Source of the DNA: an uncultured virus (IMG/VR IMGVR_UViG_3300042560_002469)
Taxonomy: Duplodnaviria; Heunggongvirae; Uroviricota; Caudoviricetes
DNA length: 64,000 nt
Reading direction: 5' to 3' (one strand)
Virus record (IMG/VR): IMGVR_UViG_3300042560_002469
The notes under the pieces: generated by a model
What the model was told of the DNA's origin: nothing
The model's database searches: none
Seen by the model: the letters and a program-made list of their open reading frames with translations, nothing else
Program-made: the position numbers and the translations under genes
Part shown: positions 1 to 64,000 of the stretch, one piece after another
How the letters are laid out: each line of letters opens with the position of its first letter
Numbering within the stretch: position 1 is the stretch's first letter

Positions 1-7
1 GTGGACT

Positions 8-436
8 TTGCCCGCTACGGATGGCAGCAGCTCACAGGCGTTGAGCACCAACGGCAGCGGCGTGCTGTCCTGGGCGAGCTTTGCAGTACTGGCCACAGCT
101 CAGACGTTCACCGCTGCTCAGAGGGGCACCATCTCAGCGCTGACTGATGGCGCAACGATCACGGCAGACTTTGCACTGGCGAATAATTTTTCAGTCACGC
201 TGGGCGGCAATCGGACTCTCGGCAACCCCAGTAACCTGACAGCGGGGCAGAGCGGCTGCATTTGGATTACACAGGATGGCACCGGCAATCGAACCTTGTC
301 GTATGACGGCTATTGGGACTTTACGGGAGGCACGCCACCACTGCTGACCACCACTGCCGCTGCTGTTGACTGCTTGGTGTATGCCGTGCAGAGCAGCACC
401 CGTATTACCGCCACCCTGATCACCAACCTGAGCTGA
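8..436 (+). CDS. Tail fibre-associated protein (5' end probably outside the window)
   Basis: G/S/T-rich; 'DFALANNFSVTLGGNRTLGNPSNL...ITQDGTGNRTL' is typical of phage fibre C-terminal modules; stop overlaps next start. Confidence 0.65.
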   Translation: MPATDGSSSQALSTNGSGVLSWASFAVLATAQTFTAAQRGTISALTDGATITADFALANNFSVTLGGNRTLGNPSNLTAGQSGCIWITQDGTGNRTLSYDGYWDFTGGTPPLLTTTAAAVDCLVYAVQSSTRITATLITNLS

Positions 437-2922
437 TGCTGGTCCCCGGTTCCGCTAACCCGCTCCTGCTTCGTACTGTCGCCGCCGCCGCAGGGGGTAT
501 CTCCAGGTCGCTGCGTTTCAATAGTAGTGACAGTGCCTACTGTTCCAGAGTTCCCGCATCTGCTGGAGACCGTAGAAAGTTCACCTTTGCAGCGTGGGTA
601 AAGATTGCATCTTTAACCGCTGGGCAGAATGTTTTGTTTAGCGTTACCGACGGCACGACGCCTTTTGCGATTTCATGGCAGTCGGATGGTGCGCTTATAT
701 TTGGAAATTTAAGTTTTGCATGGAAAGAAACGACTGCAAAACTTAGGGATTATTCAGCGTGGTATCACATTTGCGTCTCGGTTGATACCGATCAAGCGTC
801 AAACGCAAACAGGCTTAAGTTTTATGTAAACGGGGCCCAGCAAACAGATTTTTCGACCAACAGAGATCTTTACTTAAACACCAATATTGCAGTCAACGGA
901 GCTTTCACGCACGAGATTGGTCGTTATTCAGCAGGCTCAAATCAGTATTTCAATGGCCTCTTGGCCGATGTATTTTTTATTGATGGTCAACAACTGACCC
1001 CCAGCAGCTTCACCGAAACCGACGCCACCACCGGCCAGCTTATCCCGAAGGCATATACCGGCAGCTACGGCACGAACGGATTCCACCTGGAGTTCGCGGA
1101 CAACAGCTCTAACACCGCGACCACATTAGGGAAGGACACTAGTGGCAACAGCAACAACTGGACGCCGAACAACCTGTCGGTCACCGCTGGTGCAGGCAAC
1201 GATTCGCTGGTGGATGTACCGATCAACGGCAGCCAGACGGATACGGGCGTGGGGGGTGAGGTTAGGGGGAATTACTGCACGATCAACCCACTGAATAACG
1301 GTGGCGTAACTCTGGTTAACGGCAACCTTGACTGGACACGATCAGCAGCAGGTAGCACTGCTGTTGCGTATTCCACAATCGCTGTCTCATCAGGCAAGTG
1401 GTACTTTGAAACCACAATGAATGGCGCCGGCAGTGGCGTCAACTGGGAGTGCGGTGTAGCCACTACAACCACAGCCAATAACATTCGCCCTGGCACAACA
1501 GCAACTGGATGGGGCTTAGTGACCAGTAGCACCACGATCATCTACAAGCAGAACAGCAATAGCCTCACGTCAATTTTCAGTGGCACGCTTTCTACCGGCG
1601 ATGTTATTGGCGTGGCCTTTGATCTTGACAATGGACGCATCTGGTTTGCACGTAATGGCACGTGGCTAGAAGGCAGTCCCTCTGCTGGCACTGGTGCTAG
1701 CTACACCAACCTTTCCGGCACTGTATCCGCCTTCTTTGGTGGTGACGGCACTGCGGTTAATGGCGCCGCAAACTTCGGCGCTCGTAGTTTCGCCTACACG
1801 GCCCCCAGCGGCTTCAAGGCGCTCTGCACGGCAAACCTGCCCGCTCCGGCGGTGGTGAAAAGTAATACGGCGATGGATGTGCTTACGTGGACGGGCACTG
1901 GTGGCGGCAGAACGCTAACTGGTTTGGCATTCTCGCCGGATTTGGTTTGGGGTAAATCAAGAAGTGCTGCTTACAACCATCAGCTATACGATGTTGTTCG
2001 TGGTGCAGGAAATACTAAAGACCTATCGTCAAGTCTTACCGCTGCAGAGGGGTCAGCAACCGTAGCCGCGAGTACATATGGTTATCTAAGCGCGTTCACA
2101 TCTGATGGTTTTACTGTCGCCAATGGCACCGATGGAAGCCTCCCTGGCGCATATTGGAATGCATCAGGAACAACCTACGTCGGCTGGTGCTGGGACGCCG
2201 GAAGCTCCACCGTCACGAACACACAAGGCTCCATCACTTCTAGTGTCAGGGCCAACGCGACGGCGGGTTTCTCGATTGTTACGTACACCGGCAATGGCAC
2301 CAACAACGCCACCGTTGGTCATGGTCTTGGCGTAGCTCCGCGCTTTCTGATTGGGATGGATCGCACGGGTGGAAACTGGCAGGTCTGGGGAGCCAATATG
2401 AATAATGGCTCGTTTGATTGCATCATGAATCTCAATACAAGTGGTGCACTTGCTACAGGAATTACGACACGGTTTAGGGCGGCGTCGTCAACCACATTCA
2501 CAATCGGAACGGACGGAGACATCAACGCAAACGGAAACACCTATGTGACGTACTGCTTCGCCCCAGTAGTCGGGTACTCTTCTTTCGGCAGTTATACCGG
2601 CAACGGCAGCGCGGATGGGCCGTTTGTGTATACCGGGTTTAGGCCCAGGTGGATCGTTTGCAAATGCAGCAGTACCAATAACGGTTACACATTCTGGGAA
2701 ATAACTGACACGGCTCGTGGTCCGTATAACCCTTCGACGCCTACTCTTGCCGCAGACCTCAGTGATGCTGAAGGTTCAGCGAATCTCGGGGCTCCCCCTG
2801 TGGACATGCTCTCGAACGGTTTCAAGATTAGAACCATTGGTAGTGGAAAGAATCTCAGCGGCCAGACCTACATCTACGCCGCCTTTGCTGAGACGCCCTT
2901 CAACTACGCCCGCGCCCGCTGA
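436..2922 (+). CDS. Tail fibre / receptor-binding protein with LamG (ConA-like) and SPRY-like domains
   Basis: 828 aa; 'SLRFN...FTFAAWVK...WYHI' (LamG), 'SSGKWYFE...GDVIGVAFDLDNG' (SPRY), repeated YTGNG motifs, ends YARAR. Confidence 0.8.
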   Translation: MLVPGSANPLLLRTVAAAAGGISRSLRFNSSDSAYCSRVPASAGDRRKFTFAAWVKIASLTAGQNVLFSVTDGTTPFAISWQSDGALIFGNLSFAWKETTAKLRDYSAWYHICVSVDTDQASNANRLKFYVNGAQQTDFSTNRDLYLNTNIAVNGAFTHEIGRYSAGSNQYFNGLLADVFFIDGQQLTPSSFTETDATTGQLIPKAYTGSYGTNGFHLEFADNSSNTATTLGKDTSGNSNNWTPNNLSVTAGAGNDSLVDVPINGSQTDTGVGGEVRGNYCTINPLNNGGVTLVNGNLDWTRSAAGSTAVAYSTIAVSSGKWYFETTMNGAGSGVNWECGVATTTTANNIRPGTTATGWGLVTSSTTIIYKQNSNSLTSIFSGTLSTGDVIGVAFDLDNGRIWFARNGTWLEGSPSAGTGASYTNLSGTVSAFFGGDGTAVNGAANFGARSFAYTAPSGFKALCTANLPAPAVVKSNTAMDVLTWTGTGGGRTLTGLAFSPDLVWGKSRSAAYNHQLYDVVRGAGNTKDLSSSLTAAEGSATVAASTYGYLSAFTSDGFTVANGTDGSLPGAYWNASGTTYVGWCWDAGSSTVTNTQGSITSSVRANATAGFSIVTYTGNGTNNATVGHGLGVAPRFLIGMDRTGGNWQVWGANMNNGSFDCIMNLNTSGALATGITTRFRAASSTTFTIGTDGDINANGNTYVTYCFAPVVGYSSFGSYTGNGSADGPFVYTGFRPRWIVCKCSSTNNGYTFWEITDTARGPYNPSTPTLAADLSDAEGSANLGAPPVDMLSNGFKIRTIGSGKNLSGQTYIYAAFAETPFNYARAR

Positions 2923-3175
2923 CCCCACAAGTGAACAAGACTAGAATGCTTAATGACAGAGCCTGGGCCCCTGTTGCGTCCCGATGAGGCGTATCACGCT
3001 TAGGCCATCCCATTAAAAAGGGACAGGATCTCACCCCTGCCCCCTTGTGCAACGGAATATCACGACCGTTGCGTTGCTGCTTTCTGGTCAGCCCAAGCAA
3101 TGTAGCACATGGTATGGTGGTGGAGCGGCGCAGTGCTACCTGCCCGCCCCATGACCGCCGATTGGAGGATCGACG

Positions 3176-3583
3176 ATGCCCCAAGACTACCCGAAACCCA
3201 TTGTGCCGCCGCCGGAGCTGAGCGACGAGCAAGTAGGCGAATGGCTAATTGACGATGACTACCCGTGGGATCCCTCGGAGCAAGCTGTTATCACCATCAC
3301 CCCCAGCCGACTCAAGAACGTTGCGCGTCAGGCTTACCAGGCAGGCGCCGACCAGGAGTTGGAGGCGTGTTGCCTGGAGATTATTGACGGGGTGTGCCGT
3401 CTCTATGTCGATGAGACCAAGCTTCGTGAGCGCTTAGCCAATGACCTCCGCGCCGCCCGCCGCCCTAAGCCGCCGTCACTGAAAGAGCAGGCGTTAGACG
3501 CCCACAATCGAATGATGGCTGGAGAAGAAACACAAGATGATTGGGCGATTGTCCGCCGCGCACTGGAGCAACTCGATGACTGA
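3176..3583 (+). CDS. Hypothetical protein, modular family A (PPPEL...GADQEL...RPKPPSLKEQAL...RRALE)
   Basis: GGAGG RBS; paralogous to 21376-21744 and 21737-22093. Confidence 0.75.
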   Translation: MPQDYPKPIVPPPELSDEQVGEWLIDDDYPWDPSEQAVITITPSRLKNVARQAYQAGADQELEACCLEIIDGVCRLYVDETKLRERLANDLRAARRPKPPSLKEQALDAHNRMMAGEETQDDWAIVRRALEQLDD

Positions 3584-4115
3584 CTACACAGCCACGCCCG
3601 GGCAGTGGGCAGATGTTGAAGATTGGGCCGCCAATAATGGTACCAGCCACGCTTGCATCCTCGAACTCCGCGCTAGGGTCGAGGCACTGGAGGCTGCAGC
3701 TCACAAACACATTCTCGAAACCAATTCCAACATTGTTGCCTTGTTTACCCGTGTTGAGTCACTTGAAGCAACTGAACGCGGCGCATCAAAGGTCTACGAA
3801 ATCAGCAAGCCGCTGAAACTTACCGCAAAGCAGCAGGAGCAGTTGAACGTATTGCTGCGGCCAGCCACTTCACAACCATCTCCTAACTCCTCCCAAGTTG
3901 GTAGTTCACTGGTGGATCGGGTGAGTACAGCGATTGCGCTGGAGGATGAAAAGCACTACTGGCCGTCCACTGAGGGCGACGCAAGGGATGTAGTCGAAAG
4001 CGACATGGCCCGCGCTGCGATCCGCGAGGTAGCAGCTTGGATGACCAGCAACCCTGATGTTTATTTCCCACCTGCACTTGTCTTTGCTCTTGAACAGGAG
4101 GCCGACCGTGGCTGA
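3576..4115 (+). CDS. Hypothetical protein, modular family B (ATPxQW...LELRARVE...ARAAIREVA)
   Basis: ATG overlaps upstream gene end; paralogous to 20631-21383 and 22208-22585. Confidence 0.75.
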   Translation: MTDYTATPGQWADVEDWAANNGTSHACILELRARVEALEAAAHKHILETNSNIVALFTRVESLEATERGASKVYEISKPLKLTAKQQEQLNVLLRPATSQPSPNSSQVGSSLVDRVSTAIALEDEKHYWPSTEGDARDVVESDMARAAIREVAAWMTSNPDVYFPPALVFALEQEADRG

Positions 4116-4302
4116 CCTATCCCCCTCCGCGCAGGCGGTGCTAGATGCGTACAACGCAGGATTTATTCGACCAGTTGCTGTGCATCACAAACCGCGCATC
4201 GCCGCCGCCCTGCGAGCTATTGTACAAGAACTTAAGTATTTTGGTATCACTGAGAAAAACATCCTCGCCATCGCCGCCGAGCTGGAGGGTGCCAATGACT
4301 GA
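4108..4302 (+). CDS. Hypothetical protein, modular family C (LSPxAQAVLD...IAAALRA...ILAIAAELE)
   Basis: GTG start after GGAGG; paralogous to 19459-19665 and 19874-20176. Confidence 0.7.
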   Translation: MADLSPSAQAVLDAYNAGFIRPVAVHHKPRIAAALRAIVQELKYFGITEKNILAIAAELEGAND

Positions 4303-4630
4303 CTTCCGAGCGCTGTGCGCTGAGTTAGCCGATTCCTTGGAAGACTGGCTAAGTTCCAATTTTATTGGAGGCATTTCACTTGACGATGGCACAGATGCCG
4401 AATTGATCTTCCGAGCCCGCGCCGCCCTGGCCCAGCCCGAGCCGCAGGGGCCGACGGATGAAGAGCTACTGGAGCTGATGCCTGAGACCATGCGGGATGA
4501 GTTTTCCTACGCGGCCAAGGTCTGCTCTGACGCAACCGGCGGCAAAGTCGAACCCGGCATCTTTCGCGTGGCACTCAACACTGCTGCACTGGAGTACGCC
4601 CAAGCAGTTCTAGCCCGTTACGCCCAGTAG
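4295..4630 (+). CDS. Hypothetical protein, modular family D (MTDFRALCAEL...ARAALAQPEPQGPTD.EL)
   Basis: Paralogous to 20184-20459, including a 32-bp identical block. Confidence 0.75.
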   Translation: MTDFRALCAELADSLEDWLSSNFIGGISLDDGTDAELIFRARAALAQPEPQGPTDEELLELMPETMRDEFSYAAKVCSDATGGKVEPGIFRVALNTAALEYAQAVLARYAQ

Positions 4631-4644
4631 TCATTCCAACTTCC

Positions 4645-4800
4645 ATGCAAACAATTTTAATCGAAGCGCCAAAAAAGCTTCTGGGGGATGCGCCTCCCCT
4701 TGCGGTTTTAGCGATTTATTCTCCTGTCTTGCTATTTGCAGGTTTTTTAATTGTTGGTTCGATCTGGCAAGCAATTTTTAATCCTTACAAAAACAAGTAG
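4645..4800 (+). CDS. Small AT-rich membrane peptide (51 aa, MQTILIEAPKK...IFNPYKNK)
   Basis: Translated by hand; one hydrophobic stretch; bounded by TAGTC-N6-RCTW motifs. Confidence 0.5.
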   Translation: MQTILIEAPKKLLGDAPPLAVLAIYSPVLLFAGFLIVGSIWQAIFNPYKNK

Positions 4801-4809
4801 TCGCTTCCG

Positions 4810-5028
4810 CTACACGCCCTGCAGTTTGTCCACGCTTTCCGAAAAGCGCCACATAGCGTCGGCATAACTTGCTCCGATAGGCTCGGGTTGCGGCTCTGGT
4901 GTTTTGTATCCAGCCTGGTCCAGTACGGCACGGGCAAAGTCGAGCACGCCCTGATCGCTGAAGCAGATGTAATTGGTGAAGCAGTTTGCGTGCATGTACA
5001 TGATCTCTTGAATTTGTTCGTCAGTCAT
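4810..5028 (-). CDS. Hypothetical protein
   Basis: 72 aa; shares 'DFARAVL' with family D; directly downstream of the recombinase. Confidence 0.55.
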   Translation of the reverse strand: MTDEQIQEIMYMHANCFTNYICFSDQGVLDFARAVLDQAGYKTPEPQPEPIGASYADAMWRFSESVDKLQGV

Positions 5029-5054
5029 GGGAATAGGAAGAAAAGGTTAATTGG

Positions 5055-5903
5055 TCAGAGCACGGGCATTTCGTATTCTTGAGTGACATTGCAGTAGTGC
5101 TTCCAAATCACTTCTGAACTATTTCCCGCCCATTTAGCTACTTGCGCCACGGGAATGCCTCCCTCTATCCACCTGCTGATGGCGGTGTGACGCAGGTCAT
5201 ATGGCCGATAGCGATGGGAAGTGAGGCCAGCGGCGTGCAACTCTTTGGCTCTGTCGTAAAAGAAAGATTGAAAAGCGTAGCGATTGTACGGGAAAATGAA
5301 CTCATCACCTTTTTCCATCGTGTTCAAAATTTCCAAGCACCTGCCGTTCAATGGTACCGCTCGTTTTTTGTTTGTTTTTGTGCTGTTCTTAAGCCCATGA
5401 GTGAGAGTGTAATTGCTGTGAACAAGGGCGCGATTGTCCTTGATATCTTCCCATCGCAATGCCCTTACCTCGCCTGTCCTCATGGCAGTTTGAAGCATGA
5501 ATTCTGAATAGGCAGCCCAATTGTGCTTATGTTGACGCGCCTCAAAGGCAGAGAGCAAAAGCGACACTTCATTGCGCGGTATAACAATGATTTCTTCGTC
5601 TGCCTGAGGGGGTTTTGGCATGCGAAAAGTGGTGATTGGATTTCGTTCTAGATAGCCAATATCCTCGCTTGAAGCCCACCGATAGAGCGACTTGATGTAC
5701 ATCGCAACTCGCCGCGTGCTTTTTACTGGACTTTGCGACAACACCCATGTCATAACTTGCCGTCCTTCTTTTAAGTCGGTTATGGGGCATCGTTCAATCC
5801 ATTTGCTCACCTGCTTGTAATCGGCCTCAAACGTGGTCGGGTGGACAACGGTACTTCGTTCCTGCTTGAATTCGAGCCAGGCCTGCTGAAGGGTTTTATG
5901 CAT
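5055..5903 (-). CDS. Tyrosine recombinase / integrase, cyanobacterial type
   Basis: Catalytic set: R (TAMRTGEV), K (STKTNK), YDLRH, GNS, Y (KHY); no obvious N-terminal arm-binding domain. Confidence 0.9.
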   Translation of the reverse strand: MHKTLQQAWLEFKQERSTVVHPTTFEADYKQVSKWIERCPITDLKEGRQVMTWVLSQSPVKSTRRVAMYIKSLYRWASSEDIGYLERNPITTFRMPKPPQADEEIIVIPRNEVSLLLSAFEARQHKHNWAAYSEFMLQTAMRTGEVRALRWEDIKDNRALVHSNYTLTHGLKNSTKTNKKRAVPLNGRCLEILNTMEKGDEFIFPYNRYAFQSFFYDRAKELHAAGLTSHRYRPYDLRHTAISRWIEGGIPVAQVAKWAGNSSEVIWKHYCNVTQEYEMPVL

Positions 5904-5961
5904 GGAATGGAGTATGCCAGGGTCAGGGTATAATACACTGAGACTTCCCGCTCCAGCACTT

Positions 5962-6489
5962 GTGTTCCTTCTTGACGGCAAACCCTTGGCCCCAGATGTG
6001 GCCTTCACGCACGATGGGATTCAGTATCCGGCTAATTTTCTGAGACTAAGCAGCCCAGAAGAACGTGCAGCCATTGGTATCACTGAAGTACCTGACCCTC
6101 CGGTTTACGACCAGCGTTTTTACTGGGGCTACGACGCCGAGGGCAAGCTGATCCCTAAGGACCACACGCAACTGGTTGAGCAGTGGGTGCAGCAGACGCG
6201 CACCACGGCCAATACCCTGCTGGCCCCTACGGACTGGATCATCATCCGCGAAGCTGACAACGGCAAAGCTGCTGACCCACTGCTTAAGACTTGGCGCGAG
6301 GACATCCGCCTGGCTACCGGCGTGAAGGTGGGAGTAATTCGTGACACCCTTGACACCACCGATCTCGCTGCCTACATCACTGGCGCCAACTACCCTGTGT
6401 GGCCTGCTGACCCGTATGCGCCGCAGCCGGCTTCAGAGTCGAACGACGACACTATGATGTTTTCGAATAGTACTACCAGCGGCTTCTAA
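5962..6489 (+). CDS. Tail fibre assembly / chaperone-like protein
   Basis: GTG start; 'FLLDGKPL...QYPANFLRLSSPEERAAIGITEV...LLAPTDW', typical of fibre-adjacent proteins. Confidence 0.7.
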   Translation: MFLLDGKPLAPDVAFTHDGIQYPANFLRLSSPEERAAIGITEVPDPPVYDQRFYWGYDAEGKLIPKDHTQLVEQWVQQTRTTANTLLAPTDWIIIREADNGKAADPLLKTWREDIRLATGVKVGVIRDTLDTTDLAAYITGANYPVWPADPYAPQPASESNDDTMMFSNSTTSGF

Positions 6490-6629
6490 TGGCAGTAAAG
6501 GCAAAAGCGGGCGCCTCGAGCTCGAAACGGATTATTATCAGTCAGCCCAAAACCACCAGACAAGGCAACGGCAAAAATAGCAAGCCAAGCCACGGTCGAA
6601 AACTAAGGATTGGCCAGGGCAAGCGTTAA
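6489..6629 (+). CDS. Small basic protein (46 aa, MAVKAK...RQGNGKNSK...IGQGKR)
   Basis: Translated by hand; TAATG coupling to upstream gene; K/R/G-rich. Confidence 0.65.
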   Translation: MAVKAKAGASSSKRIIISQPKTTRQGNGKNSKPSHGRKLRIGQGKR

Positions 6630-6681
6630 TTGACCTATCAGGACAAGGAGGCTACCATGACGGGGTCTCCTTTTTCATGCA

Positions 6682-6918
6682 ATGGCACTGGTCAACACAA
6701 TTTCCTTTTCCCATCGTTTTTCTGATGATGGAGTTTGCCACGATACTTGTTCGTATCAAGAAATCAATCACGTTTACAGTGCCGATGCCGCTCCTGCAGT
6801 GGCAAGGGCTTTCTATCAGTTCATGATGGCTTGCGGCTACGCGCCACAAAGTGTTTCTGACGCCATGATTTCAATTGCCACGGAACACGACGAGGCTTAT
6901 GGAAACCAGAAAGATTAG
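6682..6918 (+). CDS. Hypothetical protein
   Basis: 78-aa ORF filling the intergenic space. Confidence 0.55.
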   Translation: MALVNTISFSHRFSDDGVCHDTCSYQEINHVYSADAAPAVARAFYQFMMACGYAPQSVSDAMISIATEHDEAYGNQKD

Positions 6919-6942
6919 GATAGAGGGAAATGAGGATGAATC

Positions 6943-8166
6943 GTGGGACAAGTTGTAAAGGGTGGAGAGCAGTTTGAAACTCACATTCTTGCCGACTATC
7001 GAGGCCAACTTGTTCAAAGTGGCGTAGATAGTGGCGCCGTCGATGCCTTTGGAAGACAGCGTACAAGCAGTCCTTATACGCTGTTTGACAGCACAATGCG
7101 CTATGACAAGCGCCCTGATCAATGGTTCGACAGCATTGTTGGCAGTGGCACTTCTACCTTCTTGACAAATGAAAGCAGCGTGGCGATGACAGTCACCACG
7201 GCTTCTGGCGATACAGTTCTTCGCCGCACCAAGCAAAATTTCCCCTATCAAGCGGGCAAGAGTATGATGCTTTTGCAAAGTTTTGCCGGCGCTTCATTGG
7301 CTTCTGGGCTTATTCAAGAGGCTGGTTTATTTAATGATCAAAATGGAGTGATGGTTCGAGCTAGTGGAACCACGGTTCAGTTTGTCATTAGAAGCTATTC
7401 TTCTGGCGCAGTGGTTGAAAATGTCGTTAATCAATCATCCTGGAACATAAATACACTGAGCTCCCTTGATTTTTCAAAAGCGCAAATCTTTGCTGCTGAC
7501 TTGGAGTGGCTTGGCGTTGGACGTGTGAGGTGTGGGTTTGTTGTCAATGGAGAAGTGACTTACTGCCACGAATTTGAGCATTTTAATGCGCTCGATAGCG
7601 TTTATATGACAACTGCCATTTTGCCATTGTCATACCGAATTCACAATGCAACTGCTCAAGCCTCTGGCGCGACGATGAAGCAGATTTGCTGCAGTGTCCT
7701 TAGCGAAGGAGGCTACGAACCGGACGGCGCAATTTATTCTGTTGGCCATGATCTTGCGACCGTTCCTAATACGTCTGGTGAAAGAATTACAGCAGGCATT
7801 CGAATGGCTAGCGGTCGCACTGGAAATGTAATCTTGCCAGTTCGCATTTCAACTACTACCGCCTCCAGTGACGTGGTGCTATGGCGCTTGCGTCTAAACC
7901 CCACCCTTTCGAACGTTAGCTGGACAGCGGCAAACAATGGCCGTGGAAATGTAGAAGTGACGACAAGCGGCACTGCTACGGGAGGCACGGTTATCGACTC
8001 TGGCTTCGTCAGCCAAGGCAGTGCCAATAACTATGCAGTGGCAGAGGCCATTCGTCTTGCCCTCGGGCAAAACGCTTCCGGAGTGAGTGACACTCTTATT
8101 TTGACTGTTGACAGTTCTGTCAGCGCCAAAGCATTGGGCATGATTGGCTGGGTGGAAGTAGTATAG
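6943..8166 (+). CDS. Putative virion structural protein
   Basis: 407 aa, beta-rich; 'DAFGR..S.PYTLFDS' and 'DLEWLGVGRVRCGF' motifs of a common phage structural family. Confidence 0.65.
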   Translation: MGQVVKGGEQFETHILADYRGQLVQSGVDSGAVDAFGRQRTSSPYTLFDSTMRYDKRPDQWFDSIVGSGTSTFLTNESSVAMTVTTASGDTVLRRTKQNFPYQAGKSMMLLQSFAGASLASGLIQEAGLFNDQNGVMVRASGTTVQFVIRSYSSGAVVENVVNQSSWNINTLSSLDFSKAQIFAADLEWLGVGRVRCGFVVNGEVTYCHEFEHFNALDSVYMTTAILPLSYRIHNATAQASGATMKQICCSVLSEGGYEPDGAIYSVGHDLATVPNTSGERITAGIRMASGRTGNVILPVRISTTTASSDVVLWRLRLNPTLSNVSWTAANNGRGNVEVTTSGTATGGTVIDSGFVSQGSANNYAVAEAIRLALGQNASGVSDTLILTVDSSVSAKALGMIGWVEVV

Positions 8167-8190
8167 AAAGCACTTTCGCGGACCATCGCC

Positions 8191-8412
8191 TTGGAACTAG
8201 GTTTTAGGGAAAGCCAGCAAGAAGCGCTTGCCGAAATCTTGCAAGAGCTAATGACAGACGAAGATTGTGCGGATGCCTGTCACGAAACGATTGTCGCGGC
8301 CATCGATTCGTGGTTAAATTATCACGAGAAGGAATTGCGCAAATGGAAGGCCTTGAGAGGCAAGATGATTCAATTGCCAACGATGGAAGACAGTCCTTTG
8401 GTGATTGGTTGA
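8191..8412 (+). CDS. Hypothetical protein
   Basis: ORF with protein-like composition. Confidence 0.45.
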   Translation: MELGFRESQQEALAEILQELMTDEDCADACHETIVAAIDSWLNYHEKELRKWKALRGKMIQLPTMEDSPLVIG

Positions 8413-8693
8413 ATTCGCCCGAACTGAAAAAGCTTCAAGAATCTTTTGCTGCTTTTGAACGAAACCAGCAGGCAAGCGATGATGCTTGGTGGGACAGCTT
8501 GGACTACGAAAGCCGGGCAAGGGCTTTCCGGCAGATTGCAAAACTGATGTATCGCGCCGAAGTGGAAGATCGCGGTTCTTATCGATGGGCCGTTTATGAC
8601 GTGTTTGGGCTGGAATATGGCGATGGACTTGCGCACTACATGGCGCTGCACAACTTTATTGGGATGGGTCTTGATTCCCGAGTGTCCAAGTGA
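8409..8693 (+). CDS. Hypothetical protein (start uncertain)
   Basis: TTGA overlap with upstream stop; 'RGSYRWAVYDVFG'. Confidence 0.5.
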   Translation: MNSPELKKLQESFAAFERNQQASDDAWWDSLDYESRARAFRQIAKLMYRAEVEDRGSYRWAVYDVFGLEYGDGLAHYMALHNFIGMGLDSRVSK

Positions 8694-9063
8694 TGCGGAG
8701 TTCTGCGCCAAGGGCCTTGATCGCCTCGCTGGCATCGTCTGGCGCTTCGTGGACGATCATCACGCTTGGCACCACTGCGTCGAGCAAAGGCGTCACAGTG
8801 GCCCTCGGGAAAAGCTCCTGAGCTTTGGCGGCAAGAGTTTCTGAGCGATGCTCTCGCTCTTCTTTCTCCCATTGCTCAACCAATGTTGCAGCCTGCTTGT
8901 CAACGGCCTGTAACGTCGTTTGCGTTTTCCGTTCCACCCACGCAGGCCTGCACCATTCCAAAAGCTGTTTATACCACCACTGGGAAACGATGGAAGGGCG
9001 TTGCTTGGCCAGCTCAAGGGCCAGCTCGTAACAAAGCGCGAGGAACCATTCTCGCCAGTTCAT
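8656..9063 (-). CDS. Hypothetical protein in lysis module
   Basis: ATGA coupling to the endolysin stop. Confidence 0.6.
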   Translation of the reverse strand: MNWREWFLALCYELALELAKQRPSIVSQWWYKQLLEWCRPAWVERKTQTTLQAVDKQAATLVEQWEKEEREHRSETLAAKAQELFPRATVTPLLDAVVPSVMIVHEAPDDASEAIKALGAELRITWTLGNQDPSQ

Positions 9064-10004
9064 TGACTTTCTTGAAAAACGCTTACGAACACTGTTCCTT
9101 TTCTGTAGAGCGGAAGTACTTTGTTGATAAGGTCTTGATTGAAGATCCTGCAACAACCGTGAGTTGCTACAAGCGCTTGCTTAGGTGCCCAGGCTCCAGG
9201 CCATCCCAGCGCACTGCCGCCTCCATGGAGACCAATTCCAGCACGTCCAGTTCCTTTTTCCTGGCCCTCTAGCTCGATCATGTCATAGAAGGCCCAGCCA
9301 TATGCCATAAGCGTCCTGTCATAAGGGGCCTTGTCGCCATGAAGGGCATAGTCGTTGTAAAGCTGACCGAGCCGGTAAAGCCCCGGAGGAGTGTCAGATT
9401 TTTGCAGCTTCCACTCGAAGTCACTATATTGCCCTCGAGCCAAGCAGGGAATTTCCCATAGCAGCTTTCCCTCGAAGGAAAAAGCTTTCATGGTTTCGCT
9501 GGCATCGTTCACAATAAGATGCGAATCGCCTTGCTTAAAACCAAAATCTTGAGGACGCTTCTTGGGGCCAATCATGGTGACAGTTGTTGATTCAGGAGCG
9601 TATTGTTTCATCAACTTAGAAAGCTTCGTCGGGTAGTCAGGGTCCGTCGCGTATTTCTGTTGATAAAGCATCCGAGCCGCTGCATAGCGGTTGGGCGCAT
9701 TGTTAATGCCTTTGAAATGACGGTAGTCTTTGTACCAGCGAGTGACAAGGTATTCAATGCAGGCGGCAATGCTTGGAAAGTCAAGAAAGCCAGCCTTAAT
9801 CGTTACCCACTGACCATCGTAAAACTCTTTGGTAGAGACGGTCGTCCCGTCTCCCTTAAGTCCCAAGACGTTGTTGGCGCCAGAAAAGTGTTTGCCAAAA
9901 CCACTTTCAAGACAACATTGAGCCGCTACGAGCTCTGGAAACCGTGCCCCACATTTGCGGGCAATGGCAAAGCACTGATCCCAGAATACTCGCTCGGCGG
10001 ACAT
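9060..10004 (-). CDS. Endolysin: GH73 glucosaminidase plus YkuD/L,D-transpeptidase-like domain
   Basis: 'AAQCCLESGFG...NNVLGLK...YATDPDY' (GH73); 'DTPPGLY...IGLHGGG...THGCCR' (YkuD-like His/Cys motif). Confidence 0.85.
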   Translation of the reverse strand: MSAERVFWDQCFAIARKCGARFPELVAAQCCLESGFGKHFSGANNVLGLKGDGTTVSTKEFYDGQWVTIKAGFLDFPSIAACIEYLVTRWYKDYRHFKGINNAPNRYAAARMLYQQKYATDPDYPTKLSKLMKQYAPESTTVTMIGPKKRPQDFGFKQGDSHLIVNDASETMKAFSFEGKLLWEIPCLARGQYSDFEWKLQKSDTPPGLYRLGQLYNDYALHGDKAPYDRTLMAYGWAFYDMIELEGQEKGTGRAGIGLHGGGSALGWPGAWAPKQALVATHGCCRIFNQDLINKVLPLYRKGTVFVSVFQESQ

Positions 10005-10007
10005 TCG

Positions 10008-10151
10008 TCAGCCCTTCACGCGAAAGATTGCCTTGAGGCCTGTCAGAATGAGTTGAATGATATTGTTGCTCTTGTAGGGAGTCTTCTCGATAACTTGATC
10101 AACAGCAGCGATGATGATGCCACCAATCACGAACCATTCGATGGAGGTCAT
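10008..10151 (-). CDS. Small membrane protein, holin candidate (47 aa)
   Basis: MTSIEWFVIGGIIIAAVDQVIEKTPYKSNNIIQLILTGLKAIFRVKG; immediately upstream of endolysin. Confidence 0.6.
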   Translation of the reverse strand: MTSIEWFVIGGIIIAAVDQVIEKTPYKSNNIIQLILTGLKAIFRVKG

Positions 10152-10176
10152 GGAAATCAAAAGCGTTTGCTTAAGC

Positions 10177-10386
10177 CTAGCGTCGAATTTCGAGGGAGCG
10201 CACTCGCACTTCTAAGTCCTTCATATTGTTGGTCAAGGCATCCAGTTTTTCGGTGACAGTCTCCACTTGCTCCGTGATTCGAGCCTGTTGCATTCCAATG
10301 CCAACCATCGTGCCACCAGTGGCCAGAAGCATGCCGGCCGTTACACTTACTGCCAAATTGGCGAGCTGTTCCTGCCAGCTTTTCAC
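10177..10386 (-). CDS. Small membrane/coiled-coil protein (lysis module)
   Basis: Hydrophobic N-terminal helix plus coiled coil ending 'RVRSLE'. Confidence 0.6.
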   Translation of the reverse strand: MKSWQEQLANLAVSVTAGMLLATGGTMVGIGMQQARITEQVETVTEKLDALTNNMKDLEVRVRSLEIRR

Positions 10387-10498
10387 AGCTTCAATGCAAC
10401 CGTCATGCTCATTCTAGGGCCTCCATGACGATGCTTTGCAGCCTTCGCGATGGTCTTTTTGCTGCCTTAAGCTAAAGGCAAGACAGCGAATTGCTGCC

Positions 10499-10981
10499 AT
10501 GGGAAAAGACAATGGTGCCGAAGAACTTCTGTTTTCATTGTCTGTTTTGCGCCCTGGAGAAGCTAAGCGTCGCTTTCGAAAAAGTATTTTTGAGGACTAC
10601 CCGCTACGAGGCACTTTTGGCCACTGTGCCTGTGCCTATTGCGGCAAATGGAACGAGAAGCTAACCATTGATCACATTGTGCCCAAGAGCAAGGGCGGTC
10701 CGCACTTCTCAAAATGGAACAGCGCTCCTTGCTGCTTAAGCTGTAATGCTTCCAAAAGCAACTTGCCCTTGTTTGAATGGTGGCGTCCTCAGTTGTTTTG
10801 GAGCGCACAGCGCGAAGAAGCGTTGATGAGTTGGATATATGCTCATAGCTTCATTAGTGCCCACAGTTCAATTGGACCATGGGAAGAGTGGATGCAGGAA
10901 ACGCAGCGCATCGTGCCCATTCATGAAGCAAAAGAAAAAGCGGCTCGTATTTGGCCGCTTTCTTTATGCTTAGCTAGTTGA
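10499..10981 (+). CDS. HNH endonuclease
   Basis: 'CAYCG...LTIDHIVPKSKGG...N...CLSCNASK'. Confidence 0.85.
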   Translation: MGKDNGAEELLFSLSVLRPGEAKRRFRKSIFEDYPLRGTFGHCACAYCGKWNEKLTIDHIVPKSKGGPHFSKWNSAPCCLSCNASKSNLPLFEWWRPQLFWSAQREEALMSWIYAHSFISAHSSIGPWEEWMQETQRIVPIHEAKEKAARIWPLSLCLAS

Positions 10982-11351
10982 TAGGAGAGAAAATTTCTCG
11001 AGGGCCTTGCCTGAATTCAGGCATGGGGCAAAAGCCGTCAGGGCAGCCGCTGATCAAATAGTCATCAGGATCGTGAGTGGCAATATATTCCGCCACTTCT
11101 TTGCTTTGTTTCATGATCTCTTGAGCTTTGGCTTCTTCCTGCTCTCGGATGGCAATTAGTCGCTCTAGGTACCACTGGGCTTTGCGAAGATCTTCAGAAC
11201 CTTTTTTGTTTTCATAGCGCCAGACATACTTCAGAATGTTCGCCTTGAGAGCCCCCTTGAAGGCCTCTGCGCTCATTGAAGCTTCAATGGCTTCAATGCA
11301 TTCAATGGAGCCAAAAGAATAATGAAAAGGAGAATTGACGGAATCTTGCAT
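10974..11351 (-). CDS. DUF3310-family protein
   Basis: 'DSVNSPFHY...IECIEAI...NILKYVWRY..K...EDLRKAQWYL'. Confidence 0.85.
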   Translation of the reverse strand: MQDSVNSPFHYSFGSIECIEAIEASMSAEAFKGALKANILKYVWRYENKKGSEDLRKAQWYLERLIAIREQEEAKAQEIMKQSKEVAEYIATHDPDDYLISGCPDGFCPMPEFRQGPREIFSPIN

Positions 11352-11353
11352 GG

Positions 11354-12061
11354 TCAGAATTGGTAGTTGTTTGAAGCAAAGGCTTCGAAAGCCTCAGGAG
11401 CTACTGAGCTCCCTAGTTCGAGAAGGGCATCGGCATAGGCAATAATCTCTCCTTGGGCACCAGCTCCTTTGCGGAGGCTGATGAAATGAAATAGAGCCTG
11501 GAGCGAACAGGTCCAGACGAACGAAGTGTACATCGCAGATGGCAGCACTGCTCGCGCTTGCTCCTTGCTCACTCCCATTGCCACCAGCTCCTCGTAAGTG
11601 GCCTTGGAGGTGCCGATGGCTTCCCGATAGAAGATTGATGCCCGATCTTGAGCGGAGTTCGTCAGAGGGCCGTCTGAGGCCTGCCTGTTGCTTTCGCTCT
11701 GCCGCATAAAGACGGCTGGCATGTAGAACTCCGCATCTTCGGCCGAGCAATAGCGAAAGCTTTTCTCGTTCCAGCCGAGCTGGTCATCCACGTAAGTCGA
11801 GGCAACTGTATGTTTCCACCATTGCCTGGCAACGAACAGCGGCGCTTTTACGAACCACTTAAAGACAACGCCCCTGAATGGGCTCGTGTGGTGCTCGCGG
11901 GCCAAGTAACGCAACAGCTTTTCGTCTTTTTCGGTCCACTCTTCTGATTTGGCGGCAAAGCTTTGACGCGCATCGTTCACAACGGAAAGACTGTTCCCCA
12001 TTGAATCGACAAGCACCAAACAGCTTTTGCCATCGTTCAACGGATCAGCAGCAGAAAGCAT
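11354..12061 (-). CDS. thyX: FAD-dependent thymidylate synthase
   Basis: 'HTSPF', 'APLFVARQWWKH', 'WNEKSFRY', 'KEQARAVLP', 'AQGEI'. Confidence 0.9.
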   Translation of the reverse strand: MLSAADPLNDGKSCLVLVDSMGNSLSVVNDARQSFAAKSEEWTEKDEKLLRYLAREHHTSPFRGVVFKWFVKAPLFVARQWWKHTVASTYVDDQLGWNEKSFRYCSAEDAEFYMPAVFMRQSESNRQASDGPLTNSAQDRASIFYREAIGTSKATYEELVAMGVSKEQARAVLPSAMYTSFVWTCSLQALFHFISLRKGAGAQGEIIAYADALLELGSSVAPEAFEAFASNNYQF

Positions 12062-12207
12062 CGAGACAGCAGTAAAGGCTGATCAATTGTACGGCTTTCC
12101 GACTTGCACGGCAATGTCTTTCGTGACAGCCGTCATTTTCTTTTCGGCTTTCTTCTCCGCGCTTTTCTAAACCGGCTTTAGCCTGTATTGAAGACAGTAA
12201 AGCAACA

Positions 12208-12588
12208 ATGAAATTCGTAATCCCCGTGGATGTGGTCGACTACAATGGCCGAAAATACCAAGCCGCTATGGGACCGTTCGAGCATTCACCTGAAAGGGAA
12301 TTTGCCTTGACGGTCAATAAGAAGGCAATCGATGAATGTGGCAGTCTTGACCAGCTCAAGCCAGTAGCCAGGAACCTGCTGGAAGGATGGTCTTCAATGC
12401 ACACGGCCATACAAGGTCTGATGCTGGAGAACATCCAGCTTCGTCAGGCATTAGCGAAGAAAGACTTGGATCTCGAAGCCGCTGATGAACTGATAATGGA
12501 AGCCGCTAGAGAGATGGAGAGGATGACTCGGAAATATGCGAAGCAATCAACGAGAGCCAGGTGGAGTCTTTGGCCATGGCATTCGTGA
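12208..12588 (+). CDS. Hypothetical protein
   Basis: 126-aa helical ORF. Confidence 0.6.
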   Translation: MKFVIPVDVVDYNGRKYQAAMGPFEHSPEREFALTVNKKAIDECGSLDQLKPVARNLLEGWSSMHTAIQGLMLENIQLRQALAKKDLDLEAADELIMEAAREMERMTRKYAKQSTRARWSLWPWHS

Positions 12589-12883
12589 GCAAAAAGATCG
12601 TCCAACCACTCGTATAGGCGAGATTATATTTTTTGCAATCTCGCTCATACCCAGAGCCAGTGACGTGGCGGCCACGATTGTAAACACCACCCTGTATTTC
12701 GATGCCAGTGCGAGAGTCGGGGTGAGCAAAGTCAAGACGATACCTTTTTGAGCGTTTACTGCGAGAATAGCGCTCTTGATAATCCTTTTCCCAGGCCTCG
12801 ATGTCGCTGTATTCACGCTCTAAATAGAGCTGCGGATAACGAGCTTGCCAAAGCCCAAGAAACTGATCTTCAAGAGCGCTCAA
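12506..12883 (-). CDS. PD-(D/E)XK endonuclease (Vsr/DUF559-like)
   Basis: 'RYRLDFA...IEIQGG...GRH..GSGYERDCKKYN...GW'. Confidence 0.8.
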   Translation of the reverse strand: MSALEDQFLGLWQARYPQLYLEREYSDIEAWEKDYQERYSRSKRSKRYRLDFAHPDSRTGIEIQGGVYNRGRHVTGSGYERDCKKYNLAYTSGWTIFLLTNAMAKDSTWLSLIASHISESSSPSL

Positions 12884-12885
12884 AA

Positions 12886-13479
12886 CTAGATAGCAGCTAG
12901 CTGCACCTTAGCGCCCTGATTTTGATAGTGCCCTGTATAGGACTGTGCCACATTACTGGAAAGCTGCACGAGCATAATTTGCACAATGCCTTCATTGGCA
13001 TAAATGCGGGCTGGAAATGCTGTGGGATTGGCAATGTGCATGGTCAAATGACCAGCCCAGCCAGGTTCAATGGGAGTGACATTGATGATGATGCCGCAGC
13101 GTGCATACGTGCTTTTCCCATCGCACAAGCCCATGATGCTTGGCGGCATAGAGATGAGCTCCAGGCTCACGCCAAGAGCAAAGCTATGAGCGGGCAGAAT
13201 GAAGCACGACCCATTGATGCCATGCACGAGCGGAGCATCGTAAGGAATGGTTGCGTCTGAAAACTTGGGGTCAAGAAAGGGCTTGCTTCTGCCCTTGCAG
13301 CTTTTCCCATCGAACACTAAGAACTGATCAGGAGAGAGTCTGATGTCATAACCGGCCTGTGAAAGACCGTAAGAGATGGCCTTCGTGCCATCGTCCAAGC
13401 TGCGGCTTTTTTCGCCAACATAAGGCGTAAAAATATCAAGCTCAGCAAGCTTGCTGATTTCTTTGTCAGTGAGAAGCAT
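12886..13479 (-). CDS. dcd: dCTP deaminase
   Basis: 'ISYGLSQAGYDIRL', 'GKSTYARCGI', 'TPIEPGWAG', 'YANEGI', 'YQNQ'. Confidence 0.92.
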   Translation of the reverse strand: MLLTDKEISKLAELDIFTPYVGEKSRSLDDGTKAISYGLSQAGYDIRLSPDQFLVFDGKSCKGRSKPFLDPKFSDATIPYDAPLVHGINGSCFILPAHSFALGVSLELISMPPSIMGLCDGKSTYARCGIIINVTPIEPGWAGHLTMHIANPTAFPARIYANEGIVQIMLVQLSSNVAQSYTGHYQNQGAKVQLAAI

Positions 13480-13578
13480 GGTTGTCTAATGAAAAGGATC
13501 AATTGCGGTCAATCAAAAGACCGACGAAAAAGTAGCCAAGAGCAAAGCAAACAATGAAGGTGAGCAGGTATTCCATAA

Positions 13579-13607
13579 AAAGAAAGGGGCCGAAGCCCCT
13601 TATTTTC
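13579..13607. terminator. Intrinsic terminator (possibly bidirectional)
   Basis: AAGGGGC-CGAA-GCCCCTT flanked by A- and T-tracts. Confidence 0.7.
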
Positions 13608-13857
13608 AGAACAGGTCGTCAGAACCGCCCATATTGGTCCACACAGAAGCGTAGCCTTTGGGAGCGTCGCGATCTGCGCCCTTCACCTTGACGCTGCCCG
13701 TGTAGCCGGGAGCGCGGTCAGAAGTGCGACGGGTGTTCTCCCATACGGCAAGGTCGAGAGAGTAGTTGCCGCGATCGTTGGGGCCAGCAGCCTTCAGTGC
13801 GTTGAGCACGTCAGGGGTGAGGTCGATTGCAGCGGTGATAGGAGGCTTTCCAGCCAT
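13606..13857 (-). CDS. Small putative ssDNA-binding protein
   Basis: 'RAPGYTGSV' core, acidic 'DDLF' tail; next to exonuclease and SSAP. Confidence 0.5.
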   Translation of the reverse strand: MAGKPPITAAIDLTPDVLNALKAAGPNDRGNYSLDLAVWENTRRTSDRAPGYTGSVKVKGADRDAPKGYASVWTNMGGSDDLF

Positions 13858-13929
13858 GGTGTTTCTCCAGGGGAGTGATGGTACAGCCCTTTGTGGGCCT
13901 GCCAATCTTACCCCCTTCGAGACCTCCTG

Positions 13930-14694
13930 TCACCCCCTGTCCATCGTGAGCGCAAATGCCCTGCCGCCGGGGTACCACGCATTGAAATATCTCTTTACCG
14001 TATCGGCCATGATGCGCTGCTGGCTGACCAGCTCAAAACCATCAAGGTGGACCAACTGAAGAATGCTCTTGCTTTTCTCGTCTTCTGGGTCGAAGCAGGA
14101 AATGACGCACCAGGCCTCGTCAATGGAAGTGTCGTACATTTGCTCTGCTGCCATCGAATAGGCCCCAAGCTGTCGTTTGTAGTCGGCCAGTTGGTAATCT
14201 GGCTTTTCCTTGAAGCTTGTCTTCCAGTCGATCAAGGCAGTGCGACCATCGGCCATCTTTGCGACCATATCAAGCGTGCCGCTATAGCCAATTTCCCTGT
14301 CGAGGTCAAACCAAGCCACTGCGCTTTCAACCAAGACCGGCTCCGCGATGTGCTCCAAGAATGGGTCTATGGTCTGGAAGTAGACGGCCCATTCCTTTGC
14401 TTTTTCCAGGTGGTGCTCGATGTCTTCCCCATTGAACCAATCCTCCAAGACGCCATGGAGCCAAGTGCCGCGATTAGCGGCAAGCCTTGTACGCCTATTG
14501 GCCTCGTCATCTCCCACTCGCTTTCGCCAATTCATAATGGCCATAATCTTGGCCACTGGCGCCATGGAAGAAAGGGTGGTAGTAACAGAAGGAAGAACCA
14601 TGCCCTCTGGCACGTTTGGGAAGCTCTCGCAGATGTAGTGCCTTTTCCCATTGAGACTGATCCGCTTGGGTTCAAAGCGCTCAAAAGAGGGCAT
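13930..14694 (-). CDS. PD-(D/E)XK exonuclease
   Basis: 'PSVTTTL', 'RGTWLH', 'YSGTLD', 'IDWKTS', 'QLGAY'. Confidence 0.85.
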   Translation of the reverse strand: MPSFERFEPKRISLNGKRHYICESFPNVPEGMVLPSVTTTLSSMAPVAKIMAIMNWRKRVGDDEANRRTRLAANRGTWLHGVLEDWFNGEDIEHHLEKAKEWAVYFQTIDPFLEHIAEPVLVESAVAWFDLDREIGYSGTLDMVAKMADGRTALIDWKTSFKEKPDYQLADYKRQLGAYSMAAEQMYDTSIDEAWCVISCFDPEDEKSKSILQLVHLDGFELVSQQRIMADTVKRYFNAWYPGGRAFALTMDRG

Positions 14695-14869
14695 GGTTCG
14701 GGACAGGGCGAGGTCGTAACAAGCCACTATCGCGCCTATCGATTAGGAATGCAATAGCCGTTTGATCGATAGTAGCCAAGTGGGCATGAACCGTTTCTAA
14801 TGATGGGCTGATTACATGCCAACATGGGCATGGAGAAAAAGACGATGGAGAGGAGAAGAAGGGCGGGTT

Positions 14870-15127
14870 TCATGATGAGAGATCGTAAGAATCGATAATG
14901 GCGCCGGTGTCCCTATCCCAGCAGGTGTGACAGTCGGGGCACTGATAGGCAATACAGCGATCCTGCTGCCAAGAGCTGATGGCAATCACTCGAGAGAACC
15001 ATTCGCTATTTCCAAATAGCCAACGGCTCTTCTCTGGGATTGGCTTGTCGTGCCACAAAGAGCCGCATTCAGGACAATGCTTGAGGCTGACTAAAGAGAT
15101 CACTGAAGTCTTCTGCGAGAGGGGCAT
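14870..15127 (-). CDS. Small Zn-ribbon protein (start uncertain)
   Basis: CPEC...CPDC. Confidence 0.6.
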   Translation of the reverse strand: MPLSQKTSVISLVSLKHCPECGSLWHDKPIPEKSRWLFGNSEWFSRVIAISSWQQDRCIAYQCPDCHTCWDRDTGAIIDSYDLSS

Positions 15128-15187
15128 TGAGCTTGTCGGCAATGACCGCGCCCGCAAAACTTTTTGCAAGCGCGGCTGCTGCCCTAT

Positions 15188-16165
15188 CTACTTTTTTCCT
15201 TCCACGAACACAGACACCCCCTTAATGGCATTGTCAACTGACCCTTCCGAGCAAATAGCTCGCAGGCAATCAACCTCCTTGGTCATGTCAGCCTTGGTGA
15301 TCTTGATACCCTGGGCCTTGGTCCATGATGTGACCATGGTTGTCACCACATTGGCAAACATTTCCCTGTCTTTCACATCTTCTCCCTTGGTAAGCCCAAG
15401 AGCTTCAAGCCCAGCCTTGACAGCTTTCATGCTTGTGGTGCGGTCTGGGTAGCCGAGGGGATTGGCTTCGCCAAAGCCAAGAAGCGCTGCTTTGCCATCG
15501 AACTCGGCTCCTCCACCGGAGGGAGCAGCTTCAGCTCCTCCAATTGCATCATCAGCAGGCACAGGCGTCTCTTGTTTCGTGCTTCGCCGCGCAGACGGCT
15601 TCGCAGTTTCCTGTTGAAGCGGGAGCCGGGGAGACTGCTCTTTTTCATCGTCTGCTTTAGGAATGTCTTCGCCTGAGTAGAGCTTGAGACCAAGACCAGT
15701 GAAGGTGGCGATGCACTTCACGGAAGCCCGCTGGATGTTGTCGCTCACTTGACGAGCATCAAGAGCTTTTACGGCGCTGTGCTTGTTGTCCATGATGGGA
15801 AACACCAGCGCAGGAGTGCGCTTGACGCCATCGGTGAGATAGGGGCGAAGCAGCCAGCAGCCCTCTTGACCGAACACCGGCCAGCCAGCTTCCTTTTCTT
15901 CAAAGGCCACATAAACAGCAGGAAATTGCTCCTTCAAATAGCGGAAGGCAAAGGGCCATGACAGATAGGAAAGGCCTTTATAGTTCTTCTCCACGTGATC
16001 GCCAATAGGCAGCTCGTAAGCCTTGGTGAAGGCTTCTGAGGAAATCTCAAGAGGGGAGAAATGGCCGAGCATTCGTTCGGTCAGCATGGCTTCATTGACG
16101 GCAGTGACGGGAAGAGTCATGTCTTGGAAATGGCTGGGGTCGTAAAAGAGAAGAGAGTTTTTCAT
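15188..16165 (-). CDS. Single-strand annealing protein, Sak3/DUF1071-like; candidate -1 frameshift extension to 15069
   Basis: 'VEK...LSYLSW', 'PIMDNKH', 'QRASVKCIA..GLGLKLYSGED'. Confidence 0.8.
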   Translation of the reverse strand: MKNSLLFYDPSHFQDMTLPVTAVNEAMLTERMLGHFSPLEISSEAFTKAYELPIGDHVEKNYKGLSYLSWPFAFRYLKEQFPAVYVAFEEKEAGWPVFGQEGCWLLRPYLTDGVKRTPALVFPIMDNKHSAVKALDARQVSDNIQRASVKCIATFTGLGLKLYSGEDIPKADDEKEQSPRLPLQQETAKPSARRSTKQETPVPADDAIGGAEAAPSGGGAEFDGKAALLGFGEANPLGYPDRTTSMKAVKAGLEALGLTKGEDVKDREMFANVVTTMVTSWTKAQGIKITKADMTKEVDCLRAICSEGSVDNAIKGVSVFVEGKK

Positions 16166-16344
16166 TCTGCATCTTCTGATGCGGGAAAGTCGAGGCCGGT
16201 GGTCATTTCGTAATCACCATCTTGATTGATCGTGACCAAGAGACTCCCGACCTTTACGCCAGTGTCATCTTCGAACATTTGCAGCACGGCAGCAATGTGA
16301 TCATCAAGCTCATCAAGCCTTGCCGTGAATTCTTGAAGATTCAT
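16162..16344 (-). CDS. Hypothetical protein
   Basis: ATGA-coupled 60-aa ORF. Confidence 0.6.
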   Translation of the reverse strand: MNLQEFTARLDELDDHIAAVLQMFEDDTGVKVGSLLVTINQDGDYEMTTGLDFPASEDAE

Positions 16345-16607
16345 GCCACCCCTTTTGCAGAGTCAAGCTTGTAATGGTTGTCATAAAAGATGACCACCTT
16401 CTGGGCTTTCTCTCCTTCGGAAAAGCACAGGCTTTTGCCGGGAAGCGGCCAGTCTTCTAAAAGGCGCACGTCGCTAATTGCTTCTGTGCAATTTTCGTCG
16501 TACCCTTCCTCTAGGGCAGTTTCTTCAAAACAAAGAAACACTTCTGCTTCATCTCCCGCTTCAATGCGAGCTTTATTCAGAGTGTCAATTAGAGCTTTCA
16601 GTTGCAT
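16341..16607 (-). CDS. Hypothetical protein
   Basis: Coupled 88-aa ORF. Confidence 0.6.
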   Translation of the reverse strand: MQLKALIDTLNKARIEAGDEAEVFLCFEETALEEGYDENCTEAISDVRLLEDWPLPGKSLCFSEGEKAQKVVIFYDNHYKLDSAKGVA

Positions 16608-16843
16608 GGTTCGTTTTCAGGAGAAGAAAAATTAGAGGCAGAGAAGTCGGTGACTTCAGGCCAGGCATCGTCGGAAAGCGTGTATTCGCCTTCTAACAGC
16701 GCCTGACAGCGAATGAGACGCTCAAGCGCTTCAGAGCGCGAGAGCTTGGCCCCATCAGCCAGGCCACCAAGATGGTTGTAGGCTCGATCTGACAGGGTAA
16801 AGTGGCGGCGTTTCTTGCCGCCTTCGTAAGGGCTTTTGGGCAT
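16598..16843 (-). CDS. Ribbon-helix-helix DNA-binding protein
   Basis: 'RRHFTLSDRAYNHL...LSRSEALERLIR'; first gene of operon divergent from primase-helicase. Confidence 0.7.
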   Translation of the reverse strand: MPKSPYEGGKKRRHFTLSDRAYNHLGGLADGAKLSRSEALERLIRCQALLEGEYTLSDDAWPEVTDFSASNFSSPENEPCN

Positions 16844-17003
16844 GGCCTCCAAACTGGCTTCCTGAGTTTAGGCCCACAATGCTCTCTTGCAAGCCCTTGT
16901 GCCATCAGGGCTCCTTATGGCATCTTCGTTAAACCATTAAAAAGCCTGCTTGCAGCTAGCGTTCGGGGCTGCCATGATAGGGAGCGCTTCCCGTGCCCGC
17001 TGA

Positions 17004-18944
17004 ATGGCGTTCTCCATCCTTGACTTTCTTGACCAGCTCGAGCCCAGCAACGAAAAGGGGAAATTCCTCTGCCCGGCGTGCGGCGGGAACGATTTTACGG
17101 TCAACAAGAATACTGGAGGCTATAACTGCTGGCACGACCCCTCTCCTGCCCACCGCGCCGACATCCGAGATGCTCTTGCGCCGCTGACACGATGGGAGAA
17201 GCCACCACGCAGTCCTGGCCGTTACGACTTTTCGTACCAGGACAGAGGGGGGTCTGAAATTGTCGTCGTTCATCGCGACGACACAAGCGGCAGCAAAAGG
17301 ATTTGGCAAGATTTTCCCACGATTGAAAAATCATCCAGCGGCCACAAGGCCCAGCTCCAGGAAGTAAAGACAAAGATTCTGCCCTACAAATATCACGAGG
17401 CCATTGCCAAAAGCGAAGCCACTGGTCTGCCTATTTTTATTGTCGAAGGCGAGCTCACTTGCGAATCCATGTGGGCAATCGAACTGCCCTGTGTCACTTT
17501 CCTGGGTGGCTCCAAGCAGTATCGCACTAATGGTGACTATTCAAGCCTGTTCAAAGGGCGCCAGCTTGTTCTGTGTCCGGACAGGGACGAGCAGGGCGTG
17601 GCCTTTATGGCAGAAGTGGCCAATGATAATCCTGGGGCACAGTGGCTTTATGCCGATCCTCGCTCCTGGGAATGGGACAATTTGCCATCAGGCAATGGCT
17701 ATGACATTGGAGACTATATCGAAGAAGGCGCCACGAAAGACGACTTGCTTTCTTCCATTGTCTCAAAAAGCCGCCATAAAAATACTGACGGCAAGCCTTC
17801 TTATGAAGAAATTATTTCCACCATTGAAGGGTTTGTGGGCCTCTATGCCAATGACGCTCGCATTAACTACGAGACCAACTACTGGCTAGAGCAACGTGGC
17901 GTCAAAATGACGCAGCAAAACGTAGAAAAGATCATCGACGAAGCCAGAACGCGAGTGCATGGAAAAGAAGAAATCGAAAGCATAGATGCCCTTACCATCG
18001 CCAGTTCGGACAAGGCTCGTGACTGGCTGATTGCTGGCATTGTTCCCCTGGGCAGTGTGACGCTGCTTGCAGCCGCAGGCGGCACGGGCAAAACGACATT
18101 GCTTTACAACTGGGCCTTGCACGTCGGACTTGGCACGCCATGGAGCGGCAGGAGATGCATGAAAGGAAGATGCCTGCTGATCAGTGCCGATGAGCCTTTG
18201 ACTGATACGGCCGAGAAACTTTCAGTGATTGGCTACCAAGATGCCGGACTAGAGCCGGGTGACATCAGCTTCTGGGAAACCTGGCGCTTTGCCCACATGA
18301 AGCAGCTTGAAGACTACATCAGAAAAGAACGTCCTTCGCTGGTGATGATCGACAGTCTCACGGCTTGCCTTGCGGGCATGAACGTAGATCTTGCGAAGAG
18401 CTCTGCTGGTGATGCCATATATGGCTTGCGCGACATGGCCAATACCTACCGCTGCTCCATTGTCATCTTGCACCATTTGAACAAAAGCGGGGGCCTGCGA
18501 GATTCGACCAGCTTTGTAGATAACGTCAGTGAAGTGGTCAAACTAACCCGCTCAGAAAGCTTCGACCCCAATGAATTCACTTTGGAATGGCTCAAGAGCC
18601 GTAGTGGCCTGACGGGCAAGCACGTCCTAAAACGAGACAGCCTCAACTATGGGTGGCATTATGCCGGACCTCTTGGAGGCTCTCTCGAGGAGCTGAATCA
18701 AGTGGTGAATGTGGTCAACATGCGCAAAACGGAGCGGTTCAACAAGCATCAAGTGGCAAGTTTGTGCGGAAGCTTCGACACTTCTTCGACTGGCAAGATG
18801 CTTGAAGTCGCACGCAGGCAGGGCTTGATCACCAGTAGTTTTGTCAATGGTCCCAATGGTGAAAAGACCAGGGCATATCATTCCTGGGACTACCAAGAAC
18901 CAGACTTTTCCGTTGAAGATGCCGAAGAGGAAGATTTTTTCTAG
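17004..18944 (+). CDS. Primase-helicase (Zn finger, TOPRIM, AAA_25/RepA-like helicase)
   Basis: CPAC; 'IVEGE'; 'PDRDEQG'; Walker A 'AGGTGKT'; Walker B 'MIDS'; 'LHHLNK'. Confidence 0.88.
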   Translation: MAFSILDFLDQLEPSNEKGKFLCPACGGNDFTVNKNTGGYNCWHDPSPAHRADIRDALAPLTRWEKPPRSPGRYDFSYQDRGGSEIVVVHRDDTSGSKRIWQDFPTIEKSSSGHKAQLQEVKTKILPYKYHEAIAKSEATGLPIFIVEGELTCESMWAIELPCVTFLGGSKQYRTNGDYSSLFKGRQLVLCPDRDEQGVAFMAEVANDNPGAQWLYADPRSWEWDNLPSGNGYDIGDYIEEGATKDDLLSSIVSKSRHKNTDGKPSYEEIISTIEGFVGLYANDARINYETNYWLEQRGVKMTQQNVEKIIDEARTRVHGKEEIESIDALTIASSDKARDWLIAGIVPLGSVTLLAAAGGTGKTTLLYNWALHVGLGTPWSGRRCMKGRCLLISADEPLTDTAEKLSVIGYQDAGLEPGDISFWETWRFAHMKQLEDYIRKERPSLVMIDSLTACLAGMNVDLAKSSAGDAIYGLRDMANTYRCSIVILHHLNKSGGLRDSTSFVDNVSEVVKLTRSESFDPNEFTLEWLKSRSGLTGKHVLKRDSLNYGWHYAGPLGGSLEELNQVVNVVNMRKTERFNKHQVASLCGSFDTSSTGKMLEVARRQGLITSSFVNGPNGEKTRAYHSWDYQEPDFSVEDAEEEDFF

Positions 18945-19112
18945 ACTGTCTTCATCGAAGGAGCAACCATGATCATCTGGGACAAGCAAGCTTCTAATGA
19001 AGAAAAAGCTCAGGCAATCGAAGAGGCGCTCGTAGAAGCCGAAACCGAAAAGAAAGAAGAAGAAAGCTCGTTTCTGCGCGACGAATTTGGCCTTGGTCAA
19101 TAGCCTGACATC

Positions 19113-19307
19113 GTGCCTGATTTTCCTTTTCTTGTTGCTTCATGCAGCGGAGGCTGGTGTATTGGTTTTCAAAAAGAAGACGGCTCGTTTGAGCCGTTGT
19201 CTTATGCTTGGCCTTCTGAGGAAGAAGCAAAAGCTTTCTTTGCGATTGCACGGCCGGAGTTAGGCTTCATCCCCAGCGAGCTTCCAGCCAAAAAGAAAAG
19301 GGGCTAA
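19113..19307 (+). CDS. Hypothetical protein
   Basis: 64-aa ORF ending in the terminator. Confidence 0.45.
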   Translation: MPDFPFLVASCSGGWCIGFQKEDGSFEPLSYAWPSEEEAKAFFAIARPELGFIPSELPAKKKRG

Positions 19308-19321
19308 CGCCCCTTTTTTTC
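19296..19321. terminator. Bidirectional intrinsic terminator
   Basis: AAAAGGGGC-TAAC-GCCCCTTTTTT between convergent blocks. Confidence 0.75.
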
Positions 19322-19458
19322 ATGCTGCCAACGAAGACGCTCTAGTTCTCGCTGTTCAGTTTTGTCTTTTCCATAGAGCCATGCTCCTGTTGATTGTCCT
19401 GGTTTTGGACCATTTCGTGGCAGGCGAATGATTCGTGGCTCTTCTGAAGGGCTGCCTG

Positions 19459-19665
19459 TCATTGTTTCTCCAGCTCGGCGGCGATGGCGAGAATCTCATT
19501 GGCATCGCATTCCCACACGTCATGACCGTGATGTTGTTGTGTGTAAGCAACAGCAGCTCGCAGGGCGGCAGCGGCAGCTATTTGGGCATGGCTTCTGGGC
19601 GCGTAATCCAGCTCCTTCCATGTGGCGTCCAGCACTGCCTGCGCGGCGGGGAAAAGATTAGTCAT
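19459..19665 (-). CDS. Hypothetical protein, modular family C
   Basis: 'PAAQAVLDA...AAAALRAA...ILAIAAELE'. Confidence 0.7.
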   Translation of the reverse strand: MTNLFPAAQAVLDATWKELDYAPRSHAQIAAAAALRAAVAYTQQHHGHDVWECDANEILAIAAELEKQ

Positions 19666-19877
19666 CCGTCCAGCTCCTTAACAAGTTTTTTAAGTGCCTT
19701 GAATTCTCCCCACGAGAGCCTGATGGTTTGTTCTCCGCTGTTGCTCAAGTGAACATCAAAACCTTCACCGTTATGCCATAGAAACACTTCGATGAAATCG
19801 CCAGGTTTAGCAAGAGCATCGAACTCTCGCATATCTGCAAATGCAGCGTCAAGTTTGTAACGGATAATGTTAGTCAT
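19662..19877 (-). CDS. Hypothetical protein
   Basis: ATGA-coupled at both ends; 'DFIEVFLWHNGEGFDV'. Confidence 0.65.
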   Translation of the reverse strand: MTNIIRYKLDAAFADMREFDALAKPGDFIEVFLWHNGEGFDVHLSNSGEQTIRLSWGEFKALKKLVKELDG

Positions 19878-20176
19878 TGAGCAGTTTCCAATTCGGCGGC
19901 GATGGCGAGGAGTTCGGCGCGAGTTTGCTGTCGTTGTTCCCACTTGGAATCGGCCATCAACTGATAACTCTGAGGCCACGGTTCACTTTCTCCGCATGGT
20001 GGTTCGGCCTGTTCAGGCACCACCTGATCCGCAGCAGCTCGCAGGGCACCGGCAATAGATGGCCCATCCATAAGAGTTGGTACAGCACGAAATCCATCAA
20101 GCACCGCCTGCGCGGCGGGGGAAATCCCGTGGAAATCGACGGGATTGCCTTGCACAACGGGGGAAAGGTCAGTCAT
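19874..20176 (-). CDS. Hypothetical protein, modular family C
   Basis: 'SPAAQAVLD...IAGALRAAADQVVP...LLAIAAELE'. Confidence 0.7.
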   Translation of the reverse strand: MTDLSPVVQGNPVDFHGISPAAQAVLDGFRAVPTLMDGPSIAGALRAAADQVVPEQAEPPCGESEPWPQSYQLMADSKWEQRQQTRAELLAIAAELETAQ

Positions 20177-20183
20177 AGTCGGC

Positions 20184-20459
20184 CTACTGCTGCGGCACCG
20201 GCTCGATGGCGGGGCGGCCCCAGCGAGCAAGGACGGCGCGAGCAAAATCAGGCGCGTTGTGCAGCCCTAACAACCCGTTGTCTTCTGTGTACTGCTCTGC
20301 CAGTTCAAAAAGCTCATCGTCCGTCGGCCCCTGCGGCTCGGGCTGGGCCAGAGCGGCTCGGGCTTGTTGCACCAAGGGATCGTCGCTTGGCTCCGAGATA
20401 ACAAAAGTGTCTTCGTAGCTGGCCAGCAGCTCAGCGCAAAGCGCTCGGAAGTCAGTCAT
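20184..20459 (-). CDS. Hypothetical protein, modular family D
   Basis: 'MTDFRALCAEL...ARAALAQPEPQGPTDDEL...FARAVLARWG'. Confidence 0.75.
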   Translation of the reverse strand: MTDFRALCAELLASYEDTFVISEPSDDPLVQQARAALAQPEPQGPTDDELFELAEQYTEDNGLLGLHNAPDFARAVLARWGRPAIEPVPQQ

Positions 20460-20634
20460 CGAGCAACCCTCCATCTACGAGGGCATCGCACCATTCCTTG
20501 AACGGTGCTTCAATCTGAGCCATAGCTTTGTTGTCGATGGTTTCTGGATTGCGGATCATGCTGATTGCAAGGCCAAGAGCATCACCCAAGCGGTTCTCAA
20601 GGGTGTCGAGTGGCACGAACTTGTAGTCGGTCAT
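20452..20634 (-). CDS. Hypothetical protein
   Basis: Coupled 60-aa ORF. Confidence 0.6.
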   Translation of the reverse strand: MTDYKFVPLDTLENRLGDALGLAISMIRNPETIDNKAMAQIEAPFKEWCDALVDGGLLDD

Positions 20635-21383
20635 TGATTTGCTTGGTCGTAGAGGGTGTTGACGACGATGCCACGATCGCCGGGGTAGAGGTCTAAAGGT
20701 GCTTCGTTAAGCCACAAGGCCACCTCGCGGATCGCGGCGCGGGCTTCCGCTTCGTTCCCAGCGTTGTTCTCAAACTGCTCAAAGATTGCAGCGCCTACTC
20801 GCTCCACCAACAAACTATCTGGTTTGGCCGGATGGTTGCGTCGCGGCTCTGGCGCAAGCAGATCCCTGATCTGTTGCGCTTGCTCAGGCGTCAACTTCAG
20901 CGGTTCATTGATCTCGTAGACCTTTGAGGCTGGGCGCTTGGGCAACTCGGCGGCCGAACGGATCTGTTCTGGCGTGGCATTGCGGATCAAGTCCATACAC
21001 GCATGAAACCGGCGGTTGTTCTCTTCCTCGTTAATCGGCTCAGGTTGCTGCTGCGTGGACTCCAGCGCTTCGACCCGGCTTGCCAAGGCCAAAATGTTGG
21101 CGCTGGTTTCGACGATGTGTTTGTGAGCTGCAGCTTCCAGTGTTTCAACATTGGCGCGGAGTTCTTCATCGGACATCAGATTGGCAAAAAACTTCGATCT
21201 GTCTGGGGCCATTGATGCGCAGGTGTTAGCCAGTCGTAAGTGATCACAGCGAAATTGATACATGCACGCTTCCAGTATTTCAACCCTGGCACGAAGTTCA
21301 AGGAGGCAACAAGCGTCCTCGCTTTCAGGTGCAAACTTTTCTTGCACTTCCCACTGTTCGGGCGTTGCTTTGTAGTCAGTCAT
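20631..21383 (-). CDS. Hypothetical protein, modular family B (extended)
   Basis: Three 'VExLE' modules; shares 'AAAHKHI.ET' and 'SKVYEI..PLKLT' with 3576-4115. Confidence 0.75.
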   Translation of the reverse strand: MTDYKATPEQWEVQEKFAPESEDACCLLELRARVEILEACMYQFRCDHLRLANTCASMAPDRSKFFANLMSDEELRANVETLEAAAHKHIVETSANILALASRVEALESTQQQPEPINEEENNRRFHACMDLIRNATPEQIRSAAELPKRPASKVYEINEPLKLTPEQAQQIRDLLAPEPRRNHPAKPDSLLVERVGAAIFEQFENNAGNEAEARAAIREVALWLNEAPLDLYPGDRGIVVNTLYDQANQ

Positions 21384-21744
21384 TGGGCAGTGCCTTTAAT
21401 GCTTTGCGAATGGTGTCGTAAGTGGAATCATCTATTTGGCCTAAGTTGTAGGCATCAACAAGTTCCCACAACGCTTGCTCCTTTAGGCTTGGTGGCTTGG
21501 GACGCATTGCTTCTTTTAGCAATTCGCCCACTGGAGTAATCCTCAAATGCGGTTCATTCAGAGCATTGTGATCCAGCCACTTTGCGTCTTCTGCAAGTTG
21601 CTGGTCGGCGCCCCATTGAGCGGCGCGGGTGGCAATAGCAGTTTCAACGCCGGCGAGCTCGCCACTTACAGGACAGCCGTAGTAATCGCCAATCCACTGC
21701 TGCACCAGCTCCGGCGATGGGGTGATGGGGTGTTGGTTAGTCAT
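21376..21744 (-). CDS. Hypothetical protein, modular family A
   Basis: 'HPITPSPELVQQW...QWGADQ...RPKPPSLKEQAL...TIRKAL'. Confidence 0.75.
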   Translation of the reverse strand: MTNQHPITPSPELVQQWIGDYYGCPVSGELAGVETAIATRAAQWGADQQLAEDAKWLDHNALNEPHLRITPVGELLKEAMRPKPPSLKEQALWELVDAYNLGQIDDSTYDTIRKALKALPND

Positions 21745-22093
21745 TGATAGTCTCCAGTGCTTTACGAATAAGATCAAGTTCACGCATTTGGTCCGAGAAA
21801 AACTCACCGCTCTTCTCAAATCGTTTTACACTTTCCAAGGCCAGTTCCTTCAAACTCAGTGGCCTCGGGCGGCGATAGTTATAGAACTCGGTCACATCCT
21901 CTTCCTCCCATGCAGCGCACTGTTTGAGGTAGTTGCCACAAGCCAAAAGCTCTTGGTTAGCGCCCCATTGAGCGGCTTCGGTCGCTACATAGTCGAAGTA
22001 AGTCTTTGGATCGTCTTGATACTGGTCGGCTTGCTCCCACCACTGCTGCACCAGCTCCGGCGGTGGGGTGATTGGGTGTTGTTGGTTAGTCAT
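21737..22093 (-). CDS. Hypothetical protein, modular family A
   Basis: 'HPITPPPELVQQW...QWGANQEL...SLKELAL...IRKALE'. Confidence 0.75.
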   Translation of the reverse strand: MTNQQHPITPPPELVQQWWEQADQYQDDPKTYFDYVATEAAQWGANQELLACGNYLKQCAAWEEEDVTEFYNYRRPRPLSLKELALESVKRFEKSGEFFSDQMRELDLIRKALETIND

Positions 22094-22207
22094 GGTGTTA
22101 GTCAGATTCACTAAGGGCGTGTAAGTATGTACGTGAGACAAACCATAATGGTGCAAACAACAAGGGCTTCTGCCACTAGTCCTCCTGAATAGTGGGGTTT
22201 GGTGTGC

Positions 22208-22585
22208 TCATCGCTCGGCCTCTTGCTCAAGCAATGCGGGAGCTACGGTCCAGTCATGCGCTTCCCTCAACCATGCCGCCACCTCGACAATCGCGGCGCG
22301 AGCGTCATCTGGATAGCTGTGGGCGATTACACGCTGCACCCGCTCCACCAACGAACTCCTAATTTGGTTTGGATTAGGAGTTGGCTTGGTGTTGGCGGTT
22401 TGCGCTGCCAGGGCGCAATAGCTGATGCCTTCGTCGATGTTGCGGATATGCGGGCAGGTGGCATTGCGCTCCAGCACCTCGACCCTGGTGCGGAGTTCGA
22501 AAAGGCAGGATGAATACGCAGACTCAGTCTCCATCCAACTTTCAATCTGCGCCCACTGCTCAGGCGTTGCTTTGTGCTTAGTCAT
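22208..22585 (-). CDS. Hypothetical protein, modular family B
   Basis: 'KATPEQW...ELRTRVEVLE...QIRSSLVERV...ARAAIVEVAAW...LEQEA'. Confidence 0.75.
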   Translation of the reverse strand: MTKHKATPEQWAQIESWMETESAYSSCLFELRTRVEVLERNATCPHIRNIDEGISYCALAAQTANTKPTPNPNQIRSSLVERVQRVIAHSYPDDARAAIVEVAAWLREAHDWTVAPALLEQEAER

Positions 22586-22826
22586 TAGTATCACCAGCAA
22601 AAAAGGAAACAAGCTCGTTCAATTGATCTTGATCGCTGATGGTATTTTTCAGTGCAGTCGCAAAAGATTTTACGATAAACACAAAAGTAAATTCAGGAGC
22701 GAAAAGACCAGCAAAACCAATCAGCAAAAAGACTAGACGAGTCTTAATCGTCATGTCCTTTCCCAGAGCCTGCATTATCTCTTGAGCTGCAGACTCCTTT
22801 TTTTTAGACAAGAGTTTGTTGTGCAT
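22578..22826 (-). CDS. Hypothetical membrane protein (start may be 22754)
   Basis: Hydrophobic segment; first gene after promoter. Confidence 0.5.
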   Translation of the reverse strand: MHNKLLSKKKESAAQEIMQALGKDMTIKTRLVFLLIGFAGLFAPEFTFVFIVKSFATALKNTISDQDQLNELVSFFAGDTND

Positions 22827-22849
22827 GGTTTCGAGAGGGAACCAATGGC

Positions 22850-22904
22850 ATAGTACACCTGCCCCTATTCCAGTCAACCGTGTGCCAATTAAATAACTGT
22901 CACA
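22850..22904 (-). promoter_or_regulatory. sigma70-type promoter with upstream palindrome
   Basis: TTGACT-N16-TACTAT on minus strand; TGTGCCAATT-AAAT-AACTGTCACA at 22881-22904. Confidence 0.65.
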
Positions 22905-23087
22905 TTAGTGTATTGACAGGGGCTTTACAATCGTCCAGGAAGCCTCGAGCGCATCTACGCGCCTGGGGAAACATTGTCGTGCCCTGCCCTGCGGCGCTCC
23001 TTCTAGAAGGGGAACCATGGGAGAGGGAAAGGAGTTATCAGGATTCTCGATAAACGCTGTTTACTTGTATTCTCGATAACCTTCGCC

Positions 23088-23143
23088 AGAAACGCCGTTC
23101 GCGCAAGCGAGCCCCAAGGCGAGCCTGATCAGACGGCGTTTCT
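23088..23143. repeat. Structured motif, copy 1 (stem enclosing TCGC-GCAA-GCGA-GCCCCAAGGC-GAGC)
   Basis: 11-bp inverted repeat AGAAACGCCGT/ACGGCGTTTCT; near-identical core at 34524-34574. Confidence 0.7.
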
Positions 23144-23259
23144 TAACCATCCTCTCATACTCTTTTCTTCTCGAAAGGTTGTATTGTTGATGGGCCGCAT
23201 GAAAAGAGCGAGCCCCAAGCGAGCACACTGTCAAGCGGCCGTTGTTTCTTCTTTCCACG

Positions 23260-23493
23260 ATGCCCAAGGCGCCTCCAAAGCCCGATCGCCTCCCTTCCAT
23301 GGAGCACAACGGAGCTGCCATTGAGATTTATCAACACCATGGCTATTCCATTCCCGATCGAGGCCCTCTTCCCCCCTCTCGCATTCTCTATTCCGCTAGA
23401 GACTTGAACAATGAGCGACATTGGCGAGCAAGCTTGGGAGAAATCCAAAGCTTAATCGACCGCAACTTTGCTTCTTCTCCTAGTAATTACTAA
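23260..23493 (+). CDS. Hypothetical protein
   Basis: 77-aa ORF heading a + strand block. Confidence 0.55.
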   Translation: MPKAPPKPDRLPSMEHNGAAIEIYQHHGYSIPDRGPLPPSRILYSARDLNNERHWRASLGEIQSLIDRNFASSPSNY

Positions 23494-23495
23494 TT

Positions 23496-23810
23496 ATGGA
23501 AGACATGGAAATGCTCCTTAAGGAGCTTGCCAAAATCAAAGCTGATCAACAGGCTCTTTCTGATCTTGAAAGTGAATGCAAAGCGGACATCAGGCAGTTA
23601 CTTGCAGACAACGGGCTCGATGATTACAAGAGCGAAGATTACGGAACCATTCGTCTGCAAAAAAGAGCTCAGAAAGACTATGGAGAAGAGCTTCAGGCAA
23701 TGGAGGACGAGCTCAAGGTGAGAAAGAAACTGGCAGACGACCTTGGAGACTACGAGATTCTCGGTCACAAAGAAAGCATTGTTTATTGTCAACCAAAGGA
23801 GATGTTTTGA
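23496..23810 (+). CDS. Hypothetical coiled-coil protein
   Basis: 104 aa. Confidence 0.65.
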   Translation: MEDMEMLLKELAKIKADQQALSDLESECKADIRQLLADNGLDDYKSEDYGTIRLQKRAQKDYGEELQAMEDELKVRKKLADDLGDYEILGHKESIVYCQPKEMF

Positions 23811-23965
23811 TGACAATGAGCCGCGAAGAAATCAACGCCTTGATTGCACAGAAAATCCATGAGCATGAAATGCGAATTGGCATCATCAGTGGAATTCTTG
23901 GTGCCATATTTTTCGTGGCTCTTCTTTCTTCACTATTCTTTCTGTACTCCCTAGCCGTTGAATGA
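23810..23965 (+). CDS. Small membrane protein (51 aa)
   Basis: Translated by hand: MTMSREEINALIAQKIHEHEMRIGIISGILGAIFFV... Confidence 0.55.
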   Translation: MTMSREEINALIAQKIHEHEMRIGIISGILGAIFFVALLSSLFFLYSLAVE

Positions 23966-24155
23966 GCGCTCCGTTTCTCCCCCTCCCATTGCTCTCTCCT
24001 GAGGAGTGGCTAGAACTGAATGTTCTTCGCAAAGCCATTTCAGAAAGCCCTTCAACAGTCACGCCAGAAAAGCAAGAGCGTTTCTCTGCATTGTTCGCCA
24101 GAAGCCTTATTGGCAAAGGCAACCAGCCCCTTTAATCCCCTCCCATTGTCTCGTC

Positions 24156-24884
24156 ATGCCACAACCAGACATTTCTTTTGCTTCGGAAGAAGAGAAGCTC
24201 CAATACGCCACGAAAGTGCTTGTCGAGGCAGGCTTCTCTCCAGAGCAAATTGACCGCATTCGCAACAAAGTCGGTTCTGGTCCTGGCAAGATCCCTTACG
24301 ACAAAGACCTGACGGGACAAAGGCGCTTCATGGTGCAAGAGCTTTTGGCAGCACGGATGAGCAATAAGCAAATTGCAGACGTGCTCAAGCTTTCAAAAGA
24401 GACTGTCAGTAGCGACCGCATTCACAACCGTCAAATCTGGACCAACGAAATCCTTAAAAGTCAGGATGCTTGGAGGGCAAGGCTGGTTCAAGAGCAGCAC
24501 GATTTGAAAGAGAAAGCCCTCGAAGCCTTTGAAGCAAGTAAGCGCAAAAGGGTGACGACCATCAAAGAAGGCACTGACGAGGCCATCGTGCGCATTGAAG
24601 AAAGCGCTGGCGAGAGTGGCTTCTTGGGCATTGCCAGAAGCTGTCTTGAGCAGCAGGCCAAGCTCATTGGGCTGTTCGACGTGAAGCCTCAGTTGGAAGA
24701 CGGGAAGAGCGGCTACAAGAATTTCCTTGACACGCTGAGCAAAGAAGTGAAGAAGATAAAAGAAGCAGAATCCAACTCCAGCACGAGGGCAGGGGCTATT
24801 GATGCAGAAGCTAGTGAGCCTGAGTTTGATGATGATGGAGAACCAACTGGTAGCAGCAGGCCCCTCCTTCCGGCCGATGGTTAG
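24156..24884 (+). CDS. Putative terminase small subunit (HTH, coiled coil)
   Basis: HTH 'MSNKQIADVLKLSKETVSSD'; 'LEQQAKLIGL' motif; acidic tail. Confidence 0.55.
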   Translation: MPQPDISFASEEEKLQYATKVLVEAGFSPEQIDRIRNKVGSGPGKIPYDKDLTGQRRFMVQELLAARMSNKQIADVLKLSKETVSSDRIHNRQIWTNEILKSQDAWRARLVQEQHDLKEKALEAFEASKRKRVTTIKEGTDEAIVRIEESAGESGFLGIARSCLEQQAKLIGLFDVKPQLEDGKSGYKNFLDTLSKEVKKIKEAESNSSTRAGAIDAEASEPEFDDDGEPTGSSRPLLPADG

Positions 24885-24953
24885 AAAGGCTTAAGCTTGT
24901 CTTGCTTGACAATGGCCGCATGCCCCGGCAAGCTTTGTTTGTTGCCTTTCTCC

Positions 24954-25442
24954 ATGGACTCCTTCTCCTTTGATTCCGTTAGCCATTTCCTGCAGCAGGT
25001 GGAAGGCGCCAAAAGTCGCAAGCGTCAAGCAGTTGAAGAGGGACTGGAGCCGCTTCTGACAGATCCGGCCACCTTTGCAATGTCTCCAGAAATTGCCACG
25101 CTTGTAGACAAAGAAGTGGAGCGATACGGCGATGAGGCCTTAAAGCAGATTTGCATTGTCGCCCTTGGTAAATGGCTTGACTATCACCAAGGCATTCTTC
25201 AAGAGCACATTGACAATGATGCCATGGCTGAATCGTTGATGACCTTGCGAGACATCAGCACCTTGAACATTGCTCTTCGCTTACTGGAGGAAGTGGGGAG
25301 CTTCGGTGGAGACGAAGACTACCGCAGCGCTATGCGCAAACAAATCAACCAGGCAGTGCTTGAAAAGCTAGAAGAAACCGGACGCGATCCTGAGGAGGTA
25401 TTCAATGGCGACGACGAGGAAAGCTACCACGATCTCCTGTGA
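24954..25442 (+). CDS. Hypothetical protein
   Basis: Acidic helical ORF. Confidence 0.65.
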   Translation: MDSFSFDSVSHFLQQVEGAKSRKRQAVEEGLEPLLTDPATFAMSPEIATLVDKEVERYGDEALKQICIVALGKWLDYHQGILQEHIDNDAMAESLMTLRDISTLNIALRLLEEVGSFGGDEDYRSAMRKQINQAVLEKLEETGRDPEEVFNGDDEESYHDLL

Positions 25443-25792
25443 CCATTGTGGACAACTCTTCCTTTGATAAGCTGCCGCCAATGGTGAGCATCTGCATCCC
25501 TCCCATTCTGAAAGAAGAAGCCCAGAAGGTTGCCAAGGAGCAGCCTCCAGTGCATCCGGCATGGCAGAAGATAGGGCAGCGTGGCAGGCATTTCGTGCTG
25601 CAAACAGCCGATATATGTGACATTGAGGAGCTGGCCGACTGGGCGAAGAGCTGGTTGGAAGAGCCTTGCGAGCCCCTGAACAAAGTGAAGAGGCAGGCAT
25701 TCCAAAACGTTATTACCAGGGCAGGGAAGCACGTGGTACTGAAGCCCATTGGCAATTGCCATTTCTTGGCCGTTGGCTGGAGAAAGCGCTAA
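25439..25792 (+). CDS. Hypothetical protein
   Basis: GTGA coupling. Confidence 0.6.
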   Translation: MTIVDNSSFDKLPPMVSICIPPILKEEAQKVAKEQPPVHPAWQKIGQRGRHFVLQTADICDIEELADWAKSWLEEPCEPLNKVKRQAFQNVITRAGKHVVLKPIGNCHFLAVGWRKR

Positions 25793-25876
25793 AACTATAA
25801 GCAGCGCTAATGGCAGTGCCCCTTGACGCCCCTCCCATTGCCCCTGCACAATTAAGGAGTTCTTCGCAAGCCGATC

Positions 25877-26203
25877 ATGGCTGCAACGATTTCTCACGAT
25901 TCCCTCGGCACCTCTGCTTTCACTGAAAAGAATGAGCTGGTGATGAACGGTGGCCAGCCTTGCGTGTTCTGGAGCTTCCGCACAAGAGACCTTGAGAACT
26001 GGCTGACCACGCTGGAAGAAGTCATCACGATGGAAGCCAACACTTCCCATCGCCACTTCTTGGAGCAGATTTATTTTTCCCTGAAGGCTGCATATACTAA
26101 GCACCAAAAGCAGCATGAGGAAATCGTAACTGAAGCCCCCTCAGAAGAGGACCTCATGGAATATTTGGCGGCTTATGCTGCATCAGTGGTCGCTGGTCTC
26201 TAA
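25877..26203 (+). CDS. Hypothetical protein
   Basis: Preceded by TTGACG...CACAAT promoter-like elements. Confidence 0.6.
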   Translation: MAATISHDSLGTSAFTEKNELVMNGGQPCVFWSFRTRDLENWLTTLEEVITMEANTSHRHFLEQIYFSLKAAYTKHQKQHEEIVTEAPSEEDLMEYLAAYAASVVAGL

Positions 26204-26288
26204 TGAATTTGCACACTATTTTTGTTCTGGCAGGCGTGTACTGGGGGGTATGCGCCTTGATCATTTTTATCTTCGCAACAATCCTGCC

Positions 26289-26477
26289 GTGACAGACAGT
26301 CATTCTTCGTCTGCCATTCAACCAGCGCTGTTCAGGGTGTGGGGCGGCACTGCTTTCGTTGAAATCATGGCCGTCTCCAGCGAGCAGGCACTGGCTTCAG
26401 CCGCAGAGTTGTTTCCAGACAAGCCCATTAGGGCATCGCTAGTTCCTGAATGGGACGACGACCGGCTGCTGTACTAA
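26289..26477 (+). CDS. Hypothetical protein
   Basis: GTG start; followed by terminator AAAGAGGC-TTCG-GCCTCTTTTTT. Confidence 0.5.
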   Translation: MTDSHSSSAIQPALFRVWGGTAFVEIMAVSSEQALASAAELFPDKPIRASLVPEWDDDRLLY

Positions 26478-26527
26478 AGAGGCTTCGGCCTCTTTTTTTT
26501 TATGGGAACCAATTGGTTGTCTATAGA

Positions 26528-26722
26528 CAAAAGAAAGGGGAGCTTTCGCTCCCCTTTCTTCGTGGCTGGCTTCCGATGCCTCCTTTCCCTAAGTATCAAA
26601 AGGGGAGCAGTGCCTCACAGGCCCATGCATTGCCTTGGTGGTTCTCGCGAAGCCACCCACTACTCAGAAGCGTCCACCCTTACGGCTCCAACGGAGGGGC
26701 TTTCGCCCAGGACCAACCAGAC
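26528..26722 (-). ncRNA. Putative ~195-nt multi-stem structured ncRNA of unknown family
   Basis: Extended -10 TGnTATGCT; basal stem; multi-hairpin junction; own intrinsic terminator; no credible ORF. Confidence 0.6.
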
Positions 26723-26865
26723 CTGCAAAGCATAGCACCATGGTTGCTGCTTCGCACGAGAACAGCTCAGGGACAATGGGAAAGTCGGTAGGGTTGACAA
26801 AAGTGGTAAAGTAAGGCCTGTCAGGGGGCGACTTCCTGATTCTCACTACTTGCTTTCTTTTTCTG

Positions 26866-27228
26866 ATGCTTTTGCGTTTATTTTCTGCTGCTTTCGTTGT
26901 TATTGGTGCATTTGCGCCACTATCAGCGGAGGCGAAATCTTCGTGCGGCTATGTTTCGCACTATGGCATTGGCGACGGCTATCACGGTCAAAGGGCTGCT
27001 GATGGGAGTCGCTTTGATGCCTATGGCTTGACTGTTGCCCATCGCTCTCTTCCGTTTGGCACCCGCTTGCGCGTGGTTAATCCAGCCAATGGGAAAACAG
27101 TGGTGGTGAAGGTTTCTGACAGGGGACCGTTTGCCTATGACAGAACGCTGGACCTTTCTTACGGGGCGTTTGCTCGCGTTGCCAGCCCTTCTCAAGGAGT
27201 TGCAAGGCTGTGCTTCGCCATTGCCTAA
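26866..27228 (+). CDS. RlpA-like double-psi beta-barrel lytic transglycosylase with signal peptide
   Basis: 'SHYG...AHRSLPFGTRLRVVN..NGKTVVVKVSDRGPF...LDLSYGAF'. Confidence 0.9.
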   Translation: MLLRLFSAAFVVIGAFAPLSAEAKSSCGYVSHYGIGDGYHGQRAADGSRFDAYGLTVAHRSLPFGTRLRVVNPANGKTVVVKVSDRGPFAYDRTLDLSYGAFARVASPSQGVARLCFAIA

Positions 27229-27465
27229 GAAAGGCCCGGTGAGTATTTACTCACAGACCATTGCAGACTTGTATTGGTAGGGGCATGATGGAGAAGAGAA
27301 CGGTCCGAGGCGCTCGCAAGGGCGCCTTTTTCATGCCCGCTCAAAGCTTAGCGAGGTTCGGCCGTCTTTGTATTGCGCACTACAGAAGCTTTTGTGAAGA
27401 AAAGTTGCAGCGCTCGACTCGGGATCGGGCAGCCTTGTATTGTGCGCGAGGCCATTCTTCTGACC

Positions 27466-27630
27466 ATGCAAAACTTCTCTGCCTTTGTTGTCCTATCCGG
27501 CATGCTCACAGTTCTGGGTTGGTCTTATGTGACGCAGCCAGCGCCACAGGCCAACCGGGAAGCCTATCAGGCCTGCATCCAGCACCATCCCGAGCGCTAC
27601 TGTGGCACCACTCACCTCGGCAGGCGGTAG
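27466..27630 (+). CDS. Small hypothetical exported/membrane protein
   Basis: Hydrophobic N-terminus; CxxxHPERYC. Confidence 0.5.
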   Translation: MQNFSAFVVLSGMLTVLGWSYVTQPAPQANREAYQACIQHHPERYCGTTHLGRR

Positions 27631-27833
27631 TGTTCTTTCCTGGCGACATCGTTGATCTGCTGGATGCCCGTTTCGGCTGGCGGGGGCGATATATCGTCAT
27701 GGAGAAGAAGGCAGACACGCCATTGGTGAAGATCAAAAACCTTGGCACTAACAGTCAGCAGTTCGTCAGCGCTGAAAGGCTTCGTCGAAGCAAACTGCCA
27801 CAATTCTTCATCAAGGGGCTTCATCTTTCATAA
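27630..27833 (+). CDS. Hypothetical protein (SH3/KOW-like)
   Basis: 'FFPGDIVDL...GWRGRY'. Confidence 0.5.
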   Translation: MFFPGDIVDLLDARFGWRGRYIVMEKKADTPLVKIKNLGTNSQQFVSAERLRRSKLPQFFIKGLHLS

Positions 27834-27924
27834 GCAGCGCTAATGGCTCAGAGGGTTTACAGGCGCTGTCCAATGCTGCATCATTGTCATCAAAGGGCGC
27901 GAGCCCACAATCACTTCCTTCCCC

Positions 27925-28203
27925 ATGGACAAAACCTCCCTGATCAAGCAATTCATCTTCGATGCTGGCAGCAGCATCATCAGCGTGCAGTTCGTCAAGG
28001 CTGACGGCACCGTGCGCAAGCTGCAGTTCAACCCTCGCGACACGCAAGAAATCAAGGGCACGGGCCATGCGCTCAAGAACCCCTCGATCATCCGCTGCCG
28101 CGATTTCACCATTGCCCGTAATGAAGGCCAAGGCGCCTGGCGCTCTTTCGACTGCGAGCGTGTGGTAAGCATCAAGAGCAATGGCAAAGAGCTGGTGTTC
28201 TGA
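27925..28203 (+). CDS. Early protein with SH3/WYL-like fold
   Basis: 'SVQFVKADGTVRK...WRSF'. Confidence 0.7.
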   Translation: MDKTSLIKQFIFDAGSSIISVQFVKADGTVRKLQFNPRDTQEIKGTGHALKNPSIIRCRDFTIARNEGQGAWRSFDCERVVSIKSNGKELVF

Positions 28204-28205
28204 CC

Positions 28206-28388
28206 ATGGCAGTCCTCGAGCGCGACAGCGTCTGGAGCCTCTGGGCCTTGACTGACAGTTGCTGGAGCCTTCTTGATTCCAGCGCCGATCGCAATGCCCT
28301 CGAGCGCCAGGCTCGAAGCCTGCAGGCCGTGTTTGCCACCAAGATTTTCATGGTGGTACAGGGCACACAGAGCCCAGGACGTTTGTAA
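28206..28388 (+). CDS. Hypothetical protein
   Basis: 60-aa ORF. Confidence 0.45.
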   Translation: MAVLERDSVWSLWALTDSCWSLLDSSADRNALERQARSLQAVFATKIFMVVQGTQSPGRL

Positions 28389-28514
28389 ACAATGGGCCTG
28401 TTGCACAGGCCGCAATGTGCAACATTGCTAATTGTTACGGAGGGGCTGACCAGGCCCCTCCTGCCTGTACATTACTTGCAACGGGCCGCGAGGTCCACCT
28501 TCCCCTCCCCTCCC

Positions 28515-28775
28515 ATGGCAACCATCCCCACCATCCATCTCAACGGCACTGGCGCCAGCACACTCCGCGACGAGTATTGGGCCGCTTCCAAGGCGCTTGA
28601 CGCAGCCGCTGAAGCACTTGCAGCCGCCACTTGCAATGGTCGCGACTTCTACCCTCAAGGCGCCAGCGCCTACGATCAAGCCCGTCACGAGCGCGACGTT
28701 GCTTTTCAAAAGCTTGACGAAGTGACCCGCTATGTGGATGAAATTCTTGGTGGCATCTGCGATCAGATGCACTAA
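28515..28775 (+). CDS. Hypothetical early protein
   Basis: 'PTIHLNGTG...CNGRDFYPQG'; own promoter and hairpin leader. Confidence 0.7.
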   Translation: MATIPTIHLNGTGASTLRDEYWAASKALDAAAEALAAATCNGRDFYPQGASAYDQARHERDVAFQKLDEVTRYVDEILGGICDQMH

Positions 28776-28869
28776 ATCGTGAAGCTTTGTAACAAGGCTT
28801 GACTTTGACGCTGCTCTCGTCTAATTTTTATTTCAAGCGGCTCGACCCCGCTCTCTTCTCTTCAAAACC

Positions 28870-29880
28870 ATGGCTCATCAATTCTCTTCCGGCGCTTTCT
28901 TCCACGGCCAAGCCGCTTGGCACGGTCTTGGTCACGTCATTGACGGTACTCTCCCTGCTCGCGAAGCTTTCGCCATTGGCGAAGCTGACTGGCAAGTGCT
29001 TTCCACTCCCATTCTCGACCCCACTGGCCAGCCCATCGAAGGCTATCAAGCCATCACAAGGGGAGACAATGGGAAAGTGCTCAGTGTGCAGAAGGACTCC
29101 TACACCATTGTTCAGAATGAACAGCTCATCAAGCTTGCCGAAGCCCTGCATGAAGATGCAGAAATGAGCGCAGTGTGCGTGCTCGACGAGGGTCGCAAAG
29201 TGACCTTCACGGCCAAGATCAACGGCGCAGAAGGCGAAGTGCTCAAGGGCGACGAGATTTGCCAATATATCGTTGGTGCCACCAGCCACGATGGTTCCAT
29301 CGCCTTCCAAACCCTTTTCACTCCCGTGAGAGTGGTTTGTGCCAACACGCTCAGCGCCGCTCTCGGGCATGCTGAGCACACTGGCGCCACCAGCAAAGGC
29401 AAGCGCATCAGCATTCGCCACACGCTCAACTGCAACGCCCTGATCGACCGCCTGCCGGAGATCATCGACATCAAGCGCCAGCAGTTCACTGCAGGCCTCG
29501 AAGAGCTCGAGGCAATGGCCGCCAAGCCCTGCACCAGCGCCCAGTTCAAAGCCTATTGCGAAGCCGTTTTTGCTGATCAACTGGCTGGCACTGTCAACGC
29601 CAAGCGAGGCGACAAAACCACTGCTCGCCCCAAGACCCTGAGCGATCTGCCCCAGTGGGACAGTGTGGCCAACAAATTTGCAGGCGACGGCATTGGCTTC
29701 GACATCAAGGGCGTGCAGGGCACTTATTGGGGCGCCTACAACGCCATCACTGAGTGGGTGACGCACGAGGCTGGTCGCGGCGATGACATTGAGGCTGCCC
29801 GCAGGCGCCTGGAAAGCCAATGGTGGGGCAATGGTGCTGCCACTATCACCAAGGCTCACGCTCTGGCCCTGGCTGCTTGA
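28870..29880 (+). CDS. DUF932-family phage/plasmid protein
   Basis: 'AWHGLG', 'YTIVQN', 'TSHDGS', 'TPVRVVCANTL', 'GTYWGAYNAITEW'. Confidence 0.88.
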   Translation: MAHQFSSGAFFHGQAAWHGLGHVIDGTLPAREAFAIGEADWQVLSTPILDPTGQPIEGYQAITRGDNGKVLSVQKDSYTIVQNEQLIKLAEALHEDAEMSAVCVLDEGRKVTFTAKINGAEGEVLKGDEICQYIVGATSHDGSIAFQTLFTPVRVVCANTLSAALGHAEHTGATSKGKRISIRHTLNCNALIDRLPEIIDIKRQQFTAGLEELEAMAAKPCTSAQFKAYCEAVFADQLAGTVNAKRGDKTTARPKTLSDLPQWDSVANKFAGDGIGFDIKGVQGTYWGAYNAITEWVTHEAGRGDDIEAARRRLESQWWGNGAATITKAHALALAA

Positions 29881-29981
29881 ACCATAAGCAACACTGATGG
29901 TCCGGGGGCTTTACAGCCCCCTTCTTTTCGTCTAATTTTAATTTCGTACAGGGGGCGCGAGCTTCCACCTCTCTCGAGATC

Positions 29982-30362
29982 ATGACCCGCATCAACCATG
30001 CCGTCGAGCAACTCACCACCGCCGACGCCTACACCGCCTTCGAGGGCCTTGAGACCATCAACTTGACCGTCACTTTGCCTGATTGGCACCAGCCTTTTCC
30101 TTCTCAGGAGCGCATCGGTGCTGCTAATCCCCGCAAGCTTGACATGGTCGGCCTGCTCCACGTGAGCCGCACTTGGTACATCAATGGGCCCGTGATGGAT
30201 CAATGGACCATCTCCACCCTCGGCGGCCCTGTCCAGGTGCCTGCTGGCACCATCATCGAGACGCAAGAGCTGCCCGATCAATGGAAGGCTCTGAAGCGGG
30301 AGTCAGACCCTGGCAAGCAAGAGTGGTGGTTCTACTCCAATGGTCGCACTGGCTTTTGTTAA
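29982..30362 (+). CDS. Hypothetical early protein
   Basis: Own promoter and hairpin leader; strong C-ending codon bias. Confidence 0.7.
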   Translation: MTRINHAVEQLTTADAYTAFEGLETINLTVTLPDWHQPFPSQERIGAANPRKLDMVGLLHVSRTWYINGPVMDQWTISTLGGPVQVPAGTIIETQELPDQWKALKRESDPGKQEWWFYSNGRTGFC

Positions 30363-30446
30363 GCCTTATTACGGGCCCCTTTTCAGGGGCCTCTCCTGAT
30401 ATATCATTCATTCAACGAGGCGCGAGCTTCACCATCATCTCCAACC

Positions 30447-30686
30447 ATGACTTCCTCCTTCCGCGAAGACCAGCTTGCCTGGATCATCGCCCACTTCCTT
30501 TGCGATGCCAAGCCTGGCGACATCCTGACCCTGCCTGGAGCATCCCTGCTCACCAAAGCCCCTGATGGCAGCTTCTCCCTGGCACGCTCAACTTTCATGG
30601 CTTCCCGCCTGATTGATCCCACCAGCGATAAGATCGCTGCAACAGTGCTTCGATGGGAAAGGGAAGGGGCTCAGGAGGCAGCATGA
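30447..30686 (+). CDS. Hypothetical early protein
   Basis: Own promoter and hairpin leader. Confidence 0.6.
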   Translation: MTSSFREDQLAWIIAHFLCDAKPGDILTLPGASLLTKAPDGSFSLARSTFMASRLIDPTSDKIAATVLRWEREGAQEAA

Positions 30687-30871
30687 TGGAAACCATTAGC
30701 CTTCTGGCCATTAGCAATAGAGGCCGTAGCCGCATCGGCACCACTATCACTACTGCCATTATTGAACAAAATCACCACGACAAGCTTTTTATCGTGCTGC
30801 CGCAGTTCAATCAATGCCGCTGGATCAAGAAAGACAATGACCCCGACTTTCGCATTGTGCAGGAGGATTGA
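30683..30871 (+). CDS. Hypothetical protein
   Basis: GGAGG RBS, ATGA coupling; 'RWIKKDNDPDFRI'. Confidence 0.6.
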   Translation: MMETISLLAISNRGRSRIGTTITTAIIEQNHHDKLFIVLPQFNQCRWIKKDNDPDFRIVQED

Positions 30872-31023
30872 TCAATGACTTCTCTCTCCATTGTCTGGCT
30901 GTTCAAAGACGATCAAGGCTATGAAGATTATGCTCAGTCAGAAAAAGAACGCGACGAGCTTATCATGATTTACGAGACTGCAGGCTCCAACTATTCAATC
31001 ACAGAACTTATCAGAGGCGAAGA

Positions 31024-31323
31024 ATGATCACCATTCGCACTTACCAAGACAACGGCCCCTACTTTCCTGCAACGAAAGGCTGCTACCAGGCGACGAGCCT
31101 TAAAGAGCTTTTGTTCCATGTCAGACTGGCCATGGAAGACAGGGAGGACACGATTGCCATCTTCGACGCAGAAGGCACCTGCAAAGGCCTCTGGCATCGC
31201 GAACTGGAAGGCCACGTGGACAGCGCTGGTGACAGCATCGTCGACCACGAGGGTTACGAGCTGATGCGGCCTAACACCAGAGAGCAATGGATGTGGAACA
31301 GGCTCCAGGAGCAAGCGCGATGA
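31024..31323 (+). CDS. Hypothetical protein
   Basis: 99-aa ORF. Confidence 0.6.
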   Translation: MITIRTYQDNGPYFPATKGCYQATSLKELLFHVRLAMEDREDTIAIFDAEGTCKGLWHRELEGHVDSAGDSIVDHEGYELMRPNTREQWMWNRLQEQAR

Positions 31324-31475
31324 TTCTCATCGACTATTTCGCAGAGGCCTGCTGCAAGGGCACAGAACTGCTTGAGGGCTGGTATTGGTACGAAGATGAT
31401 GGAGAGGAAGTGGGAGGGCCGTATGAAGACGAAGAAGCCGCCATTGAGGCGGCTCAGAAGCAGGAAGGTTGGTGA
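31320..31475 (+). CDS. Hypothetical protein
   Basis: 'EGWYWY...GGPYEDEEAAIEAA'. Confidence 0.6.
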   Translation: MILIDYFAEACCKGTELLEGWYWYEDDGEEVGGPYEDEEAAIEAAQKQEGW

Positions 31476-31554
31476 TTCTGCGTTAGCATGGCAAAACGAC
31501 GCAGGACTGGCATCCCACGTCGTTTCTAACCACTACCAAAAGGACGGTTTGGCC

Positions 31555-32235
31555 ATGGCTACAGACAAGCATAGCAGCGTGCCTGAAGGATTCAAGGAGA
31601 TTCCTGGGTATGGCGGACGCTATTTCATCAATGAGAGCGGTGATGTTTGGAGCGTCTTCAAGAAGGGACTAATGAGCATACAAACCGATGCAACTCATCC
31701 CTATCCATGGCTTTTATTGATAAGAGTTGATGGTAAAAAACGTCCAACAGCGGTTTATCGCTTGATGCGTATTACTTGGATGCCTTCTGCGCCTGGCGAG
31801 GTTGGGACTGGCAGGGGAAAATGGTGTGTCAATCATAAAGATGGAAATAAACTTAATAGCCACATTGATAACCTTGAATGGGTGACTAATGAGCAAAATT
31901 TAAGTCATGCTTGGCATACTGGATTGAAGAATGACTTCATTGGAGAGGCTCGCAAAAACACTATTTTTACTGGTGATCAAGTGCGGCAAATAAGGCTCCG
32001 TCTTATTCTTGGCGAAAAAGTCAAAAGCTTGGCAGAAGAACATAATTGCTCTGTCAGCGCCATTAAGAACGTTCAAAAATATCACTCATGGAAGCATCAA
32101 GACTGGGATTTAATTAAGCAAATGATGCAAGTTTGTGAGTCGAAATTATTGCCAGCAATGCTGGAATGCATCAAAGATGGTCGTTTTTACGATTTTTCCC
32201 ATTCAAAACCTGATTGGAAATACGAAGCAAAGTGA
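31555..32235 (+). CDS. NUMOD4-HNH homing endonuclease
   Basis: 'KEIPGYGGRYFINESG' (NUMOD4); 'VNHKDGNKLNSHIDNLEWVT.EQN..HA'. Confidence 0.85.
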   Translation: MATDKHSSVPEGFKEIPGYGGRYFINESGDVWSVFKKGLMSIQTDATHPYPWLLLIRVDGKKRPTAVYRLMRITWMPSAPGEVGTGRGKWCVNHKDGNKLNSHIDNLEWVTNEQNLSHAWHTGLKNDFIGEARKNTIFTGDQVRQIRLRLILGEKVKSLAEEHNCSVSAIKNVQKYHSWKHQDWDLIKQMMQVCESKLLPAMLECIKDGRFYDFSHSKPDWKYEAK

Positions 32236-32239
32236 CTGA

Positions 32240-32342
32240 GATCCGGCTGGAAAAAGGATTGTTTTGGATCCGGCTGGAAAAAGAATTGTTTTGGATCCGG
32301 CCAAGATCCGGCTGGTTTTCATCTTGTTTGAGACCCGGCTGA
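32240..32342. repeat. Tandem GATCCGGCTG repeats (27-bp period)
   Basis: Units start at 32240, 32267, 32294 (short), 32305, 32332. Confidence 0.85.
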
Positions 32343-32440
32343 TTTTTATATTGGTATTGCGAATTGTTGTCAGTTGCTTTTATACGTTTTGAGGCATAAT
32401 GCAAATGAGAAGCGTTCTCAATAGTTTTTTTTCATTGTTT

Positions 32441-32662
32441 GTTTTTATCAACAATTAGCTGCAATTGCACGAGATAAATAATCAACAATTAATCTCAAAA
32501 GCTCGTTGTAAATAATTAACAATTAACTGCATTCTGTGGCAGTAAATAATCAACAATCAATCACACTTTGCCAGTGCAAACAATTAACAACTGATTACTT
32601 TTATCAGCGCAAACAATTAACAACTGATTACAAGTGCAAAAGATAAATAATTAACAATTAAG
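32441..32662. repeat. Seven AT-rich repeats AAAYAATYAACAAYY at a 33-34-bp period
   Basis: ATYAACAAY cores at 32447, 32481, 32515, 32549, 32583, 32616, 32650. Confidence 0.85.
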
Positions 32663-33198
32663 CCGCGCCATTGTGATCAAATGTAAAGACTTGCGCAGTC
32701 TCGCCGGTCTCATGGTAGGCGCGCGCGCGTGCGCGGATTCTTTGTCTGGCGCCATTGTCTGCCGGTTTGCTGCGCCTACCCTATGGGCGCCCATGCTGTC
32801 AACACAACGGCGCTGATCAGTGGTCGCTTTTTAAACCGGCACACTTTGCCGATACGTTGCGCCATTTCAGCCGGTATGCTTCATGGCATCGACCGAGCGA
32901 TCGGCCGACATTCCACAATCCCCTCCAAACCGTGCAAACCAACGATTCTCAGCTCCTAGGGTTCTGGGCTATGGGCTCCAATGGGCTCCCGGCCGCTCGG
33001 CCGCAATGGCGCCGCCCCGTGCTACCTGGCGAGACCGTGCCGCCATTGCCCCCCACAAGCGGCCGCAACGTTTCATTGCCCCCCATCCAATACCGGCAAA
33101 CCGTCAAAGGTCATCGCGTGGCATGGGATGAGCCGGGGGAATCCTTCTAGGCTTCCTTTCTTTTTAGTCTTTCTTTCTTTCTTTCTTTCTTTCTAATC

Positions 33199-34107
33199 AT
33201 GCAAACCCTTAATTCTCGCGCTAAGTTTCCGGCCGATTTGGCATCCATGGCCAAACAATATAGGATTGATCATAAGACTTTGTTATCAACAAATCCTAAG
33301 ACCGAGAAAAGTCACGTTCAAACCTACATCTTACATTTGTCTCCGGCCGACACAAGCGGCGTTAATGTCTGTGCCGGTGCTGGCAATTGTAAAAAGATTT
33401 GTCTACACTTTGCCGGCAATCCCGTCTACATGACAAACAAACAAGCCGCCAGAATTCGCCGTACCTTAGCATTCTCTGCAGATAAACAGCGGTTCGTTCG
33501 TTTGCTTGTTTGCGCTATTCTCGACAAAATTAACAAGAACAGCGGCGCTCCCATTGCTCTCAGGCTGAATGGAACGTCTGACATAGCTTGGGAGAATGTA
33601 GATTTCATGATTGACGCCGAATTCTCTACATTCTGCCGTCGTAAGTTTGGCCATGAGCTGCCTATTGGCCAGCGTAACATCTTTGAGCTGTTTAACTGCC
33701 TAATCGCAGACAATCCTAGCCTAAGTGTTAAATTCTACGACTACACTAAAATAAAGCGCAACTGGGCAGAATGTAGGCGGCTCGGTTATCATCTAACATT
33801 TAGCTTTGATGGTTGGGAGAATGCCGCAAATGTTAAACTTTGCCGCGATGCTTTGCAGAATGGCGTTAACGTAGCAGCCGCTTTTAACTTAAAGCGCGGT
33901 CAAGAACTGCCCCCGTTTGTTGATACCACAGCCTTTAATCTTTTGCCCACTGATCAACAAACCGGGCGTCTTTTGCCTGTCTATGATGGCGATTTGTCAG
34001 ACTTCCGCCCGTTTGATCCTATCGGCTGGATTGTTGGCTTAAGGTTTAAGCTTCCCCACGGCATTAGTTACACTGACGCCGACAAAGATGCCTTTTGCAT
34101 AGCTTAG
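33199..34107 (+). CDS. GP88-family protein
   Basis: 'NPKTEK...LSPA...VC...C...CL', 'RLNGTSDI.WE', 'FYDYTK', 'YHLTFS', 'DGDLSDFR', 'VGLRFK'. Confidence 0.8.
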   Translation: MQTLNSRAKFPADLASMAKQYRIDHKTLLSTNPKTEKSHVQTYILHLSPADTSGVNVCAGAGNCKKICLHFAGNPVYMTNKQAARIRRTLAFSADKQRFVRLLVCAILDKINKNSGAPIALRLNGTSDIAWENVDFMIDAEFSTFCRRKFGHELPIGQRNIFELFNCLIADNPSLSVKFYDYTKIKRNWAECRRLGYHLTFSFDGWENAANVKLCRDALQNGVNVAAAFNLKRGQELPPFVDTTAFNLLPTDQQTGRLLPVYDGDLSDFRPFDPIGWIVGLRFKLPHGISYTDADKDAFCIA

Positions 34108-34523
34108 GCTGCGAACACTTGGGCGCCTACTTTATAGTGGGCGCCTACCTTTATGGTTTGGGGAGAGGCAATCCCCATAAAAGTCAGCAAATCCTGACAA
34201 TGTAACGCATCAGAACCGCTGATAGATCAAAAATCCTTATCGCAGCGCAGTAACAAGGGCCCCAGCCGACGACAGGCGTGGGATACCCCTTTTAAAAGCG
34301 ACGTAATTTTCAAACGACATTTTTGCTCCCAGTGTCATTTTCAATGGCGCCGTGTATGGTTTGTCAACGGAACAAAGCCAGTGCGCACTGTCCGAACGAT
34401 CTTTCCTGAACGATAAGGAGTGAGGACACCACGTCCTTTACGAACATTGTTCATAAACTTACTTGCACGTTCGTAAATTGCTCGTATTGTTCGTAAAAAG
34501 ACTATTTTCTTTGCCATTGTCTT

Positions 34524-34574
34524 AAGCCCCCTTCGCGCAAGCGAGCCTCAAGCGAGCTCAGTCATAGGGGGCTT
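34524..34574. repeat. Structured motif, copy 2
   Basis: AAGCCCCCT/AGGGGGCTT stem enclosing TCGCGCAAGCGAGCCTCAAGCGAGC. Confidence 0.7.
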
Positions 34575-34983
34575 TCTTCTGGTTTTTTATAGTATTGATT
34601 TCTTTTTTCTTTCAGAGGGTGGCTGCGCACACGATCAGCAGCTTTTACTAACGCTCTCGCCGGAAAAAGAAGAATTGAAAGGAAGGTGGTGAGGAGGGAG
34701 CCCTATGAACGTTCGCTTGGGGCTAATTCTCGTAACGGGCTCCTGGCGAAGGTTTCTTAAAAGAAAACAGTCGAGAGGAGGGTTGCGGAGAAGAGCCGCT
34801 ATGCAAGGGTCGCTTGGGGCTCCCGCTCGAAGCGGCTCTAGCGAAGGGAGCTGAGCTGCTCGTGACGGTCCTTTCGTGGCTGCGTTGCCTGTCAGAGGAC
34901 ATACGCTGCGCCATAAGCATATTGTAGAGGGGGTCGTGGCTCGAACGCGGGTTTTTCAGGGGTATTCTCAGGGGAGTTTTAAG

Positions 34984-35310
34984 ATGCAGGTGAACGAAGA
35001 AGCAGTGGTGGCCTTGATTTCTTCCTCTATGGAAGAGGGAGCCATTGCTGTGTCCTTTCTGCAAATAAAGAATTTTTTAACAATTGAAAGGAAAGACGAA
35101 GGGAAGCTTCGCAGGCTCCTGGAAGAGCTGTGCAAGCGTGATGGTCCCCTGCTAAAGACAGGCGATACGCTCTATTCCCTCTCCATTGCCACCATTAAGA
35201 AACGAGCCCTAAGGCTACCCTCGCAACCACAGAGTCCCTCTGCTGCTCCTCGCCCCGCTCCCGCATCAAGTCGTTGTCGTTCGCTCAAGCCAGGAGCCGG
35301 CCTAGACTGA
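34984..35310 (+). CDS. Hypothetical protein (possible winged helix)
   Basis: ATG at 34984; helical core. Confidence 0.45.
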   Translation: MQVNEEAVVALISSSMEEGAIAVSFLQIKNFLTIERKDEGKLRRLLEELCKRDGPLLKTGDTLYSLSIATIKKRALRLPSQPQSPSAAPRPAPASSRCRSLKPGAGLD

Positions 35311-35327
35311 CCCCCTTTCCCATTGTC

Positions 35328-35570
35328 ATGGCCTACACAGACAGCCGCTGCGACTACGTGCAGGTGACGGAGCTATGGAGGGTGTATGTGCCTTCGGAGC
35401 GCTCTTGGGACAAGGCAGTGCGAGAGCTTGAAAAGACCATTAAGCCAACGAAAACCTGCTTCTACAGGCCGGGAGTGCTAGCGCGTCAGCAAGGTCACCA
35501 AATGGACCTCATGAGCTGGGAGTTGACAAAAGGCGAGAACCAGCTACCCTGCTCGTATCCTGATTGGTGA
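35328..35570 (+). CDS. Hypothetical protein
   Basis: 80-aa ORF. Confidence 0.55.
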   Translation: MAYTDSRCDYVQVTELWRVYVPSERSWDKAVRELEKTIKPTKTCFYRPGVLARQQGHQMDLMSWELTKGENQLPCSYPDW

Positions 35571-35578
35571 CCTTCACC

Positions 35579-35959
35579 ATGCCTTTCGACGAAGAGCTGT
35601 TTGCCTTGGCCATGGACCATTCAAGCAGCCCTGAGCTCCCCGCCCTGAAGAAACGCTTTGCAGGCTTCTCCATTTGTAAGGACATGGCCACTGCTGCTGC
35701 TTTTGGCTACCTTGCCGCCATGCGTGATGCCAAGAAAATAGAAGATGAACAATTTGCTCCTTCCATTGGAGATCAAATATGCTCTGTTTTAGAGGACTGT
35801 CGAAGGGAAGAAGAAACAGTGGAAGAAGGCATGGAAATTATCATGGGACTTATTTTCGGATGGTTGAAAAAGGAATTCAATGAAAATGGCTATTCAGGCG
35901 ATGTTATTGCCATTTTGGAAGAAAGCTTTAGCTTCTATGTGAAGCCAGGCGTCATTTAG
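35579..35959 (+). CDS. Hypothetical protein
   Basis: Acidic ORF. Confidence 0.55.
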   Translation: MPFDEELFALAMDHSSSPELPALKKRFAGFSICKDMATAAAFGYLAAMRDAKKIEDEQFAPSIGDQICSVLEDCRREEETVEEGMEIIMGLIFGWLKKEFNENGYSGDVIAILEESFSFYVKPGVI

Positions 35960-36024
35960 TAACAATTGCTTCCTTTTCTTTCCATTGCTTTGCCCTAGTC
36001 TTATTGAAAGACTGGGGCATTTTG

Positions 36025-36213
36025 ATGTTTGATGACCTTCCAGCTCCCTTCATGGTAGGTGCCATAAAAATTTGGCCTTGCATGAGCAGACCAGGTTTTT
36101 CTTGGTTCATTGCTTACGAAGGCAAGCCGCACTATTTCAAGACCAAGCCAGAAGCAGTTCTATTTGCCAAGGACGCACAAAGCGGAAGTGATCCTGAAGG
36201 CCTTTGTGACTAG
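36025..36213 (+). CDS. Hypothetical protein
   Basis: 62-aa ORF. Confidence 0.5.
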   Translation: MFDDLPAPFMVGAIKIWPCMSRPGFSWFIAYEGKPHYFKTKPEAVLFAKDAQSGSDPEGLCD

Positions 36214-36286
36214 GAAAAGAACCAAAGTTTTTGCGCTAGTCTGCTTTGGTTAATCGCTGGCCCGCTAGGCGGGCTTTTTGTGTCTC

Positions 36287-37735
36287 ATGAAGCTCAAGGA
36301 ACAAGCGAAATGTGAAAAGATTGCCCGCACAGGGCGAGTTCAAAGCTGGATGGACGAAGCGGATGGCAGATTGCCAGTGAGTTGCACGGTGTTCGTGGTT
36401 GATGATTCGATGGAAGGGGAAAACGGCATTGAAGCATCGTGGCGCTTTGTTTCTCATGGCTTGCGCAACGGTGCAGGCGTGGCGGTGCATTTGTCAGAAC
36501 TGCGTGGCAAAGGAGAAGAAAATGGAAAGGGACTTGTGGCTAGTGGCCCTATCAGCTTTGGCAAGATTTATTCCACGCTGAATGAAATTCTTCGCAGAGG
36601 CGGGCGCTACAAAAACGGCGCTGTAGTTTTGCATTTGGACTATACGCATCCTGACATTCTTGATTTCATCAAGGCCTCCAGACAAGAACTGCCATGGGTG
36701 AAGAGGTGTGTCAATGTGGACGAGAATTTTCTTAACAATGCCTCGCAGGAGTTAGTTGACGAGCTTTTGAAAGGCATTGCTTCTGGCGACATTTGGCTCA
36801 ACAAAATTCGGTACGATCAAGAAGGAAAACGCATTCGTGCCAATGTCTGCCTTGAAGTTTATCTTCCTCACCGTGGCACTTGTCTTCTTCAGCACGTCAA
36901 CATGGGTGCTTGTGGCATCGATGAGATAGAAGCAGCTTTTATCGAGGGCATGAAGCAACTGTGCGAGCTGCATAGCGGCACGGGCGTTGGTGACACGGGC
37001 GAATACCTTTCCCCTTCCATTGACAAGCAAGTGGGCCTTGGTATGCTTGGTCTTGCCAATTTCCTCGCCCTCCATGGCATCTCTTACGAAGATTTCGGCA
37101 AGGCTTTGGAAGCGCTGAATGACGATGATCCCCATCCCTGGTGCCACCATTGGCATGAAAAGCCCGCAGGAAGGGCCGCAGCAGCCATTCGTGATGGTAT
37201 TGAGGCCGCAGCAAAGATTGCTCGCGAGCATGGCATGCATCGTGCCTTTTGCATCGCTCCCACCGCCTCTTGTTCCTACCGCTATCTGGACAAAGCTGGC
37301 TTTACTACTGCTCCTGAAATCGCCCCTCCCATTGGACGCCTTGTTGACCGGGATTCCGGCACTTTCGGAGTGGAAAGTTTTGACTATGGAGAAGTAGAAA
37401 TTGCAGGCGAAGTGGGCTGGTCCAGTTATTTAACCGTTGCCAATGAACTGGTTCGGCTGTACCAGCAAACAGGCCTTTTCCATGGCTACAGTTTTAATAG
37501 CTGGAGCGATGTGGTTGTTTACGACCGCAAGTTCCTGAAAGACTGGCTCGCCTCGCCGCAAACCAGTCTTTACTACTCGCTGCAAGTTCTGCCAGATACG
37601 CAGCGCAAAGACGATGCCTACGCGGCATTGGACGATTCCTTTAAGACCATGTTTGGCCTCGATGACAACGAGGCCGAGGGAGAGGCTGTCTCTTGCGGCC
37701 TGGATGCTGGTTTTTGCAGCGCTTGTGCCGAATAG
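36287..37735 (+). CDS. nrdA: Ribonucleotide reductase alpha subunit (cyanophage P-SSP7-like class I)
   Basis: 'RLPVSCTVF', 'GLVASGP', 'NVCLE', 'IAPTASCS', 'TSLYY', C-terminal C..CSAC; followed by ferritin-like beta subunit. Confidence 0.85.
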   Translation: MKLKEQAKCEKIARTGRVQSWMDEADGRLPVSCTVFVVDDSMEGENGIEASWRFVSHGLRNGAGVAVHLSELRGKGEENGKGLVASGPISFGKIYSTLNEILRRGGRYKNGAVVLHLDYTHPDILDFIKASRQELPWVKRCVNVDENFLNNASQELVDELLKGIASGDIWLNKIRYDQEGKRIRANVCLEVYLPHRGTCLLQHVNMGACGIDEIEAAFIEGMKQLCELHSGTGVGDTGEYLSPSIDKQVGLGMLGLANFLALHGISYEDFGKALEALNDDDPHPWCHHWHEKPAGRAAAAIRDGIEAAAKIAREHGMHRAFCIAPTASCSYRYLDKAGFTTAPEIAPPIGRLVDRDSGTFGVESFDYGEVEIAGEVGWSSYLTVANELVRLYQQTGLFHGYSFNSWSDVVVYDRKFLKDWLASPQTSLYYSLQVLPDTQRKDDAYAALDDSFKTMFGLDDNEAEGEAVSCGLDAGFCSACAE

Positions 37736-37759
37736 AAAACTCTCCACAATTCGTTCGTA

Positions 37760-37784
37760 AGGGGGGACTTACTCCCCCTTTTTC
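37760..37784 (+). terminator. Hairpin plus T-tract between RNR genes
   Basis: AGGGGGGA-CTTAC-TCCCCCTTTTT. Confidence 0.55.
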
Positions 37785-37810
37785 ATTCCCTTTCCATCGC
37801 ACTATCAAGA

Positions 37811-38551
37811 ATGGTCGCCGTCGAAAACTCGCCTTATTTGTCAATGATCGCCAAAAAGCGCCCTTGGCAAGCCGTGCCCGTGGACAAAGGCATGCTTGTC
37901 GATGGCAGCGAAGAAACCCTGTTCAGAGCCCTTGCCCTGCGCCATCTAGAGCTGCCTGTTAAGGATTTTCTTCAGCAAGGTCTCGAGCGCGATCTTCCTT
38001 CCACTCCTGGCGTGGTGGAAGCCTTAATTCACAACCAAGAGGACGAGGCCCGTCACGACGAGGCTCTTAATTATGTGGCTGCCGCCCATGGCACTGACGC
38101 TAAGGCAGAAAAGGAGGTGATGAACATTCTTAAAGCTTGGAACGATCATCCTGCCCACCCCATCCTGAAGGCTTCAGTATTGGAGCGCAGCTTGTTCTTC
38201 GTGATCCTGCCCTTTTTCCGATTCAATGGCGACATTGGCATTCGTACTGTTAGTGCCGACATTAGTCGCGATGAAATCACTCACGTTGGAGTGCATAGCC
38301 TCGTGGCCCGCGAATTGAACGAGAATGCTGGGCAAAGCTTGAATCAGCTTCGTCGCGCCACTGCCCTGTGGATTTTTGACAGGCTTGGCAAGAACGAGAA
38401 TAAGTGGCTTGATAAGGATTTCTGGCTGCGCCAAAGCGACAACTTGTTTGAGCGTGGCAAAGCGGAAGAGCTTGCCGATACACAACACAGTCGGATGCCA
38501 TCTTTCTTTGAGGCTCCCAACACTAGCCTGCCTTCCTATGGACGAGCTTGA
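37811..38551 (+). CDS. nrdB: Ribonucleotide reductase beta subunit (ferritin-like)
   Basis: Di-metal motifs 'DEARHD' and 'ISRDEITHV', 'LERSLFF'; adjacent to alpha subunit. Confidence 0.75.
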   Translation: MVAVENSPYLSMIAKKRPWQAVPVDKGMLVDGSEETLFRALALRHLELPVKDFLQQGLERDLPSTPGVVEALIHNQEDEARHDEALNYVAAAHGTDAKAEKEVMNILKAWNDHPAHPILKASVLERSLFFVILPFFRFNGDIGIRTVSADISRDEITHVGVHSLVARELNENAGQSLNQLRRATALWIFDRLGKNENKWLDKDFWLRQSDNLFERGKAEELADTQHSRMPSFFEAPNTSLPSYGRA

Positions 38552-38604
38552 GCTATAGTGGCCCTACGGTTTGAACTTGGTACTTGCCATGCTGAGGACC
38601 GTTC

Positions 38605-38670
38605 GGGGAAGCTAAGACAGCGTTAGGCCATAGAGCCTAGAAGAGCAGGGTGCAATTCCCGGCATTCCCC
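38605..38670 (+). other. Degenerate tRNA-like structure
   Basis: GGGGAA/TTCCCC acceptor-like stem, TAGGC/GCCTA stem with 6-nt loop, GGTGCAATTCC T-loop-like segment. Confidence 0.3.
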
Positions 38671-38703
38671 CTTTGCTACATTGGAAACCCCGCTTTTCCT
38701 GCA

Positions 38704-39264
38704 TTGAGCGCCTTTATCACGTCAGATCTGCATCTTGGTCATTCCAAGATTCTGGACTTCGACGCGCCAGACGGCTCGCCAATGCGTCCCTTCTCTTCGC
38801 TCGAGGAAATGCATGAAGAACTACGAGAACGCTGGAACAAGAAAGTCCATCAGAAAGACAATGTGTACGTTTTGGGCGACGTAGCTTTTTCCAACACTGC
38901 TTTAAGGCTTTTGGAGGGCTTCAATGGGAGAAAAGTGCTTATTGCTGGCAACCACGACCGCCTTCCAGCCAAGCTTTATCTTCAATACTTCGACGACATT
39001 CGCGGAGCATATTTTCACCATGGTGATAGCACCATGCTTGGCGGGCTTATCTTCACTCACATTCCAGTGCATCCTGGTGGTATTGTTGGCCATTATCGAG
39101 GCAACGTCCACGGCCATCTTCATTGTCACCTTGTCCACACAGAAGATGGGCAAGTGGACACAAGATATTTCAACGCTTGCTTGGAGAGAAACAACTTTGA
39201 ACCGGTAGCATTGGAAGACATCAAGGCTTATTTCAAAGCCAATGGACGAGCGTCGGACGTTTAA
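38704..39264 (+). CDS. Calcineurin-like metallophosphoesterase
   Basis: 'SDLHLGH', 'LGDV', 'GNHD', 'THIP', 'HGHLH'. Confidence 0.9.
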   Translation: MSAFITSDLHLGHSKILDFDAPDGSPMRPFSSLEEMHEELRERWNKKVHQKDNVYVLGDVAFSNTALRLLEGFNGRKVLIAGNHDRLPAKLYLQYFDDIRGAYFHHGDSTMLGGLIFTHIPVHPGGIVGHYRGNVHGHLHCHLVHTEDGQVDTRYFNACLERNNFEPVALEDIKAYFKANGRASDV

Positions 39265-39439
39265 CACGCCAGTTCGTTCGCGCTGGAATGCGCCCATTCA
39301 CAACTGTTTAAAAGCTATTGACGCCCATATGGAGCTTTATTTCCTCCATCGTGACCCTTGGCACCTAGAAAAAGCGGAAATGTTGCGAGGGTATCTCCAT
39401 GAACTAAAAACTTACATTCACAAACAAGAGGGAAGATAG
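39242..39439 (+). CDS. Hypothetical protein
   Basis: 'NTPVRSRWNAPIHNCLKAID'. Confidence 0.65.
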   Translation: MDERRTFNTPVRSRWNAPIHNCLKAIDAHMELYFLHRDPWHLEKAEMLRGYLHELKTYIHKQEGR

Positions 39440-39465
39440 ATTAAGGGGGCATCGCTTGTTTAGCT

Positions 39466-39624
39466 ATGACCTTGCTTGTATATCGAGGTGTTCCCTATTG
39501 GGCTGAAGAAGAGCACCAAGCTTTTTCGGACTGGTGGAACCTGCTGCATTTGCCCTCTCGCTGGCTTGTCTATCGCGGACAAAAATACCGCCCCTGTCAG
39601 ATTGACAAGAGCGGCTGGATGTAG
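39466..39624 (+). CDS. DUF4278-like small protein (52 aa, two YRG motifs)
   Basis: MTLLVYRGVPY...WLVYRGQKYRPCQ. Confidence 0.7.
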   Translation: MTLLVYRGVPYWAEEEHQAFSDWWNLLHLPSRWLVYRGQKYRPCQIDKSGWM

Positions 39625-39627
39625 TCT

Positions 39628-39729
39628 TCAGGCTACACAAGGGCGGTAGCCGTAGATTGAAGCCAACTGCGCCTGATGAAGCCTTGCGGCTTTCAGGAGC
39701 TGCAGCTTCACAAGCATGAGCTTGTTCAC
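39628..39729 (-). CDS. 33-aa peptide downstream of riboswitch
   Basis: GTG start after GGAG: MNKLMLVKLQLLKAARLHQAQLASIYGYRPCVA. Confidence 0.6.
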   Translation of the reverse strand: MNKLMLVKLQLLKAARLHQAQLASIYGYRPCVA

Positions 39730-39744
39730 GAGCGTTTCTCCATG

Positions 39745-39800
39745 GTCCCCACCTCCCGTTCCGTAGGTGGCTTACATGCGCCCCTCCAGGGGGTGAACGT
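39745..39800 (-). ncRNA. Glutamine-II (Downstream-peptide) riboswitch
   Basis: CGUUCA-CCCC UGGA GGGG-CGCA...CCACCU-ACGGAACG-GG-AGGUGG: P1 CGUUC/GAACG, P2 hairpin, pseudoknot CCACCU/AGGUGG, then a short ORF. Confidence 0.75.
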
Positions 39801-40163
39801 CTTGTCAGTCTATCAAGGCAAAGATGGTTGAAGAATGAACAGAGTGTTCCCGCATTAGGGAATCAATGGAGTGCGGCTCCAACACTCTGTCGGAAGAGAC
39901 CTAGCGCTTCAACTCGCCTGATCTTGAACGGAATCCACAAACGAAGCCAGCATGGACGATCGTGCTGGTTAAACCGTTGGCCAACGGGCTTCTGCAGAAA
40001 GCTCAAGAAGCATAGCACTATTTCAGGGCTTACTAACAAAAGAAGCTCCAGTAGACGGCAGCCCCTTCCGCGAACAGTCTTCTATTGACGTAGCGAGCCT
40101 CGTGAAATGGCACTCTGAGCTCATGCCTCTTGCCATGGAGGCTGTAGCACAAACAGACCATGG

Positions 40164-40400
40164 CTAGGCGTCGTAGTCTTTGCAGCCAGCACAATCGGGA
40201 CAGTCTTTGCAGCGCTTCTGCCAATAATCGCTTTCGTTGCCAGTGAGAGAGCGATAATCTTCCAGAAGGTGTTCGTAAGCGGCTTTTGCCAAGCGGCTTT
40301 CTTCGCTGAGGGGGCCAAAGTTTTTGCCTGCCTCCTCCACGGCCTCGGCCGCTTTCATCGCCCAGGCAAGGGCGTCTTCGGCAGCAGCGGAGAGAACCAT
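40164..40400 (-). CDS. Hypothetical protein
   Basis: C-terminal 'CKDCPDCAGCKDYD'. Confidence 0.55.
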   Translation of the reverse strand: MVLSAAAEDALAWAMKAAEAVEEAGKNFGPLSEESRLAKAAYEHLLEDYRSLTGNESDYWQKRCKDCPDCAGCKDYDA

Positions 40401-40421
40401 GGGAATAACATTTTCTCCAGT

Positions 40422-40604
40422 TTACTGCTGTCCCATCTTCTTGCGCTTTAGCTCTTTATGCGCATCTTCTAACTTGGGAAGCAATGAAGGACGATACGCA
40501 TGCTCGGCGGCAAGCAATTGGAGGGCAGTTTGTCTGTCTGCCGTTAAAAGAGCGCAAAGGAAAGAAAGCTCTTCAAACGATAGGTTAATGTTTGTCATTT
40601 TCAC
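40422..40604 (-). CDS. Hypothetical protein
   Basis: 60-aa ORF downstream of TerL. Confidence 0.5.
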   Translation of the reverse strand: MKMTNINLSFEELSFLCALLTADRQTALQLLAAEHAYRPSLLPKLEDAHKELKRKKMGQQ

Positions 40605-40662
40605 TGCCAGCCAATTTTCAGCAAAGTGGAAAAAGGAATAATAGTGAAAATTCTACAGGCGG

Positions 40663-42036
40663 TTATCGCACGAGACTGTTTAACCAGTCAATGTCGTTAT
40701 CTTTTGATGCCTCCAAAATAGCCGCAGCTAGCGCAAATGCATAGTCGTCAACTCCCACTTCTTTGCCTCCAGTTACCGCCCATTGTCCGCTTGCCCTGTA
40801 AATGACGCTGAGATTTTTTAGTTGAGAAATTGCTTTTTGATGGGGATAGAGTTCGATCAGGCCAGCGTTAAAAAGCTCTTTCATTTTGCTGAAGGCTTTC
40901 ATTTTCGTACTAACAGACCAGGCAAGCTCTGCAATAGGAAAATCCTTAGAAAGATTTTGAATGATAAAGCTGCTGTTGAACTGGTCAAGGACAATACTTT
41001 GAAACTCGTAAATGCGATGGTGCTCCTTGATCCATTCCTCTACTTTCGCCATATTAACTTCTTTTTTGCCGCCAATTTCAAAGTCAGGTTCAAAGGCGTG
41101 AAACTTGTCCACGACTAGCCTTGTGCCCTCGTAATGCACAATACAAGCTGTGTAATCGTCCCTGCCCACACCTCCCCTGGCGGGGTCCAATGAAAGCACA
41201 TAGGTGCCAGTAAATTCCTTTTCTGGAAAAAGGACGCTTCTCTCTTTGTTGATTGCTGCATCTATGATTTCAGTTGCAAGCAGGGCTGTATTGTTCTTGG
41301 CAAACTGAGCGCCATACTCCACCCAGAATTTGTCGGGATCTCTTTTGAGTTCAGCATCAAGAAATGGGCATCCCCACGGCAAGTTGACATTGACCTCCCA
41401 AGTTGGGAGATTCACTGCTTGCATAAAAGGAAACTCTCCAGACTTGGCCTCGCAGTAATGCTGGTAGAAAAGGCCGTCTGTGAGCCAAGGCGAAGAAAGC
41501 TCAAGAATGCGGCCGTGCTGACCAAACTGAGCAATGGACGGAGAGAGAGCTTGATAGATGGCAGATGCGCCACGGTTTGCATCGCCCTCGATCGCGAAGC
41601 TGAGCTCATCAAGTATTAAGCAAACAACGGCTTTACCGCGAGAAGCACGAGCAGATGCTGGGATAGCTTGGAAAACACAGTTATTGCTGATTTCAATTTC
41701 GGTGGCAGTTTCCCTGACAATTTCATTTCCCAGTGGACTATCCGACAACAATTGACGAATATTATTTAGCGCAAGCTTTGCTTGGCTTTGGTCGTTTGCG
41801 ATAGTAAGAATGTACCATTTTTCTGACTTTCTTACGCGGCGTTTATAATGATGTTCTAAAACAAAACAAACATAAAGGGCCGCAATAGCGGCCATTAAAG
41901 TTTTGCCACAACGCCTTCCCAGTGCCCACACGGCATGAGTCTTGTCGCCATCGAAATAAGAATCAAGAATTCTTCTCTGCGCCGGCCACAAGTCAAGCTT
42001 GAGCACGTGCGCTGAGAATTCGCTACACGAAAGCAT
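40663..42036 (-). CDS. Terminase large subunit
   Basis: Walker A 'GRRCGKT', Walker B 'LILDE', 'LSSP', nuclease 'SLDPA...DD'. Confidence 0.9.
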   Translation of the reverse strand: MLSCSEFSAHVLKLDLWPAQRRILDSYFDGDKTHAVWALGRRCGKTLMAAIAALYVCFVLEHHYKRRVRKSEKWYILTIANDQSQAKLALNNIRQLLSDSPLGNEIVRETATEIEISNNCVFQAIPASARASRGKAVVCLILDELSFAIEGDANRGASAIYQALSPSIAQFGQHGRILELSSPWLTDGLFYQHYCEAKSGEFPFMQAVNLPTWEVNVNLPWGCPFLDAELKRDPDKFWVEYGAQFAKNNTALLATEIIDAAINKERSVLFPEKEFTGTYVLSLDPARGGVGRDDYTACIVHYEGTRLVVDKFHAFEPDFEIGGKKEVNMAKVEEWIKEHHRIYEFQSIVLDQFNSSFIIQNLSKDFPIAELAWSVSTKMKAFSKMKELFNAGLIELYPHQKAISQLKNLSVIYRASGQWAVTGGKEVGVDDYAFALAAAILEASKDNDIDWLNSLVR

Positions 42037-42038
42037 GG

Positions 42039-42749
42039 TTATTTAGTCTTTTTCAAAATCTTTCCGGTCCATCCCTTGTGCTGCTTGGCCTTTCCGTGGA
42101 CCACTCTATTCAAGGAGCAGTTTGACAGTCCGTATTGCTTTGCAAACTCAAGCAAGTTTTCAGTAATATAAACTTCACCCATCGGATCAAGTAATTCGTA
42201 TAAATATTTTTGGCCGCGAAGTTTGCTCTGAATCTGTCCCATTGGAGTGGAAAGATGGGCCGTGATTGCCGCACTTATTTTCGCCTTGGTTTCTTCTGAA
42301 TGCATCTTGCCCCACATGGGGTTTTTGCTGCCTCTAACGGCATCCCCTCCCGCATTGGGGTTTTTATTGCCTTGCCAGCGCCCCTCTCGTGTCCTTGCTT
42401 CAGAGGATACCTTCGACATTTTAATGCGTCGTTCCAAGGAGACAATCGCTCCACTCAGGCCCTCTCCTCCATCGCAACGATTACGAAGAATTCCAGTGCC
42501 CTGATCAAGTCGCCCATACGTTTTAATGCAATATTTTTCCAACGCAAAAGCTTCGTTTTCGGTCAGGCCTTCTTGAACAAAAACAATTAAAGCCCTGTCC
42601 TTTGGAACCGGACATGTTCTTTTCTGCTTGGAAAACATTCGATAGCCGCTGCCTTTGCCTATGTAGTAGGGCGAATATTTTTTACCGTTGCAAGAGTCAG
42701 AGCCTCTTAAATATGCGTAAACGTAGAACCGTCGTGGATTGCTAGTCAT
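42039..42749 (-). CDS. GIY-YIG homing endonuclease with NUMOD3
   Basis: 'FYVYAY...PYYIGKG', 'ILRNRCDGGEG', 'NPMWGKMHSEETKAKIS'. Confidence 0.85.
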   Translation of the reverse strand: MTSNPRRFYVYAYLRGSDSCNGKKYSPYYIGKGSGYRMFSKQKRTCPVPKDRALIVFVQEGLTENEAFALEKYCIKTYGRLDQGTGILRNRCDGGEGLSGAIVSLERRIKMSKVSSEARTREGRWQGNKNPNAGGDAVRGSKNPMWGKMHSEETKAKISAAITAHLSTPMGQIQSKLRGQKYLYELLDPMGEVYITENLLEFAKQYGLSNCSLNRVVHGKAKQHKGWTGKILKKTK

Positions 42750-43231
42750 AGCAATGTCTCTATTGGACGCAGATTTGTTTTTTCTATGAAATAAGCGGGC
42801 CTGCCTCTAGCCGGATCTGCCCAATATTGCTCCTGCATAGCTTCGTGACCATAGCACCAGCCATGGATGAGAGTCTTTTGGTTCTCAATGGTCACCAAGA
42901 CAAATTTCTTTCGAGGATCCTCGTGCCTTTGCACGATCAAATCGTATTTGTGCTTGCTTCTGGTTTTCACATCAATACCTGGCAAGTCGTCCGAACCGCG
43001 CTTGGCTTCTACTTCTTTGTAAAGCTCATGCTTCAAGCCAAGGTAACTGGCTACAGCCATTTCTCCTGCTGCGCCAAGCAAATGCACTTCCAAGGCCTTG
43101 TCTCCAAAGCGTGGCCCCTTATTCCGGCCACGAAGTCCCTTGGCTTCATTGACGAACTGTCTCCTATGTCCCTCCTCCATCGCCTGCTTTCTTTCCTCTG
43201 CGGAGAAGACGAATTCAATGGGCGTGGGCAT
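42746..43231 (-). CDS. Hypothetical protein (possible restriction-endonuclease-like fold)
   Basis: 'GAAGEMAVA...DDL..IDVKT'. Confidence 0.6.
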   Translation of the reverse strand: MPTPIEFVFSAEERKQAMEEGHRRQFVNEAKGLRGRNKGPRFGDKALEVHLLGAAGEMAVASYLGLKHELYKEVEAKRGSDDLPGIDVKTRSKHKYDLIVQRHEDPRKKFVLVTIENQKTLIHGWCYGHEAMQEQYWADPARGRPAYFIEKTNLRPIETLL

Positions 43232-43297
43232 AAAGAACGAAAACATCGCTCCAATGGTAGCCACATTTAGAATGATTGCAAGCCTGTTGTGTGAACG

Positions 43298-45370
43298 ATG
43301 TCTGAAGAAGTGGTGGATCTTGGTCATGCATCCGTTGGTGGCTTGCGAAATGACGGACTGGCCAATGCTTTGACAGGCATGGGCCTTGCCGGGCGTGACA
43401 AGAGCATGTCCACCCAGACACAGCCAATTGTTTTTCTGGCACAAGAAGAGCTCGAGGGGCTTTATGGGGAGTGGCTGCCGCGAAGGATTGTCGATATTTA
43501 TGCAGAGCAGGCCACTCGCAAGGGTTTCAAGGTTTTGTTCGGCGGCGAGGGAGCCGCTGCCGAAGAGGTGGTGGGCATCGAGCAAGTGATTGAGGATTTG
43601 TACATTCTTGAAAACTTCATGCTTGCCTCTAAGAATTCCAGGCTCTATGGAGGTTCGGTCATCCTTCTTTACATTGACGATGGTCGTCCTGCCGATCAGC
43701 CCGTCGACAAGAGTCGCATTTATGCGGTGGAGGGCATGGAAGTATTGGACAGGTGGCAAATTGCTCCAATTATTAACGAAGACAATTTGTACGACTATTC
43801 CAAAGCAACTTACTATCAAATTATTTCTGGAGACCTTATCAATCAGCCACAGCTAGTCAAGATTCACAAAGACAGAATTTTGCGCTTTGATGGCGACTGG
43901 CTCCCCTATCGCATTAGACAGAGAAACTATGGGTGGGGAATGAGCAGTTTGCAGACTATTTACGAAAGCTTTAAGCACTATTGGACCGGTCTAAATAGCG
44001 CCGCCACCTTGTTGTGCGAGTTTGACATTTTTGTCCACAAAATTCGTGGTCTTTCTCAAATGCTTGCAGCAGGAAAGGAGAAGGATGTGCGAGATCGTTT
44101 GGTGCTAAACGATATGAGCAAAAGCGTTTATCGCGGCTATGCAATTGATGCAGAAAAAGAAGAGCTGGAATTCATCAGCCGAAATTTTGGCGGCGTTGGG
44201 GAGATCTTGGAAAAAATGCGCGTTGACATTATTGGCGCCTCAAAAATCCCGCACACAGTGCTGTTTGGCGAAAGTCCTAGCGGTCTTGGATCTACGGGGC
44301 GCAGCGAAGAAAGGGATTTTGCCAAGACGCTTGCCGACTACCAACAATCCACTTTCCATCGTCCTTTGAAGAAGCTGATGACCTACATCATGCTCAGCAA
44401 GACGGGACCAACGCAAGGCAGAATGCCCGAATCTTGGCGCATTTCGTTCAACAACTTGTTTGAGCTTAATGAACGAGAAAAGGCTGACGTGAGAGCTCGC
44501 GTGGCGGCCGTAGATGGGCGGTACATTCAGCTTGGCGTGCTGAGTCCCAAGGAGGTGGCAGATGCCCGTTACGGAGGCTCTGAGTGGTCAATGGAGCTCA
44601 CTCTCGATCCGTCTGTGGTGCGCCAGCTTCCTACTCAGGGAGGGAGTGGTTCCACTCAGAGCGGGGGTGGCTTGGCCGTGCCTCCCGGTGGCCGTGACCC
44701 CATGAACGAAGAAAACGGCACTCTTCCCATGGATGGAAGCAGGGAAGTGGAGGATTCCGCTGGCCTGTTCCTTCCTCGGGACTTGGAGAAGGTGCGTGGC
44801 GATGTTGAATTCAAGGACAAGGATTTGCATCAGCAGGCAATTGCCGCAGCTAAAGCGAAGTTCAAAGTGTGGCCCAGCGCCTATGCCAGCGCCTACATGG
44901 TTCAGAAATACAAAGAGCTTTACGAAAGGAAGCATGGCAGCGGCAGTGGCTTTAAGGGAGACGATGGCGATGTCAACTACGACGATCTGGATAAATGGTT
45001 CAAAGAGGAGTGGGTGAGGATTGGCGCCAATGGGGAGATCCTTGGAGAATGTGGCGGGCGCGAGGAAAAAGAAGGAAAGCCCAAGTGCCTTCCCAAGGCA
45101 AAGGCCGAGGCCATGAGCAAAGAAGAGCGTGAGACAATCGTTGCTCGCAAGCGCAAGGCCGACCCCAATCCAGATCGCAAAGGAGCTGCAAAGATGGTCA
45201 GCAGTAAAGTTGATGCGATCGAGCCGGTCAAGGTTGAAGGCTTGATGCTTGGCGATATTGACGAAGCCTCTTTCATCAGCGAAGCCGATGTAGACGCAGC
45301 GCTGCAGCAATGGAAAGAGGAAGCCCCTGAGCGGTTTAAGGATCTCCTGGAAGCCGACGATGCTGAATGA
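43298..45370 (+). CDS. Portal protein (DUF1073-type) with an extra basic C-terminal domain
   Basis: 'RLYGGS', 'IHKDRILRF', 'WGMSSL', 'IPHTVLFGESPSGL'; extra 'FKVWPSAYAS...WFKEEWV...C..REEKEGKPKCLP' segment. Confidence 0.85.
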   Translation: MSEEVVDLGHASVGGLRNDGLANALTGMGLAGRDKSMSTQTQPIVFLAQEELEGLYGEWLPRRIVDIYAEQATRKGFKVLFGGEGAAAEEVVGIEQVIEDLYILENFMLASKNSRLYGGSVILLYIDDGRPADQPVDKSRIYAVEGMEVLDRWQIAPIINEDNLYDYSKATYYQIISGDLINQPQLVKIHKDRILRFDGDWLPYRIRQRNYGWGMSSLQTIYESFKHYWTGLNSAATLLCEFDIFVHKIRGLSQMLAAGKEKDVRDRLVLNDMSKSVYRGYAIDAEKEELEFISRNFGGVGEILEKMRVDIIGASKIPHTVLFGESPSGLGSTGRSEERDFAKTLADYQQSTFHRPLKKLMTYIMLSKTGPTQGRMPESWRISFNNLFELNEREKADVRARVAAVDGRYIQLGVLSPKEVADARYGGSEWSMELTLDPSVVRQLPTQGGSGSTQSGGGLAVPPGGRDPMNEENGTLPMDGSREVEDSAGLFLPRDLEKVRGDVEFKDKDLHQQAIAAAKAKFKVWPSAYASAYMVQKYKELYERKHGSGSGFKGDDGDVNYDDLDKWFKEEWVRIGANGEILGECGGREEKEGKPKCLPKAKAEAMSKEERETIVARKRKADPNPDRKGAAKMVSSKVDAIEPVKVEGLMLGDIDEASFISEADVDAALQQWKEEAPERFKDLLEADDAE

Positions 45371-46037
45371 TATTGGCGGCTTCAGCGAAAGCATTCTGTC
45401 CAGCAGAATGGACGCCGAGTGGTCATATGACCAGCGAAGCGGACGTTACCGGGACGAGAAAGGCCGATTCTTAAGCAAAGCTTCAGTGGAGAAGCTTTTG
45501 GACAAGCGCATAGATAAGCTGGACGCAGAACTGCGGCGCTTCACGCGCATGTTGGTTGATGAGCAAATTACGCTTGACCAGTGGCAGGGCAGTATCCGCG
45601 AATCGCTTAAAGCTGCTCATATTCAGGCAGCGGTTATTGGCTATGGCGGTCGCGCCAATATGGGCAGTTCAGAATACGGTCGCATCGGTCAGCGACTTCG
45701 TGAAGAATATACTTATCTACAGGGTTTTGTTCGGGACTTGCTTTCTGGGGCTGTTTCTGCTCCCATGGCTCTTGCTCGTATTGGCCTATACGCTCAGAGC
45801 GTTCGAGGTAGTTATTGGCAGGGGACTGAGCTTCGGCAACAAGAGCAAGGGTATAGCCTTATGCGAAGAATTTTGGACAGCCAAGCGCAACACTGCGCCG
45901 ATTGCCTCCGATATGCCTCTCAAGGAATAGTTCCCATTGGCACCTTGCCGCTCCCCGGCCGGCGATGTGAATGCGGAGCTAGGTGCCGCTGCAGCGTGCG
46001 GTATTTAAGGCAGCAGCCAGCAACAGTGCCGGTTTGA
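45360..46037 (+). CDS. Minor head / head morphogenesis protein
   Basis: Follows portal; C-terminal 'HCADC...LPLPG..C.CGARCRC'. Confidence 0.7.
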   Translation: MLNDIGGFSESILSSRMDAEWSYDQRSGRYRDEKGRFLSKASVEKLLDKRIDKLDAELRRFTRMLVDEQITLDQWQGSIRESLKAAHIQAAVIGYGGRANMGSSEYGRIGQRLREEYTYLQGFVRDLLSGAVSAPMALARIGLYAQSVRGSYWQGTELRQQEQGYSLMRRILDSQAQHCADCLRYASQGIVPIGTLPLPGRRCECGARCRCSVRYLRQQPATVPV

Positions 46038-46071
46038 TAGGATTTTGTGACTGCGAACACCCTGGGGATCC

Positions 46072-46584
46072 ATGGCCAAGGCAAAAAATCCGCTGCCAAC
46101 AGAATACATAAATGAATTTATTGAGCTTCAAGATGGAGGTGTACTTGTTTGGAAAAAATCACCACATCACACTATTCCAACTGGTTCTCACGCGGGAAAC
46201 GATCCTGGTAATGGCTACTTGAGAGTGACGCTTAAAGGCTGTTCGTATGGATATCACCGCATTGTTTATTATCTTGCCTATGGCGTAGACAGTATTGGGT
46301 ACGAGATAGATCATATTAACAGGAATTCCCTTGATAATCGGCCTGAAAATTTGAGGCTGGCGACCGTCTCAGAAAATAAATGGAATACAAAGCGTCGAAA
46401 CAAGACCAATGTTGGGCACAGGGGTATAAGAAAACGTTTCTGGGGACGCAATTATACGTTTGAAGCAAGTTTTCAAGGAAAATACATTGGAAATTTCCCA
46501 ACACTGCAAGAAGCCGTCGAGGCTTGGGAGGTCAGAGCAAGAGAGCACGCAAAAGAATTCTTTTGTCCACCGCTGGAAGAGTGA
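46072..46584 (+). CDS. HNH homing endonuclease
   Basis: 'YHRIVY...IDHINRNSLDNRPENLRLAT..EN..N'. Confidence 0.85.
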   Translation: MAKAKNPLPTEYINEFIELQDGGVLVWKKSPHHTIPTGSHAGNDPGNGYLRVTLKGCSYGYHRIVYYLAYGVDSIGYEIDHINRNSLDNRPENLRLATVSENKWNTKRRNKTNVGHRGIRKRFWGRNYTFEASFQGKYIGNFPTLQEAVEAWEVRAREHAKEFFCPPLEE

Positions 46585-46614
46585 GTAGCATGGCGGCAGT
46601 TTTTTTTGTTGCCA

Positions 46615-48510
46615 ATGCAACGCATTCTTTACTGTGGAGATGTGGGAGTACAGACGGGTTTCGGGCGTGTCGCGGAGTATTTGATTCCTGCTTTGGCAAA
46701 AGATTATGAAGTGCATGCACTTTCGGTGAATCATCATGGCGACCCATCTCCTATGCAGGACTATTGCCGCATGTATCCGGCCATGGCTCACGGCTCCGAT
46801 CCGTTCGGCTCCCATCGCATTGGCGAGCTTTTGCAGATCATCAAACCAGACTTGGTGTGGGTGACGAATGACATTTGGTGCGCCATCAACCTTTGGGAAG
46901 CGGCCAAACCATTTCAAGAAGCTCTGGGTTTCAAGTGGTTCGTCTACACGCCAATCGACAGCTACGGCCTTTTCCCTGAATTACTGCCTGCGCTAGAAGA
47001 ATGGGACGGCATTGCCACTTACACGCGATTCGGAGCAGAAGAAATCCGAAAGATTGGTTACAAAGACAAAATCCGCGTCGTGGGGCATGGCACTGACTTC
47101 TCGAAGTTCTTCCGTCTCGATCAGGCAGAGTGCCGCAAGGAGCTCGGTGTGCCCGAGGATGTTTTCATTGTGTTCAATGGCAACAGAAATCAGCCGCGCA
47201 AGCGCATCGACTTGACGATCAAGGGTTTTATCAAATTTGCCAAGGACAAGCCAGACGCAAGACTATGGCTCAATATGGGCAAAAAAGACATGGGATGGGA
47301 CTTGGTGCCTCTATTCAAGCGCGTGGCACGAGACGAGGGTTACGACGCAACTGGCAAGCTCATTCTTACCAGTCCGCATTTTTCAACCAGCAACTGCCTT
47401 CCCATTGAACAATTGAACAAGGTGTACAACGCCGTCGACATTGGCGTGAACACTTGCATTGGCGAAGGGTGGGGCTTGGTCAATACAGAACATGCCGCCA
47501 CGGGCGTGGCTCAATTGGTTCCAGACCATACAAGCCTTAAGGAAATCTTTCACGGTGTTCCGCGCATTGCTTGTCATGGTTCTGAAACAGACAGGAATTA
47601 TGGACTCGAGAGGCCATTGCCAGAGCCTGATAGCATGGCCGAGCTCTTGACCGGCTATTACAACAATCGTATGGCCCTTAAACAGGCCGGCGATTGGTGT
47701 TATCAGCGCGTACATGAACAAGAGCTCTCATGGTCTTCCATCCAAAAGCAAATGCTGAACATCGTCAAGGAACTGCTTGTCACGGCAAAGAAAAGCGCTG
47801 CTAAGGGCTTTGCAAAAAAGCCTAAGGGCCAGGGGACGACGAGCTTCCCTGGCCAACAAACTCAATGGATTGATTTCAGCGAAGGTAGCAATGTCTTCTG
47901 TATCAGCATTGAAGGAGATGAACGACGCAAGAAGTTTGCCGATCAAATGGGCAAAATTGAACAAAGATTTAATTGGTGGGCGGCGATCGATGGTCGGCAA
48001 CTGTCTCGCAAGGAGCTAGAAGCGCAAAGTTCAATACCAATCGACTGGGAAATTGACGACGACAAAGACACCTTGAAGCGCACTGGCGAGGCAGCACTAA
48101 TACTTTCTTCCATTGCTCTTTGGAAGCATGCCTTTGACCAAGGCATGGATCATCTTGTGATTCTCGAGGACGATACTGAAGTGATGCGACCGCTGGTTCT
48201 TGAAGTGCCAGAAGATGCGGATCTTGTGTTTTTTAATGATCGCAGCATGCGAAACAAGGATGGCCTCACCTGGGGCTATGTATGTGGCACGGATGGTTAC
48301 TTGATTACCAGGCAAGGCTTATCTAAGCTCCTCAAGGTTTTTTCGCGGGCTTACTTGCCACTGGACCTGCAAATGATTGCCAATACAGAAAGCATGCGAG
48401 ATTGCGAACATCATCTATTCGCCTATCGAAAAGAAGATTTGCCCTTGTTAAAAAGCTACACACTCCCTCCCATCGCCTTCCATAACAACTCTCCCTCACG
48501 CATCCGATGA
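46615..48510 (+). CDS. Glycosyltransferase fusion: GT4 (GT-B) plus GT25-like domain
   Basis: 'TGFGRV', 'NRNQPRKRID', 'EGWGLVNTE' (GT4); 'CISI..DERR', 'AIDG', 'ILEDD' (GT25). Confidence 0.85.
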   Translation: MQRILYCGDVGVQTGFGRVAEYLIPALAKDYEVHALSVNHHGDPSPMQDYCRMYPAMAHGSDPFGSHRIGELLQIIKPDLVWVTNDIWCAINLWEAAKPFQEALGFKWFVYTPIDSYGLFPELLPALEEWDGIATYTRFGAEEIRKIGYKDKIRVVGHGTDFSKFFRLDQAECRKELGVPEDVFIVFNGNRNQPRKRIDLTIKGFIKFAKDKPDARLWLNMGKKDMGWDLVPLFKRVARDEGYDATGKLILTSPHFSTSNCLPIEQLNKVYNAVDIGVNTCIGEGWGLVNTEHAATGVAQLVPDHTSLKEIFHGVPRIACHGSETDRNYGLERPLPEPDSMAELLTGYYNNRMALKQAGDWCYQRVHEQELSWSSIQKQMLNIVKELLVTAKKSAAKGFAKKPKGQGTTSFPGQQTQWIDFSEGSNVFCISIEGDERRKKFADQMGKIEQRFNWWAAIDGRQLSRKELEAQSSIPIDWEIDDDKDTLKRTGEAALILSSIALWKHAFDQGMDHLVILEDDTEVMRPLVLEVPEDADLVFFNDRSMRNKDGLTWGYVCGTDGYLITRQGLSKLLKVFSRAYLPLDLQMIANTESMRDCEHHLFAYRKEDLPLLKSYTLPPIAFHNNSPSRIR

Positions 48511-49442
48511 ATCGCCTCAAGAACGTTCAAATTCAAACGCAAGGAGCCTGTAATGCAAATTGCGTTTTTTGTCCTTGGATAGAAAGTTGGCACCATGCCA
48601 ATTACGGCGTCATGGACAGAAAGTTGTTTTCACGCATCTTGGACATGCTGTTGCCATGGAAAGAGAGTATTGAAAATGGCGGCAAGATTTGTCCCTATTT
48701 AATGCAAGAGCCGTTCGTTGACAAGCGCATTTTTGAGCTGTGCGAAGAAATACAGAGCAAGTTTCCAGGGGCCGTCCTTGAGCTTTCAACAAACGGAGCG
48801 TTGCTTTCTAGAGATAAAACCGAGCGCTTGATTCCGTTGCTAGAAGGCAAGCCCCATGAGGTGTGGGTGAGCCACCATGGCGTCGACAAGGCTTCTCATG
48901 AAGAGATTATGAAGATCAATCACGAACGATCCACTTCTCATTTGATCAATTTAATTAAAGAAGCTAAGGGGCGTCTAAACATTCGAATTCGGGGGAGTGG
49001 ATCTTCTCGTACTGGCATTGGGCGTCACTGGTTTTCTCGTCAGGAGTATTTCGAGTATTGGTACAACCTTTCAAAAGAGCATGGGTTTGATCTCTCGTGG
49101 ATTGATCTGGACTATTTCACTTATCACGACAGGGCTGGAACAATCAACAGAGAGGAGCGGGGTGCTGGCGAGAATAACTTTGGAAAGGTTCGCGACATTG
49201 GCTCAGGTTCGCCGTTCCATTGCAGCCGCCTTGATGAATGGCTCCATGTCATGTGGAATGGAGACATTCGATTGTGTTGCATGGACTATCACGCCGAAGT
49301 TAAGCTCCCCAATCTGAACGATATGACGATTGAAGAATACTATCGAGGAAAGGACTTTGAGCGGGTGACGGCGCAAGTAACGGGGCAAATTGAAAGTCCA
49401 GACGATTTCATTTGCAAAAGATGCACAAGTCCAGGCGGCTAA
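48507..49442 (+). CDS. Radical SAM protein with SPASM/twitch domain
   Basis: CNANCVFC; 'EPF'; 'STNG'; 'WNGDIRLCCMD...CKRC'. Confidence 0.88.
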   Translation: MNRLKNVQIQTQGACNANCVFCPWIESWHHANYGVMDRKLFSRILDMLLPWKESIENGGKICPYLMQEPFVDKRIFELCEEIQSKFPGAVLELSTNGALLSRDKTERLIPLLEGKPHEVWVSHHGVDKASHEEIMKINHERSTSHLINLIKEAKGRLNIRIRGSGSSRTGIGRHWFSRQEYFEYWYNLSKEHGFDLSWIDLDYFTYHDRAGTINREERGAGENNFGKVRDIGSGSPFHCSRLDEWLHVMWNGDIRLCCMDYHAEVKLPNLNDMTIEEYYRGKDFERVTAQVTGQIESPDDFICKRCTSPGG

Positions 49443-49467
49443 GATAAGGGCAGTCTCTTTGAGCAAA

Positions 49468-49719
49468 ATGACCAAGAAAGAAAAGCAGGCAAAAATTCGC
49501 ACTGTCATGAGGGAGTTCAAGGCCGGCAAGCTCAAAAGCAGCAGTGGCGAACCAGTCAAGAGCCCTCAGCAGGCTCTCGCGATTGCACTGTCCGAAGCTG
49601 GAATGTCTCGGAAGCCCAAACAGGATATGGGCGACGAGTATTACATGGCCTTCATGAAAGAACTTGGAGGCGCAGAAGAGGAAGAAGAGGGCATGAAAGA
49701 TTCAATGGGAAAGGACTGA
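49468..49719 (+). CDS. DUF6496-like small basic protein; candidate -1 frameshift fusion to 50066
   Basis: 'KIRTVMREFKAGKLKSSSG..VKSPQQALAIALSEA'; ends G GGA AAG GAC TGA. Confidence 0.8.
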   Translation: MTKKEKQAKIRTVMREFKAGKLKSSSGEPVKSPQQALAIALSEAGMSRKPKQDMGDEYYMAFMKELGGAEEEEEGMKDSMGKD

Positions 49720-50066
49720 GGGGCGACGCTGAATCATTCGCCCCTCCATCGTCTGTTCGTGCCGCAGCGCGTCGTGGTCTCGAGCTTCGCAGAAAATACG
49801 GCAAGGGTGGTCTGACCACGCAAGAGGCGGGAAAGCAGGGCATTGGCAGCGGTGTGGCCAGGGCCACGAGTTTGGCCAGCGGAAAAGCTGTGAGCTACGA
49901 AACCATCAAGCGTATGGCTGCATTTTTCTCTCGCCATGCGAAGAATTTTGCCGGCGGAGAAGACGATGCGGGATTCGTATCAATGCTGTTATGGGGTGGA
50001 ACTGCGGGTAGGGCCTGGGCCAATCGCATCATTAAGATGGTTGAAAGTCGCGATAAGGGTCAATGA
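49713..50066 (+). CDS. -1 frame extension domain lacking its own start codon
   Basis: 'FAPPSSVRAAARRGLELR...GVARA...ETIKRMAAFFSRH...LWGG.AGRAWA' begins about 47 codons upstream of the first GTG (49854). Confidence 0.7.
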   Translation, partial: GLRGDAESFAPPSSVRAAARRGLELRRKYGKGGLTTQEAGKQGIGSGVARATSLASGKAVSYETIKRMAAFFSRHAKNFAGGEDDAGFVSMLLWGGTAGRAWANRIIKMVESRDKGQ

Positions 50067-50374
50067 GCGAATACGTGCGTGTCATTGAGGAAGAAGAGGA
50101 AGACGGCATTGGCGTCATGAAGGCCCTTGCCATTCTTTCTTCCCAAGAGCATCGCGGCACCTCTCAATGGCGCCTCGTTGAGCGGCAGCACTTCAGGAAT
50201 GGAAGGCTTGACGAAACTCACATTTTTGTTGAGAGTTTTTATGACAAGCCCGACGAGCATTTTGAGCCCGTAAAAATGCTCACCTTTGAAGCAGAGGCTA
50301 TTGCCAAGGCCTATGTGATGGAAAACATTGAAGCTCAAATTCGCGAAATTCAGGACGAAGACGACGAGGATTGA
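50063..50374 (+). CDS. Hypothetical acidic protein
   Basis: ATGA coupling. Confidence 0.65.
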   Translation: MSEYVRVIEEEEEDGIGVMKALAILSSQEHRGTSQWRLVERQHFRNGRLDETHIFVESFYDKPDEHFEPVKMLTFEAEAIAKAYVMENIEAQIREIQDEDDED

Positions 50375-50649
50375 GCGGCATTAACCACGAAGTTGGGCAT
50401 TCCTAGTAACCAAAGCACGGACAGACCATAGAGACCGCTCAGGGTTGCAAGCTGAACTGCAGAAGGCTCTGTTTCGGCGCTTTCCATTCTGCAATAAGTG
50501 GCTTGACCTATGTGCAGTTCCTTGGCAACGGTTCTTTGCGACAGTCCGCTATTCAATCGGGCATCCCTCATGCGCTCTGCCACAAGCAGTCTCCTTTGGT
50601 AGTGGGGCATGCGGAGGGCATTGGCCTTGCTTGCCATTAAGTAGCGCAT
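50350..50649 (-). CDS. XRE/Cro-family HTH regulator
   Basis: 'RMRDAR..SGLSQRTVAKELHIGQATYCRMES...PS...L..L..LYG.S..WLL'. Confidence 0.8.
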   Translation of the reverse strand: MRYLMASKANALRMPHYQRRLLVAERMRDARLNSGLSQRTVAKELHIGQATYCRMESAETEPSAVQLATLSGLYGLSVLWLLGMPNFVVNAAQSSSSSS

Positions 50650-50710
50650 TTTGATTCGCGTATGGATCAGGAGTTGTGGATATTGTAATAGATCTTGCTA
50701 GTTTTACACT

Positions 50711-51904
50711 ATGAGCGAAACTTCTTTTCGTTACGATGTCGCGCCCATTGAAAAGTATGAGCTAACCCCCGAGGGTTATCTTCGTACTTGGGCCACCATT
50801 GCTCGCACAGGTGTACAGATGTACACCGATGCGGACGGTGGGGTTCGGCGTGAATATCGTCCCGAAGAAGAAGTGGGCTCGCCAGAAAGCCTCGCTTCGT
50901 TTGCGGGCAAGGCTGTAACTTTTGAACATCCCCCCGCTCTGCTTGACAGCGCCAATACGAAGGACTATCAAATTGGTTTTTCAGGCACTGAAGTGGTTTA
51001 TGACAACGGTTTCGTCCGTGCCGTCATGACCATTACTGACAAGGATGCGATTGAACGCATTATGCGGGGTGATGCAAAAGAAGTGAGTGCTGGTTACAGG
51101 GTGCAATTTGACCCGACGCCCGGCGTTGCGGAAAGCGGTGAACATTACGACGGCATCCAGCGGATGATCGATGGTAATCACATTGCCGTTGTTCGCAGGG
51201 GCAGGGCAGGCCCGCAGGTGAAGCTTCATCTAGATCGCCTAGATGCCGCCGACCCATCTTTACTATCTCCCATTGAGGAACCATCTATGACTGCTAAGGT
51301 CAATTTTGATGGCGCCGAGTTCGAGGTGAGCGAGAGCGTTGCTCTGGCGATCACCAAAGAGCGCGAAGATGCCAAAATGTCCTACGAGGACATGAAGAAA
51401 AAATACGATGCCATGATGGCCGAAGCTTCCAAAATGAAGGAAGAAATGGACGCCATGGGCAAAGAAATGAAGGGCAAGTGTGATTCCGCCGAGGGTCGCG
51501 CTGATGCTCTGGAGCAAGAGCTTGAGGCCGCCAAGGCCGAGCTGGAAGCTGCAAAGCAAGTGAACATTGATTCGCTTGTTGAAGAGCGTGTTGCTCTGAT
51601 CGACAAAGCTCGCACCACCCTGGATAGCGAGTTTGATTTCGCAGGCAAGGATGCCCGTGAAATCATGGAAGCCGCTGTCAAGGCGGTTCGTGGCGATGCC
51701 ATTGATCTGTCGGAGAAGTCCGACGATTACGTGCAGGCCATGTTCGACACCCTGGCCGAGTCGGCTCGTAGCGATTCTGCCGCCACCGATGAGCTTCGCA
51801 AAGCCGTTGCTTCCATCGCCTCTCCCGCCTCTGCACCCTCCTCTTACATGGAGCGACTGCAGAACGCTTGGAAGACCCCTCTTTCCATCTCCAAGGAGCG
51901 CTGA
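50711..51904 (+). CDS. Prohead protease-scaffold (DUF2213)
   Basis: 'TPEGYL...IARTGVQ', 'VTFEHP', 'EVSAGY', 'NHIAVVRRGRAG' plus coiled-coil scaffold. Confidence 0.88.
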   Translation: MSETSFRYDVAPIEKYELTPEGYLRTWATIARTGVQMYTDADGGVRREYRPEEEVGSPESLASFAGKAVTFEHPPALLDSANTKDYQIGFSGTEVVYDNGFVRAVMTITDKDAIERIMRGDAKEVSAGYRVQFDPTPGVAESGEHYDGIQRMIDGNHIAVVRRGRAGPQVKLHLDRLDAADPSLLSPIEEPSMTAKVNFDGAEFEVSESVALAITKEREDAKMSYEDMKKKYDAMMAEASKMKEEMDAMGKEMKGKCDSAEGRADALEQELEAAKAELEAAKQVNIDSLVEERVALIDKARTTLDSEFDFAGKDAREIMEAAVKAVRGDAIDLSEKSDDYVQAMFDTLAESARSDSAATDELRKAVASIASPASAPSSYMERLQNAWKTPLSISKER

Positions 51905-51907
51905 TCC

Positions 51908-52471
51908 ATGGCCGTTACTTTCACCCCTTCGGGCACGGCTACTGCAGGTGGTGTTCAGCAGAGCTATTCGCTTGAGCTGACCGCCCTCCTCGAAGGCCAA
52001 CTGTCCGACATTCGCGACAACACCATCAGCACTTTCATCAACGAAACTGGTGCTGTGATTCCTTTCGGTAACATCGTCACTTGGGCAAGTGGCGGCACTG
52101 TTGCTAACTCCGCTAAGACCATTAGCGGCACGAGCGAGACCGTGGTGGGCGTCAATGCTCTCACCTATGTCGACGAAACCGCTGAAGACGCTAATAGCCG
52201 TCCTGGCGTAAAGGCCGCCCAGGCAATGAACGTTGTCAACGAGGGCGCTGTTGCCATGTACGTGCATGGTTCTGTCACCCCTGCCACTGCAGTGCGCGTG
52301 ATCCACACCGCTACCGGCGTGCAGTATGCAGGTCAACTGCGTAGCGCATCGCTTTCGGGCAAGACTGCTGTTCTTTCGAACGCTCGTTACCTCACTTCTG
52401 TCACCGGCTCTGGCCTGGCGGTTGTTGAGTTCAACGGTCCTGCCTTCACCCTCACCGCTGACAATTCCTGA
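51908..52471 (+). CDS. Capsid decoration/cement protein
   Basis: Between protease and MCP; 'IPFG', 'NVVNEG.V'. Confidence 0.7.
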   Translation: MAVTFTPSGTATAGGVQQSYSLELTALLEGQLSDIRDNTISTFINETGAVIPFGNIVTWASGGTVANSAKTISGTSETVVGVNALTYVDETAEDANSRPGVKAAQAMNVVNEGAVAMYVHGSVTPATAVRVIHTATGVQYAGQLRSASLSGKTAVLSNARYLTSVTGSGLAVVEFNGPAFTLTADNS

Positions 52472-52485
52472 TAGGAGGCCCTCCA

Positions 52486-53391
52486 ATGTCTGATTTTCGC
52501 ATGGACGAAGCGGGTCTGTTTCTCGAGCGTCAGCTTGAGTACATCCGCCCCCAGGTGTTTGAAGTTCAGTACGCTGACATCAAATACCCCACTATCCTGC
52601 CTGTGACCAGCGAGGCTGGTCCTGGCGCCCAGACCTTCACCTACCGCATCATGGATGCCACTGGTGAATTCAAGGTGATTGCCGACGCTGCTGACGATCT
52701 GCCCCGTGCGGACATCAGCCAAACCGAGAAGAGCATCAACATCCGCTCGATCGGTGGCTCGTTTGGTTACACCGTTCAAGAGCTTCGTGCTGCACAGATG
52801 GCGAACATCGCCCTTGAGCAGCGCCGCGCTTCTGCCGTTCGCCGCGCTTACGAGGAGAAGGTGGAAGACATCGCCATGTTTGGCGAAGCTTCTGTTGGCC
52901 TGAGTGGTTTCTTCAACAATTCCACGGTCGACCTTGTGGTTGCCGATAAGTGGTTCACTGATAGTGGCACCACTGCCCAGGAAATGCTTGAGCTGCTGAA
53001 CTATGGCGTGAGCGCCATTGTCAATGGCTCCAAGATGAAGGAGGAGCCTGACACCATCCTCATGCCCTATGAGGACTACAACAAAGTCAGCACCACCCGT
53101 AATAGCGACTCTTCGGACGTGACTGTGCTGGAGTACTTCCTGCGCACCAATCCCTACATCCGCAACGTTGAACCCATCAACCAGCTTGATGCCGACAACA
53201 GCGTGCTGGATAAGAACCGCATGGTGGTATACAAGCGCGACCCCCAGAAAGTGCAACTGCACATTCCTCAGCCGCTTGAGCTGTTCCCGCCTCAGCAGCG
53301 TGGCCTGGAATTCATTGTTCCCGCCCATGCTCGTGTTGGTGGCGTGGCTCTCTACTACCCCAAGAGCGTCATCTACGTTCAAGACAACTGA
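52486..53391 (+). CDS. Major capsid protein (DUF2184, HK97 fold)
   Basis: AGGAGG RBS; 'FLERQLE', 'ADDLPRAD', 'YTVQEL', 'ARVGGV..YYP'. Confidence 0.9.
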   Translation: MSDFRMDEAGLFLERQLEYIRPQVFEVQYADIKYPTILPVTSEAGPGAQTFTYRIMDATGEFKVIADAADDLPRADISQTEKSINIRSIGGSFGYTVQELRAAQMANIALEQRRASAVRRAYEEKVEDIAMFGEASVGLSGFFNNSTVDLVVADKWFTDSGTTAQEMLELLNYGVSAIVNGSKMKEEPDTILMPYEDYNKVSTTRNSDSSDVTVLEYFLRTNPYIRNVEPINQLDADNSVLDKNRMVVYKRDPQKVQLHIPQPLELFPPQQRGLEFIVPAHARVGGVALYYPKSVIYVQDN

Positions 53392-53439
53392 ACGTGATCG
53401 GGGCGTTAAGCTTGTTGGCAGTTCTTATAGAACATTCAA

Positions 53440-53826
53440 ATGTTGATCGCTTATCGCCCTGAGCTCGAAAATCCGCCTCGTGAAGGGGGACTTGGCGTTA
53501 TTACTGACGCCGGCATGATTCAGCTCAGTCCGGGGGTGAATTCAGACGTGCCAGAGACCAAGTGGGCTCAAGCACGAAGCAATGGAACCGTCAAGCGCCT
53601 TATGGCAATTGGCGCCATTGAAGAGCTGAAAGAAACCCCCACTGTTCAGGACATTCCCCAAAAGGTGTCCACACTTGCCGGCCTTCCACTTTCTGATGCC
53701 GTCCGCATGATTGAAATTATGCACGACGAGGATCAGCTCCAGGAATGGAAAAAAGTGGAAGGTCGCGTAAGGGTGCGCAATGCCATCAGCAAGCGTCTTG
53801 AAGCCATCCGCATTGGAAAAGCCTGA
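53440..53826 (+). CDS. Hypothetical head-associated protein
   Basis: Position after MCP. Confidence 0.65.
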   Translation: MLIAYRPELENPPREGGLGVITDAGMIQLSPGVNSDVPETKWAQARSNGTVKRLMAIGAIEELKETPTVQDIPQKVSTLAGLPLSDAVRMIEIMHDEDQLQEWKKVEGRVRVRNAISKRLEAIRIGKA

Positions 53827-53828
53827 TC

Positions 53829-54140
53829 ATGGCCGTTACCTACGCCAGCTTTCTCGAGCGCTTTCCTGAGTTCACTCCCCATCCATCGGGAATTGTGAAT
53901 GGGGCCATCACCGAGGCAACCGCTGATGTGGGCGACGTGTTTGGCGATCAAGCCGACCGTGCAACAAAGCATTTAGCCGCTCATATCATCGCCATTCAAC
54001 TTGCTCAAATGGGCATCCAAATTGGAGCCACAGACGGCAAGGTGTATGGCAAAGGACTTGAGGCCACGCAATATGGCCAAGAGTTCAAGCGAATGCTTGA
54101 AACCGTCGTTGGTGCTTCTTCCATTGGCTTTGTCGTATGA
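53829..54140 (+). CDS. Head-tail adaptor (DUF4054-like)
   Basis: 'FLERFPEF', 'LAAH', 'TQYGQEF'. Confidence 0.8.
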   Translation: MAVTYASFLERFPEFTPHPSGIVNGAITEATADVGDVFGDQADRATKHLAAHIIAIQLAQMGIQIGATDGKVYGKGLEATQYGQEFKRMLETVVGASSIGFVV

Positions 54141-54526
54141 CAAACGTGCTCGCTCCACTTGCTAATGCCACTCTGGTTTGGCAGGTGGCGTCTGGGTATG
54201 TGGTCGAAAGCGGCACTGGCAACTATGTGGCTACTGCCACTGGCGTTACCTACTATGCCTCGTTGAAGCAGAAGCAAAATCCTCGTTTCGATTATTTGCT
54301 TGGTGCGGACAATACAGCGGTGTACATGGAAGGGCGACTGACTGGTCCATTGACCTTGTCGGGAATCACTCCTGGAAGCTCTGCTGCTGCAACAATCAAT
54401 GGAAGGGAGGGACGGTTTGAGCTATTGCCAAACGAGCAAATTGCTGACCATTATTGGCAATTCCTCGGCACGCCAATCAGGGGTATTTTTAGACTGGTTG
54501 GCAAAGGAAGCGTTCAGAACGTCTGA
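54137..54526 (+). CDS. Putative head-closure protein
   Basis: Position; beta-rich. Confidence 0.55.
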   Translation: MTNVLAPLANATLVWQVASGYVVESGTGNYVATATGVTYYASLKQKQNPRFDYLLGADNTAVYMEGRLTGPLTLSGITPGSSAAATINGREGRFELLPNEQIADHYWQFLGTPIRGIFRLVGKGSVQNV

Positions 54527-54563
54527 CGCTTAACCATTTTCTCTTTCCATTGAGGATCTTCTC

Positions 54564-55142
54564 ATGCTCTATCATCCCACCGAGCTGGTTAAGAGCCAAG
54601 ACGTTATTGTGCGCGTTGGCTCGATTATCACTGCTTCTGGTCGCCCTGTCATCACTCAGAGTGGTGCAACCTTCACTGTTAGTGGCGCTCCCACCCTGTA
54701 CACCCTGCAAGCGGCCACAACTGCTTCCGTTGCCTTTAACGATGGCAACACCGAATTCTACCTGCTGGGCGGCGGCGGCTTCTCTGACAGCGTGATTGTC
54801 ACCTCTCAGGCCACTGCCTCCATCACTTCTTACTTCCAGAAGGATGTTGATGGTACCACTTTCGTGCCCGATAGCTTTGACGAGGCCTTCCAGGTGATCG
54901 CCACTGGTCGTTACGACAAGACTGCGGAAGTGTATGTCGAAATCAACAAGCAGCTTGGCTCCAGCGGTACCACTTACTACTACGATCGCGTGGCTTATGT
55001 TGGCCGCGTGATGAACTATAACGAAAGCTATCCTGCTGACAATCTTGTGGAAGTCACTTTCGACCTGATTAGCCGTGGTCGCATTGGCATTCATCAAGCC
55101 GCAACCAGCTCCGGCAGCATCATTCCTACGGCTCCCAACTGA
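54564..55142 (+). CDS. Major tail (tube) protein
   Basis: T/S/G-rich, 'NLVEVTFDLISRG'; followed by terminator. Confidence 0.75.
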   Translation: MLYHPTELVKSQDVIVRVGSIITASGRPVITQSGATFTVSGAPTLYTLQAATTASVAFNDGNTEFYLLGGGGFSDSVIVTSQATASITSYFQKDVDGTTFVPDSFDEAFQVIATGRYDKTAEVYVEINKQLGSSGTTYYYDRVAYVGRVMNYNESYPADNLVEVTFDLISRGRIGIHQAATSSGSIIPTAPN

Positions 55143-55165
55143 TCTTTTGGGCTGTTTTCTTGCTA

Positions 55166-55191
55166 GCCTCTCCTTACGGAGGGGCTTTTTT
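55166..55191 (+). terminator. Intrinsic terminator
   Basis: AGCCTCTCC-TTAC-GGAGGGGCT-TTTTT. Confidence 0.75.
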
Positions 55192-55602
55192 ATGAACATT
55201 CTTCAGCTTAGGGAAGTTGTAGTGGAACTTCTTGGAGCGGCCCCGAATTTGATTGGTACTTACATCCTGCCAAATAACAGCACCATTCCTGCAGTGTATG
55301 TTGTTGGACAGAAAAGCGTTCCAAGTGAATGGAAGGTGACTGGGCTAGAGGTGACAATGCGACAGTATCCAGAATTGTTACCGGCCTCTCCGTTAAGTGG
55401 CACTGTCAAGGTTTCGCAAATATGGGAAGTGGTATTGGTTCAATACAATCCAGATGGCAAGCAAATTGCAGAGGCGATGGAAAGAATGGTCAGGCGGTTT
55501 CCAGATTCTACGCCTCGCTATTTCCCTGGTGATGATGTAGCTTACGAGCGTTGTCGCTTTTCAATACCAGACCTTGTCCTCCATCGCCTTTATCCAGCAT
55601 GA
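55192..55602 (+). CDS. Putative tail terminator protein
   Basis: Position and size. Confidence 0.55.
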   Translation: MNILQLREVVVELLGAAPNLIGTYILPNNSTIPAVYVVGQKSVPSEWKVTGLEVTMRQYPELLPASPLSGTVKVSQIWEVVLVQYNPDGKQIAEAMERMVRRFPDSTPRYFPGDDVAYERCRFSIPDLVLHRLYPA

Positions 55603-56069
55603 GTGCAGTTATTGTTGGAGCAACATTGTCTAGCACCAAAAGACTTGAGGCTCAGTTGACTCAGGCTTTTGCCAACTGGGCACGAGAAGATGTTAACGAG
55701 TATTTTCGAGAGCAGTTTACAGAGCCAATTTGGCTATACAGCAGAGAGACCACTAGGCGCAATCCTGGCGCTCCAATTAAAGAAGCAGGATCTCCTCGAG
55801 ACATTTACGACTACGGCGAGCTGTACGAAAGTGGCAGAAACAGTTTTTCCATCTCACAAGGCGGTGTCAATATTTCTGCTTCTTGGCACTGGGATGCTAA
55901 AAACAGCTCTGGTCGTCCATACGCTTATTACGTTCACGAGGGAGAGGGTACGAACTACGGAAATCCTCGTCCCTGGACAGACGTTTTTATTGTGGGAAGC
56001 AAGTTTCAAGCCAGTCCTTTGCGGGCGGAGCTCATTTCTCGCATTAGAAGCGCATCAATGAGCCGATGA
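55599..56069 (+). CDS. Putative tail completion/neck protein
   Basis: 'PRDIYDYGEL', 'YAYYVHEG...PRPW'. Confidence 0.6.
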   Translation: MSAVIVGATLSSTKRLEAQLTQAFANWAREDVNEYFREQFTEPIWLYSRETTRRNPGAPIKEAGSPRDIYDYGELYESGRNSFSISQGGVNISASWHWDAKNSSGRPYAYYVHEGEGTNYGNPRPWTDVFIVGSKFQASPLRAELISRIRSASMSR

Positions 56070-56323
56070 AGATTGATTATTTGCATAGCGCCGACAATTT
56101 GGTTCACGCCATCAATATCAGCATTGATGGTGCCGCAATGGAAGTGGGCATCCTTTGTCTTATTTCCCATAGACAGGCGACCATTAGAATTGCGAACGAC
56201 TACCACTCGTTCCTCGTTGAAATACCTCCTCAGTTTCGCTCTAGTTTTGAGCGAGTGAAAGTGTTCAACGCTCTTCTCAACATTCTCGATCATGAGCAAA
56301 TACAGTTTTCTGCTGGAGACTAA
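56066..56323 (+). CDS. Hypothetical protein
   Basis: ATGA coupling. Confidence 0.5.
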   Translation: MKIDYLHSADNLVHAINISIDGAAMEVGILCLISHRQATIRIANDYHSFLVEIPPQFRSSFERVKVFNALLNILDHEQIQFSAGD

Positions 56324-56840
56324 GGAAGAAGGTTTTTGCGAGCTTCTGCCTGGCTTGCGCCTGAAAAAGTTTGGGGGATGGCTTGTTGCTGAGGCCATTG
56401 AGCAAGAGGAGATCGGCAAGCTTCAAAGCCAGGCGACGATCAAAGCTGTTCAATTGGCAAAAAGAATTGCCACTTCAAAGGGCATCAACTTGGACGAAGC
56501 TTTTGCCCTGCTCCAAGGCGGAGGTGGCACAATCAGCGAGGCAGAGCTTCTCTCCGAATTTACGGAAGAAACCCTGAGCATGCTGACAAGTGGCTCTTCT
56601 GTCGAAGCTACCAACGCGCGAATGGTCACTGCCTTTATTCGCTCTCGCGGACAAGGGTTGATCGATGGGGAATGGCGTGATATTGGAGATTGGAGCACAG
56701 AGGACACCAACGCGCTTCCACGTCGCATTATTGCCAAGGTGGTTGAATTTATCAGCTCTGAGCAGGAATCAGAAATGAAGGAGGCCGGAGAAGCAAAAAA
56801 AGCGTCGAAGAGGAATTCCCCTCCATCGCAGAACAGTTAG
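56292..56840 (+). CDS. Tail assembly chaperone (gpG-like)
   Basis: Upstream of tape measure; slippery A AAA AAA at 56795-56801. Confidence 0.75.
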   Translation: MSKYSFLLETKEEGFCELLPGLRLKKFGGWLVAEAIEQEEIGKLQSQATIKAVQLAKRIATSKGINLDEAFALLQGGGGTISEAELLSEFTEETLSMLTSGSSVEATNARMVTAFIRSRGQGLIDGEWRDIGDWSTEDTNALPRRIIAKVVEFISSEQESEMKEAGEAKKASKRNSPPSQNS

Positions 56841-57268
56841 AAGCCCAGGCCAGAAAGTTTCTGGCCTCAATGACAAATTGGAATGAGCTGTATTTTCGGC
56901 TTGTGTCTTCGGACTTTAGGGATGATCGCTGGAGCTCGCAAAATTTTGGCAGACAAAGACTAAAAGATGTTCAGGCTGCATTGAAATATCTGGAGAAGCA
57001 CGACATAGCGAAGTACAACATTCAAAGCATTGCGACGGCAAAGTTTGGCGCAATGGCGTCCACCATGATGGGCGGCAAGAAGGGTTCGATTAAGGCCGAC
57101 TACTTTTTACCGTTCGACGTTAAGAAGATTCAAAAAGAGGAGAGCGTCACTGGTGAAAGCATGGCCGTACTACAACGATTGATGAAGCAGAGACGAATGG
57201 ATGGAAGGGTGATTGCGCTGCTTGCTGACGAGCTCAAGACATTCAGCAGCCGTAACCAGGACCAATGA
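56801..57268 (+). CDS. Tail assembly chaperone -1 extension (gpT-like)
   Basis: Open from the slippery site (SVEEEFPSIAEQLEAQARKFLAS) into 56870-57268. Confidence 0.7.
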   Translation, partial: SVEEEFPSIAEQLEAQARKFLASMTNWNELYFRLVSSDFRDDRWSSQNFGRQRLKDVQAALKYLEKHDIAKYNIQSIATAKFGAMASTMMGGKKGSIKADYFLPFDVKKIQKEESVTGESMAVLQRLMKQRRMDGRVIALLADELKTFSSRNQDQ

Positions 57269-57298
57269 TTATAGAATTGACAAGGTAGGGATTTGAGA

Positions 57299-60200
57299 AT
57301 GGCAGTTCAAGACGCCGATCTGAAACTTAGGGTAAGTCTTGACCTGGCATTTTTTCGCCAGCAGCTTTCTGGGCTTGGACAAGCGGCGGCTGGGTATAAC
57401 TTGCCGATCAACGTTCGCTTTGATCGACGAGCAATTCAAAACGAGCTGAATGCGTTAGGCGCAAATATTCGACGCAGAAGGTACGACCTTGAGGTTAATA
57501 CAAATTTAAGCGCAGAAATTCTTAAGGCGCAAAAGCTTGCTGAAGCGCTGCGCAATTTACCTTCGGGCGGAGGAACTGGCGGAACTTCGGGAGTCGTTCA
57601 AAAAGGCTTCACTCAAGAGGCTCTCAAGCAGTTAAAGCCAGATCAAATTAAGCGACTTTACAGAGCCGCTGCAGACGCCGGTTTCTTGGCATTTCAAGAA
57701 GGAATCGCAAATAATAAACAAAAGATTGCGAAAGACCTGAGCCAGGTAGGGCAAGATTCGATTGCTGGCTTGCTCAATGGTTTGCAAAGTGGAGACGAAA
57801 AGATTAGGGCCGCTGCAGCAGATCTAGGCATTGGCTTGATCAGAGCCATCAAAGATACGCTTGGCATTGCAAGCCCCTCTAAAGAGACAGGAAAGCTTGG
57901 CAAATTTGCGGCCGAAGGCTTTGAAAAGGGCTTTATTACCAGCATGGTCAAGGCTGAGCGGCAAATGGCCCAAGCCATTCGTTCGGCCGTCATTGGCGCC
58001 CTCAGGGAAGGATTAAGCAATCTGCCTGGACTGGGTGGTGCCCTGGTTGGATTCGAGCGCCAGCTAGCTACCAGCGTGCAACTTGCTGTACGCAAGGCGA
58101 TGCGGGAAGGAATTTCTGCCTCCATTGTCCCAGGACTAAAAGGCGGAGCCGTCGGAGCATTGGGAGGAGCTGCCACTGGTGCGGCGATGGGCGGGGCAAA
58201 GGCCCTAGGTGGCGCGGCTACCGGGGGGCTTGCGAAATTAGGTGCTGGCGGAATATTTGGACTGGCAGGTCAAATGGGAAGGCTTGCCATTGGAGACACC
58301 AGTGGGCTGACGGCCTTTATCCAAGAAACGGTTGCTCATATTGTCCACACCGCCATGAGCAGTGGCGGGCAAGGGGCTCTTATTGGAGCTGCTGCAGTTG
58401 GTGGCGTTGCGGGAGCTGCGGGCTTCGCAAGAGGAGCCACTGGATCCCTGGTTCTTCAGGCGGCCACCGCCATTCGAAACAGAATTTTAGCCGCATTGCT
58501 TGCCGTGTCTAGCGGCTCGATGAACAATGTGGTTCAAGTGATGGTGAGGGATATAACTACATCGCTCTTCCGTGGAATTCAGCGTCAGTTAAAGGCAGCT
58601 ACGGCATCTCTCCCTCCCATTGATTGGCCTGCAATGCGCCCATCTAGGGGCGGGGTGTCGACGGCCGGAACAATGGCATTGCCTGCTGGGCGTCAATTTG
58701 CGGGACTTCCTGGCTCTGCTTTTGCCTCGCAGAAAAGGCTCGTTGGCGACATCCTGAATGCTGGCCTTAAAGAAGCTTTGCGCGGCGCTGCAAATGCTTT
58801 TGTTGATGCTGTTCGTGACGGACTGAACAGTGCTGTTCGCGCTGTCAATGTTCGCGATCTTGGTACGGCGGGCAGGCCAATGCTTGGCGGCACTCGAGTG
58901 GCAGGTTTCTTGCCCCAAGGTGTTGGTCGCGCACCAGCAGGCTATTCATCTGGGCGACTTGGACGCGACGGGGAGAGTCGAGCTGAGATGTTCGCTCGTC
59001 GCGAGCGTGAAGCACGCGTCAGGTCTGCGTTGAGAGGCGTCGACATTATGGGAGGCGGTGGAGGACGCGGCGCAGCTCCCTATAGCTACGCATATCGCTC
59101 AGCGCGTCCCCAGAGCGCAATTGTGCCCTATGCCGCTCCAGGGGCAATTGTCCCCACCCCGTCGAGAGTTGGTGGAGGAGGGGCTATCCCTCCTGGTGGC
59201 GGCGGAGGCAGAGGAGGCGGCGCCGGCGGCGGAGATTTCTTTGGTGCAATTGGCAAGGTTTCACTGCCTGGCGCTGGTTTAATCAACGAACTTGGTAGCG
59301 AGTTTGCATTTGCCACCAAACAAGTGCTGCTGTTTGGCCAGGCCTATAAATTGCTTGCATTCTTGCAGGATTTCCCGGGACAAGTTGGCAATGCCGTAGG
59401 TCAGCTACAAAGTTTCAGGAACACCCTGAATAACATTTCTCCATCGGCCAAGGAAGCAGCCCTCTCAAACCAGTTCATTCTGGACATCGTTGATCGTTAT
59501 AACGTTCCTCTCCAGTCCGCACGCGATGGCTTTACGAAGCTTTACGCTTCCATGGCCCCTGCTGGATTCAATGGGGAGCAAATTCGTGGCCTCTTCACTG
59601 GAATCAGCCAGGCGGCAGCAACATTTGGGATGAGTGCCGACAAAGTTGATCGAGTCAATTACGCGTTCGCTCAAATGGCCAGCAAGGGCCAGGTGATGAG
59701 CGAAGAATTGAAAGGGCAGTTGGGCGATGTTCTTCCTGGCGCGATGGCCATTTTTGCCGAAGCAGCAGGCTTTAAGGGGCCAGATGCAATTCAAAAATTC
59801 TCGGCTGCCCTAGAAGATGGGGTATATAAGGGCAAGGCTATGAACGTGCTCTTGAACAACGTAGGCGTTGTCATGAGCAAAGAATTTGGCCCCGGCGCCG
59901 AGGGCGCTGCGCGAACCTTCCAGGGTGCAATCAATCGCATGCAAAATTCGCTCAGGCTTCTTTATGAAAGCTTTGAACCAGTAGCGATTGGCTTCTTGAA
60001 CAGTGTCGTCGTACCACTTACAAGTGGCATCAAGACAATCACTGATGGTTTCAATGCTTTCTTTACTGGCACTCAGGCAAAAACCGCAGGAGGCATGGCC
60101 TTTGCAAAAGAACTTGAAAACCTTAAGCCGTCACTGGAAGGCATTGGTAACAATCTGAAAGAATTAGTCCCTTCCTTTCAAATGTTTGGCAGTGTTTTAT

Positions 60201-62380
60201 TGAATGCCGCAAAAGTCTTGACTGCAATTGCAGGCAATCCAATCACTGGATTTTTATTAAAAATTTACGCCAATGTTTTGTTGTTAAATACTGCGTTTAC
60301 CTTGCTAGGTGGGCGCGTTCTTGTTGGGTTAATTGCGTCAATTAGCACTGCAACCGCAAGATTTATCGCTCTTAATGTCTCTGTCGCCTCTTTGCAGCGA
60401 ACTAGCGCCGTCGCTAACTCCACGCTGGCCGGAACTCAGTTGCAAATGGCACTTCTAACTCGCAGCGCGACCACTGCTGTTGGTCCTTTGACTGCGGTTC
60501 GGGCTGCACTGGCTGGCATCGCAGCCTTTGGAGTGATTAGTGTCGCTGTAGCAATAAGTATTAGTGGACTACAGGAGACACTTGCCGCTAATGCAGAGTT
60601 GCAAAAACTTCGTGGACGCGCTGCTTCTGGGGGTGCCACGGCAATGCTGCAAGGCGCAACAAAAGAAGAGGTTGCGAGACAGCAAGGAGTTGCAAGAAAA
60701 GTCTTGTCCAACGAGAAGCAAAAATTGCAACAGTTAAATAAGCCTTCGGCTCGACTGATGCAACAACTTAACGTTGGTGGGGTCTTGAGGCCCTTTGGCG
60801 TTGAAAGCGTTGTAGGCGCAGAAGAGAAGCGTCGCTTAGCAGCGGCAAGAATGGCTTCTGCTCGGGACGTTCTTTCTGTCAGTCAATCTGGACGCCGATC
60901 TGAGGTGCCAGTTGTACCCAGTGCAGCGCTGATGCCAGTTGATTTACAGGGTGGCGATGAAAAGAAAAAAAAGAAAGGAGCGGACAAGGCCGCGAGGGAA
61001 GCCGAGCGACTCAGAGAGCAAATTGCAAAACAAGCCCAAGCCGCTTCCGATGCTTTATTCGCGGAACAGCAGCGACTCTTGGTTCTTCAGCAAACCAATC
61101 CAATAGCCAAAGCATTCGCTGAGTATTCCAGTAAGGAAGTAGCAATTCAGCGTGAGTTGAACAAAGCACTGCAAGAGGCAAAAGGCGCGAAAGAGAAAGA
61201 GGATATCAAAGAAGCATCGCGTCTTCAAAGCATCACCAATTCTTTGGAGCTTGAACAGGCAATTAAAGATGTAAGGGAAGAGGCTCTTAAGCCTGTTGAG
61301 GATTTATTAAAGAGTCAGAGAGAGCAATTGCAATACGAGCAAGATGTTGAAAAACTCATGGCAGAGGGCATGCTGCCAGAAAGGGCCAAGCAGGTGGCCG
61401 AAGTACGCAAACTTGTGCGAGCACAACTAGAGAGCCTGGATCTTTCCATTGCCAATGCGAAGGCTGCCATTGCAGATGCTGAAGCCAGAAAAGTTTCTGC
61501 CGATCAAGTCGATCGACTTAGAAAAGCGCTGGCAGACCTTGAAGCTGCACGAGGAGGAATCACGGCAAAAGGAGCGACTGCTGAAGCTGGCGTTCCTATT
61601 GACAAGGAAAAGAAAAAAAGTCCGATGGAATTTATTAAAGAAGCATCTGTTGGCGCACAGGAAGAATTGGCAAAGTTATCCAATTGGGGCTATCAAGTGG
61701 CAGAAGGGGCCAAAGCCATTGGCTCCGCCTTTGGCCAAGCATTCAAGGATATTGCCAGTGGCTCCAAAACTACGCAAGAGGCACTGGCTTCCATGTTCCA
61801 GAGTATTGCCGATCATTTCTTTGACATGGCAGCGCAAATCATTTCGCAAATGCTGATCATGTACACACTCAAGTTGGTCCTTGGACTTTTTGGTGGCGGC
61901 GTTAGTGGTGGTTTCTCAAGTAATGCTGCAGGATTTGGAGGTTCGTTTGACGCAGGAATTCCAGGGCTGTCGGGCGCTCCTAATTACAGCGGGGCTTTCA
62001 AATTTGCCGAGGGAGGATTTGTAATGGGTCCAACTCAGGCCCTTATTGGCGAGGGTGGTGAATCGGAATATGTCATTCCCGCTAGCAAGATGCGTTCGGC
62101 CATGAATCGCTATGCTTCAGGCGCTCGTGGCTCTGCAGTGATCCCTGGCAATGGAGAGAGTGATGGAGGGCCGACAAGCGGCCTGGCAGCAATGAATGCC
62201 TCTTCCATCGACGTGCGCTACACCGTGGAACGCATCAACTCCGTTGATTACGTCACCGCCGACCAGTTCCGCGCTGGCATGGCACAAGCCGCACAACAAG
62301 GTGCCACGCAAGGCGAACAGCGCACCCTGCGCCGTCTGCAGCAGTCCCGCGCCACCCGTAGCCGCCTCGGCATGAACTGA
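57299..62380 (+). CDS. Tape measure protein
   Basis: About 1690 aa, A/G-rich helical; 'QMASKGQVMSEEL..QL', 'LGIASPSK', 'FAEGG.V.GPT..LIGEGG..EYVIP'. Confidence 0.92.
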   Translation: MAVQDADLKLRVSLDLAFFRQQLSGLGQAAAGYNLPINVRFDRRAIQNELNALGANIRRRRYDLEVNTNLSAEILKAQKLAEALRNLPSGGGTGGTSGVVQKGFTQEALKQLKPDQIKRLYRAAADAGFLAFQEGIANNKQKIAKDLSQVGQDSIAGLLNGLQSGDEKIRAAAADLGIGLIRAIKDTLGIASPSKETGKLGKFAAEGFEKGFITSMVKAERQMAQAIRSAVIGALREGLSNLPGLGGALVGFERQLATSVQLAVRKAMREGISASIVPGLKGGAVGALGGAATGAAMGGAKALGGAATGGLAKLGAGGIFGLAGQMGRLAIGDTSGLTAFIQETVAHIVHTAMSSGGQGALIGAAAVGGVAGAAGFARGATGSLVLQAATAIRNRILAALLAVSSGSMNNVVQVMVRDITTSLFRGIQRQLKAATASLPPIDWPAMRPSRGGVSTAGTMALPAGRQFAGLPGSAFASQKRLVGDILNAGLKEALRGAANAFVDAVRDGLNSAVRAVNVRDLGTAGRPMLGGTRVAGFLPQGVGRAPAGYSSGRLGRDGESRAEMFARREREARVRSALRGVDIMGGGGGRGAAPYSYAYRSARPQSAIVPYAAPGAIVPTPSRVGGGGAIPPGGGGGRGGGAGGGDFFGAIGKVSLPGAGLINELGSEFAFATKQVLLFGQAYKLLAFLQDFPGQVGNAVGQLQSFRNTLNNISPSAKEAALSNQFILDIVDRYNVPLQSARDGFTKLYASMAPAGFNGEQIRGLFTGISQAAATFGMSADKVDRVNYAFAQMASKGQVMSEELKGQLGDVLPGAMAIFAEAAGFKGPDAIQKFSAALEDGVYKGKAMNVLLNNVGVVMSKEFGPGAEGAARTFQGAINRMQNSLRLLYESFEPVAIGFLNSVVVPLTSGIKTITDGFNAFFTGTQAKTAGGMAFAKELENLKPSLEGIGNNLKELVPSFQMFGSVLLNAAKVLTAIAGNPITGFLLKIYANVLLLNTAFTLLGGRVLVGLIASISTATARFIALNVSVASLQRTSAVANSTLAGTQLQMALLTRSATTAVGPLTAVRAALAGIAAFGVISVAVAISISGLQETLAANAELQKLRGRAASGGATAMLQGATKEEVARQQGVARKVLSNEKQKLQQLNKPSARLMQQLNVGGVLRPFGVESVVGAEEKRRLAAARMASARDVLSVSQSGRRSEVPVVPSAALMPVDLQGGDEKKKKKGADKAAREAERLREQIAKQAQAASDALFAEQQRLLVLQQTNPIAKAFAEYSSKEVAIQRELNKALQEAKGAKEKEDIKEASRLQSITNSLELEQAIKDVREEALKPVEDLLKSQREQLQYEQDVEKLMAEGMLPERAKQVAEVRKLVRAQLESLDLSIANAKAAIADAEARKVSADQVDRLRKALADLEAARGGITAKGATAEAGVPIDKEKKKSPMEFIKEASVGAQEELAKLSNWGYQVAEGAKAIGSAFGQAFKDIASGSKTTQEALASMFQSIADHFFDMAAQIISQMLIMYTLKLVLGLFGGGVSGGFSSNAAGFGGSFDAGIPGLSGAPNYSGAFKFAEGGFVMGPTQALIGEGGESEYVIPASKMRSAMNRYASGARGSAVIPGNGESDGGPTSGLAAMNASSIDVRYTVERINSVDYVTADQFRAGMAQAAQQGATQGEQRTLRRLQQSRATRSRLGMN

Positions 62381-62868
62381 TGGACACCAGCTTCAAGACT
62401 GAAATAGCCCTAGGTCACATGCTGACGGCCAAGCCCCGCACGGCTGGCGCCGCCCCGCTTTACTTCCAGAACTTCTGGATTAACGAAAACGTCGCCTACA
62501 ACGGCAACACCCACGGCTTCCTGCCTTTCGGCTTCTCTGGCGTCACTGTCAACCGCAGCGGCGACAACCAGTCCACGCAACTGGCGCTACCTAACAACTC
62601 CCTCAGCCGTAGCTGGGCCTCAACGCTGGTCGATGGTAGCTGGGTGGTGATGGTGGACATGCTGATGCTCAACCCCGACAATAAGGCCGACTACCGCGTG
62701 CTCAGCTCCTACGCAGGTCAAGTGGCCGGCGCCATCTGGAGCGACGCCGAACTCCGCTTGGAGATCTCCTCTGTCATCGACGCCGTTGGTGGTGACGTGC
62801 CGAGACGCCGCATCACTGAAGACGTGTTTGGCCCGCTGCCCACCACTGCACAGGTCCGCCTGAGCTGA
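62380..62868 (+). CDS. Minor tail protein
   Basis: Follows TMP; 'FLPFGFSG', 'SSVIDAVG.DVPRR'. Confidence 0.7.
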   Translation: MDTSFKTEIALGHMLTAKPRTAGAAPLYFQNFWINENVAYNGNTHGFLPFGFSGVTVNRSGDNQSTQLALPNNSLSRSWASTLVDGSWVVMVDMLMLNPDNKADYRVLSSYAGQVAGAIWSDAELRLEISSVIDAVGGDVPRRRITEDVFGPLPTTAQVRLS

Positions 62869-63248
62869 TGTACGACCTGATCGGTCGCCCGTACCGCCTC
62901 GGCGCAGACGGCACCGACCCTGATGGCGCCATTGACTGCATCCACCTCGTCTACACAGCCCTCGATCGCCTCAGCATCACCACTCCCGCCTTCGACCCCT
63001 GCTGGTACGACGCCCCACCTCGTCAAATCCTCAAGGCTATCCACGGCTGGGGACGCCGCGTGCTAGATCCTTTGTATGATGGAGACGTGGTTCTCCTACC
63101 ACACAAGAATTACGCTTTCGGGACAGTTTGGCAGGACGGCATCCTCTACATAACAGCCAGTCTGCAAGCGGCCACTTGGCACCCGCTTACGGCGTTTCCT
63201 GCACTCCGCTGCTACCGCAGCAACTGCTCCCTTACGAGCGCCAATTAG
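62868..63248 (+). CDS. NlpC/P60-like tail tip assembly protein
   Basis: 'DLIGRPYRLGA...IDCIHLV...GDVVL'. Confidence 0.7.
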   Translation: MYDLIGRPYRLGADGTDPDGAIDCIHLVYTALDRLSITTPAFDPCWYDAPPRQILKAIHGWGRRVLDPLYDGDVVLLPHKNYAFGTVWQDGILYITASLQAATWHPLTAFPALRCYRSNCSLTSAN

Positions 63249-64000
63249 TCCAAGAGCTGGGCTGTACCGAACAGGAATATCTCCAATTCAAGCAACGCAT
63301 CGACTGGCTCAGCCGCGAACGTCCGGCGGAATATGCACATATTCCAGACGTACAAAACGATGCTTTAACTGTTGCGATTATTTCACTGGTTCTCGGCGTC
63401 GTTTCCCAAGGCCTTTCGCTGCTACTGGCGCCCAAGCCGCCATCGGCGCCCAAAGGGATTGAAAACCGGCAGCTAGATAGCATCGTCGGCCGTGACCGCT
63501 TCGCCCCGACATACGGCTTCCAGGCCAGCCAAGAACTAAGCCGCTACGGCGAAACGATTCCCATTGTCTTCGCCAGGCAAAAGTACGTCCAGCTCCCTCC
63601 TAGCCGCAGCGACTTTTCCTACGTCGGTGGCATCATGGTCGCCCCCAAGCTGGTGTGGAGTCGCATGTACTCCCACGGCAGCTACCAGTCCGTCGACTTG
63701 GTCTTCCTACTGGGGCAGTCTCCTGTATCCAGAGGCCCATACGACACAGAAGCAGCCCGCAACGAAGACCGCGCTGGTATTTACATCGGCCAAGCTCCTC
63801 TTGATGCCCTCCAAGAATCTGACTTCCGGTGGTATTACTATTCCGGCGGTGAGCCAGTGCCAAATAGCTCTGACTATCGACCAGCAACATTTGAGGGCAA
63901 CAAAAATACAACCGGGCAAAGCAGGCTTCTGGGACTCCATCGCCGCTACGGAGATTTCTGGATTGGCGAAGGCGAACGCGACAACGCATTTAGAAACCAC
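63176..64000 (+). CDS. Tail tip / central tail fibre protein (partial; start uncertain)
   Basis: Read by hand: 'LLPYERQLVQELG...AHIPDVQN...LLAPKP...QELSRYGETIPIVF...PKLVWSRMYS'; runs off the window. Confidence 0.75.
   Translation, partial: MAPAYGVSCTPLLPQQLLPYERQLVQELGCTEQEYLQFKQRIDWLSRERPAEYAHIPDVQNDALTVAIISLVLGVVSQGLSLLLAPKPPSAPKGIENRQLDSIVGRDRFAPTYGFQASQELSRYGETIPIVFARQKYVQLPPSRSDFSYVGGIMVAPKLVWSRMYSHGSYQSVDLVFLLGQSPVSRGPYDTEAARNEDRAGIYIGQAPLDALQESDFRWYYYSGGEPVPNSSDYRPATFEGNKNTTGQSRLLGLHRRYGDFWIGEGERDNAFRNH

Follow-up and report, generated by a model that had tools for sequence, protein, structure and literature searches.

Sites and genes in a freshwater cyanosiphovirus genome

The window, by which we mean the whole stretch of 64,000 nucleotides analysed here (IMG/VR record IMGVR_UViG_3300042560_002469), covers the greater part of a freshwater cyanosiphovirus genome, kin of Synechococcus phage S-CBS4. 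Four of its genes contain a slippery heptamer, each in the X XXY YYZ register with the 0 frame, and we refer to these sites as S1 to S4 (Table 1). A first-pass annotation of the sequence had called these heptamers in genes for a single-strand annealing protein (SSAP), a glycosyltransferase, a DUF6496-like protein and a tail chaperone, and both their positions and their register were borne out. Its placement of the first three at a stop codon or domain junction also held: S1 and S3 lie at the 0-frame stop and S2 at the junction of the GT4 and GT25 domains.

Judged by a profile match that passes the curated family cut-off, the S1 host gene is a Sak/RAD52-like single-strand annealing protein (PF06378, SSAP_Sak: 1.6e-18, with 67.2 bits where 22.3 is the cut-off; phrog_8492: 1.4e-43). 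The S2 protein matches phrog_2170 (6.7e-51) and PF01755 (5.9e-14); its ORF of 634 aa is counted from the first TTG, and the true start is likely the ATG at 46615. The S3 protein matches PF20106 (2.2e-07, 31.6 bits against a Pfam gathering score of 24), and its ORF was begun at a TTG (49390) in the program-made ORF list. The S4 chaperone matched no Pfam or PHROG family at the thresholds used. At S4 two overlapping ORFs, joined by a -1 shift, precede the tape-measure gene, and synteny in S-CBS4 is alike; because the tape-measure gene lies directly downstream, we identify the pair as G/GT.

Table 1. Positions of the genes, slippery heptamers, stimulators and -1-frame extensions at the four sites.
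Feature	Position	Strand	Remarks
S1 0-frame gene, Sak-type SSAP, 325 aa, end GGA AAA AAG TAG	15188..16165	-	Pfam, PHROG
S1 slippery heptamer A AAA AAG (ggA AAA AAG TAG)	15191..15197	-	TAG directly after, 15188-15190
S1 hairpin, 19 bp with interruptions, from 7 nt past heptamer	15138..15183	-	folding
S1 -1-frame extension, 40 codons (VDRAAAALAKSFAG...) then TGA	15069..15191	-	reading frame
S2 0-frame gene, GT4-like (residues 5-390) and GT25 (429-588)	46606..48510	+	phrog_2170, PF01755
S2 slippery heptamer A AAA AAG (gcA AAA AAG CCT AAG)	47814..47820	+	residue 404, domain junction
S2 hairpin, 6 nt past heptamer	47827..47854	+	folding
S3 0-frame gene, DUF6496 protein (MTKKEK...), end ATG GGA AAG GAC TGA	49468..49719	+	PF20106
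S3 slippery heptamer G GGA AAG (atG GGA AAG GAC TGA)	49707..49713	+	one codon before TGA 49717-49719
S3 hairpin, 9 bp, 4 nt past heptamer	49718..49746	+	folding
S3 -1-frame domain, 117 codons (GLRGDAESFAPP...)	49713..50066	+	phrog_2859 at 4.4e-14
S4 0-frame gene, G-like tail assembly chaperone, 182 aa	56292..56840	+	directly upstream of tape-measure gene
S4 Shine-Dalgarno-like AAGGAGG	56778..56784	+	10 nt upstream of heptamer
S4 slippery heptamer A AAA AAA (gcA AAA AAA GCG)	56795..56801	+	in 0-frame register
S4 -1-frame T-like extension, 155 codons	56801..57268	+	ends just upstream of tape-measure ORF
Tape-measure protein ORF, 1695 aa	57293..62380	+	annotated tape measure by S-CBS4 synteny

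Stimulators and chance background

Stems had been proposed 4-7 nt downstream of the first three sites, and folding agrees: the hairpins reach minimum free energies of -31.5 kcal/mol at S1 (z -5.18, spacer 7 nt), -20.0 at S2 (z -3.64, spacer 6 nt) and -18.5 at S3 (z -3.16, spacer 4 nt). Against 1500 random 45-mers of the window, they fall at percentiles 0.1, 0.3 and 2.5 for strength. No hairpin was found downstream of S4 (z -0.85), where the upstream Shine-Dalgarno (SD)-like element pairs with the anti-SD at -12.1 kcal/mol, the 0.3 percentile of the window.

One alternative is that S4 alone is real recoding, while S1 to S3 are incidental heptamers beside gene ends or linkers, their downstream frames being untranslated (S1), irrelevant (S2) or independently initiated (S3) and their hairpins serving mRNA stability or processing. 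In-frame heptamers are indeed common: a crude set of 110 window ORFs holds 80 of the form XXXYYYZ, and 13 of these belong to the efficient types (AAAAAAG, GGGAAAG or AAAAAAA). The heptamers alone are thus not beyond chance; what exceeds chance is their stop-codon context, the strength of the hairpins and conservation in relatives. Control heptamers, in frame within the same genes, were kept in 0/53, 3/53, 6/53, 3/53 and 1/39 distinct homologues, against 39/39 for the S4 heptamer in the same comparison, and the conservation and interchange seen at the S1 to S3 positions are likewise missing from the controls.

Comparative evidence at the four sites

The first-pass annotation had proposed aligning homologous loci. 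In these alignments the heptamer is kept or swapped for a permitted one, the stop context is kept, the -1 frame is preserved as coding sequence, and the stems of S1 to S3 covary. The sequences compared, being related, do not count as independent samples, and significance is overstated by the shuffle controls for the pair counts. This comparative signature is present at all four sites, in independent related assemblies as well as in the cultured phage S-CBS4.

At S1, a permitted heptamer stands at the 0-frame stop in 41/41 sequences (39 evaluable loci of 40, S-CBS4 and the window). A AAA AAG followed by a stop occurs in 24 of the 39 loci, and G GGA AAG, one codon and then a stop in the other 15, placed one codon upstream of the A AAA AAG site such that the -1 reading is preserved; S-CBS4 has tcA AAA AAG TAG. 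All of the 120 SSAP homologues listed among 195 have GK, KK, or GK and one further residue at their C-terminus. All 41 sequences also share a conserved -1-frame peptide of 23-43 aa (consensus VDLAAARLARAFAG) and a covarying hairpin. Within the peptide, A6 and G14 are invariant across 34 sequences and F12 and A13 occur in 33 of 34. When the -1-frame codons of 34 distinct sequences are compared position by position, divergence (0.366/0.269/0.554) is highest at the third. In 16 sequences the 13-bp core of the hairpin reaches 91.8% pairing and shows 4 compensatory pairs; the sister clade carries a different hairpin of 15 bp with 8 of them. An untranslated frame would fit the extension's lack of a Pfam or PHROG family match, as well as the lack of any in-frame fusion among the 120 listed of 195 SSAP homologues, all of which have at most 325 aa. 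The coding signature and the conserved peptide in the -1 frame argue against it. Slippage would equip some copies of the Sak-type annealing protein with a tail of about 40 aa, consisting of a conserved alanine-rich stretch (helical, as predicted by eye) and an acidic end; in the window, this extension and the start of the following gene overlap.

At S3, 62 of 79 evaluable loci have a slippery heptamer and a stop within one codon (AAAAAAG in 29, GGGAAAG in 26, CCCAAAG in 7). The remaining loci comprise 16 single-frame fusions and one stand-alone C-domain; natural single-ORF fusions exist in six distinct forms. S-CBS4 reads agA AAA AAG GGC TAA, followed by the stem, and its gp019 is annotated from an internal GTG. 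Eight base pairs of the stem are conserved across the alignment (49719-49726 paired with 49738-49745). Since the stem sits in strongly conserved codons (RGD...S/APP) and is partly retained in fused homologues, only one pair is informative; it covaries, with AU 22, CG 10, UG 3, GU 2, GC 1 and 5 broken among 43 distinct sequences. Independent initiation draws some support from those relatives whose -1 frame contains an ATG, GTG or TTG a few codons before the site. Against it stand the single-frame fusions and the window itself, where the -1 frame has none of these codons before 49854, 47 codons past the site. Slippage would fuse the small DUF6496 protein to a helical domain of 117 aa without a start codon of its own.

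The S2 heptamer is kept in six lineages, at identities down to 47%, in both possible frame arrangements. Four lineages (the window clade, L205, L232 and L305) have the fusion in the 0 frame. Their -1 frame closes at the second codon with TAA in the window clade (GCC, then TAA at 47823-47825) and TGA in L205 and L232, while the 0-frame residues over that stop differ (PK, TE and LE, respectively); in L305 the -1 stop follows after four codons. The other two lineages (L293/L294/L302 and L303/L304) have a 0-frame stop (TAG, or CAA TAG), and there it is the -1 frame that encodes the entire GT25 domain of 229 aa. A compensatory change from A-U to G-C is found in the hairpin of L232, and L293 and L303 have unrelated hairpins at the same place. 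No heptamer interchange was seen at S2, A AAA AAG being the sole form in a small set of about six independent lineages, and the KK that it encodes could partly reflect protein-level constraint. Both frame arrangements sharing one heptamer is hard to reconcile with an irrelevant -1 frame. In the window, non-shifted ribosomes would make the bifunctional 634-aa enzyme.

At S4, the heptamer is kept in 79/79 evaluable loci (AAAAAAA in 76, AAAAAAG in 3), and an equivalent SD-like element lies upstream in 52/52 distinct homologues. The -1 extension runs for 140-146 codons in 77 of the 79 loci and reaches the contig end in the other two. Together, the heptamer and the SD-like element would direct synthesis of the G and G-T tail assembly chaperones. 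Given the evidence at the other three sites, we regard recoding at S4 alone as unlikely.

Possible sequencing errors or transcriptional slippage

A-runs invite indel errors, and every one of the four sites contains such a run; in addition, a single metagenome contig, L208, has lost 7 nt immediately upstream of S2. It might thus be supposed that sequencing or assembly errors at homopolymers have broken single ORFs. This explanation is effectively refuted: for each site, 39-79 independent assemblies and cultured S-CBS4 share the frame arrangement seen here, and the GGGAAAG and CCCAAAG sites have no long homopolymer. Indels at these sites were a concern of the first-pass annotation as well, and independent lake-metagenome contigs over S2, S3 and S4 show none. 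Contigs from a run of another sample and study (X2) are identical to the window across the three sites, with zero differences, and those from a further run of this kind (X3) cross S3 and S4, again with no indel. RNA contigs were found as well, none of them extending over the four sites.

Alternatively, RNA polymerase could add or drop an A within the A-runs, yielding mRNAs that join both frames. The heptamers of S2 and S4 are A-rich only (six A's then G at S2; seven A's at S4, with AAAAAAG in 3/79), and the phylogenetic pattern at these two sites alone is compatible with either ribosomal or transcriptional slippage. At S1 and S3, however, the A-run is swapped for G GGA AAG, and at S3 also for C CCA AAG, leaving three A's only; this swap fits tandem tRNA slippage and does not fit polymerase slippage. 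The hairpin and SD-like stimulators, moreover, stand at ribosomal distances, taken as about 4-9 nt for a 3' structure and about 10 nt for a 5' SD-like element. Productive bacterial transcriptional slippage is described on runs of about 9 A or T (PMC5009743). We therefore consider transcriptional slippage very improbable.

Having weighed the observed signals, their conservation and covariation, the -1-frame coding signature and the natural fused forms, we infer that ribosomes do slip at these sites; the efficiency of slippage and the roles of the extra isoforms are likewise matters of inference. It is likely, on this comparative evidence, that a single phage genome contains four functional signals for programmed -1 ribosomal frameshifting of the bacterial type. 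Two tRNAs would move back by one base on X XXA AAG or A AAA AAA, aided by a nearby stimulator, and each of the four genes would give two proteins in a set ratio. Sequence comparison thereby supports the earlier suggestion of short and long isoforms in the recombination, glycosylation and head modules. That suggestion had been framed as genome-wide recoding; the four sites stand, and the wording was overstated, as no fifth convincing site was found among the window's in-frame heptamers and hairpins.

Relation to known frameshift systems

The mechanism is classical; new are the target genes and the number of sites in one genome, and three of the four gene types (S1 to S3) appear not to have been tied to programmed -1 frameshifting earlier. 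In E. coli dnaX (tau/gamma), A AAA AAG is combined with an upstream SD and a downstream stem-loop. S2 has the same heptamer with a hairpin 6 nt downstream and, as in dnaX, shifted ribosomes would end one codon later, giving a product without the C-terminal domain, here GT4 alone. Unlike the dnaX clamp-loader subunit, S2 is a phage GT4-GT25 glycosyltransferase, and in the window a weak SD-like element (20th percentile) precedes its heptamer. In dnaX of some bacteria the arrangement is reversed, so that the 0 frame stops after the site and shifting yields the long form (Atkins 2016, PMC5009743). The S2 relatives that have a 0-frame stop at or near the site and reach the fusion via the -1 frame mirror this reversal.

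The G/GT chaperone frameshift of lambda is a conserved feature of tailed phages (Xu et al. 2004, cited by PMC5009743 and PMC10885494). S4 resembles it in its overlapping ORFs directly upstream of the tape measure, in a -1 shift late in the first ORF and in a long T-like extension. The lambda heptamer is G GGA AAG, unlike the A AAA AAA of S4, which further differs in a strongly conserved SD-like AGGAGG 10-14 nt upstream and in matching no sequence family. S3 and the L293-type S2 recall the orfA-orfB pairs of IS3/IS911-type elements (A AAA AAG plus structure), in that the heptamer lies at or just before the end of the 0-frame ORF, and shifting fuses that ORF to a downstream domain without its own start codon. 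Unlike those transposases, they are phage head-module and glycosyltransferase genes with simple hairpins as stimulators. That one siphovirus genome can hold more than one programmed -1 frameshift has a precedent in Lactobacillus phage A2, which needs two, for its major head and tail proteins (PMC5009743). Its sites lie in virion structural proteins, whereas two of the four here lie in non-structural enzymes, a recombinase and a glycosyltransferase.

Implications for cyanosiphovirus biology

We lean towards the view, drawn from sequence, that in S-CBS4-like cyanosiphoviruses -1 frameshifting is a general expression strategy and not a peculiarity of tail genes. If so, the recombination protein (S1) would gain a conditional C-terminal tail, which may bind a partner or autoregulate; the virion-module glycosyltransferase (S2) would be made as both a single and a bifunctional enzyme; and the head-module protein (S3) would exist only as a trans-frame fusion. 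Because lineages have flipped which S2 form needs the shift, an efficiency near 50% would be implied. The slipperiness of A_AAG is set by the lysine-tRNA repertoire of the host, and frameshifting on this scale would suggest that the picocyanobacterial hosts of these phages tolerate A_AAG slippage unusually well. Aquatic phage genomes would then contain many short ORFs that are called "hypothetical" but are in fact halves of recoded genes, wrongly annotated.

Slippery heptamers and their context

In-frame slippery heptamers are common in this genome, and a crude non-overlapping set of 110 window ORFs contained 80 of the form XXXYYYZ, including 7 AAAAAAG, 5 GGGAAAG and 1 AAAAAAA of the efficient types. 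A heptamer by itself is uninformative; the four candidate -1 frameshift sites (S1 to S4) are set apart by stop context, stimulators and conservation. The first-pass annotation had reported these four heptamers in four unrelated modules, and each was confirmed in the X XXY YYZ register of its upstream ORF (see table). The stems that it had described 3' of S1, S2 and S3 were likewise recovered, with z-scores computed against dinucleotide shuffles and percentiles against 1500 45-mers drawn at random from the window. So was their stop or junction context: a 0-frame stop directly follows the heptamer at S1 and comes one codon later at S3, while at S2 the -1 frame stops one codon later. Downstream structure is absent at S4. 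There, AAGGAGG lies exactly 10 nt 5' of the heptamer, with anti-Shine-Dalgarno (anti-SD) pairing at the 0.3 percentile of the window, and the -1 ORF of 155 codons reaches the tape-measure gene.

Positions of the candidate shift sites, rejected heptamers and associated features (L307 and L308 in their own genomes)
Feature	Position	Heptamer	Hairpin onset (nt after heptamer)	MFE (kcal/mol)	z	Percentile	Zero-difference span in run X2
S1, Sak-type single-strand annealing protein (SSAP)	15197-15191 (minus)	A AAA AAG	7	-31.5	-5.18	0.1	
S2, glycosyltransferase	47814-47820	A AAA AAG	6	-20.0	-3.64	0.3	47665-49517
S3, DUF6496 gene	49707-49713	G GGA AAG	4	-18.5	-3.16	2.5	49491-51400
S4, tail chaperone	56795-56801	A AAA AAA			-0.85		56763-57300
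Rejected, end of a 52-aa ORF (heptamer and terminator-like region 19290-19325)	19319 (minus)	A AAA AAG					
Rejected, small ORF	30655	G GGA AAG					
Rejected, 646-aa ORF (17004-18944)	18935	T TTT TTC				81	
Zinc-ribbon-like gene	14870-15169 (minus)						
Head module with glycosyltransferase	46606-49442						
Radical-SAM/SPASM enzyme	48507-49442						
ORF before capsid	51908-52471						
Major capsid ORF	52486-53391						
S3 C-domain protein, Vibrio phage 1.270.A (L307)	2498-3274 (777-nt CDS)						
S3 C-domain protein, Limnohabitans phage DC31 (L308)	1329-2123 (795-nt CDS)						

The expectation that such heptamers would be conserved in homologues was borne out by alignment. The S4 heptamer is kept in 39 of 39 distinct homologues, and control heptamers within the same genes are mostly lost: 1 of 39 homologues retains the heptamer at 56477, and those at 46656, 46926, 46971 and 47223 persist in 0, 3, 6 and 3 of 53.

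The first-pass annotation had also named indel errors as a possible source of the apparent frame breaks. Sequencing error is excluded because contigs from X2, a run from another sample and study, show zero differences at S2, S3 and S4, contigs from X3, a second such run, span S3 and S4 without an indel, and the only indels reported in 46600-57300 fall at 52464-52484. At the latter position, the boundary between the major capsid ORF and the ORF before it, lake-metagenome contigs carry a 3-nt deletion and single-A insertions. Contigs from the RNA libraries X19 and X20 cover only parts of 50164-57300, none of them over the shift sites.

Three further heptamers were rejected. On the minus strand, A AAA AAG stands two codons ahead of the stop in a 52-aa ORF, and GGGGC-GTTA-GCCCC plus a T-run come next; this resembles an intrinsic terminator closing a minus-strand transcription unit rather than a recoding signal. 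The G GGA AAG at codon 2 of a small ORF is out of register with the overlapping upstream ORF, and the T TTT TTC directly before the TAG of a 646-aa ORF offers an 18-codon -1 extension without downstream structure.

Relatives and the tail chaperone

Near-unchanged copies of the window DNA occur in lake-water metagenomes. Its named relative S-CBS4 is a siphovirus in culture on Synechococcus sp. CB0101; it has 77% DNA identity to the structural genes and shares the order portal, glycosyltransferase, protease, capsid, tail and tape measure. The window has a G+C content of 51.7% and contains no tRNA genes.

S4 has the arrangement of the well-known G/GT frameshift, and it is almost certainly a programmed -1 site. 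Among 80 related viral contigs, 79 were evaluable (L086 runs off its contig), and all 79 keep a heptamer in the overlap (76 A AAA AAA, 3 A AAA AAG). The -1 extension measures 140-146 codons in 77 of these loci and is cut by the contig end in the other 2. An SD-like element, mostly (A/C)AGGAGG and mostly 10-14 nt 5' of the heptamer, is present in 52 of 52 distinct sequences, and its anti-SD pairing ranks among the best 1.5% of the window background. This likeness to the 5' stimulator of dnaX is an added detail over the known G/GT system. S-CBS4 has the identical arrangement, but it is annotated as the separate genes gp032 and gp033.

A DUF6496 gene with alternative heptamers

The 0-frame ORF at S3 (MTKKEK..., PF20106) ends ATG GGA AAG GAC TGA, and the -1 frame continues for 117 more codons (GLRGDAESFAPPSSVRAAARRGLELRRKYGKGG...). 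No ATG, GTG or TTG occurs in the -1 frame from 90 codons upstream to 47 codons downstream of the site. Of 80 related loci, 79 were evaluable; 62 have a slippery heptamer at the exact position with a 0-frame stop within one codon, 16 have the DUF6496 part and the C-domain in one continuous frame without a slippery site, and one (L051) carries the C-domain as a stand-alone gene. The 62 heptamers comprise 29 A AAA AAG, 26 G GGA AAG and 7 C CCA AAG, followed by the stop one codon later in 57 (TGA in 31, TAA in 26) and immediately in 5. Among the 16 fusions there are six distinct ORFs, 182-215 aa long. Heptamers of the X XXA AAG class are reported to be highly shift-prone in E. coli (PMC5009743). 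On sequence comparison, three interchangeable heptamers of this class together with natural fusions constitute the classical proof pattern, and S3 is very probably a programmed -1 site.

An 8-bp stem begins 5 nt past the heptamer across 43 of 43 distinct sequences, with one covarying pair (AU 22, CG 10, UG 3, GU 2, GC 1, broken 5). The stem is weaker evidence than the heptamer pattern, because the codons that it occupies are very conserved and the fused homologues retain it in part. S-CBS4 reads agA AAA AAG GGC TAA at this point and then forms the stem; the annotation of its gp019 starts at an internal GTG and consequently omits 14 conserved residues at the N-terminus.

In relatives, the GAG GAG GAA codons of a poly-glutamate linker provide an SD-like GGAGG 6-19 nt 5' of most GGGAAAG and CCCAAAG sites. 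Such elements rank in the top 10% of background at 17 of 23 GGGAAAG/CCCAAAG sites versus 3 of 19 AAAAAAG sites; the window's own S3 has no upstream SD-like element. In L003 and L004, two related loci, the 0 frame is open for 311 codons upstream, placing the DUF6496 part inside a protein of about 300 aa that has additional regions at both ends, the N-terminal one rich in cysteine, and that still ends with C CCA AAG, one codon and a stop.

The C-domain yielded no informative fold or family match in Pfam, ESM Atlas, Foldseek or VIA-align. For L048 (alignment A5), a naturally fused homologue, the AlphaFold2 model (pLDDT 83.6) is helical in this domain. Its best Foldseek match in the PDB had an E of 0.95, with no convincing fold, and its best VIA-align match, a de novo designed helical protein, had a Z of 6.2, below the level meaningful for helical bundles. 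ESM Atlas returned only unnamed viral clusters for the S3 product, and BLASTP of this product against the C-terminal DUF5872 region of the portal gave no match. In Vibrio and Limnohabitans phages the domain also occurs without a frameshift, forming the N-terminal part of proteins of 258-264 aa, and tblastn matches extend to Roseobacter, Pseudomonas and Halorubrum viruses. The 258-264-aa genes lie directly 5' of a gene of about 400 aa, one of about 130 aa and the major capsid gene. Because this order matches the DUF2213 protease and capsid block of the window, the C-domain appears to be a head-module component.

A probable conserved -1 tail on the annealing protein

Related loci at S1 were evaluable in 39 of 40 cases (L192 ends at residue 272), and in all 39 the SSAP ORF ends at the identical aligned residue. 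In 24 of them A AAA AAG precedes the stop (TAG, TAA or TGA), and the other 15 carry G GGA AAG, one codon (CAA, CAG or AAA) and TAG or TAA. S-CBS4, in addition to these loci, reads tcA AAA AAG TAG. Both heptamer types lead into the same conserved -1 peptide of 23-43 codons with the pattern (V/I)D(L/R)AAA(R/A)LA(R/K)xFAG, then an acidic D/N-x-D-G-x-P-L-x-E-like end. Pairwise divergence by codon position over its first 22 codons (34 distinct sequences) is 0.366, 0.269 and 0.554, which is a coding signature. The last 22 SSAP codons give 0.443, 0.458 and 0.647, so that the -1 peptide is the more conserved.

Two different hairpin solutions follow, by clade. In a clade of 18 sequences, an interrupted 15-bp hairpin with a spacer of 4-8 nt has 90.7% of cells paired and 8 pairs with compensatory change; its inner 7 bp reach 97.6%, with such change in 5 of 7 pairs. 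The window's clade (16 sequences) has a 13-bp core with 91.8% of cells paired and 4 compensated pairs, and outer pairs move the structure onset to 7-8 nt from the heptamer. S1 is, in our judgement, quite probably a programmed -1 site. The GGGAAAG and CCCAAAG variants make transcriptional slippage, the rival source of the frame change, unlikely at S1 and S3; at S2 and S4 it could formally contribute.

A protein search with SSAP residues 180-325 gave 195 homologues with E <= 1e-5. All of the 120 listed end at most one residue from GK or KK (GKQ 85, GKK 18, EGK 8, GKR 6, and GKL, GKH and AKK 1 each), and none of these 120 exceeds 325 aa or carries the extension motif. From these endings and lengths, the split arrangement in the S1 clade seems obligatory. 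A profile of 18 extension peptides likewise detected no in-frame fused SSAP among longer proteins, a search that the tool itself rates as weak evidence. The tail may be a module for partner binding or autoregulation that a fixed fraction of subunits carries. With its hydrophobic residues, the acidic end resembles the C-terminal tails of single-strand-binding proteins.

The gene after SSAP encodes a small zinc-ribbon-like protein (CPECG...CPDC) in the 0 frame of SSAP. The -1 extension contains the likely ATG of this gene, near 15127, so that the two overlap.

A glycosyltransferase junction in both polarities

In the 634-aa ORF at S2, a GT4-like domain (phrog_2170, residues 5-390) is followed in the same chain by a GT25 domain (PF01755, residues 429-588). 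GT4 stands alone in 70 of 80 loci, mostly as proteins of about 409-411 aa ending ...KGFGTPAKIV a few residues past the window's heptamer position, with no GT25 homologue within the fetched flank; in S-CBS4 it is likewise a separate gene. All GT25-carrying forms have xxA AAA AAG at the junction. A single-sequence GT25 scan reached only close relatives, and the divergent lineages came from a metagenome profile scan and a scan seeded with L293.

The 0-frame fusion is found in the window clade (L201-L204, L206, L207, L221, L291, L292), L205 (82% identity), L232 (72%) and L305 (47%; 667 aa). In the window clade, L205 and L232, the second codon of the -1 frame is a stop (GCC TAA, GAC TGA, GCT TGA), and the residues read there in the 0 frame vary (PK, TE, LE); in L305 the -1 stop comes after four codons. 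Two lineages are reversed: the 0 frame ends ggA AAA AAG TAG in L293/L294/L302 and ggA AAA AAG CAA TAG in L303/L304, and in both the entire 229-aa GT25 domain lies in the -1 frame. A hairpin starts 4-6 nt past the heptamer in 5 of 6 lineages. Its arms are GGCCAGGGGA/UUCCCUGGCC in the window and, with compensatory changes, GGCCGGGG/CCCCGGCC in L232; the 12-bp stem of L293 is unrelated to these and recurs in L303 in a compensated form, and L305 has a predicted structure beginning about 4 nt past the heptamer.

In dnaX, reversal of the shift-requiring product is explained by an efficiency of about 50%, a level where a single nucleotide change can exchange the roles (PMC5009743). By analogy, shift efficiency at S2 may be high. 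The weaknesses of this case are that it comprises about six lineages only and that no alternative heptamer was seen among them; S2 is nonetheless likely to be a programmed -1 site.

In L208, an IMG/VR contig of a close relative, 7 nt (codons for KGF) are missing about 20 nt 5' of A AAA AAG; the GT4 frame switches as a result and terminates after 468 aa. Natural variation, a pseudogene and an assembly error are all possible explanations. The head module places the GT4-GT25 glycosyltransferase and a radical-SAM/SPASM enzyme between portal-side genes and the protease, which suggests virion-protein modification, possibly glycosylation.

Comparison and implications

To our knowledge, phage frameshifts are rarely recognised beyond tail chaperones, a few capsid and tail proteins and T7-type gene 10. 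The mechanism at S1 to S4 is the classical one of bacterial -1 frameshifting, known from dnaX, IS3/IS911 and lambda G/GT. Lactobacillus phage A2 has two frameshifts in one siphovirus, both in virion proteins (PMC5009743), and tail chaperones account for 2397 of 2476 joined frameshift genes in SEA-PHAGES annotation (PMC10885494). In the accessible portions of the searched literature, with most subscription journals outside its coverage, no account appeared of frameshifting in phage annealing proteins, in glycosyltransferases, in this DUF6496 gene or in S-CBS4, and the S-CBS4 record annotates no frameshift. Sequence comparison thus points, with strong support, to three further gene classes, the Sak-type annealing protein, the GT4-GT25 glycosyltransferase and the DUF6496 head-module protein, and to four well-supported candidate sites within a single genome, of which two lie in enzyme genes.

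The finding corrects the annotation of S-CBS4 gp018/gp019, gp032/gp033 and gp079, all annotated without slippage, and of their counterparts in many metagenomic relatives. With S-CBS4 and its host in culture, the predictions are directly testable. S2 would be a second, natural case of dnaX-style reversal between a truncating and an extending shift, and a frameshift-dependent SSAP tail would offer a new handle on phage recombinase regulation or partner coupling.

Follow-up and report, generated by a model that had tools for sequence, protein, structure and literature searches.

In Escherichia coli dnaX, a slippery heptamer A_AAA_AAG followed by a 3' stem-loop yields isoforms that differ in the Pol III α-binding C-terminus, and for a few bacterial dnaX genes a reversed slip logic (longer product) is mentioned (PMC5009743). 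According to the same review, G_GGA_AAG is used by frameshift genes of the lambda gpG/gpGT type, and both heptamers are highly shift-prone in E. coli. On the side of the protein contact, the substitutions L627P, F631I and L635P in E. coli τ cost 5.4, 3.8 and 1.7 kcal/mol of α binding, and a 32-residue τ peptide binds α at only 3.8 µM (PMC1888804). The τ-binding domain comprises the last ~80 residues of α (PMC4703070). The staphylococcal phage 80alpha needs its annealing protein Sak to replicate, and the formation of concatemers is affected when Sak or Ssb is mutated (PMC5499656); that paper does not use the term 'frameshift'.

Here, we studied the Sak gene of an uncultured virus within a stretch of 64,000 nucleotides (IMG/VR record IMGVR_UViG_3300042560_002469), referred to as the window in the following. 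Like E. coli dnaX, the phage gene features A_AAA_AAG, a 3' stem-loop and two putative isoforms that differ in their C-terminus. Unlike dnaX, it encodes an annealing protein instead of a clamp loader, its slip would give the longer product, many relatives use G_GGA_AAG instead, and the window shows no upstream Shine-Dalgarno-like element. With the lambda gpG/gpGT type it shares a slip on the last codons, by which a partner-binding segment would be appended to the C-terminus in a fixed ratio, but the gene belongs to recombination/replication rather than tail assembly, and the segment is short (22-43 aa) and resembles a motif of a host protein. As in 80alpha and the lactococcal 936 group, the Sak gene (PF06378) lies beside an exonuclease and a probable SSB; the protein studied here differs by an extra helical C-terminal domain and its putative recoded second isoform. 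Finally, the added tail resembles the C-terminus of DnaX/τ (i.e., the end of PF12170, or the cyanobacterial motif after PF23007) in its helix with L-x-x-x-F-x-G/A-x-hydrophobic spacing and in its predicted docking on the C-terminal region of DnaE. In contrast to DnaX/τ, it lacks a folded domain V as well as the helix preceding τ's α-binding segment, and it is richer in Ala than the host motifs. Each part is of a known kind, namely Sak, a slip of the G/GT or dnaX type and mimicry of a short motif, while their combination was not found in the literature searched. This search, with most subscription papers outside its coverage, retrieved neither a paper on frameshifting in a phage single-strand annealing protein (SSAP) nor one on a phage τ mimic.

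The annealing gene and its genomic setting

The window represents most of an S-CBS4-like temperate cyanosiphovirus, with PHROGs matches to integrase, terminase, portal, tape measure, ribonucleotide reductase and thymidylate synthase. The features around the SSAP gene are compiled in Table 1. A public contig (run X1) covers positions 13900-16300 with 24 substitutions and no indel; it possibly stems from the same or a related sample.

Table 1. Features of the SSAP locus and its surroundings (window coordinates)
Feature	Position	Strand	Basis or remark
Small protein with acidic-hydrophobic C-terminal tip, probably phage SSB	13606..13905	-	position and tip
PD-(D/E)XK exonuclease	13930..14727	-	PF12705 and phrog_298 exonuclease, E 3e-45
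Next gene after SSAP, small Cys-pair (zinc-ribbon-like) protein	14870..15103	-	weak, sub-cut-off zinc-ribbon Pfam matches
Putative -1 frame tail, 40 aa, TGA at 15071-15069	15069..15191	-	~20 N-terminal residues form the conserved motif
Putative 3' stimulatory hairpin, register B	15138..15183	-	14-bp upper stem 15176-15145, 4-nt loop, 5-bp lower stem
7-nt spacer including zero-frame stop TAG (15190-15188)	15184..15190	-	sequence reading
Slippery heptamer A_AAA_AAG, directly 5' of zero-frame stop	15191..15197	-	sequence reading
Sak-family (Rad52-like) SSAP, 325-aa short form	15188..16165	-	PF06378, phrog_8492
Primase/helicase-like replication protein, divergent from SSAP gene	17004..18944	+	phrog_239 E 1e-32, AAA_25

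The preliminary description of this locus had assigned the gene to SSAPs of the Sak type under a 'Sak3' label, which we take to denote the Sak of the lactococcal 936 group. The family assignment is borne out. PF06378 is the sole Pfam match (E 1.6e-18; 67.2 bits vs. a curated cut-off of 22.3), phrog_8492 is matched with E 1.4e-43, and 80alpha Sak is the best fold match of the structure model (E 0.029; low-confidence model). When the whole model is compared with the PDB, no significant fold match is obtained. The model suggests a Sak domain at about residues 48-180, a low-confidence linker at 164-219 and a helical C-terminal domain at about 224-324. The latter, encoded at window positions 15191-15500, follows a flexible linker and is confidently modelled. 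The only full-length cultured relative is S-CBS4 gp079 (55.5% identical; host Synechococcus CB0101), while staphylococcal and lactococcal Sak proteins match over the N-terminal half only, with about 27-36% identity.

An exonuclease is the usual partner of an annealing protein, and the exonuclease gene as well as the probable SSB gene follow the SSAP gene. The candidate SSB shows no family match in the Pfam and PHROGs scans, and its naming is based on position and tip; a terminator-like site is found at 13601, after its gene. The small Cys-pair gene probably starts with a GTG at 15103, a start codon predicted by us, and would then share sequence with the ~11 final codons of the tail.

No DNA polymerase annotation is found among the 80 window ORFs scanned, and the 'polymerase/primase' family match of the primase/helicase is confined to its helicase part. 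PolA (PF00476) and DnaE (TIGR00594) are found neither in the window nor in five near-complete relatives (S-CBS4 and four contigs of 95-100% completeness), such that, as far as these two families are concerned, the polymerase lack pointed out in the preliminary description extends to these relatives. As an independent observation, phrog_32006 (function unknown) is present with three paralogues (3176-3580, 21379-21819 and 21740-22156), two of them in tandem.

The slip site, its hairpin and the -1 frame

The minus strand had been described to read GGA AAA AAG TAG at the end of the gene, and a -1 slip had been proposed to add a 40-aa peptide. Both are reproduced by our reading of heptamer, stop and translation (Table 1). 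The tail had furthermore been characterised by an acidic-hydrophobic end. This part does not extend to the relatives: the end is variable among tails of 22-43 aa, and it is the first ~20 residues that form a conserved helix-F-x-G-x-hydrophobic motif. As chance level for the heptamers, we count A_AAA_AAG or G_GGA_AAG in frame 7 times within the 18,130 codons of 76 window ORFs.

To homologous loci from four scans we added S-CBS4 and the window, which gives 206 sequences. We left out 12 loci truncated at the junction and collapsed the remainder to 120 distinct junctions. Within this set, 119/120 show one of the two heptamers, both of the X_XXY_YYZ type, at most one codon from the stop, and their -1 frame stays open for 22-43 aa. 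The two main arrangements are A_AAA_AAG directly before the stop (55 junctions) and G_GGA_AAG one codon before it (56), while G_GGA_AAG directly before the stop (7) and A_AAA_AAG one codon before it (1) are rare. The exception, L123, looks chimeric, i.e., homology stops at residue 303 and is followed by unrelated AT-rich DNA. The cultured phage S-CBS4 carries both slip site and open -1 frame; its annotation is without the long isoform. Similarly, each of the best 120 protein homologues (298-325 aa) is a short form with GKx, AKK or EGK as its last residues, and an SSAP with the tail in frame is not among them.

The only matches in bacterial genome collections (L202-L205) are from Verrucomicrobia and Gammaproteobacteria assemblies. 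As they are probably phage contigs that were binned along with these bacteria, they give no firm host for the most distant clade (L037, L039, L204, L205).

All 119 tails share an invariant Ala and Gly and a near-invariant Phe. Next, we compared the three frames of 62 non-redundant junctions. Stops occur in none of them in the -1 frame but in 61 in frame 0 and in 25 in the remaining frame. The synonymous share of single-base codon differences is 0.66 in the -1 frame vs. 0.25 and 0.08 in the other frames, and the -1 frame entropy by codon position (0.93, 0.63 and 1.38) is highest at the third position. The preliminary description had named the state of the -1 frame in homologous SSAP genes as a check, and the outcome speaks for a coding segment. 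Other routes to its translation were rejected. That is, read-through of the stop would meet frame 0 stops in 61/62 segments with read-through lengths from 0 to at least 100 codons, the +1 frame ranges from 1 to 188 in length without a coding signature, and independent translation would find ATG as first codon in only 1/62.

The slip type switches 8 times on a quick tree of 79 proteins, with at least 4 switches forced by well-supported branches; recombination could be the source of some of them. In all 38 G-type rows the distance from heptamer to peptide is constant though the stop shifts by one codon. We also searched for a dnaX-type Shine-Dalgarno-like stimulator 10-14 nt before the slip site. 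None is seen in the window. Among relatives, 18/38 G-type rows have a GGAG/GAGG/AGGA word whose end lies 11 nt upstream, and 5/24 A-type rows have one at 12-14 nt, both being raw counts.

The 7-nt spacer and subsequent stem of the preliminary description are recovered as a hairpin, and the spacer falls into the range of about 5-9 nt for the 3' structure of bacterial -1 frameshift sites. The respective 72-nt segment folds with -32.4 kcal/mol (z -3.03), and 2/200 shuffles are equally stable. When compared with synonymous shuffles that preserve the peptide, 55/64 junctions show z values below -1.5 vs. 9/64 for upstream controls, while the hairpin is weak in 9/64 junctions. Sorting 62 junctions by their pairing results in 37 of register A, 11 of register B (the window's) and 14 of neither, where the pair counts within a class lean towards that class due to the sorting. 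Both registers show two-sided (compensatory) changes, e.g., CG 21 / UA 15. The covariation of register A is 0.227 (45 rows) compared with 0.138 for shuffled and 0.098-0.126 for slid alignments. RNAalifold yields no single consensus fold over 45 rows because two hairpin registers exist. Where the stop of G-type rows is shifted by a codon, the spacing between heptamer and stem remains the same, as expected of a frameshift stimulator. Furthermore, one peptide is kept on two different stems, which points to selection on the peptide itself. A role of the hairpin as terminator was rejected, given that it has no U-tract and is not among the terminator-like sites.

Two deviating cases are to be mentioned. 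A clade with F-N-G in the motif (L060, L076, L127, L142) shows hairpin z values near 0 and may use another stimulator or slip less. In L120 (2930-3043), a 7-codon insertion separates slip site and motif; the -1 frame is still open, and no hairpin is present at the usual distance.

The preliminary proposal of a dnaX-type programmed -1 frameshift is thus backed by the comparisons of heptamer, hairpin, coding signature and slip-type switches. Judged from these sequence comparisons, a longer SSAP form is very probably produced by programmed -1 frameshifting in this cyanophage family.

The window holds two further likely -1 frameshifts. One is at G_GGA_AAG 49705-49711 (+), one codon before the stop of an ORF ending at 49718, with a complementary GGGGCGA...TCGCCCC stretch downstream and a -1 frame open for about 119 aa that matches phrog_2859 (E 4.5e-14). 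The other (56292-57268, +) lies just before the tape measure gene, where a 181-aa ORF has A_AAA_AAA close to its end and the -1 frame is open for 157 aa. Its position fits a G/GT tail assembly chaperone; a PHROG match was not found.

Likeness to cyanobacterial DnaX and predicted docking on DnaE

Long, chromosomal-type cyanobacterial DnaX proteins carry a V-x-x-A-A-Q-x-L-A-x-F-F-x-G-E-I motif near the C-terminus, which is missing from short plasmid-type DnaX. By analogy with E. coli, this motif would bind DnaE. The tail's terminal helix shows a comparable L/F-x-x-x-F-x-G-x-hydrophobic motif, and the preliminary description had suggested a resemblance to the C-terminus of cyanobacterial τ.

We evaluated this with an HMM built from the C-terminal 110 aa of 69 cyanobacterial DnaX, with the tail excluded from the build. 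Six-frame translation of the window gives 2,282 peptides, of which the tail ranks first (14.2 bits, E 0.0074; next 5.6), and it is top-ranked in 107/119 loci (not top in 12/119). When profiles are compared, the tail profile matches the cyanobacterial DnaX profile over 30 columns with probability 88.8, E 2.5e-6 and a score of 30, while 200 column-shuffled controls reach a mean of 8.3 and a maximum of 19.0. Against proteobacterial DnaX ends, the probability is 0.25 in the same register. The cyanobacterial motif itself is only weakly related to the proteobacterial α-binding helix (probability 4.8, E 0.008). Rank tests, profile comparison and shuffle control thus agree on the suggested resemblance, for which an HMM check had been proposed.

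Absolute scores are low. Picocyanobacterial-type DnaX, the likely host group, were defined at 80% identity (41 rows). All 41 have the motif 3-19 aa from the C-terminus, and some continue with a D-G-P-L stretch like the D-G-x-P-L of tails; with the tail profile, they reach no more than -1.6 to 0.4 bits. The highest score that this profile obtains on any DnaX is 12.8 bits, for an unnamed protein. Among 1.84 billion proteins (E up to 0.001), the tail profile finds neither a DnaX nor an in-frame SSAP fusion. From its 32 matches, 10 are short and represent related tails called as small ORFs; the remaining 22 are multi-stretch repeat matches (one examined, P0031). Scans of 12 tails against Pfam and NCBIfam give no family, the tail profile finds only chance matches among PDB sequences, and the ESM Atlas offers no usable match. 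A tblastn search of one 30-aa tail against cultured phages gives no match, the query being too short even for S-CBS4. Clamp-loader AAA+ domains and the folded domain V (PF12170 / PF23007) are absent from the SSAP and the 12 tails; PF12170 also finds no match in the two cyanobacterial DnaX scanned. The tail would work like a DnaX domain without being one.

Some observations concern DnaX itself. Many filamentous and unicellular cyanobacterial DnaX (P0055-P0155) end in an acidic D-D-x-P-F tip, which we presume to be akin to the SSB C-terminus; it is missing from picocyanobacterial and several Thermosynechococcus-type DnaX. The cyanobacterial plasmids L214, L215 and L216 encode a short dnaX (430-450 aa), located next to dnaN in L214 and L216. 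None of the three has a dnaE, and the two of their dnaX genes that were translated are without the τ C-terminal motif. Picocyanobacterial dnaX was found in none of 18 examined out of 43 viral-contig loci.

Finally, we predicted the complex of tail residues 1-32 with Synechocystis DnaE 1120-1355, folded without alignment. Synechocystis serves as stand-in host because plasmid searches gave no host-group dnaE, i.e., dnaE is found neither in 7 cyanobacterial plasmids nor among the matches listed from two plasmid searches. The complex score is 0.71 in three runs, a mark reached by 116/157 solved complexes and 2/215 mismatched pairs, compared with 0.33 for the best of 3 controls, an unrelated peptide with 47 confident contacts. 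Contact agreement between runs is at least 71% and partner pLDDT at least 65. In the predicted interface, L10, F14 and V18 of the tail contact DnaE 1272-1323 and share their register with L627, F631 and L635 of E. coli τ. Given its distance from the C-terminus, we infer DnaE 1272-1323 to be the τ-binding domain. The complex score may pass through likeness to known τ-α complexes. Taking motif and model together, the tail more likely than not binds host DnaE. A coupling of the SSAP to the host replisome, as put forward in the preliminary description, is suggested by the likeness of the motif and by a single complex model, in which the host is a stand-in.

Proposed mechanism, rival explanations and implications

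Slip site, hairpin, coding signature and motif likeness, all read from sequence, would be combined as follows. The hairpin would pause ribosomes on the last codons of the Sak gene, and a fraction of them would slip by -1 on A_AAA_AAG (G_GGA_AAG in many relatives), thereby skipping the stop and appending the tail of 22-43 aa. One gene would thus provide short and long annealing protein at a set ratio, and both forms would probably be co-assembled in one Sak oligomer. Via the predicted DnaE interface, the tails would tether host Pol III to 3' ends made by Sak and exonuclease, where it could serve the recombination-dependent replication of a phage that has a primase-helicase and no polymerase. 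An oligomer with several tails could offset the weak affinity of a single peptide. Slip efficiency, mixed oligomers and recruitment rather than inhibition are our inference. That a fixed fraction of Sak subunits tethers host Pol III via the tail is the reading towards which we lean slightly.

If little or no long protein was made, the hairpin would be a terminator, a processing site or an element for translation of the next gene, and the open frame a by-product or the trace of transcriptional slippage. Here, one can point to the conservation of the hairpin, since conserved RNA can mimic codon conservation. The peptide, however, shows an excess of synonymous changes, and its conservation spans both pairing registers and reaches past the stem. 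In addition, one or the other of two canonical -1 sites serves as heptamer, and the hairpin without U-tract is not terminator-like. Polymerase slippage usually needs longer homopolymer runs, whereas a long run is missing from G_GGA_AAG and the one in the window comprises only 6 A. We consider this explanation very unlikely. It is doubtful, to a lesser degree, that frameshift and tail are functional with another partner (primase-helicase, exonuclease, SSB, the own oligomer or the membrane) and that the DnaX likeness arose by chance, i.e., as a convergent Ala-rich amphipathic helix shaped by the GC-rich hairpin. The low absolute DnaX scores, above all for the host group, would fit such an origin, as would a motif of only about 15 informative residues and the score and confident contacts reached by an unrelated control peptide. 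Blind rank tests and the column-shuffle control, on the other hand, favour DnaX likeness, cyanobacterial DnaX is preferred over proteobacterial DnaX (probability 88.8 vs. 0.25), the same peptide is maintained on two hairpin registers, and an interface with DnaE is predicted.

The same frameshift and DnaE binding could also act in the opposite direction, such that the tail competes τ off host Pol III. Host replication would then be shut down or polymerase freed for the phage, and the slip would hold the toxic form low. The sequence and model evidence for DnaE binding fits this equally well, and low-level expression of the E. coli τ C-terminal domain is lethal, for which the authors blame α sequestration (PMC1888804). 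An inhibitor, however, would need no fusion to an annealing protein, while no free-standing tail is seen (the short database matches are the same tails called as spurious ORFs) and the tail is in frame in 0 of the best 120 homologues. In addition, a phage without polymerase needs active Pol III. Competition as the tail's role is thus unlikely in our view.

Tethering of Pol III by recoded Sak subunits would address an open question, namely in which way the host replisome takes over from a phage annealing protein in recombination-dependent replication. The tail points to the DnaE-binding motif of cyanobacterial τ and, if true, would represent phage mimicry of the τ-α contact, with a specific, short and mutable interface in the cultured pair S-CBS4 / Synechococcus CB0101. 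Phage -1 frameshifting would be widened from structural genes to a recombination gene. For recombineering, this suggests that some annealing proteins may by nature contain a tag that recruits polymerase. With either outcome for the polymerase, i.e., Pol III handed to recombination intermediates or pulled off the replisome, we find it reasonably probable that a widespread polymerase-less cyanophage clade recodes a τ substitute, and phages of this family may thereby borrow or divert the host DNA polymerase.

Follow-up and report, generated by a model that had tools for sequence, protein, structure and literature searches.

A predicted -1 ribosomal frameshift at the domain boundary of a GT4-GT25 glycosyltransferase gene in an S-CBS4-like cyanosiphovirus

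Described -1 frameshifts and the phage glycosyltransferase gene

The tau/gamma gene dnaX of E. coli, for which the slippery heptamer A AAA AAG, a downstream stem-loop and a -1 stop after one codon are reported about two-thirds along the gene (PMC5009743, PMC3711429), is the described system most like the junction presented here. Of the contexts reported for E. coli, this heptamer with CC directly behind it shifts most readily (PMC5009743). Chlorobium-type dnaX genes are reported with reversed polarity (PMC5009743, PMC3711429), mostly on runs of 7-10 A (PMC3711429), whereas in the phage genes both polarities occur within one lineage with the same heptamer and hairpin. Because reversal is reported to be possible where the efficiency is near 50% (PMC5009743), the efficiency in the phage genes may be substantial. 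Unlike dnaX, to which it is unrelated in sequence, the gene encodes a phage glycosyltransferase, and the clade of the window (the whole 64,000-nucleotide stretch of DNA analysed) has no 5' stimulator.

Domain-boundary -1 shifts that give a short and a long product are also described for E. coli copA/CopA(Z), Halothiobacillus csoS2 and a chelatase gene with A AAA AAR (PMC5009743, PMC6771820), which in contrast serve cellular metal transport, a carboxysome scaffold and a chelatase and are neither glycosyltransferase nor phage genes. The tail assembly chaperone gpG/gpGT is a phage case with a -1 shift and a shared N-terminus (PMC5009743), but it precedes the tape measure gene and has low efficiency, and the shift described gives the longer product. 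Tail assembly chaperones make up the overwhelming majority of annotated phage frameshifts, with 2397 chaperones and 79 hypotheticals reported among the SEA-PHAGES annotations (PMC10885494); here the frameshift would lie in the gene of a phage enzyme. The available parts of PMC5009743, PMC10885494 and PMC3711429, their predicted-cluster supplements apart, which could bear on this, name no glycosyltransferase case, and the open-access literature, outside which most subscription papers lie, yielded no paper on a glycosyltransferase frameshift or on a same-lineage flip of an unchanged heptamer. The -1 frameshift mechanism is known; new to the searched literature are the class of gene in which it would act and the change of polarity around a constant heptamer within a lineage.

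The window comes from a 67-kb virus record found in lake-water metagenomes and is an S-CBS4-like cyanosiphovirus. It shares with Synechococcus phage S-CBS4, the closest cultured phage by the glycosyltransferase protein, the gene order RNR, terminase, portal, GT4, head genes. The glycan genes gp014-gp016 of S-CBS4 include the same GT4 (61% identity over the GT4 part) at the same place between the portal and head genes; in this cultured case both the GT25 cassette and the slippery site are absent. The gene in question (Table 1) is surrounded by terminase, portal, HNH, radical SAM/SPASM, DUF2213 and major capsid genes, and the DUF2213 gene occupies the place of the head maturation protease in S-CBS4. 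We infer a picocyanobacterial host. The genome collection gave 11 loci, all 26-34% identical and none with a clue to the host, and no tRNA genes were found in the window.

An HNH endonuclease gene (46072-46584, +) lies directly 5' of GT4 in the window, and no HNH gene stands at this place among the ORFs of at least 100 aa in L005, L102, L106 and L107. Over 46615-46770, the first ~55 GT4 residues are unlike those of the near-identical P0002 while the remainder is almost the same, which suggests a recent recombination at the start of the GT4 gene, adjoining the HNH gene. In L005 an extension brings the radical SAM/SPASM gene to 548 aa, and at its position the other cassette clades have methyltransferases or genes without known identity.

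Table 1. Positions of the GT4-GT25 gene, its predicted recoding elements and the following gene in the window
Feature	Position	Strand	Remark
GT4-GT25 gene	46615..48510	+	zero frame 631 aa, ATG at 46615
GT4 (GT-B fold) domain	46615..47790	+	homologue of S-CBS4 gp014 (61%) and chlorovirus B736L
KGF codons	47803..47811	+	counterpart of the KGF(G) C-terminus that most single-domain relatives have
Slippery heptamer A AAA AAG, in frame	47814..47820	+	Lys401-Lys402
Spacer CCTAAG, 6 nt	47821..47826	+	
-1 frame stop TAA	47823..47825	+	ends predicted 403-aa product
10-bp stem-loop, predicted 3' stimulator	47827..47854	+	
GT25-like (GT-A) domain	47845..48507	+	first codons (FPG) = stem 3' arm
Radical SAM/SPASM gene overlapping GT25 stop	48507..49442	+	variable island in window's clade

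The junction signal and its conservation

We consider it highly probable (roughly 0.87) that a programmed -1 ribosomal frameshift gives a 403-aa GT4-only and a 631-aa GT4-GT25 protein from one gene. The initial annotation had proposed such a switch at the linker between the domains, and the elements that it named were found in place: GCA AAA AAG sets the heptamer in phase with the ORF, a 6-nt spacer follows, the stem pairs GGCCAGGGGA (47827-47836) with TTCCCTGGCC (47845-47854) over 10 pairs, one of them G-U, and the -1 frame reads GCC TAA, stopping one codon in and leaving the claimed product lengths. The hairpin folds at -18.6 kcal/mol (z -4.36, equalled by 0 of 200 shuffles). In a mechanically chosen and incomplete set of 56 long window ORFs, 40 Lys-Lys pairs lie in frame and three are written A AAA AAG, with a strong hairpin at one of these three (-20.0 here vs -9.7 and -6.4). 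None of 1500 random coding 40-mers reached -20, and one of 400 synonymous recodings matched the window hairpin. Contigs from four of four other lake runs compared carry 0 indels and 0 substitutions across 47695-47879. Rfam gave no match over 47500-48200 at E up to 1.

The signal falls where the two domains meet. The GT25 half matches PF01755 (E 6e-14, 52.8 bits vs a cut-off of 24) and, weakly at the profile level, COLGALT1 and GT25 structures (E 0.003-0.03). The GT4 half matches PF00534 at E 3.5e-4 and 20.6 bits, under the Pfam cut-off of 26.4, and aligns over residues 7-386 with the chlorovirus GT-B protein B736L (E 7e-15); the EGWGLVNTE stretch of the GT4 half fits the EX7E motif. An AlphaFold model from a 5-row alignment (pLDDT 46) was taken as no more than consistent with a last helix to ~392 and strands from ~419. 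Most of the best 80 viral loci have the GT4 part alone and end at ~404-410 aa, usually six residues after KGFG, so that the predicted short product, ending AKGFAKKA, would stop at the same place; the expectation that single-domain homologues end near this point was thus borne out. Across the lineage (L009-L198) the GT4 C-termini are mostly KGF(G) plus a few residues and otherwise basic tails such as KRKIKEA, and such tails may serve in docking or targeting.

The loci for a census of the junction came from scans in which the full-length protein, its GT25 half, a divergent GT4 and DNA patterns served as queries. The census is a sample, two of the scans giving the best 80 matches each, and after identical 160-nt junctions were merged and those cut by contig ends dropped it held 130 distinct GT4 junctions; L100, whose contig begins late in GT4, and L124, which ends 41 codons into GT25, were placed by hand, and the P0004 and P0006 junctions were compared as protein only. 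An in-frame A AAA AAG is present in 23 of 24 GT25-bearing junctions and in 0 of 106 without GT25; these counts overstate independence because the loci are related. Codon use would lead one to expect ~0.05 heptamers per locus. Of the 30 Lys-Lys pairs in the GT25-less tails, not one is spelled A AAA AAG; GFGKK in two of them is written GGA AAG AAA and GGC AAG AAG, and L176 has A AAA AAA with the hairpin absent. The sole GT25-bearing exception, L008, has lost 7 nt just upstream, which shifts its heptamer out of frame. This deletion, between short direct repeats (L008:2440-2460), leaves GT25 in the -1 frame and is either a mutation or an assembly error.

Several other candidates were set aside. 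L241, at first an exception to the census rule, is on the same contig as L124, and P0041, a partial GT4-GT25 record of 321 aa whose junction residues are scrambled, likely contains a sequence error and was left out. The pattern scan returned 48 stretches in total, and its matches outside GT4/GT25 fold at -13.6 or weaker and were taken as chance. A frameshift was also considered and rejected for single-domain GT4 genes that have ~240 open -1 codons behind them; none has the heptamer, and in those inspected the downstream gene has its own start.

Hairpins of -15.1 kcal/mol or lower in a 40-nt window occur at 22 of the 23 junctions, as against 1.8% of random coding 40-mers; the outlier is L141, at only -9.8 and with 36 of 400 recodings equally stable. 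When codons were resampled for an unchanged protein, no more than 10 of 400 recodings equalled the native hairpin at 12 of 14 loci, while L103 is marginal (43 of 400). In an alignment of 12 junctions, three of which pair in a shifted register and from which the L101/L104 group was omitted for a register shift, 89% of cells are paired, compared with 37-66% in slid controls, and three of the 10 pairs are altered on both sides. The covariation score lies above 500 of 500 shuffles and every slid control; on the pair-level measure, 25 of 500 shuffles did as well as the real alignment. Between the L101 and L104 stems four of 12 pairs differ and pairing is kept in all four. The predicted spacers of the relatives are mostly 4-8 nt, and the predicted, covarying structure of the window, at 6 nt, lies within the 5-9 nt range of dnaX-type frameshifts. 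Part of the stem is constrained by the protein, since F-P(-G), encoded by the 3' arm, is also kept in an FkbM-GT25 fusion without Lys-Lys, and the RNA-level evidence therefore rests on the 5' arm and on third positions. The signal is under purifying selection beyond the needs of the protein.

The likeness to dnaX proposed by the initial annotation held for the heptamer, the stem and the early -1 stop and failed for the upstream Shine-Dalgarno-like stimulator, which is missing in the window's clade. The distance reported for 5' elements of -1 shifts is 9-14 nt (PMC5009743), and 12 of the 20 loci inspected have such an element: in 11 of them it is GGAG, always ending 10 nt ahead of the heptamer, and in one it is AGGAG, 13 nt ahead. 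The clade of the window has none at 9-14 nt, only a weak AAGG at 7 nt, and its frameshift efficiency may for this reason be low. The gene csoS2 is reported to lack a Shine-Dalgarno-like stimulator too (PMC5009743). Because the bases of the GGAG region also encode Gly-Glu or Gly-Asp, the evidence for GGAG as a 5' stimulator is suggestive only.

The lack in this clade of the GGAG seen in most others, together with the decayed hairpin of L141 and the disrupted site of L008, is also what would be expected if the signal of the window were vestigial, i.e., if its gene had been fused by a small indel, with the signal not yet decayed, and made almost only the 631-aa protein while the split relatives shift. 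We regard this as improbable. Fused genes with a GT25 domain only 45-56% identical to that of the window retain the heptamer, the hairpin and the early -1 stop, as the initial annotation had expected of fusions. Synonymous positions are more conserved in the signal than in the rest of the gene (L004, 9/9 vs 318/525; L005, 8/9 vs 252/467; L032, 5/7 vs 170/337), and an A-U to G-C change in the L032 stem alters an amino acid.

One heptamer in two polarities

The 23 junctions that bear the signal comprise 12 fused in frame with a -1 stop and 11 that are split. In the fused genes the -1 stop comes after one codon in nine, four codons in one and six in two, and where the window has TAA, the stop in L005, L032, L100 and L113 is TGA. 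In the split ones the zero frame of GT4 stops 0, 1 or 3 codons past the heptamer, and all 10 complete loci, from two clades, have 228-230 open -1 codons through GT25. A conserved start codon ahead of the first GT25 strands was looked for in the split loci and none is common to them; candidate own starts are an ATG 36 codons upstream in L107/L115 and a GTG 4 codons upstream in L104/L105, and their close relatives L106 and L114 lack these starts. In these 11 distinct split relatives GT25 can be reached only by a -1 shift, which is stronger evidence than the two checks suggested by the initial annotation. Fused or split, a gene of this kind is predicted to give the same pair of products, and in this it resembles dnaX. 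The natural controls are unusually clean: the signal goes with a single domain, and the lineage contains both polarities. This argues for selection on the short and the long product alike.

Without recoding, Lys-Lys and F-P-G would be kept for the protein, the hairpin would be an RNA pause or stability element, and the split relatives would be ordinary coupled genes or broken genes. Such an account, which we judge very improbable, would draw on the protein-level conservation of FPG, on the translational coupling of other island genes, which have their own ATG, and on the split GT25 ORFs of 164-224 aa given by gene callers. Most of the called ORFs, however, begin inside the domain at codons that differ between loci. 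With a frameshift, the database entries for split GT25 genes would likely have wrong starts. The control Lys-Lys pairs never use A AAA AAG, the split GT25 frame is intact in every complete locus, and the hairpin, which has no U tract, was not called in a terminator scan. Slippage of RNA polymerase on the A run is the least credible source of both products: one added A in the mRNA would make the same frame change, as on the Thermus dnaX route (PMC5009743), but the run has six A, where such slippage is reported for more than seven and typically nine (PMC3711429, PMC5009743), and the fixed codon phase, the terminal G and the hairpin 4-8 nt downstream in most loci would go unexplained.

The relationships among the genes point to mobility of the junction. 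On the GT25 tree the fused/split label takes two changes across the 5-95% range of 200 bootstrap trees, and the starred branches force just one. A quick GT4 tree, built from 80 of 129 sequences after thinning and with L162 wrongly labelled as cassette-less, places the cassette genes on several distinct GT4 backgrounds, the window's clade nested among single-domain genes. The L032-type fusion clusters at 90% with 407-aa single-domain proteins. This distribution fits recombination near the GF tail, and we infer that the heptamer, the hairpin and GT25 move together as one cassette, which is joined to different GT4s there. The same GT25 is also found behind an FkbM methyltransferase in P0006 and P0036 (463 aa), with a linker without Lys-Lys, and nests among the split-type GT25s. 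A similar methyltransferase is a separate gene following GT4 in L138.

Predicted mechanism and role of the two products

In the proposed mechanism, by analogy with dnaX, a ribosome halted by the hairpin would have lysine tRNAs on both codons of AAA AAG, and after a -1 slip the two would pair anew with AAA AAA; a host whose only lysine tRNA reads AAG poorly would suit a dnaX-type shift. After shifting, the ribosome would read Ala and stop in the window, and in the split relatives it would enter GT25. The short form might keep the ordinary GT4 of the lineage with its KGF-like end, and in a fixed share of the molecules a second transferase might be tethered to it, acting on a glycan made by the phage. 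Both forms could be needed for a mixed oligomer, as in tau/gamma, or for the partial addition of a second sugar.

Downstream of GT4, different relatives have DXD-type or GT2 transferases or methyltransferases, and the island would appear to build a phage glycan. The acceptor would most likely be the virion, because of the position among head genes, the mycobacteriophage precedent (PMC11256854) and the multi-domain enzymes of chloroviruses; the alternatives are the host surface or DNA. The chlorovirus protein B736L has the nearest solved structure to the GT4 half, its own function being described only as putative (PMC9614988), and truncation of the multi-domain chlorovirus enzyme A064R is reported to alter the capsid glycan; unlike the predicted recoding here, the A064R variants arise by mutation (PMC9614988). 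A mobile recoding cassette on the GT4 tail, with its polarity flipped at least twice, that tunes a second sugar on the virion coat is a tentative reading, to which we give rather less than even odds. If it were true, there would be phage particles with a translationally tuned, mixed glycan. The junction offers a handle on how phages might tune their glycan coat, and among its relatives the -1 signals differ by degrees in strength, some having a 5' stimulator and others none, a natural series for studying recoding in picocyanobacteria.

The window contains a further candidate site in the gene that precedes the tape-measure-like gene (56292-57268, +), where neither ORF has a Pfam match. GCA AAA AAA G is found near the end of this gene (heptamer 56795-56801), and with the -1 frame open to 57268 it is a candidate for the G/GT frameshift of a tail assembly chaperone.
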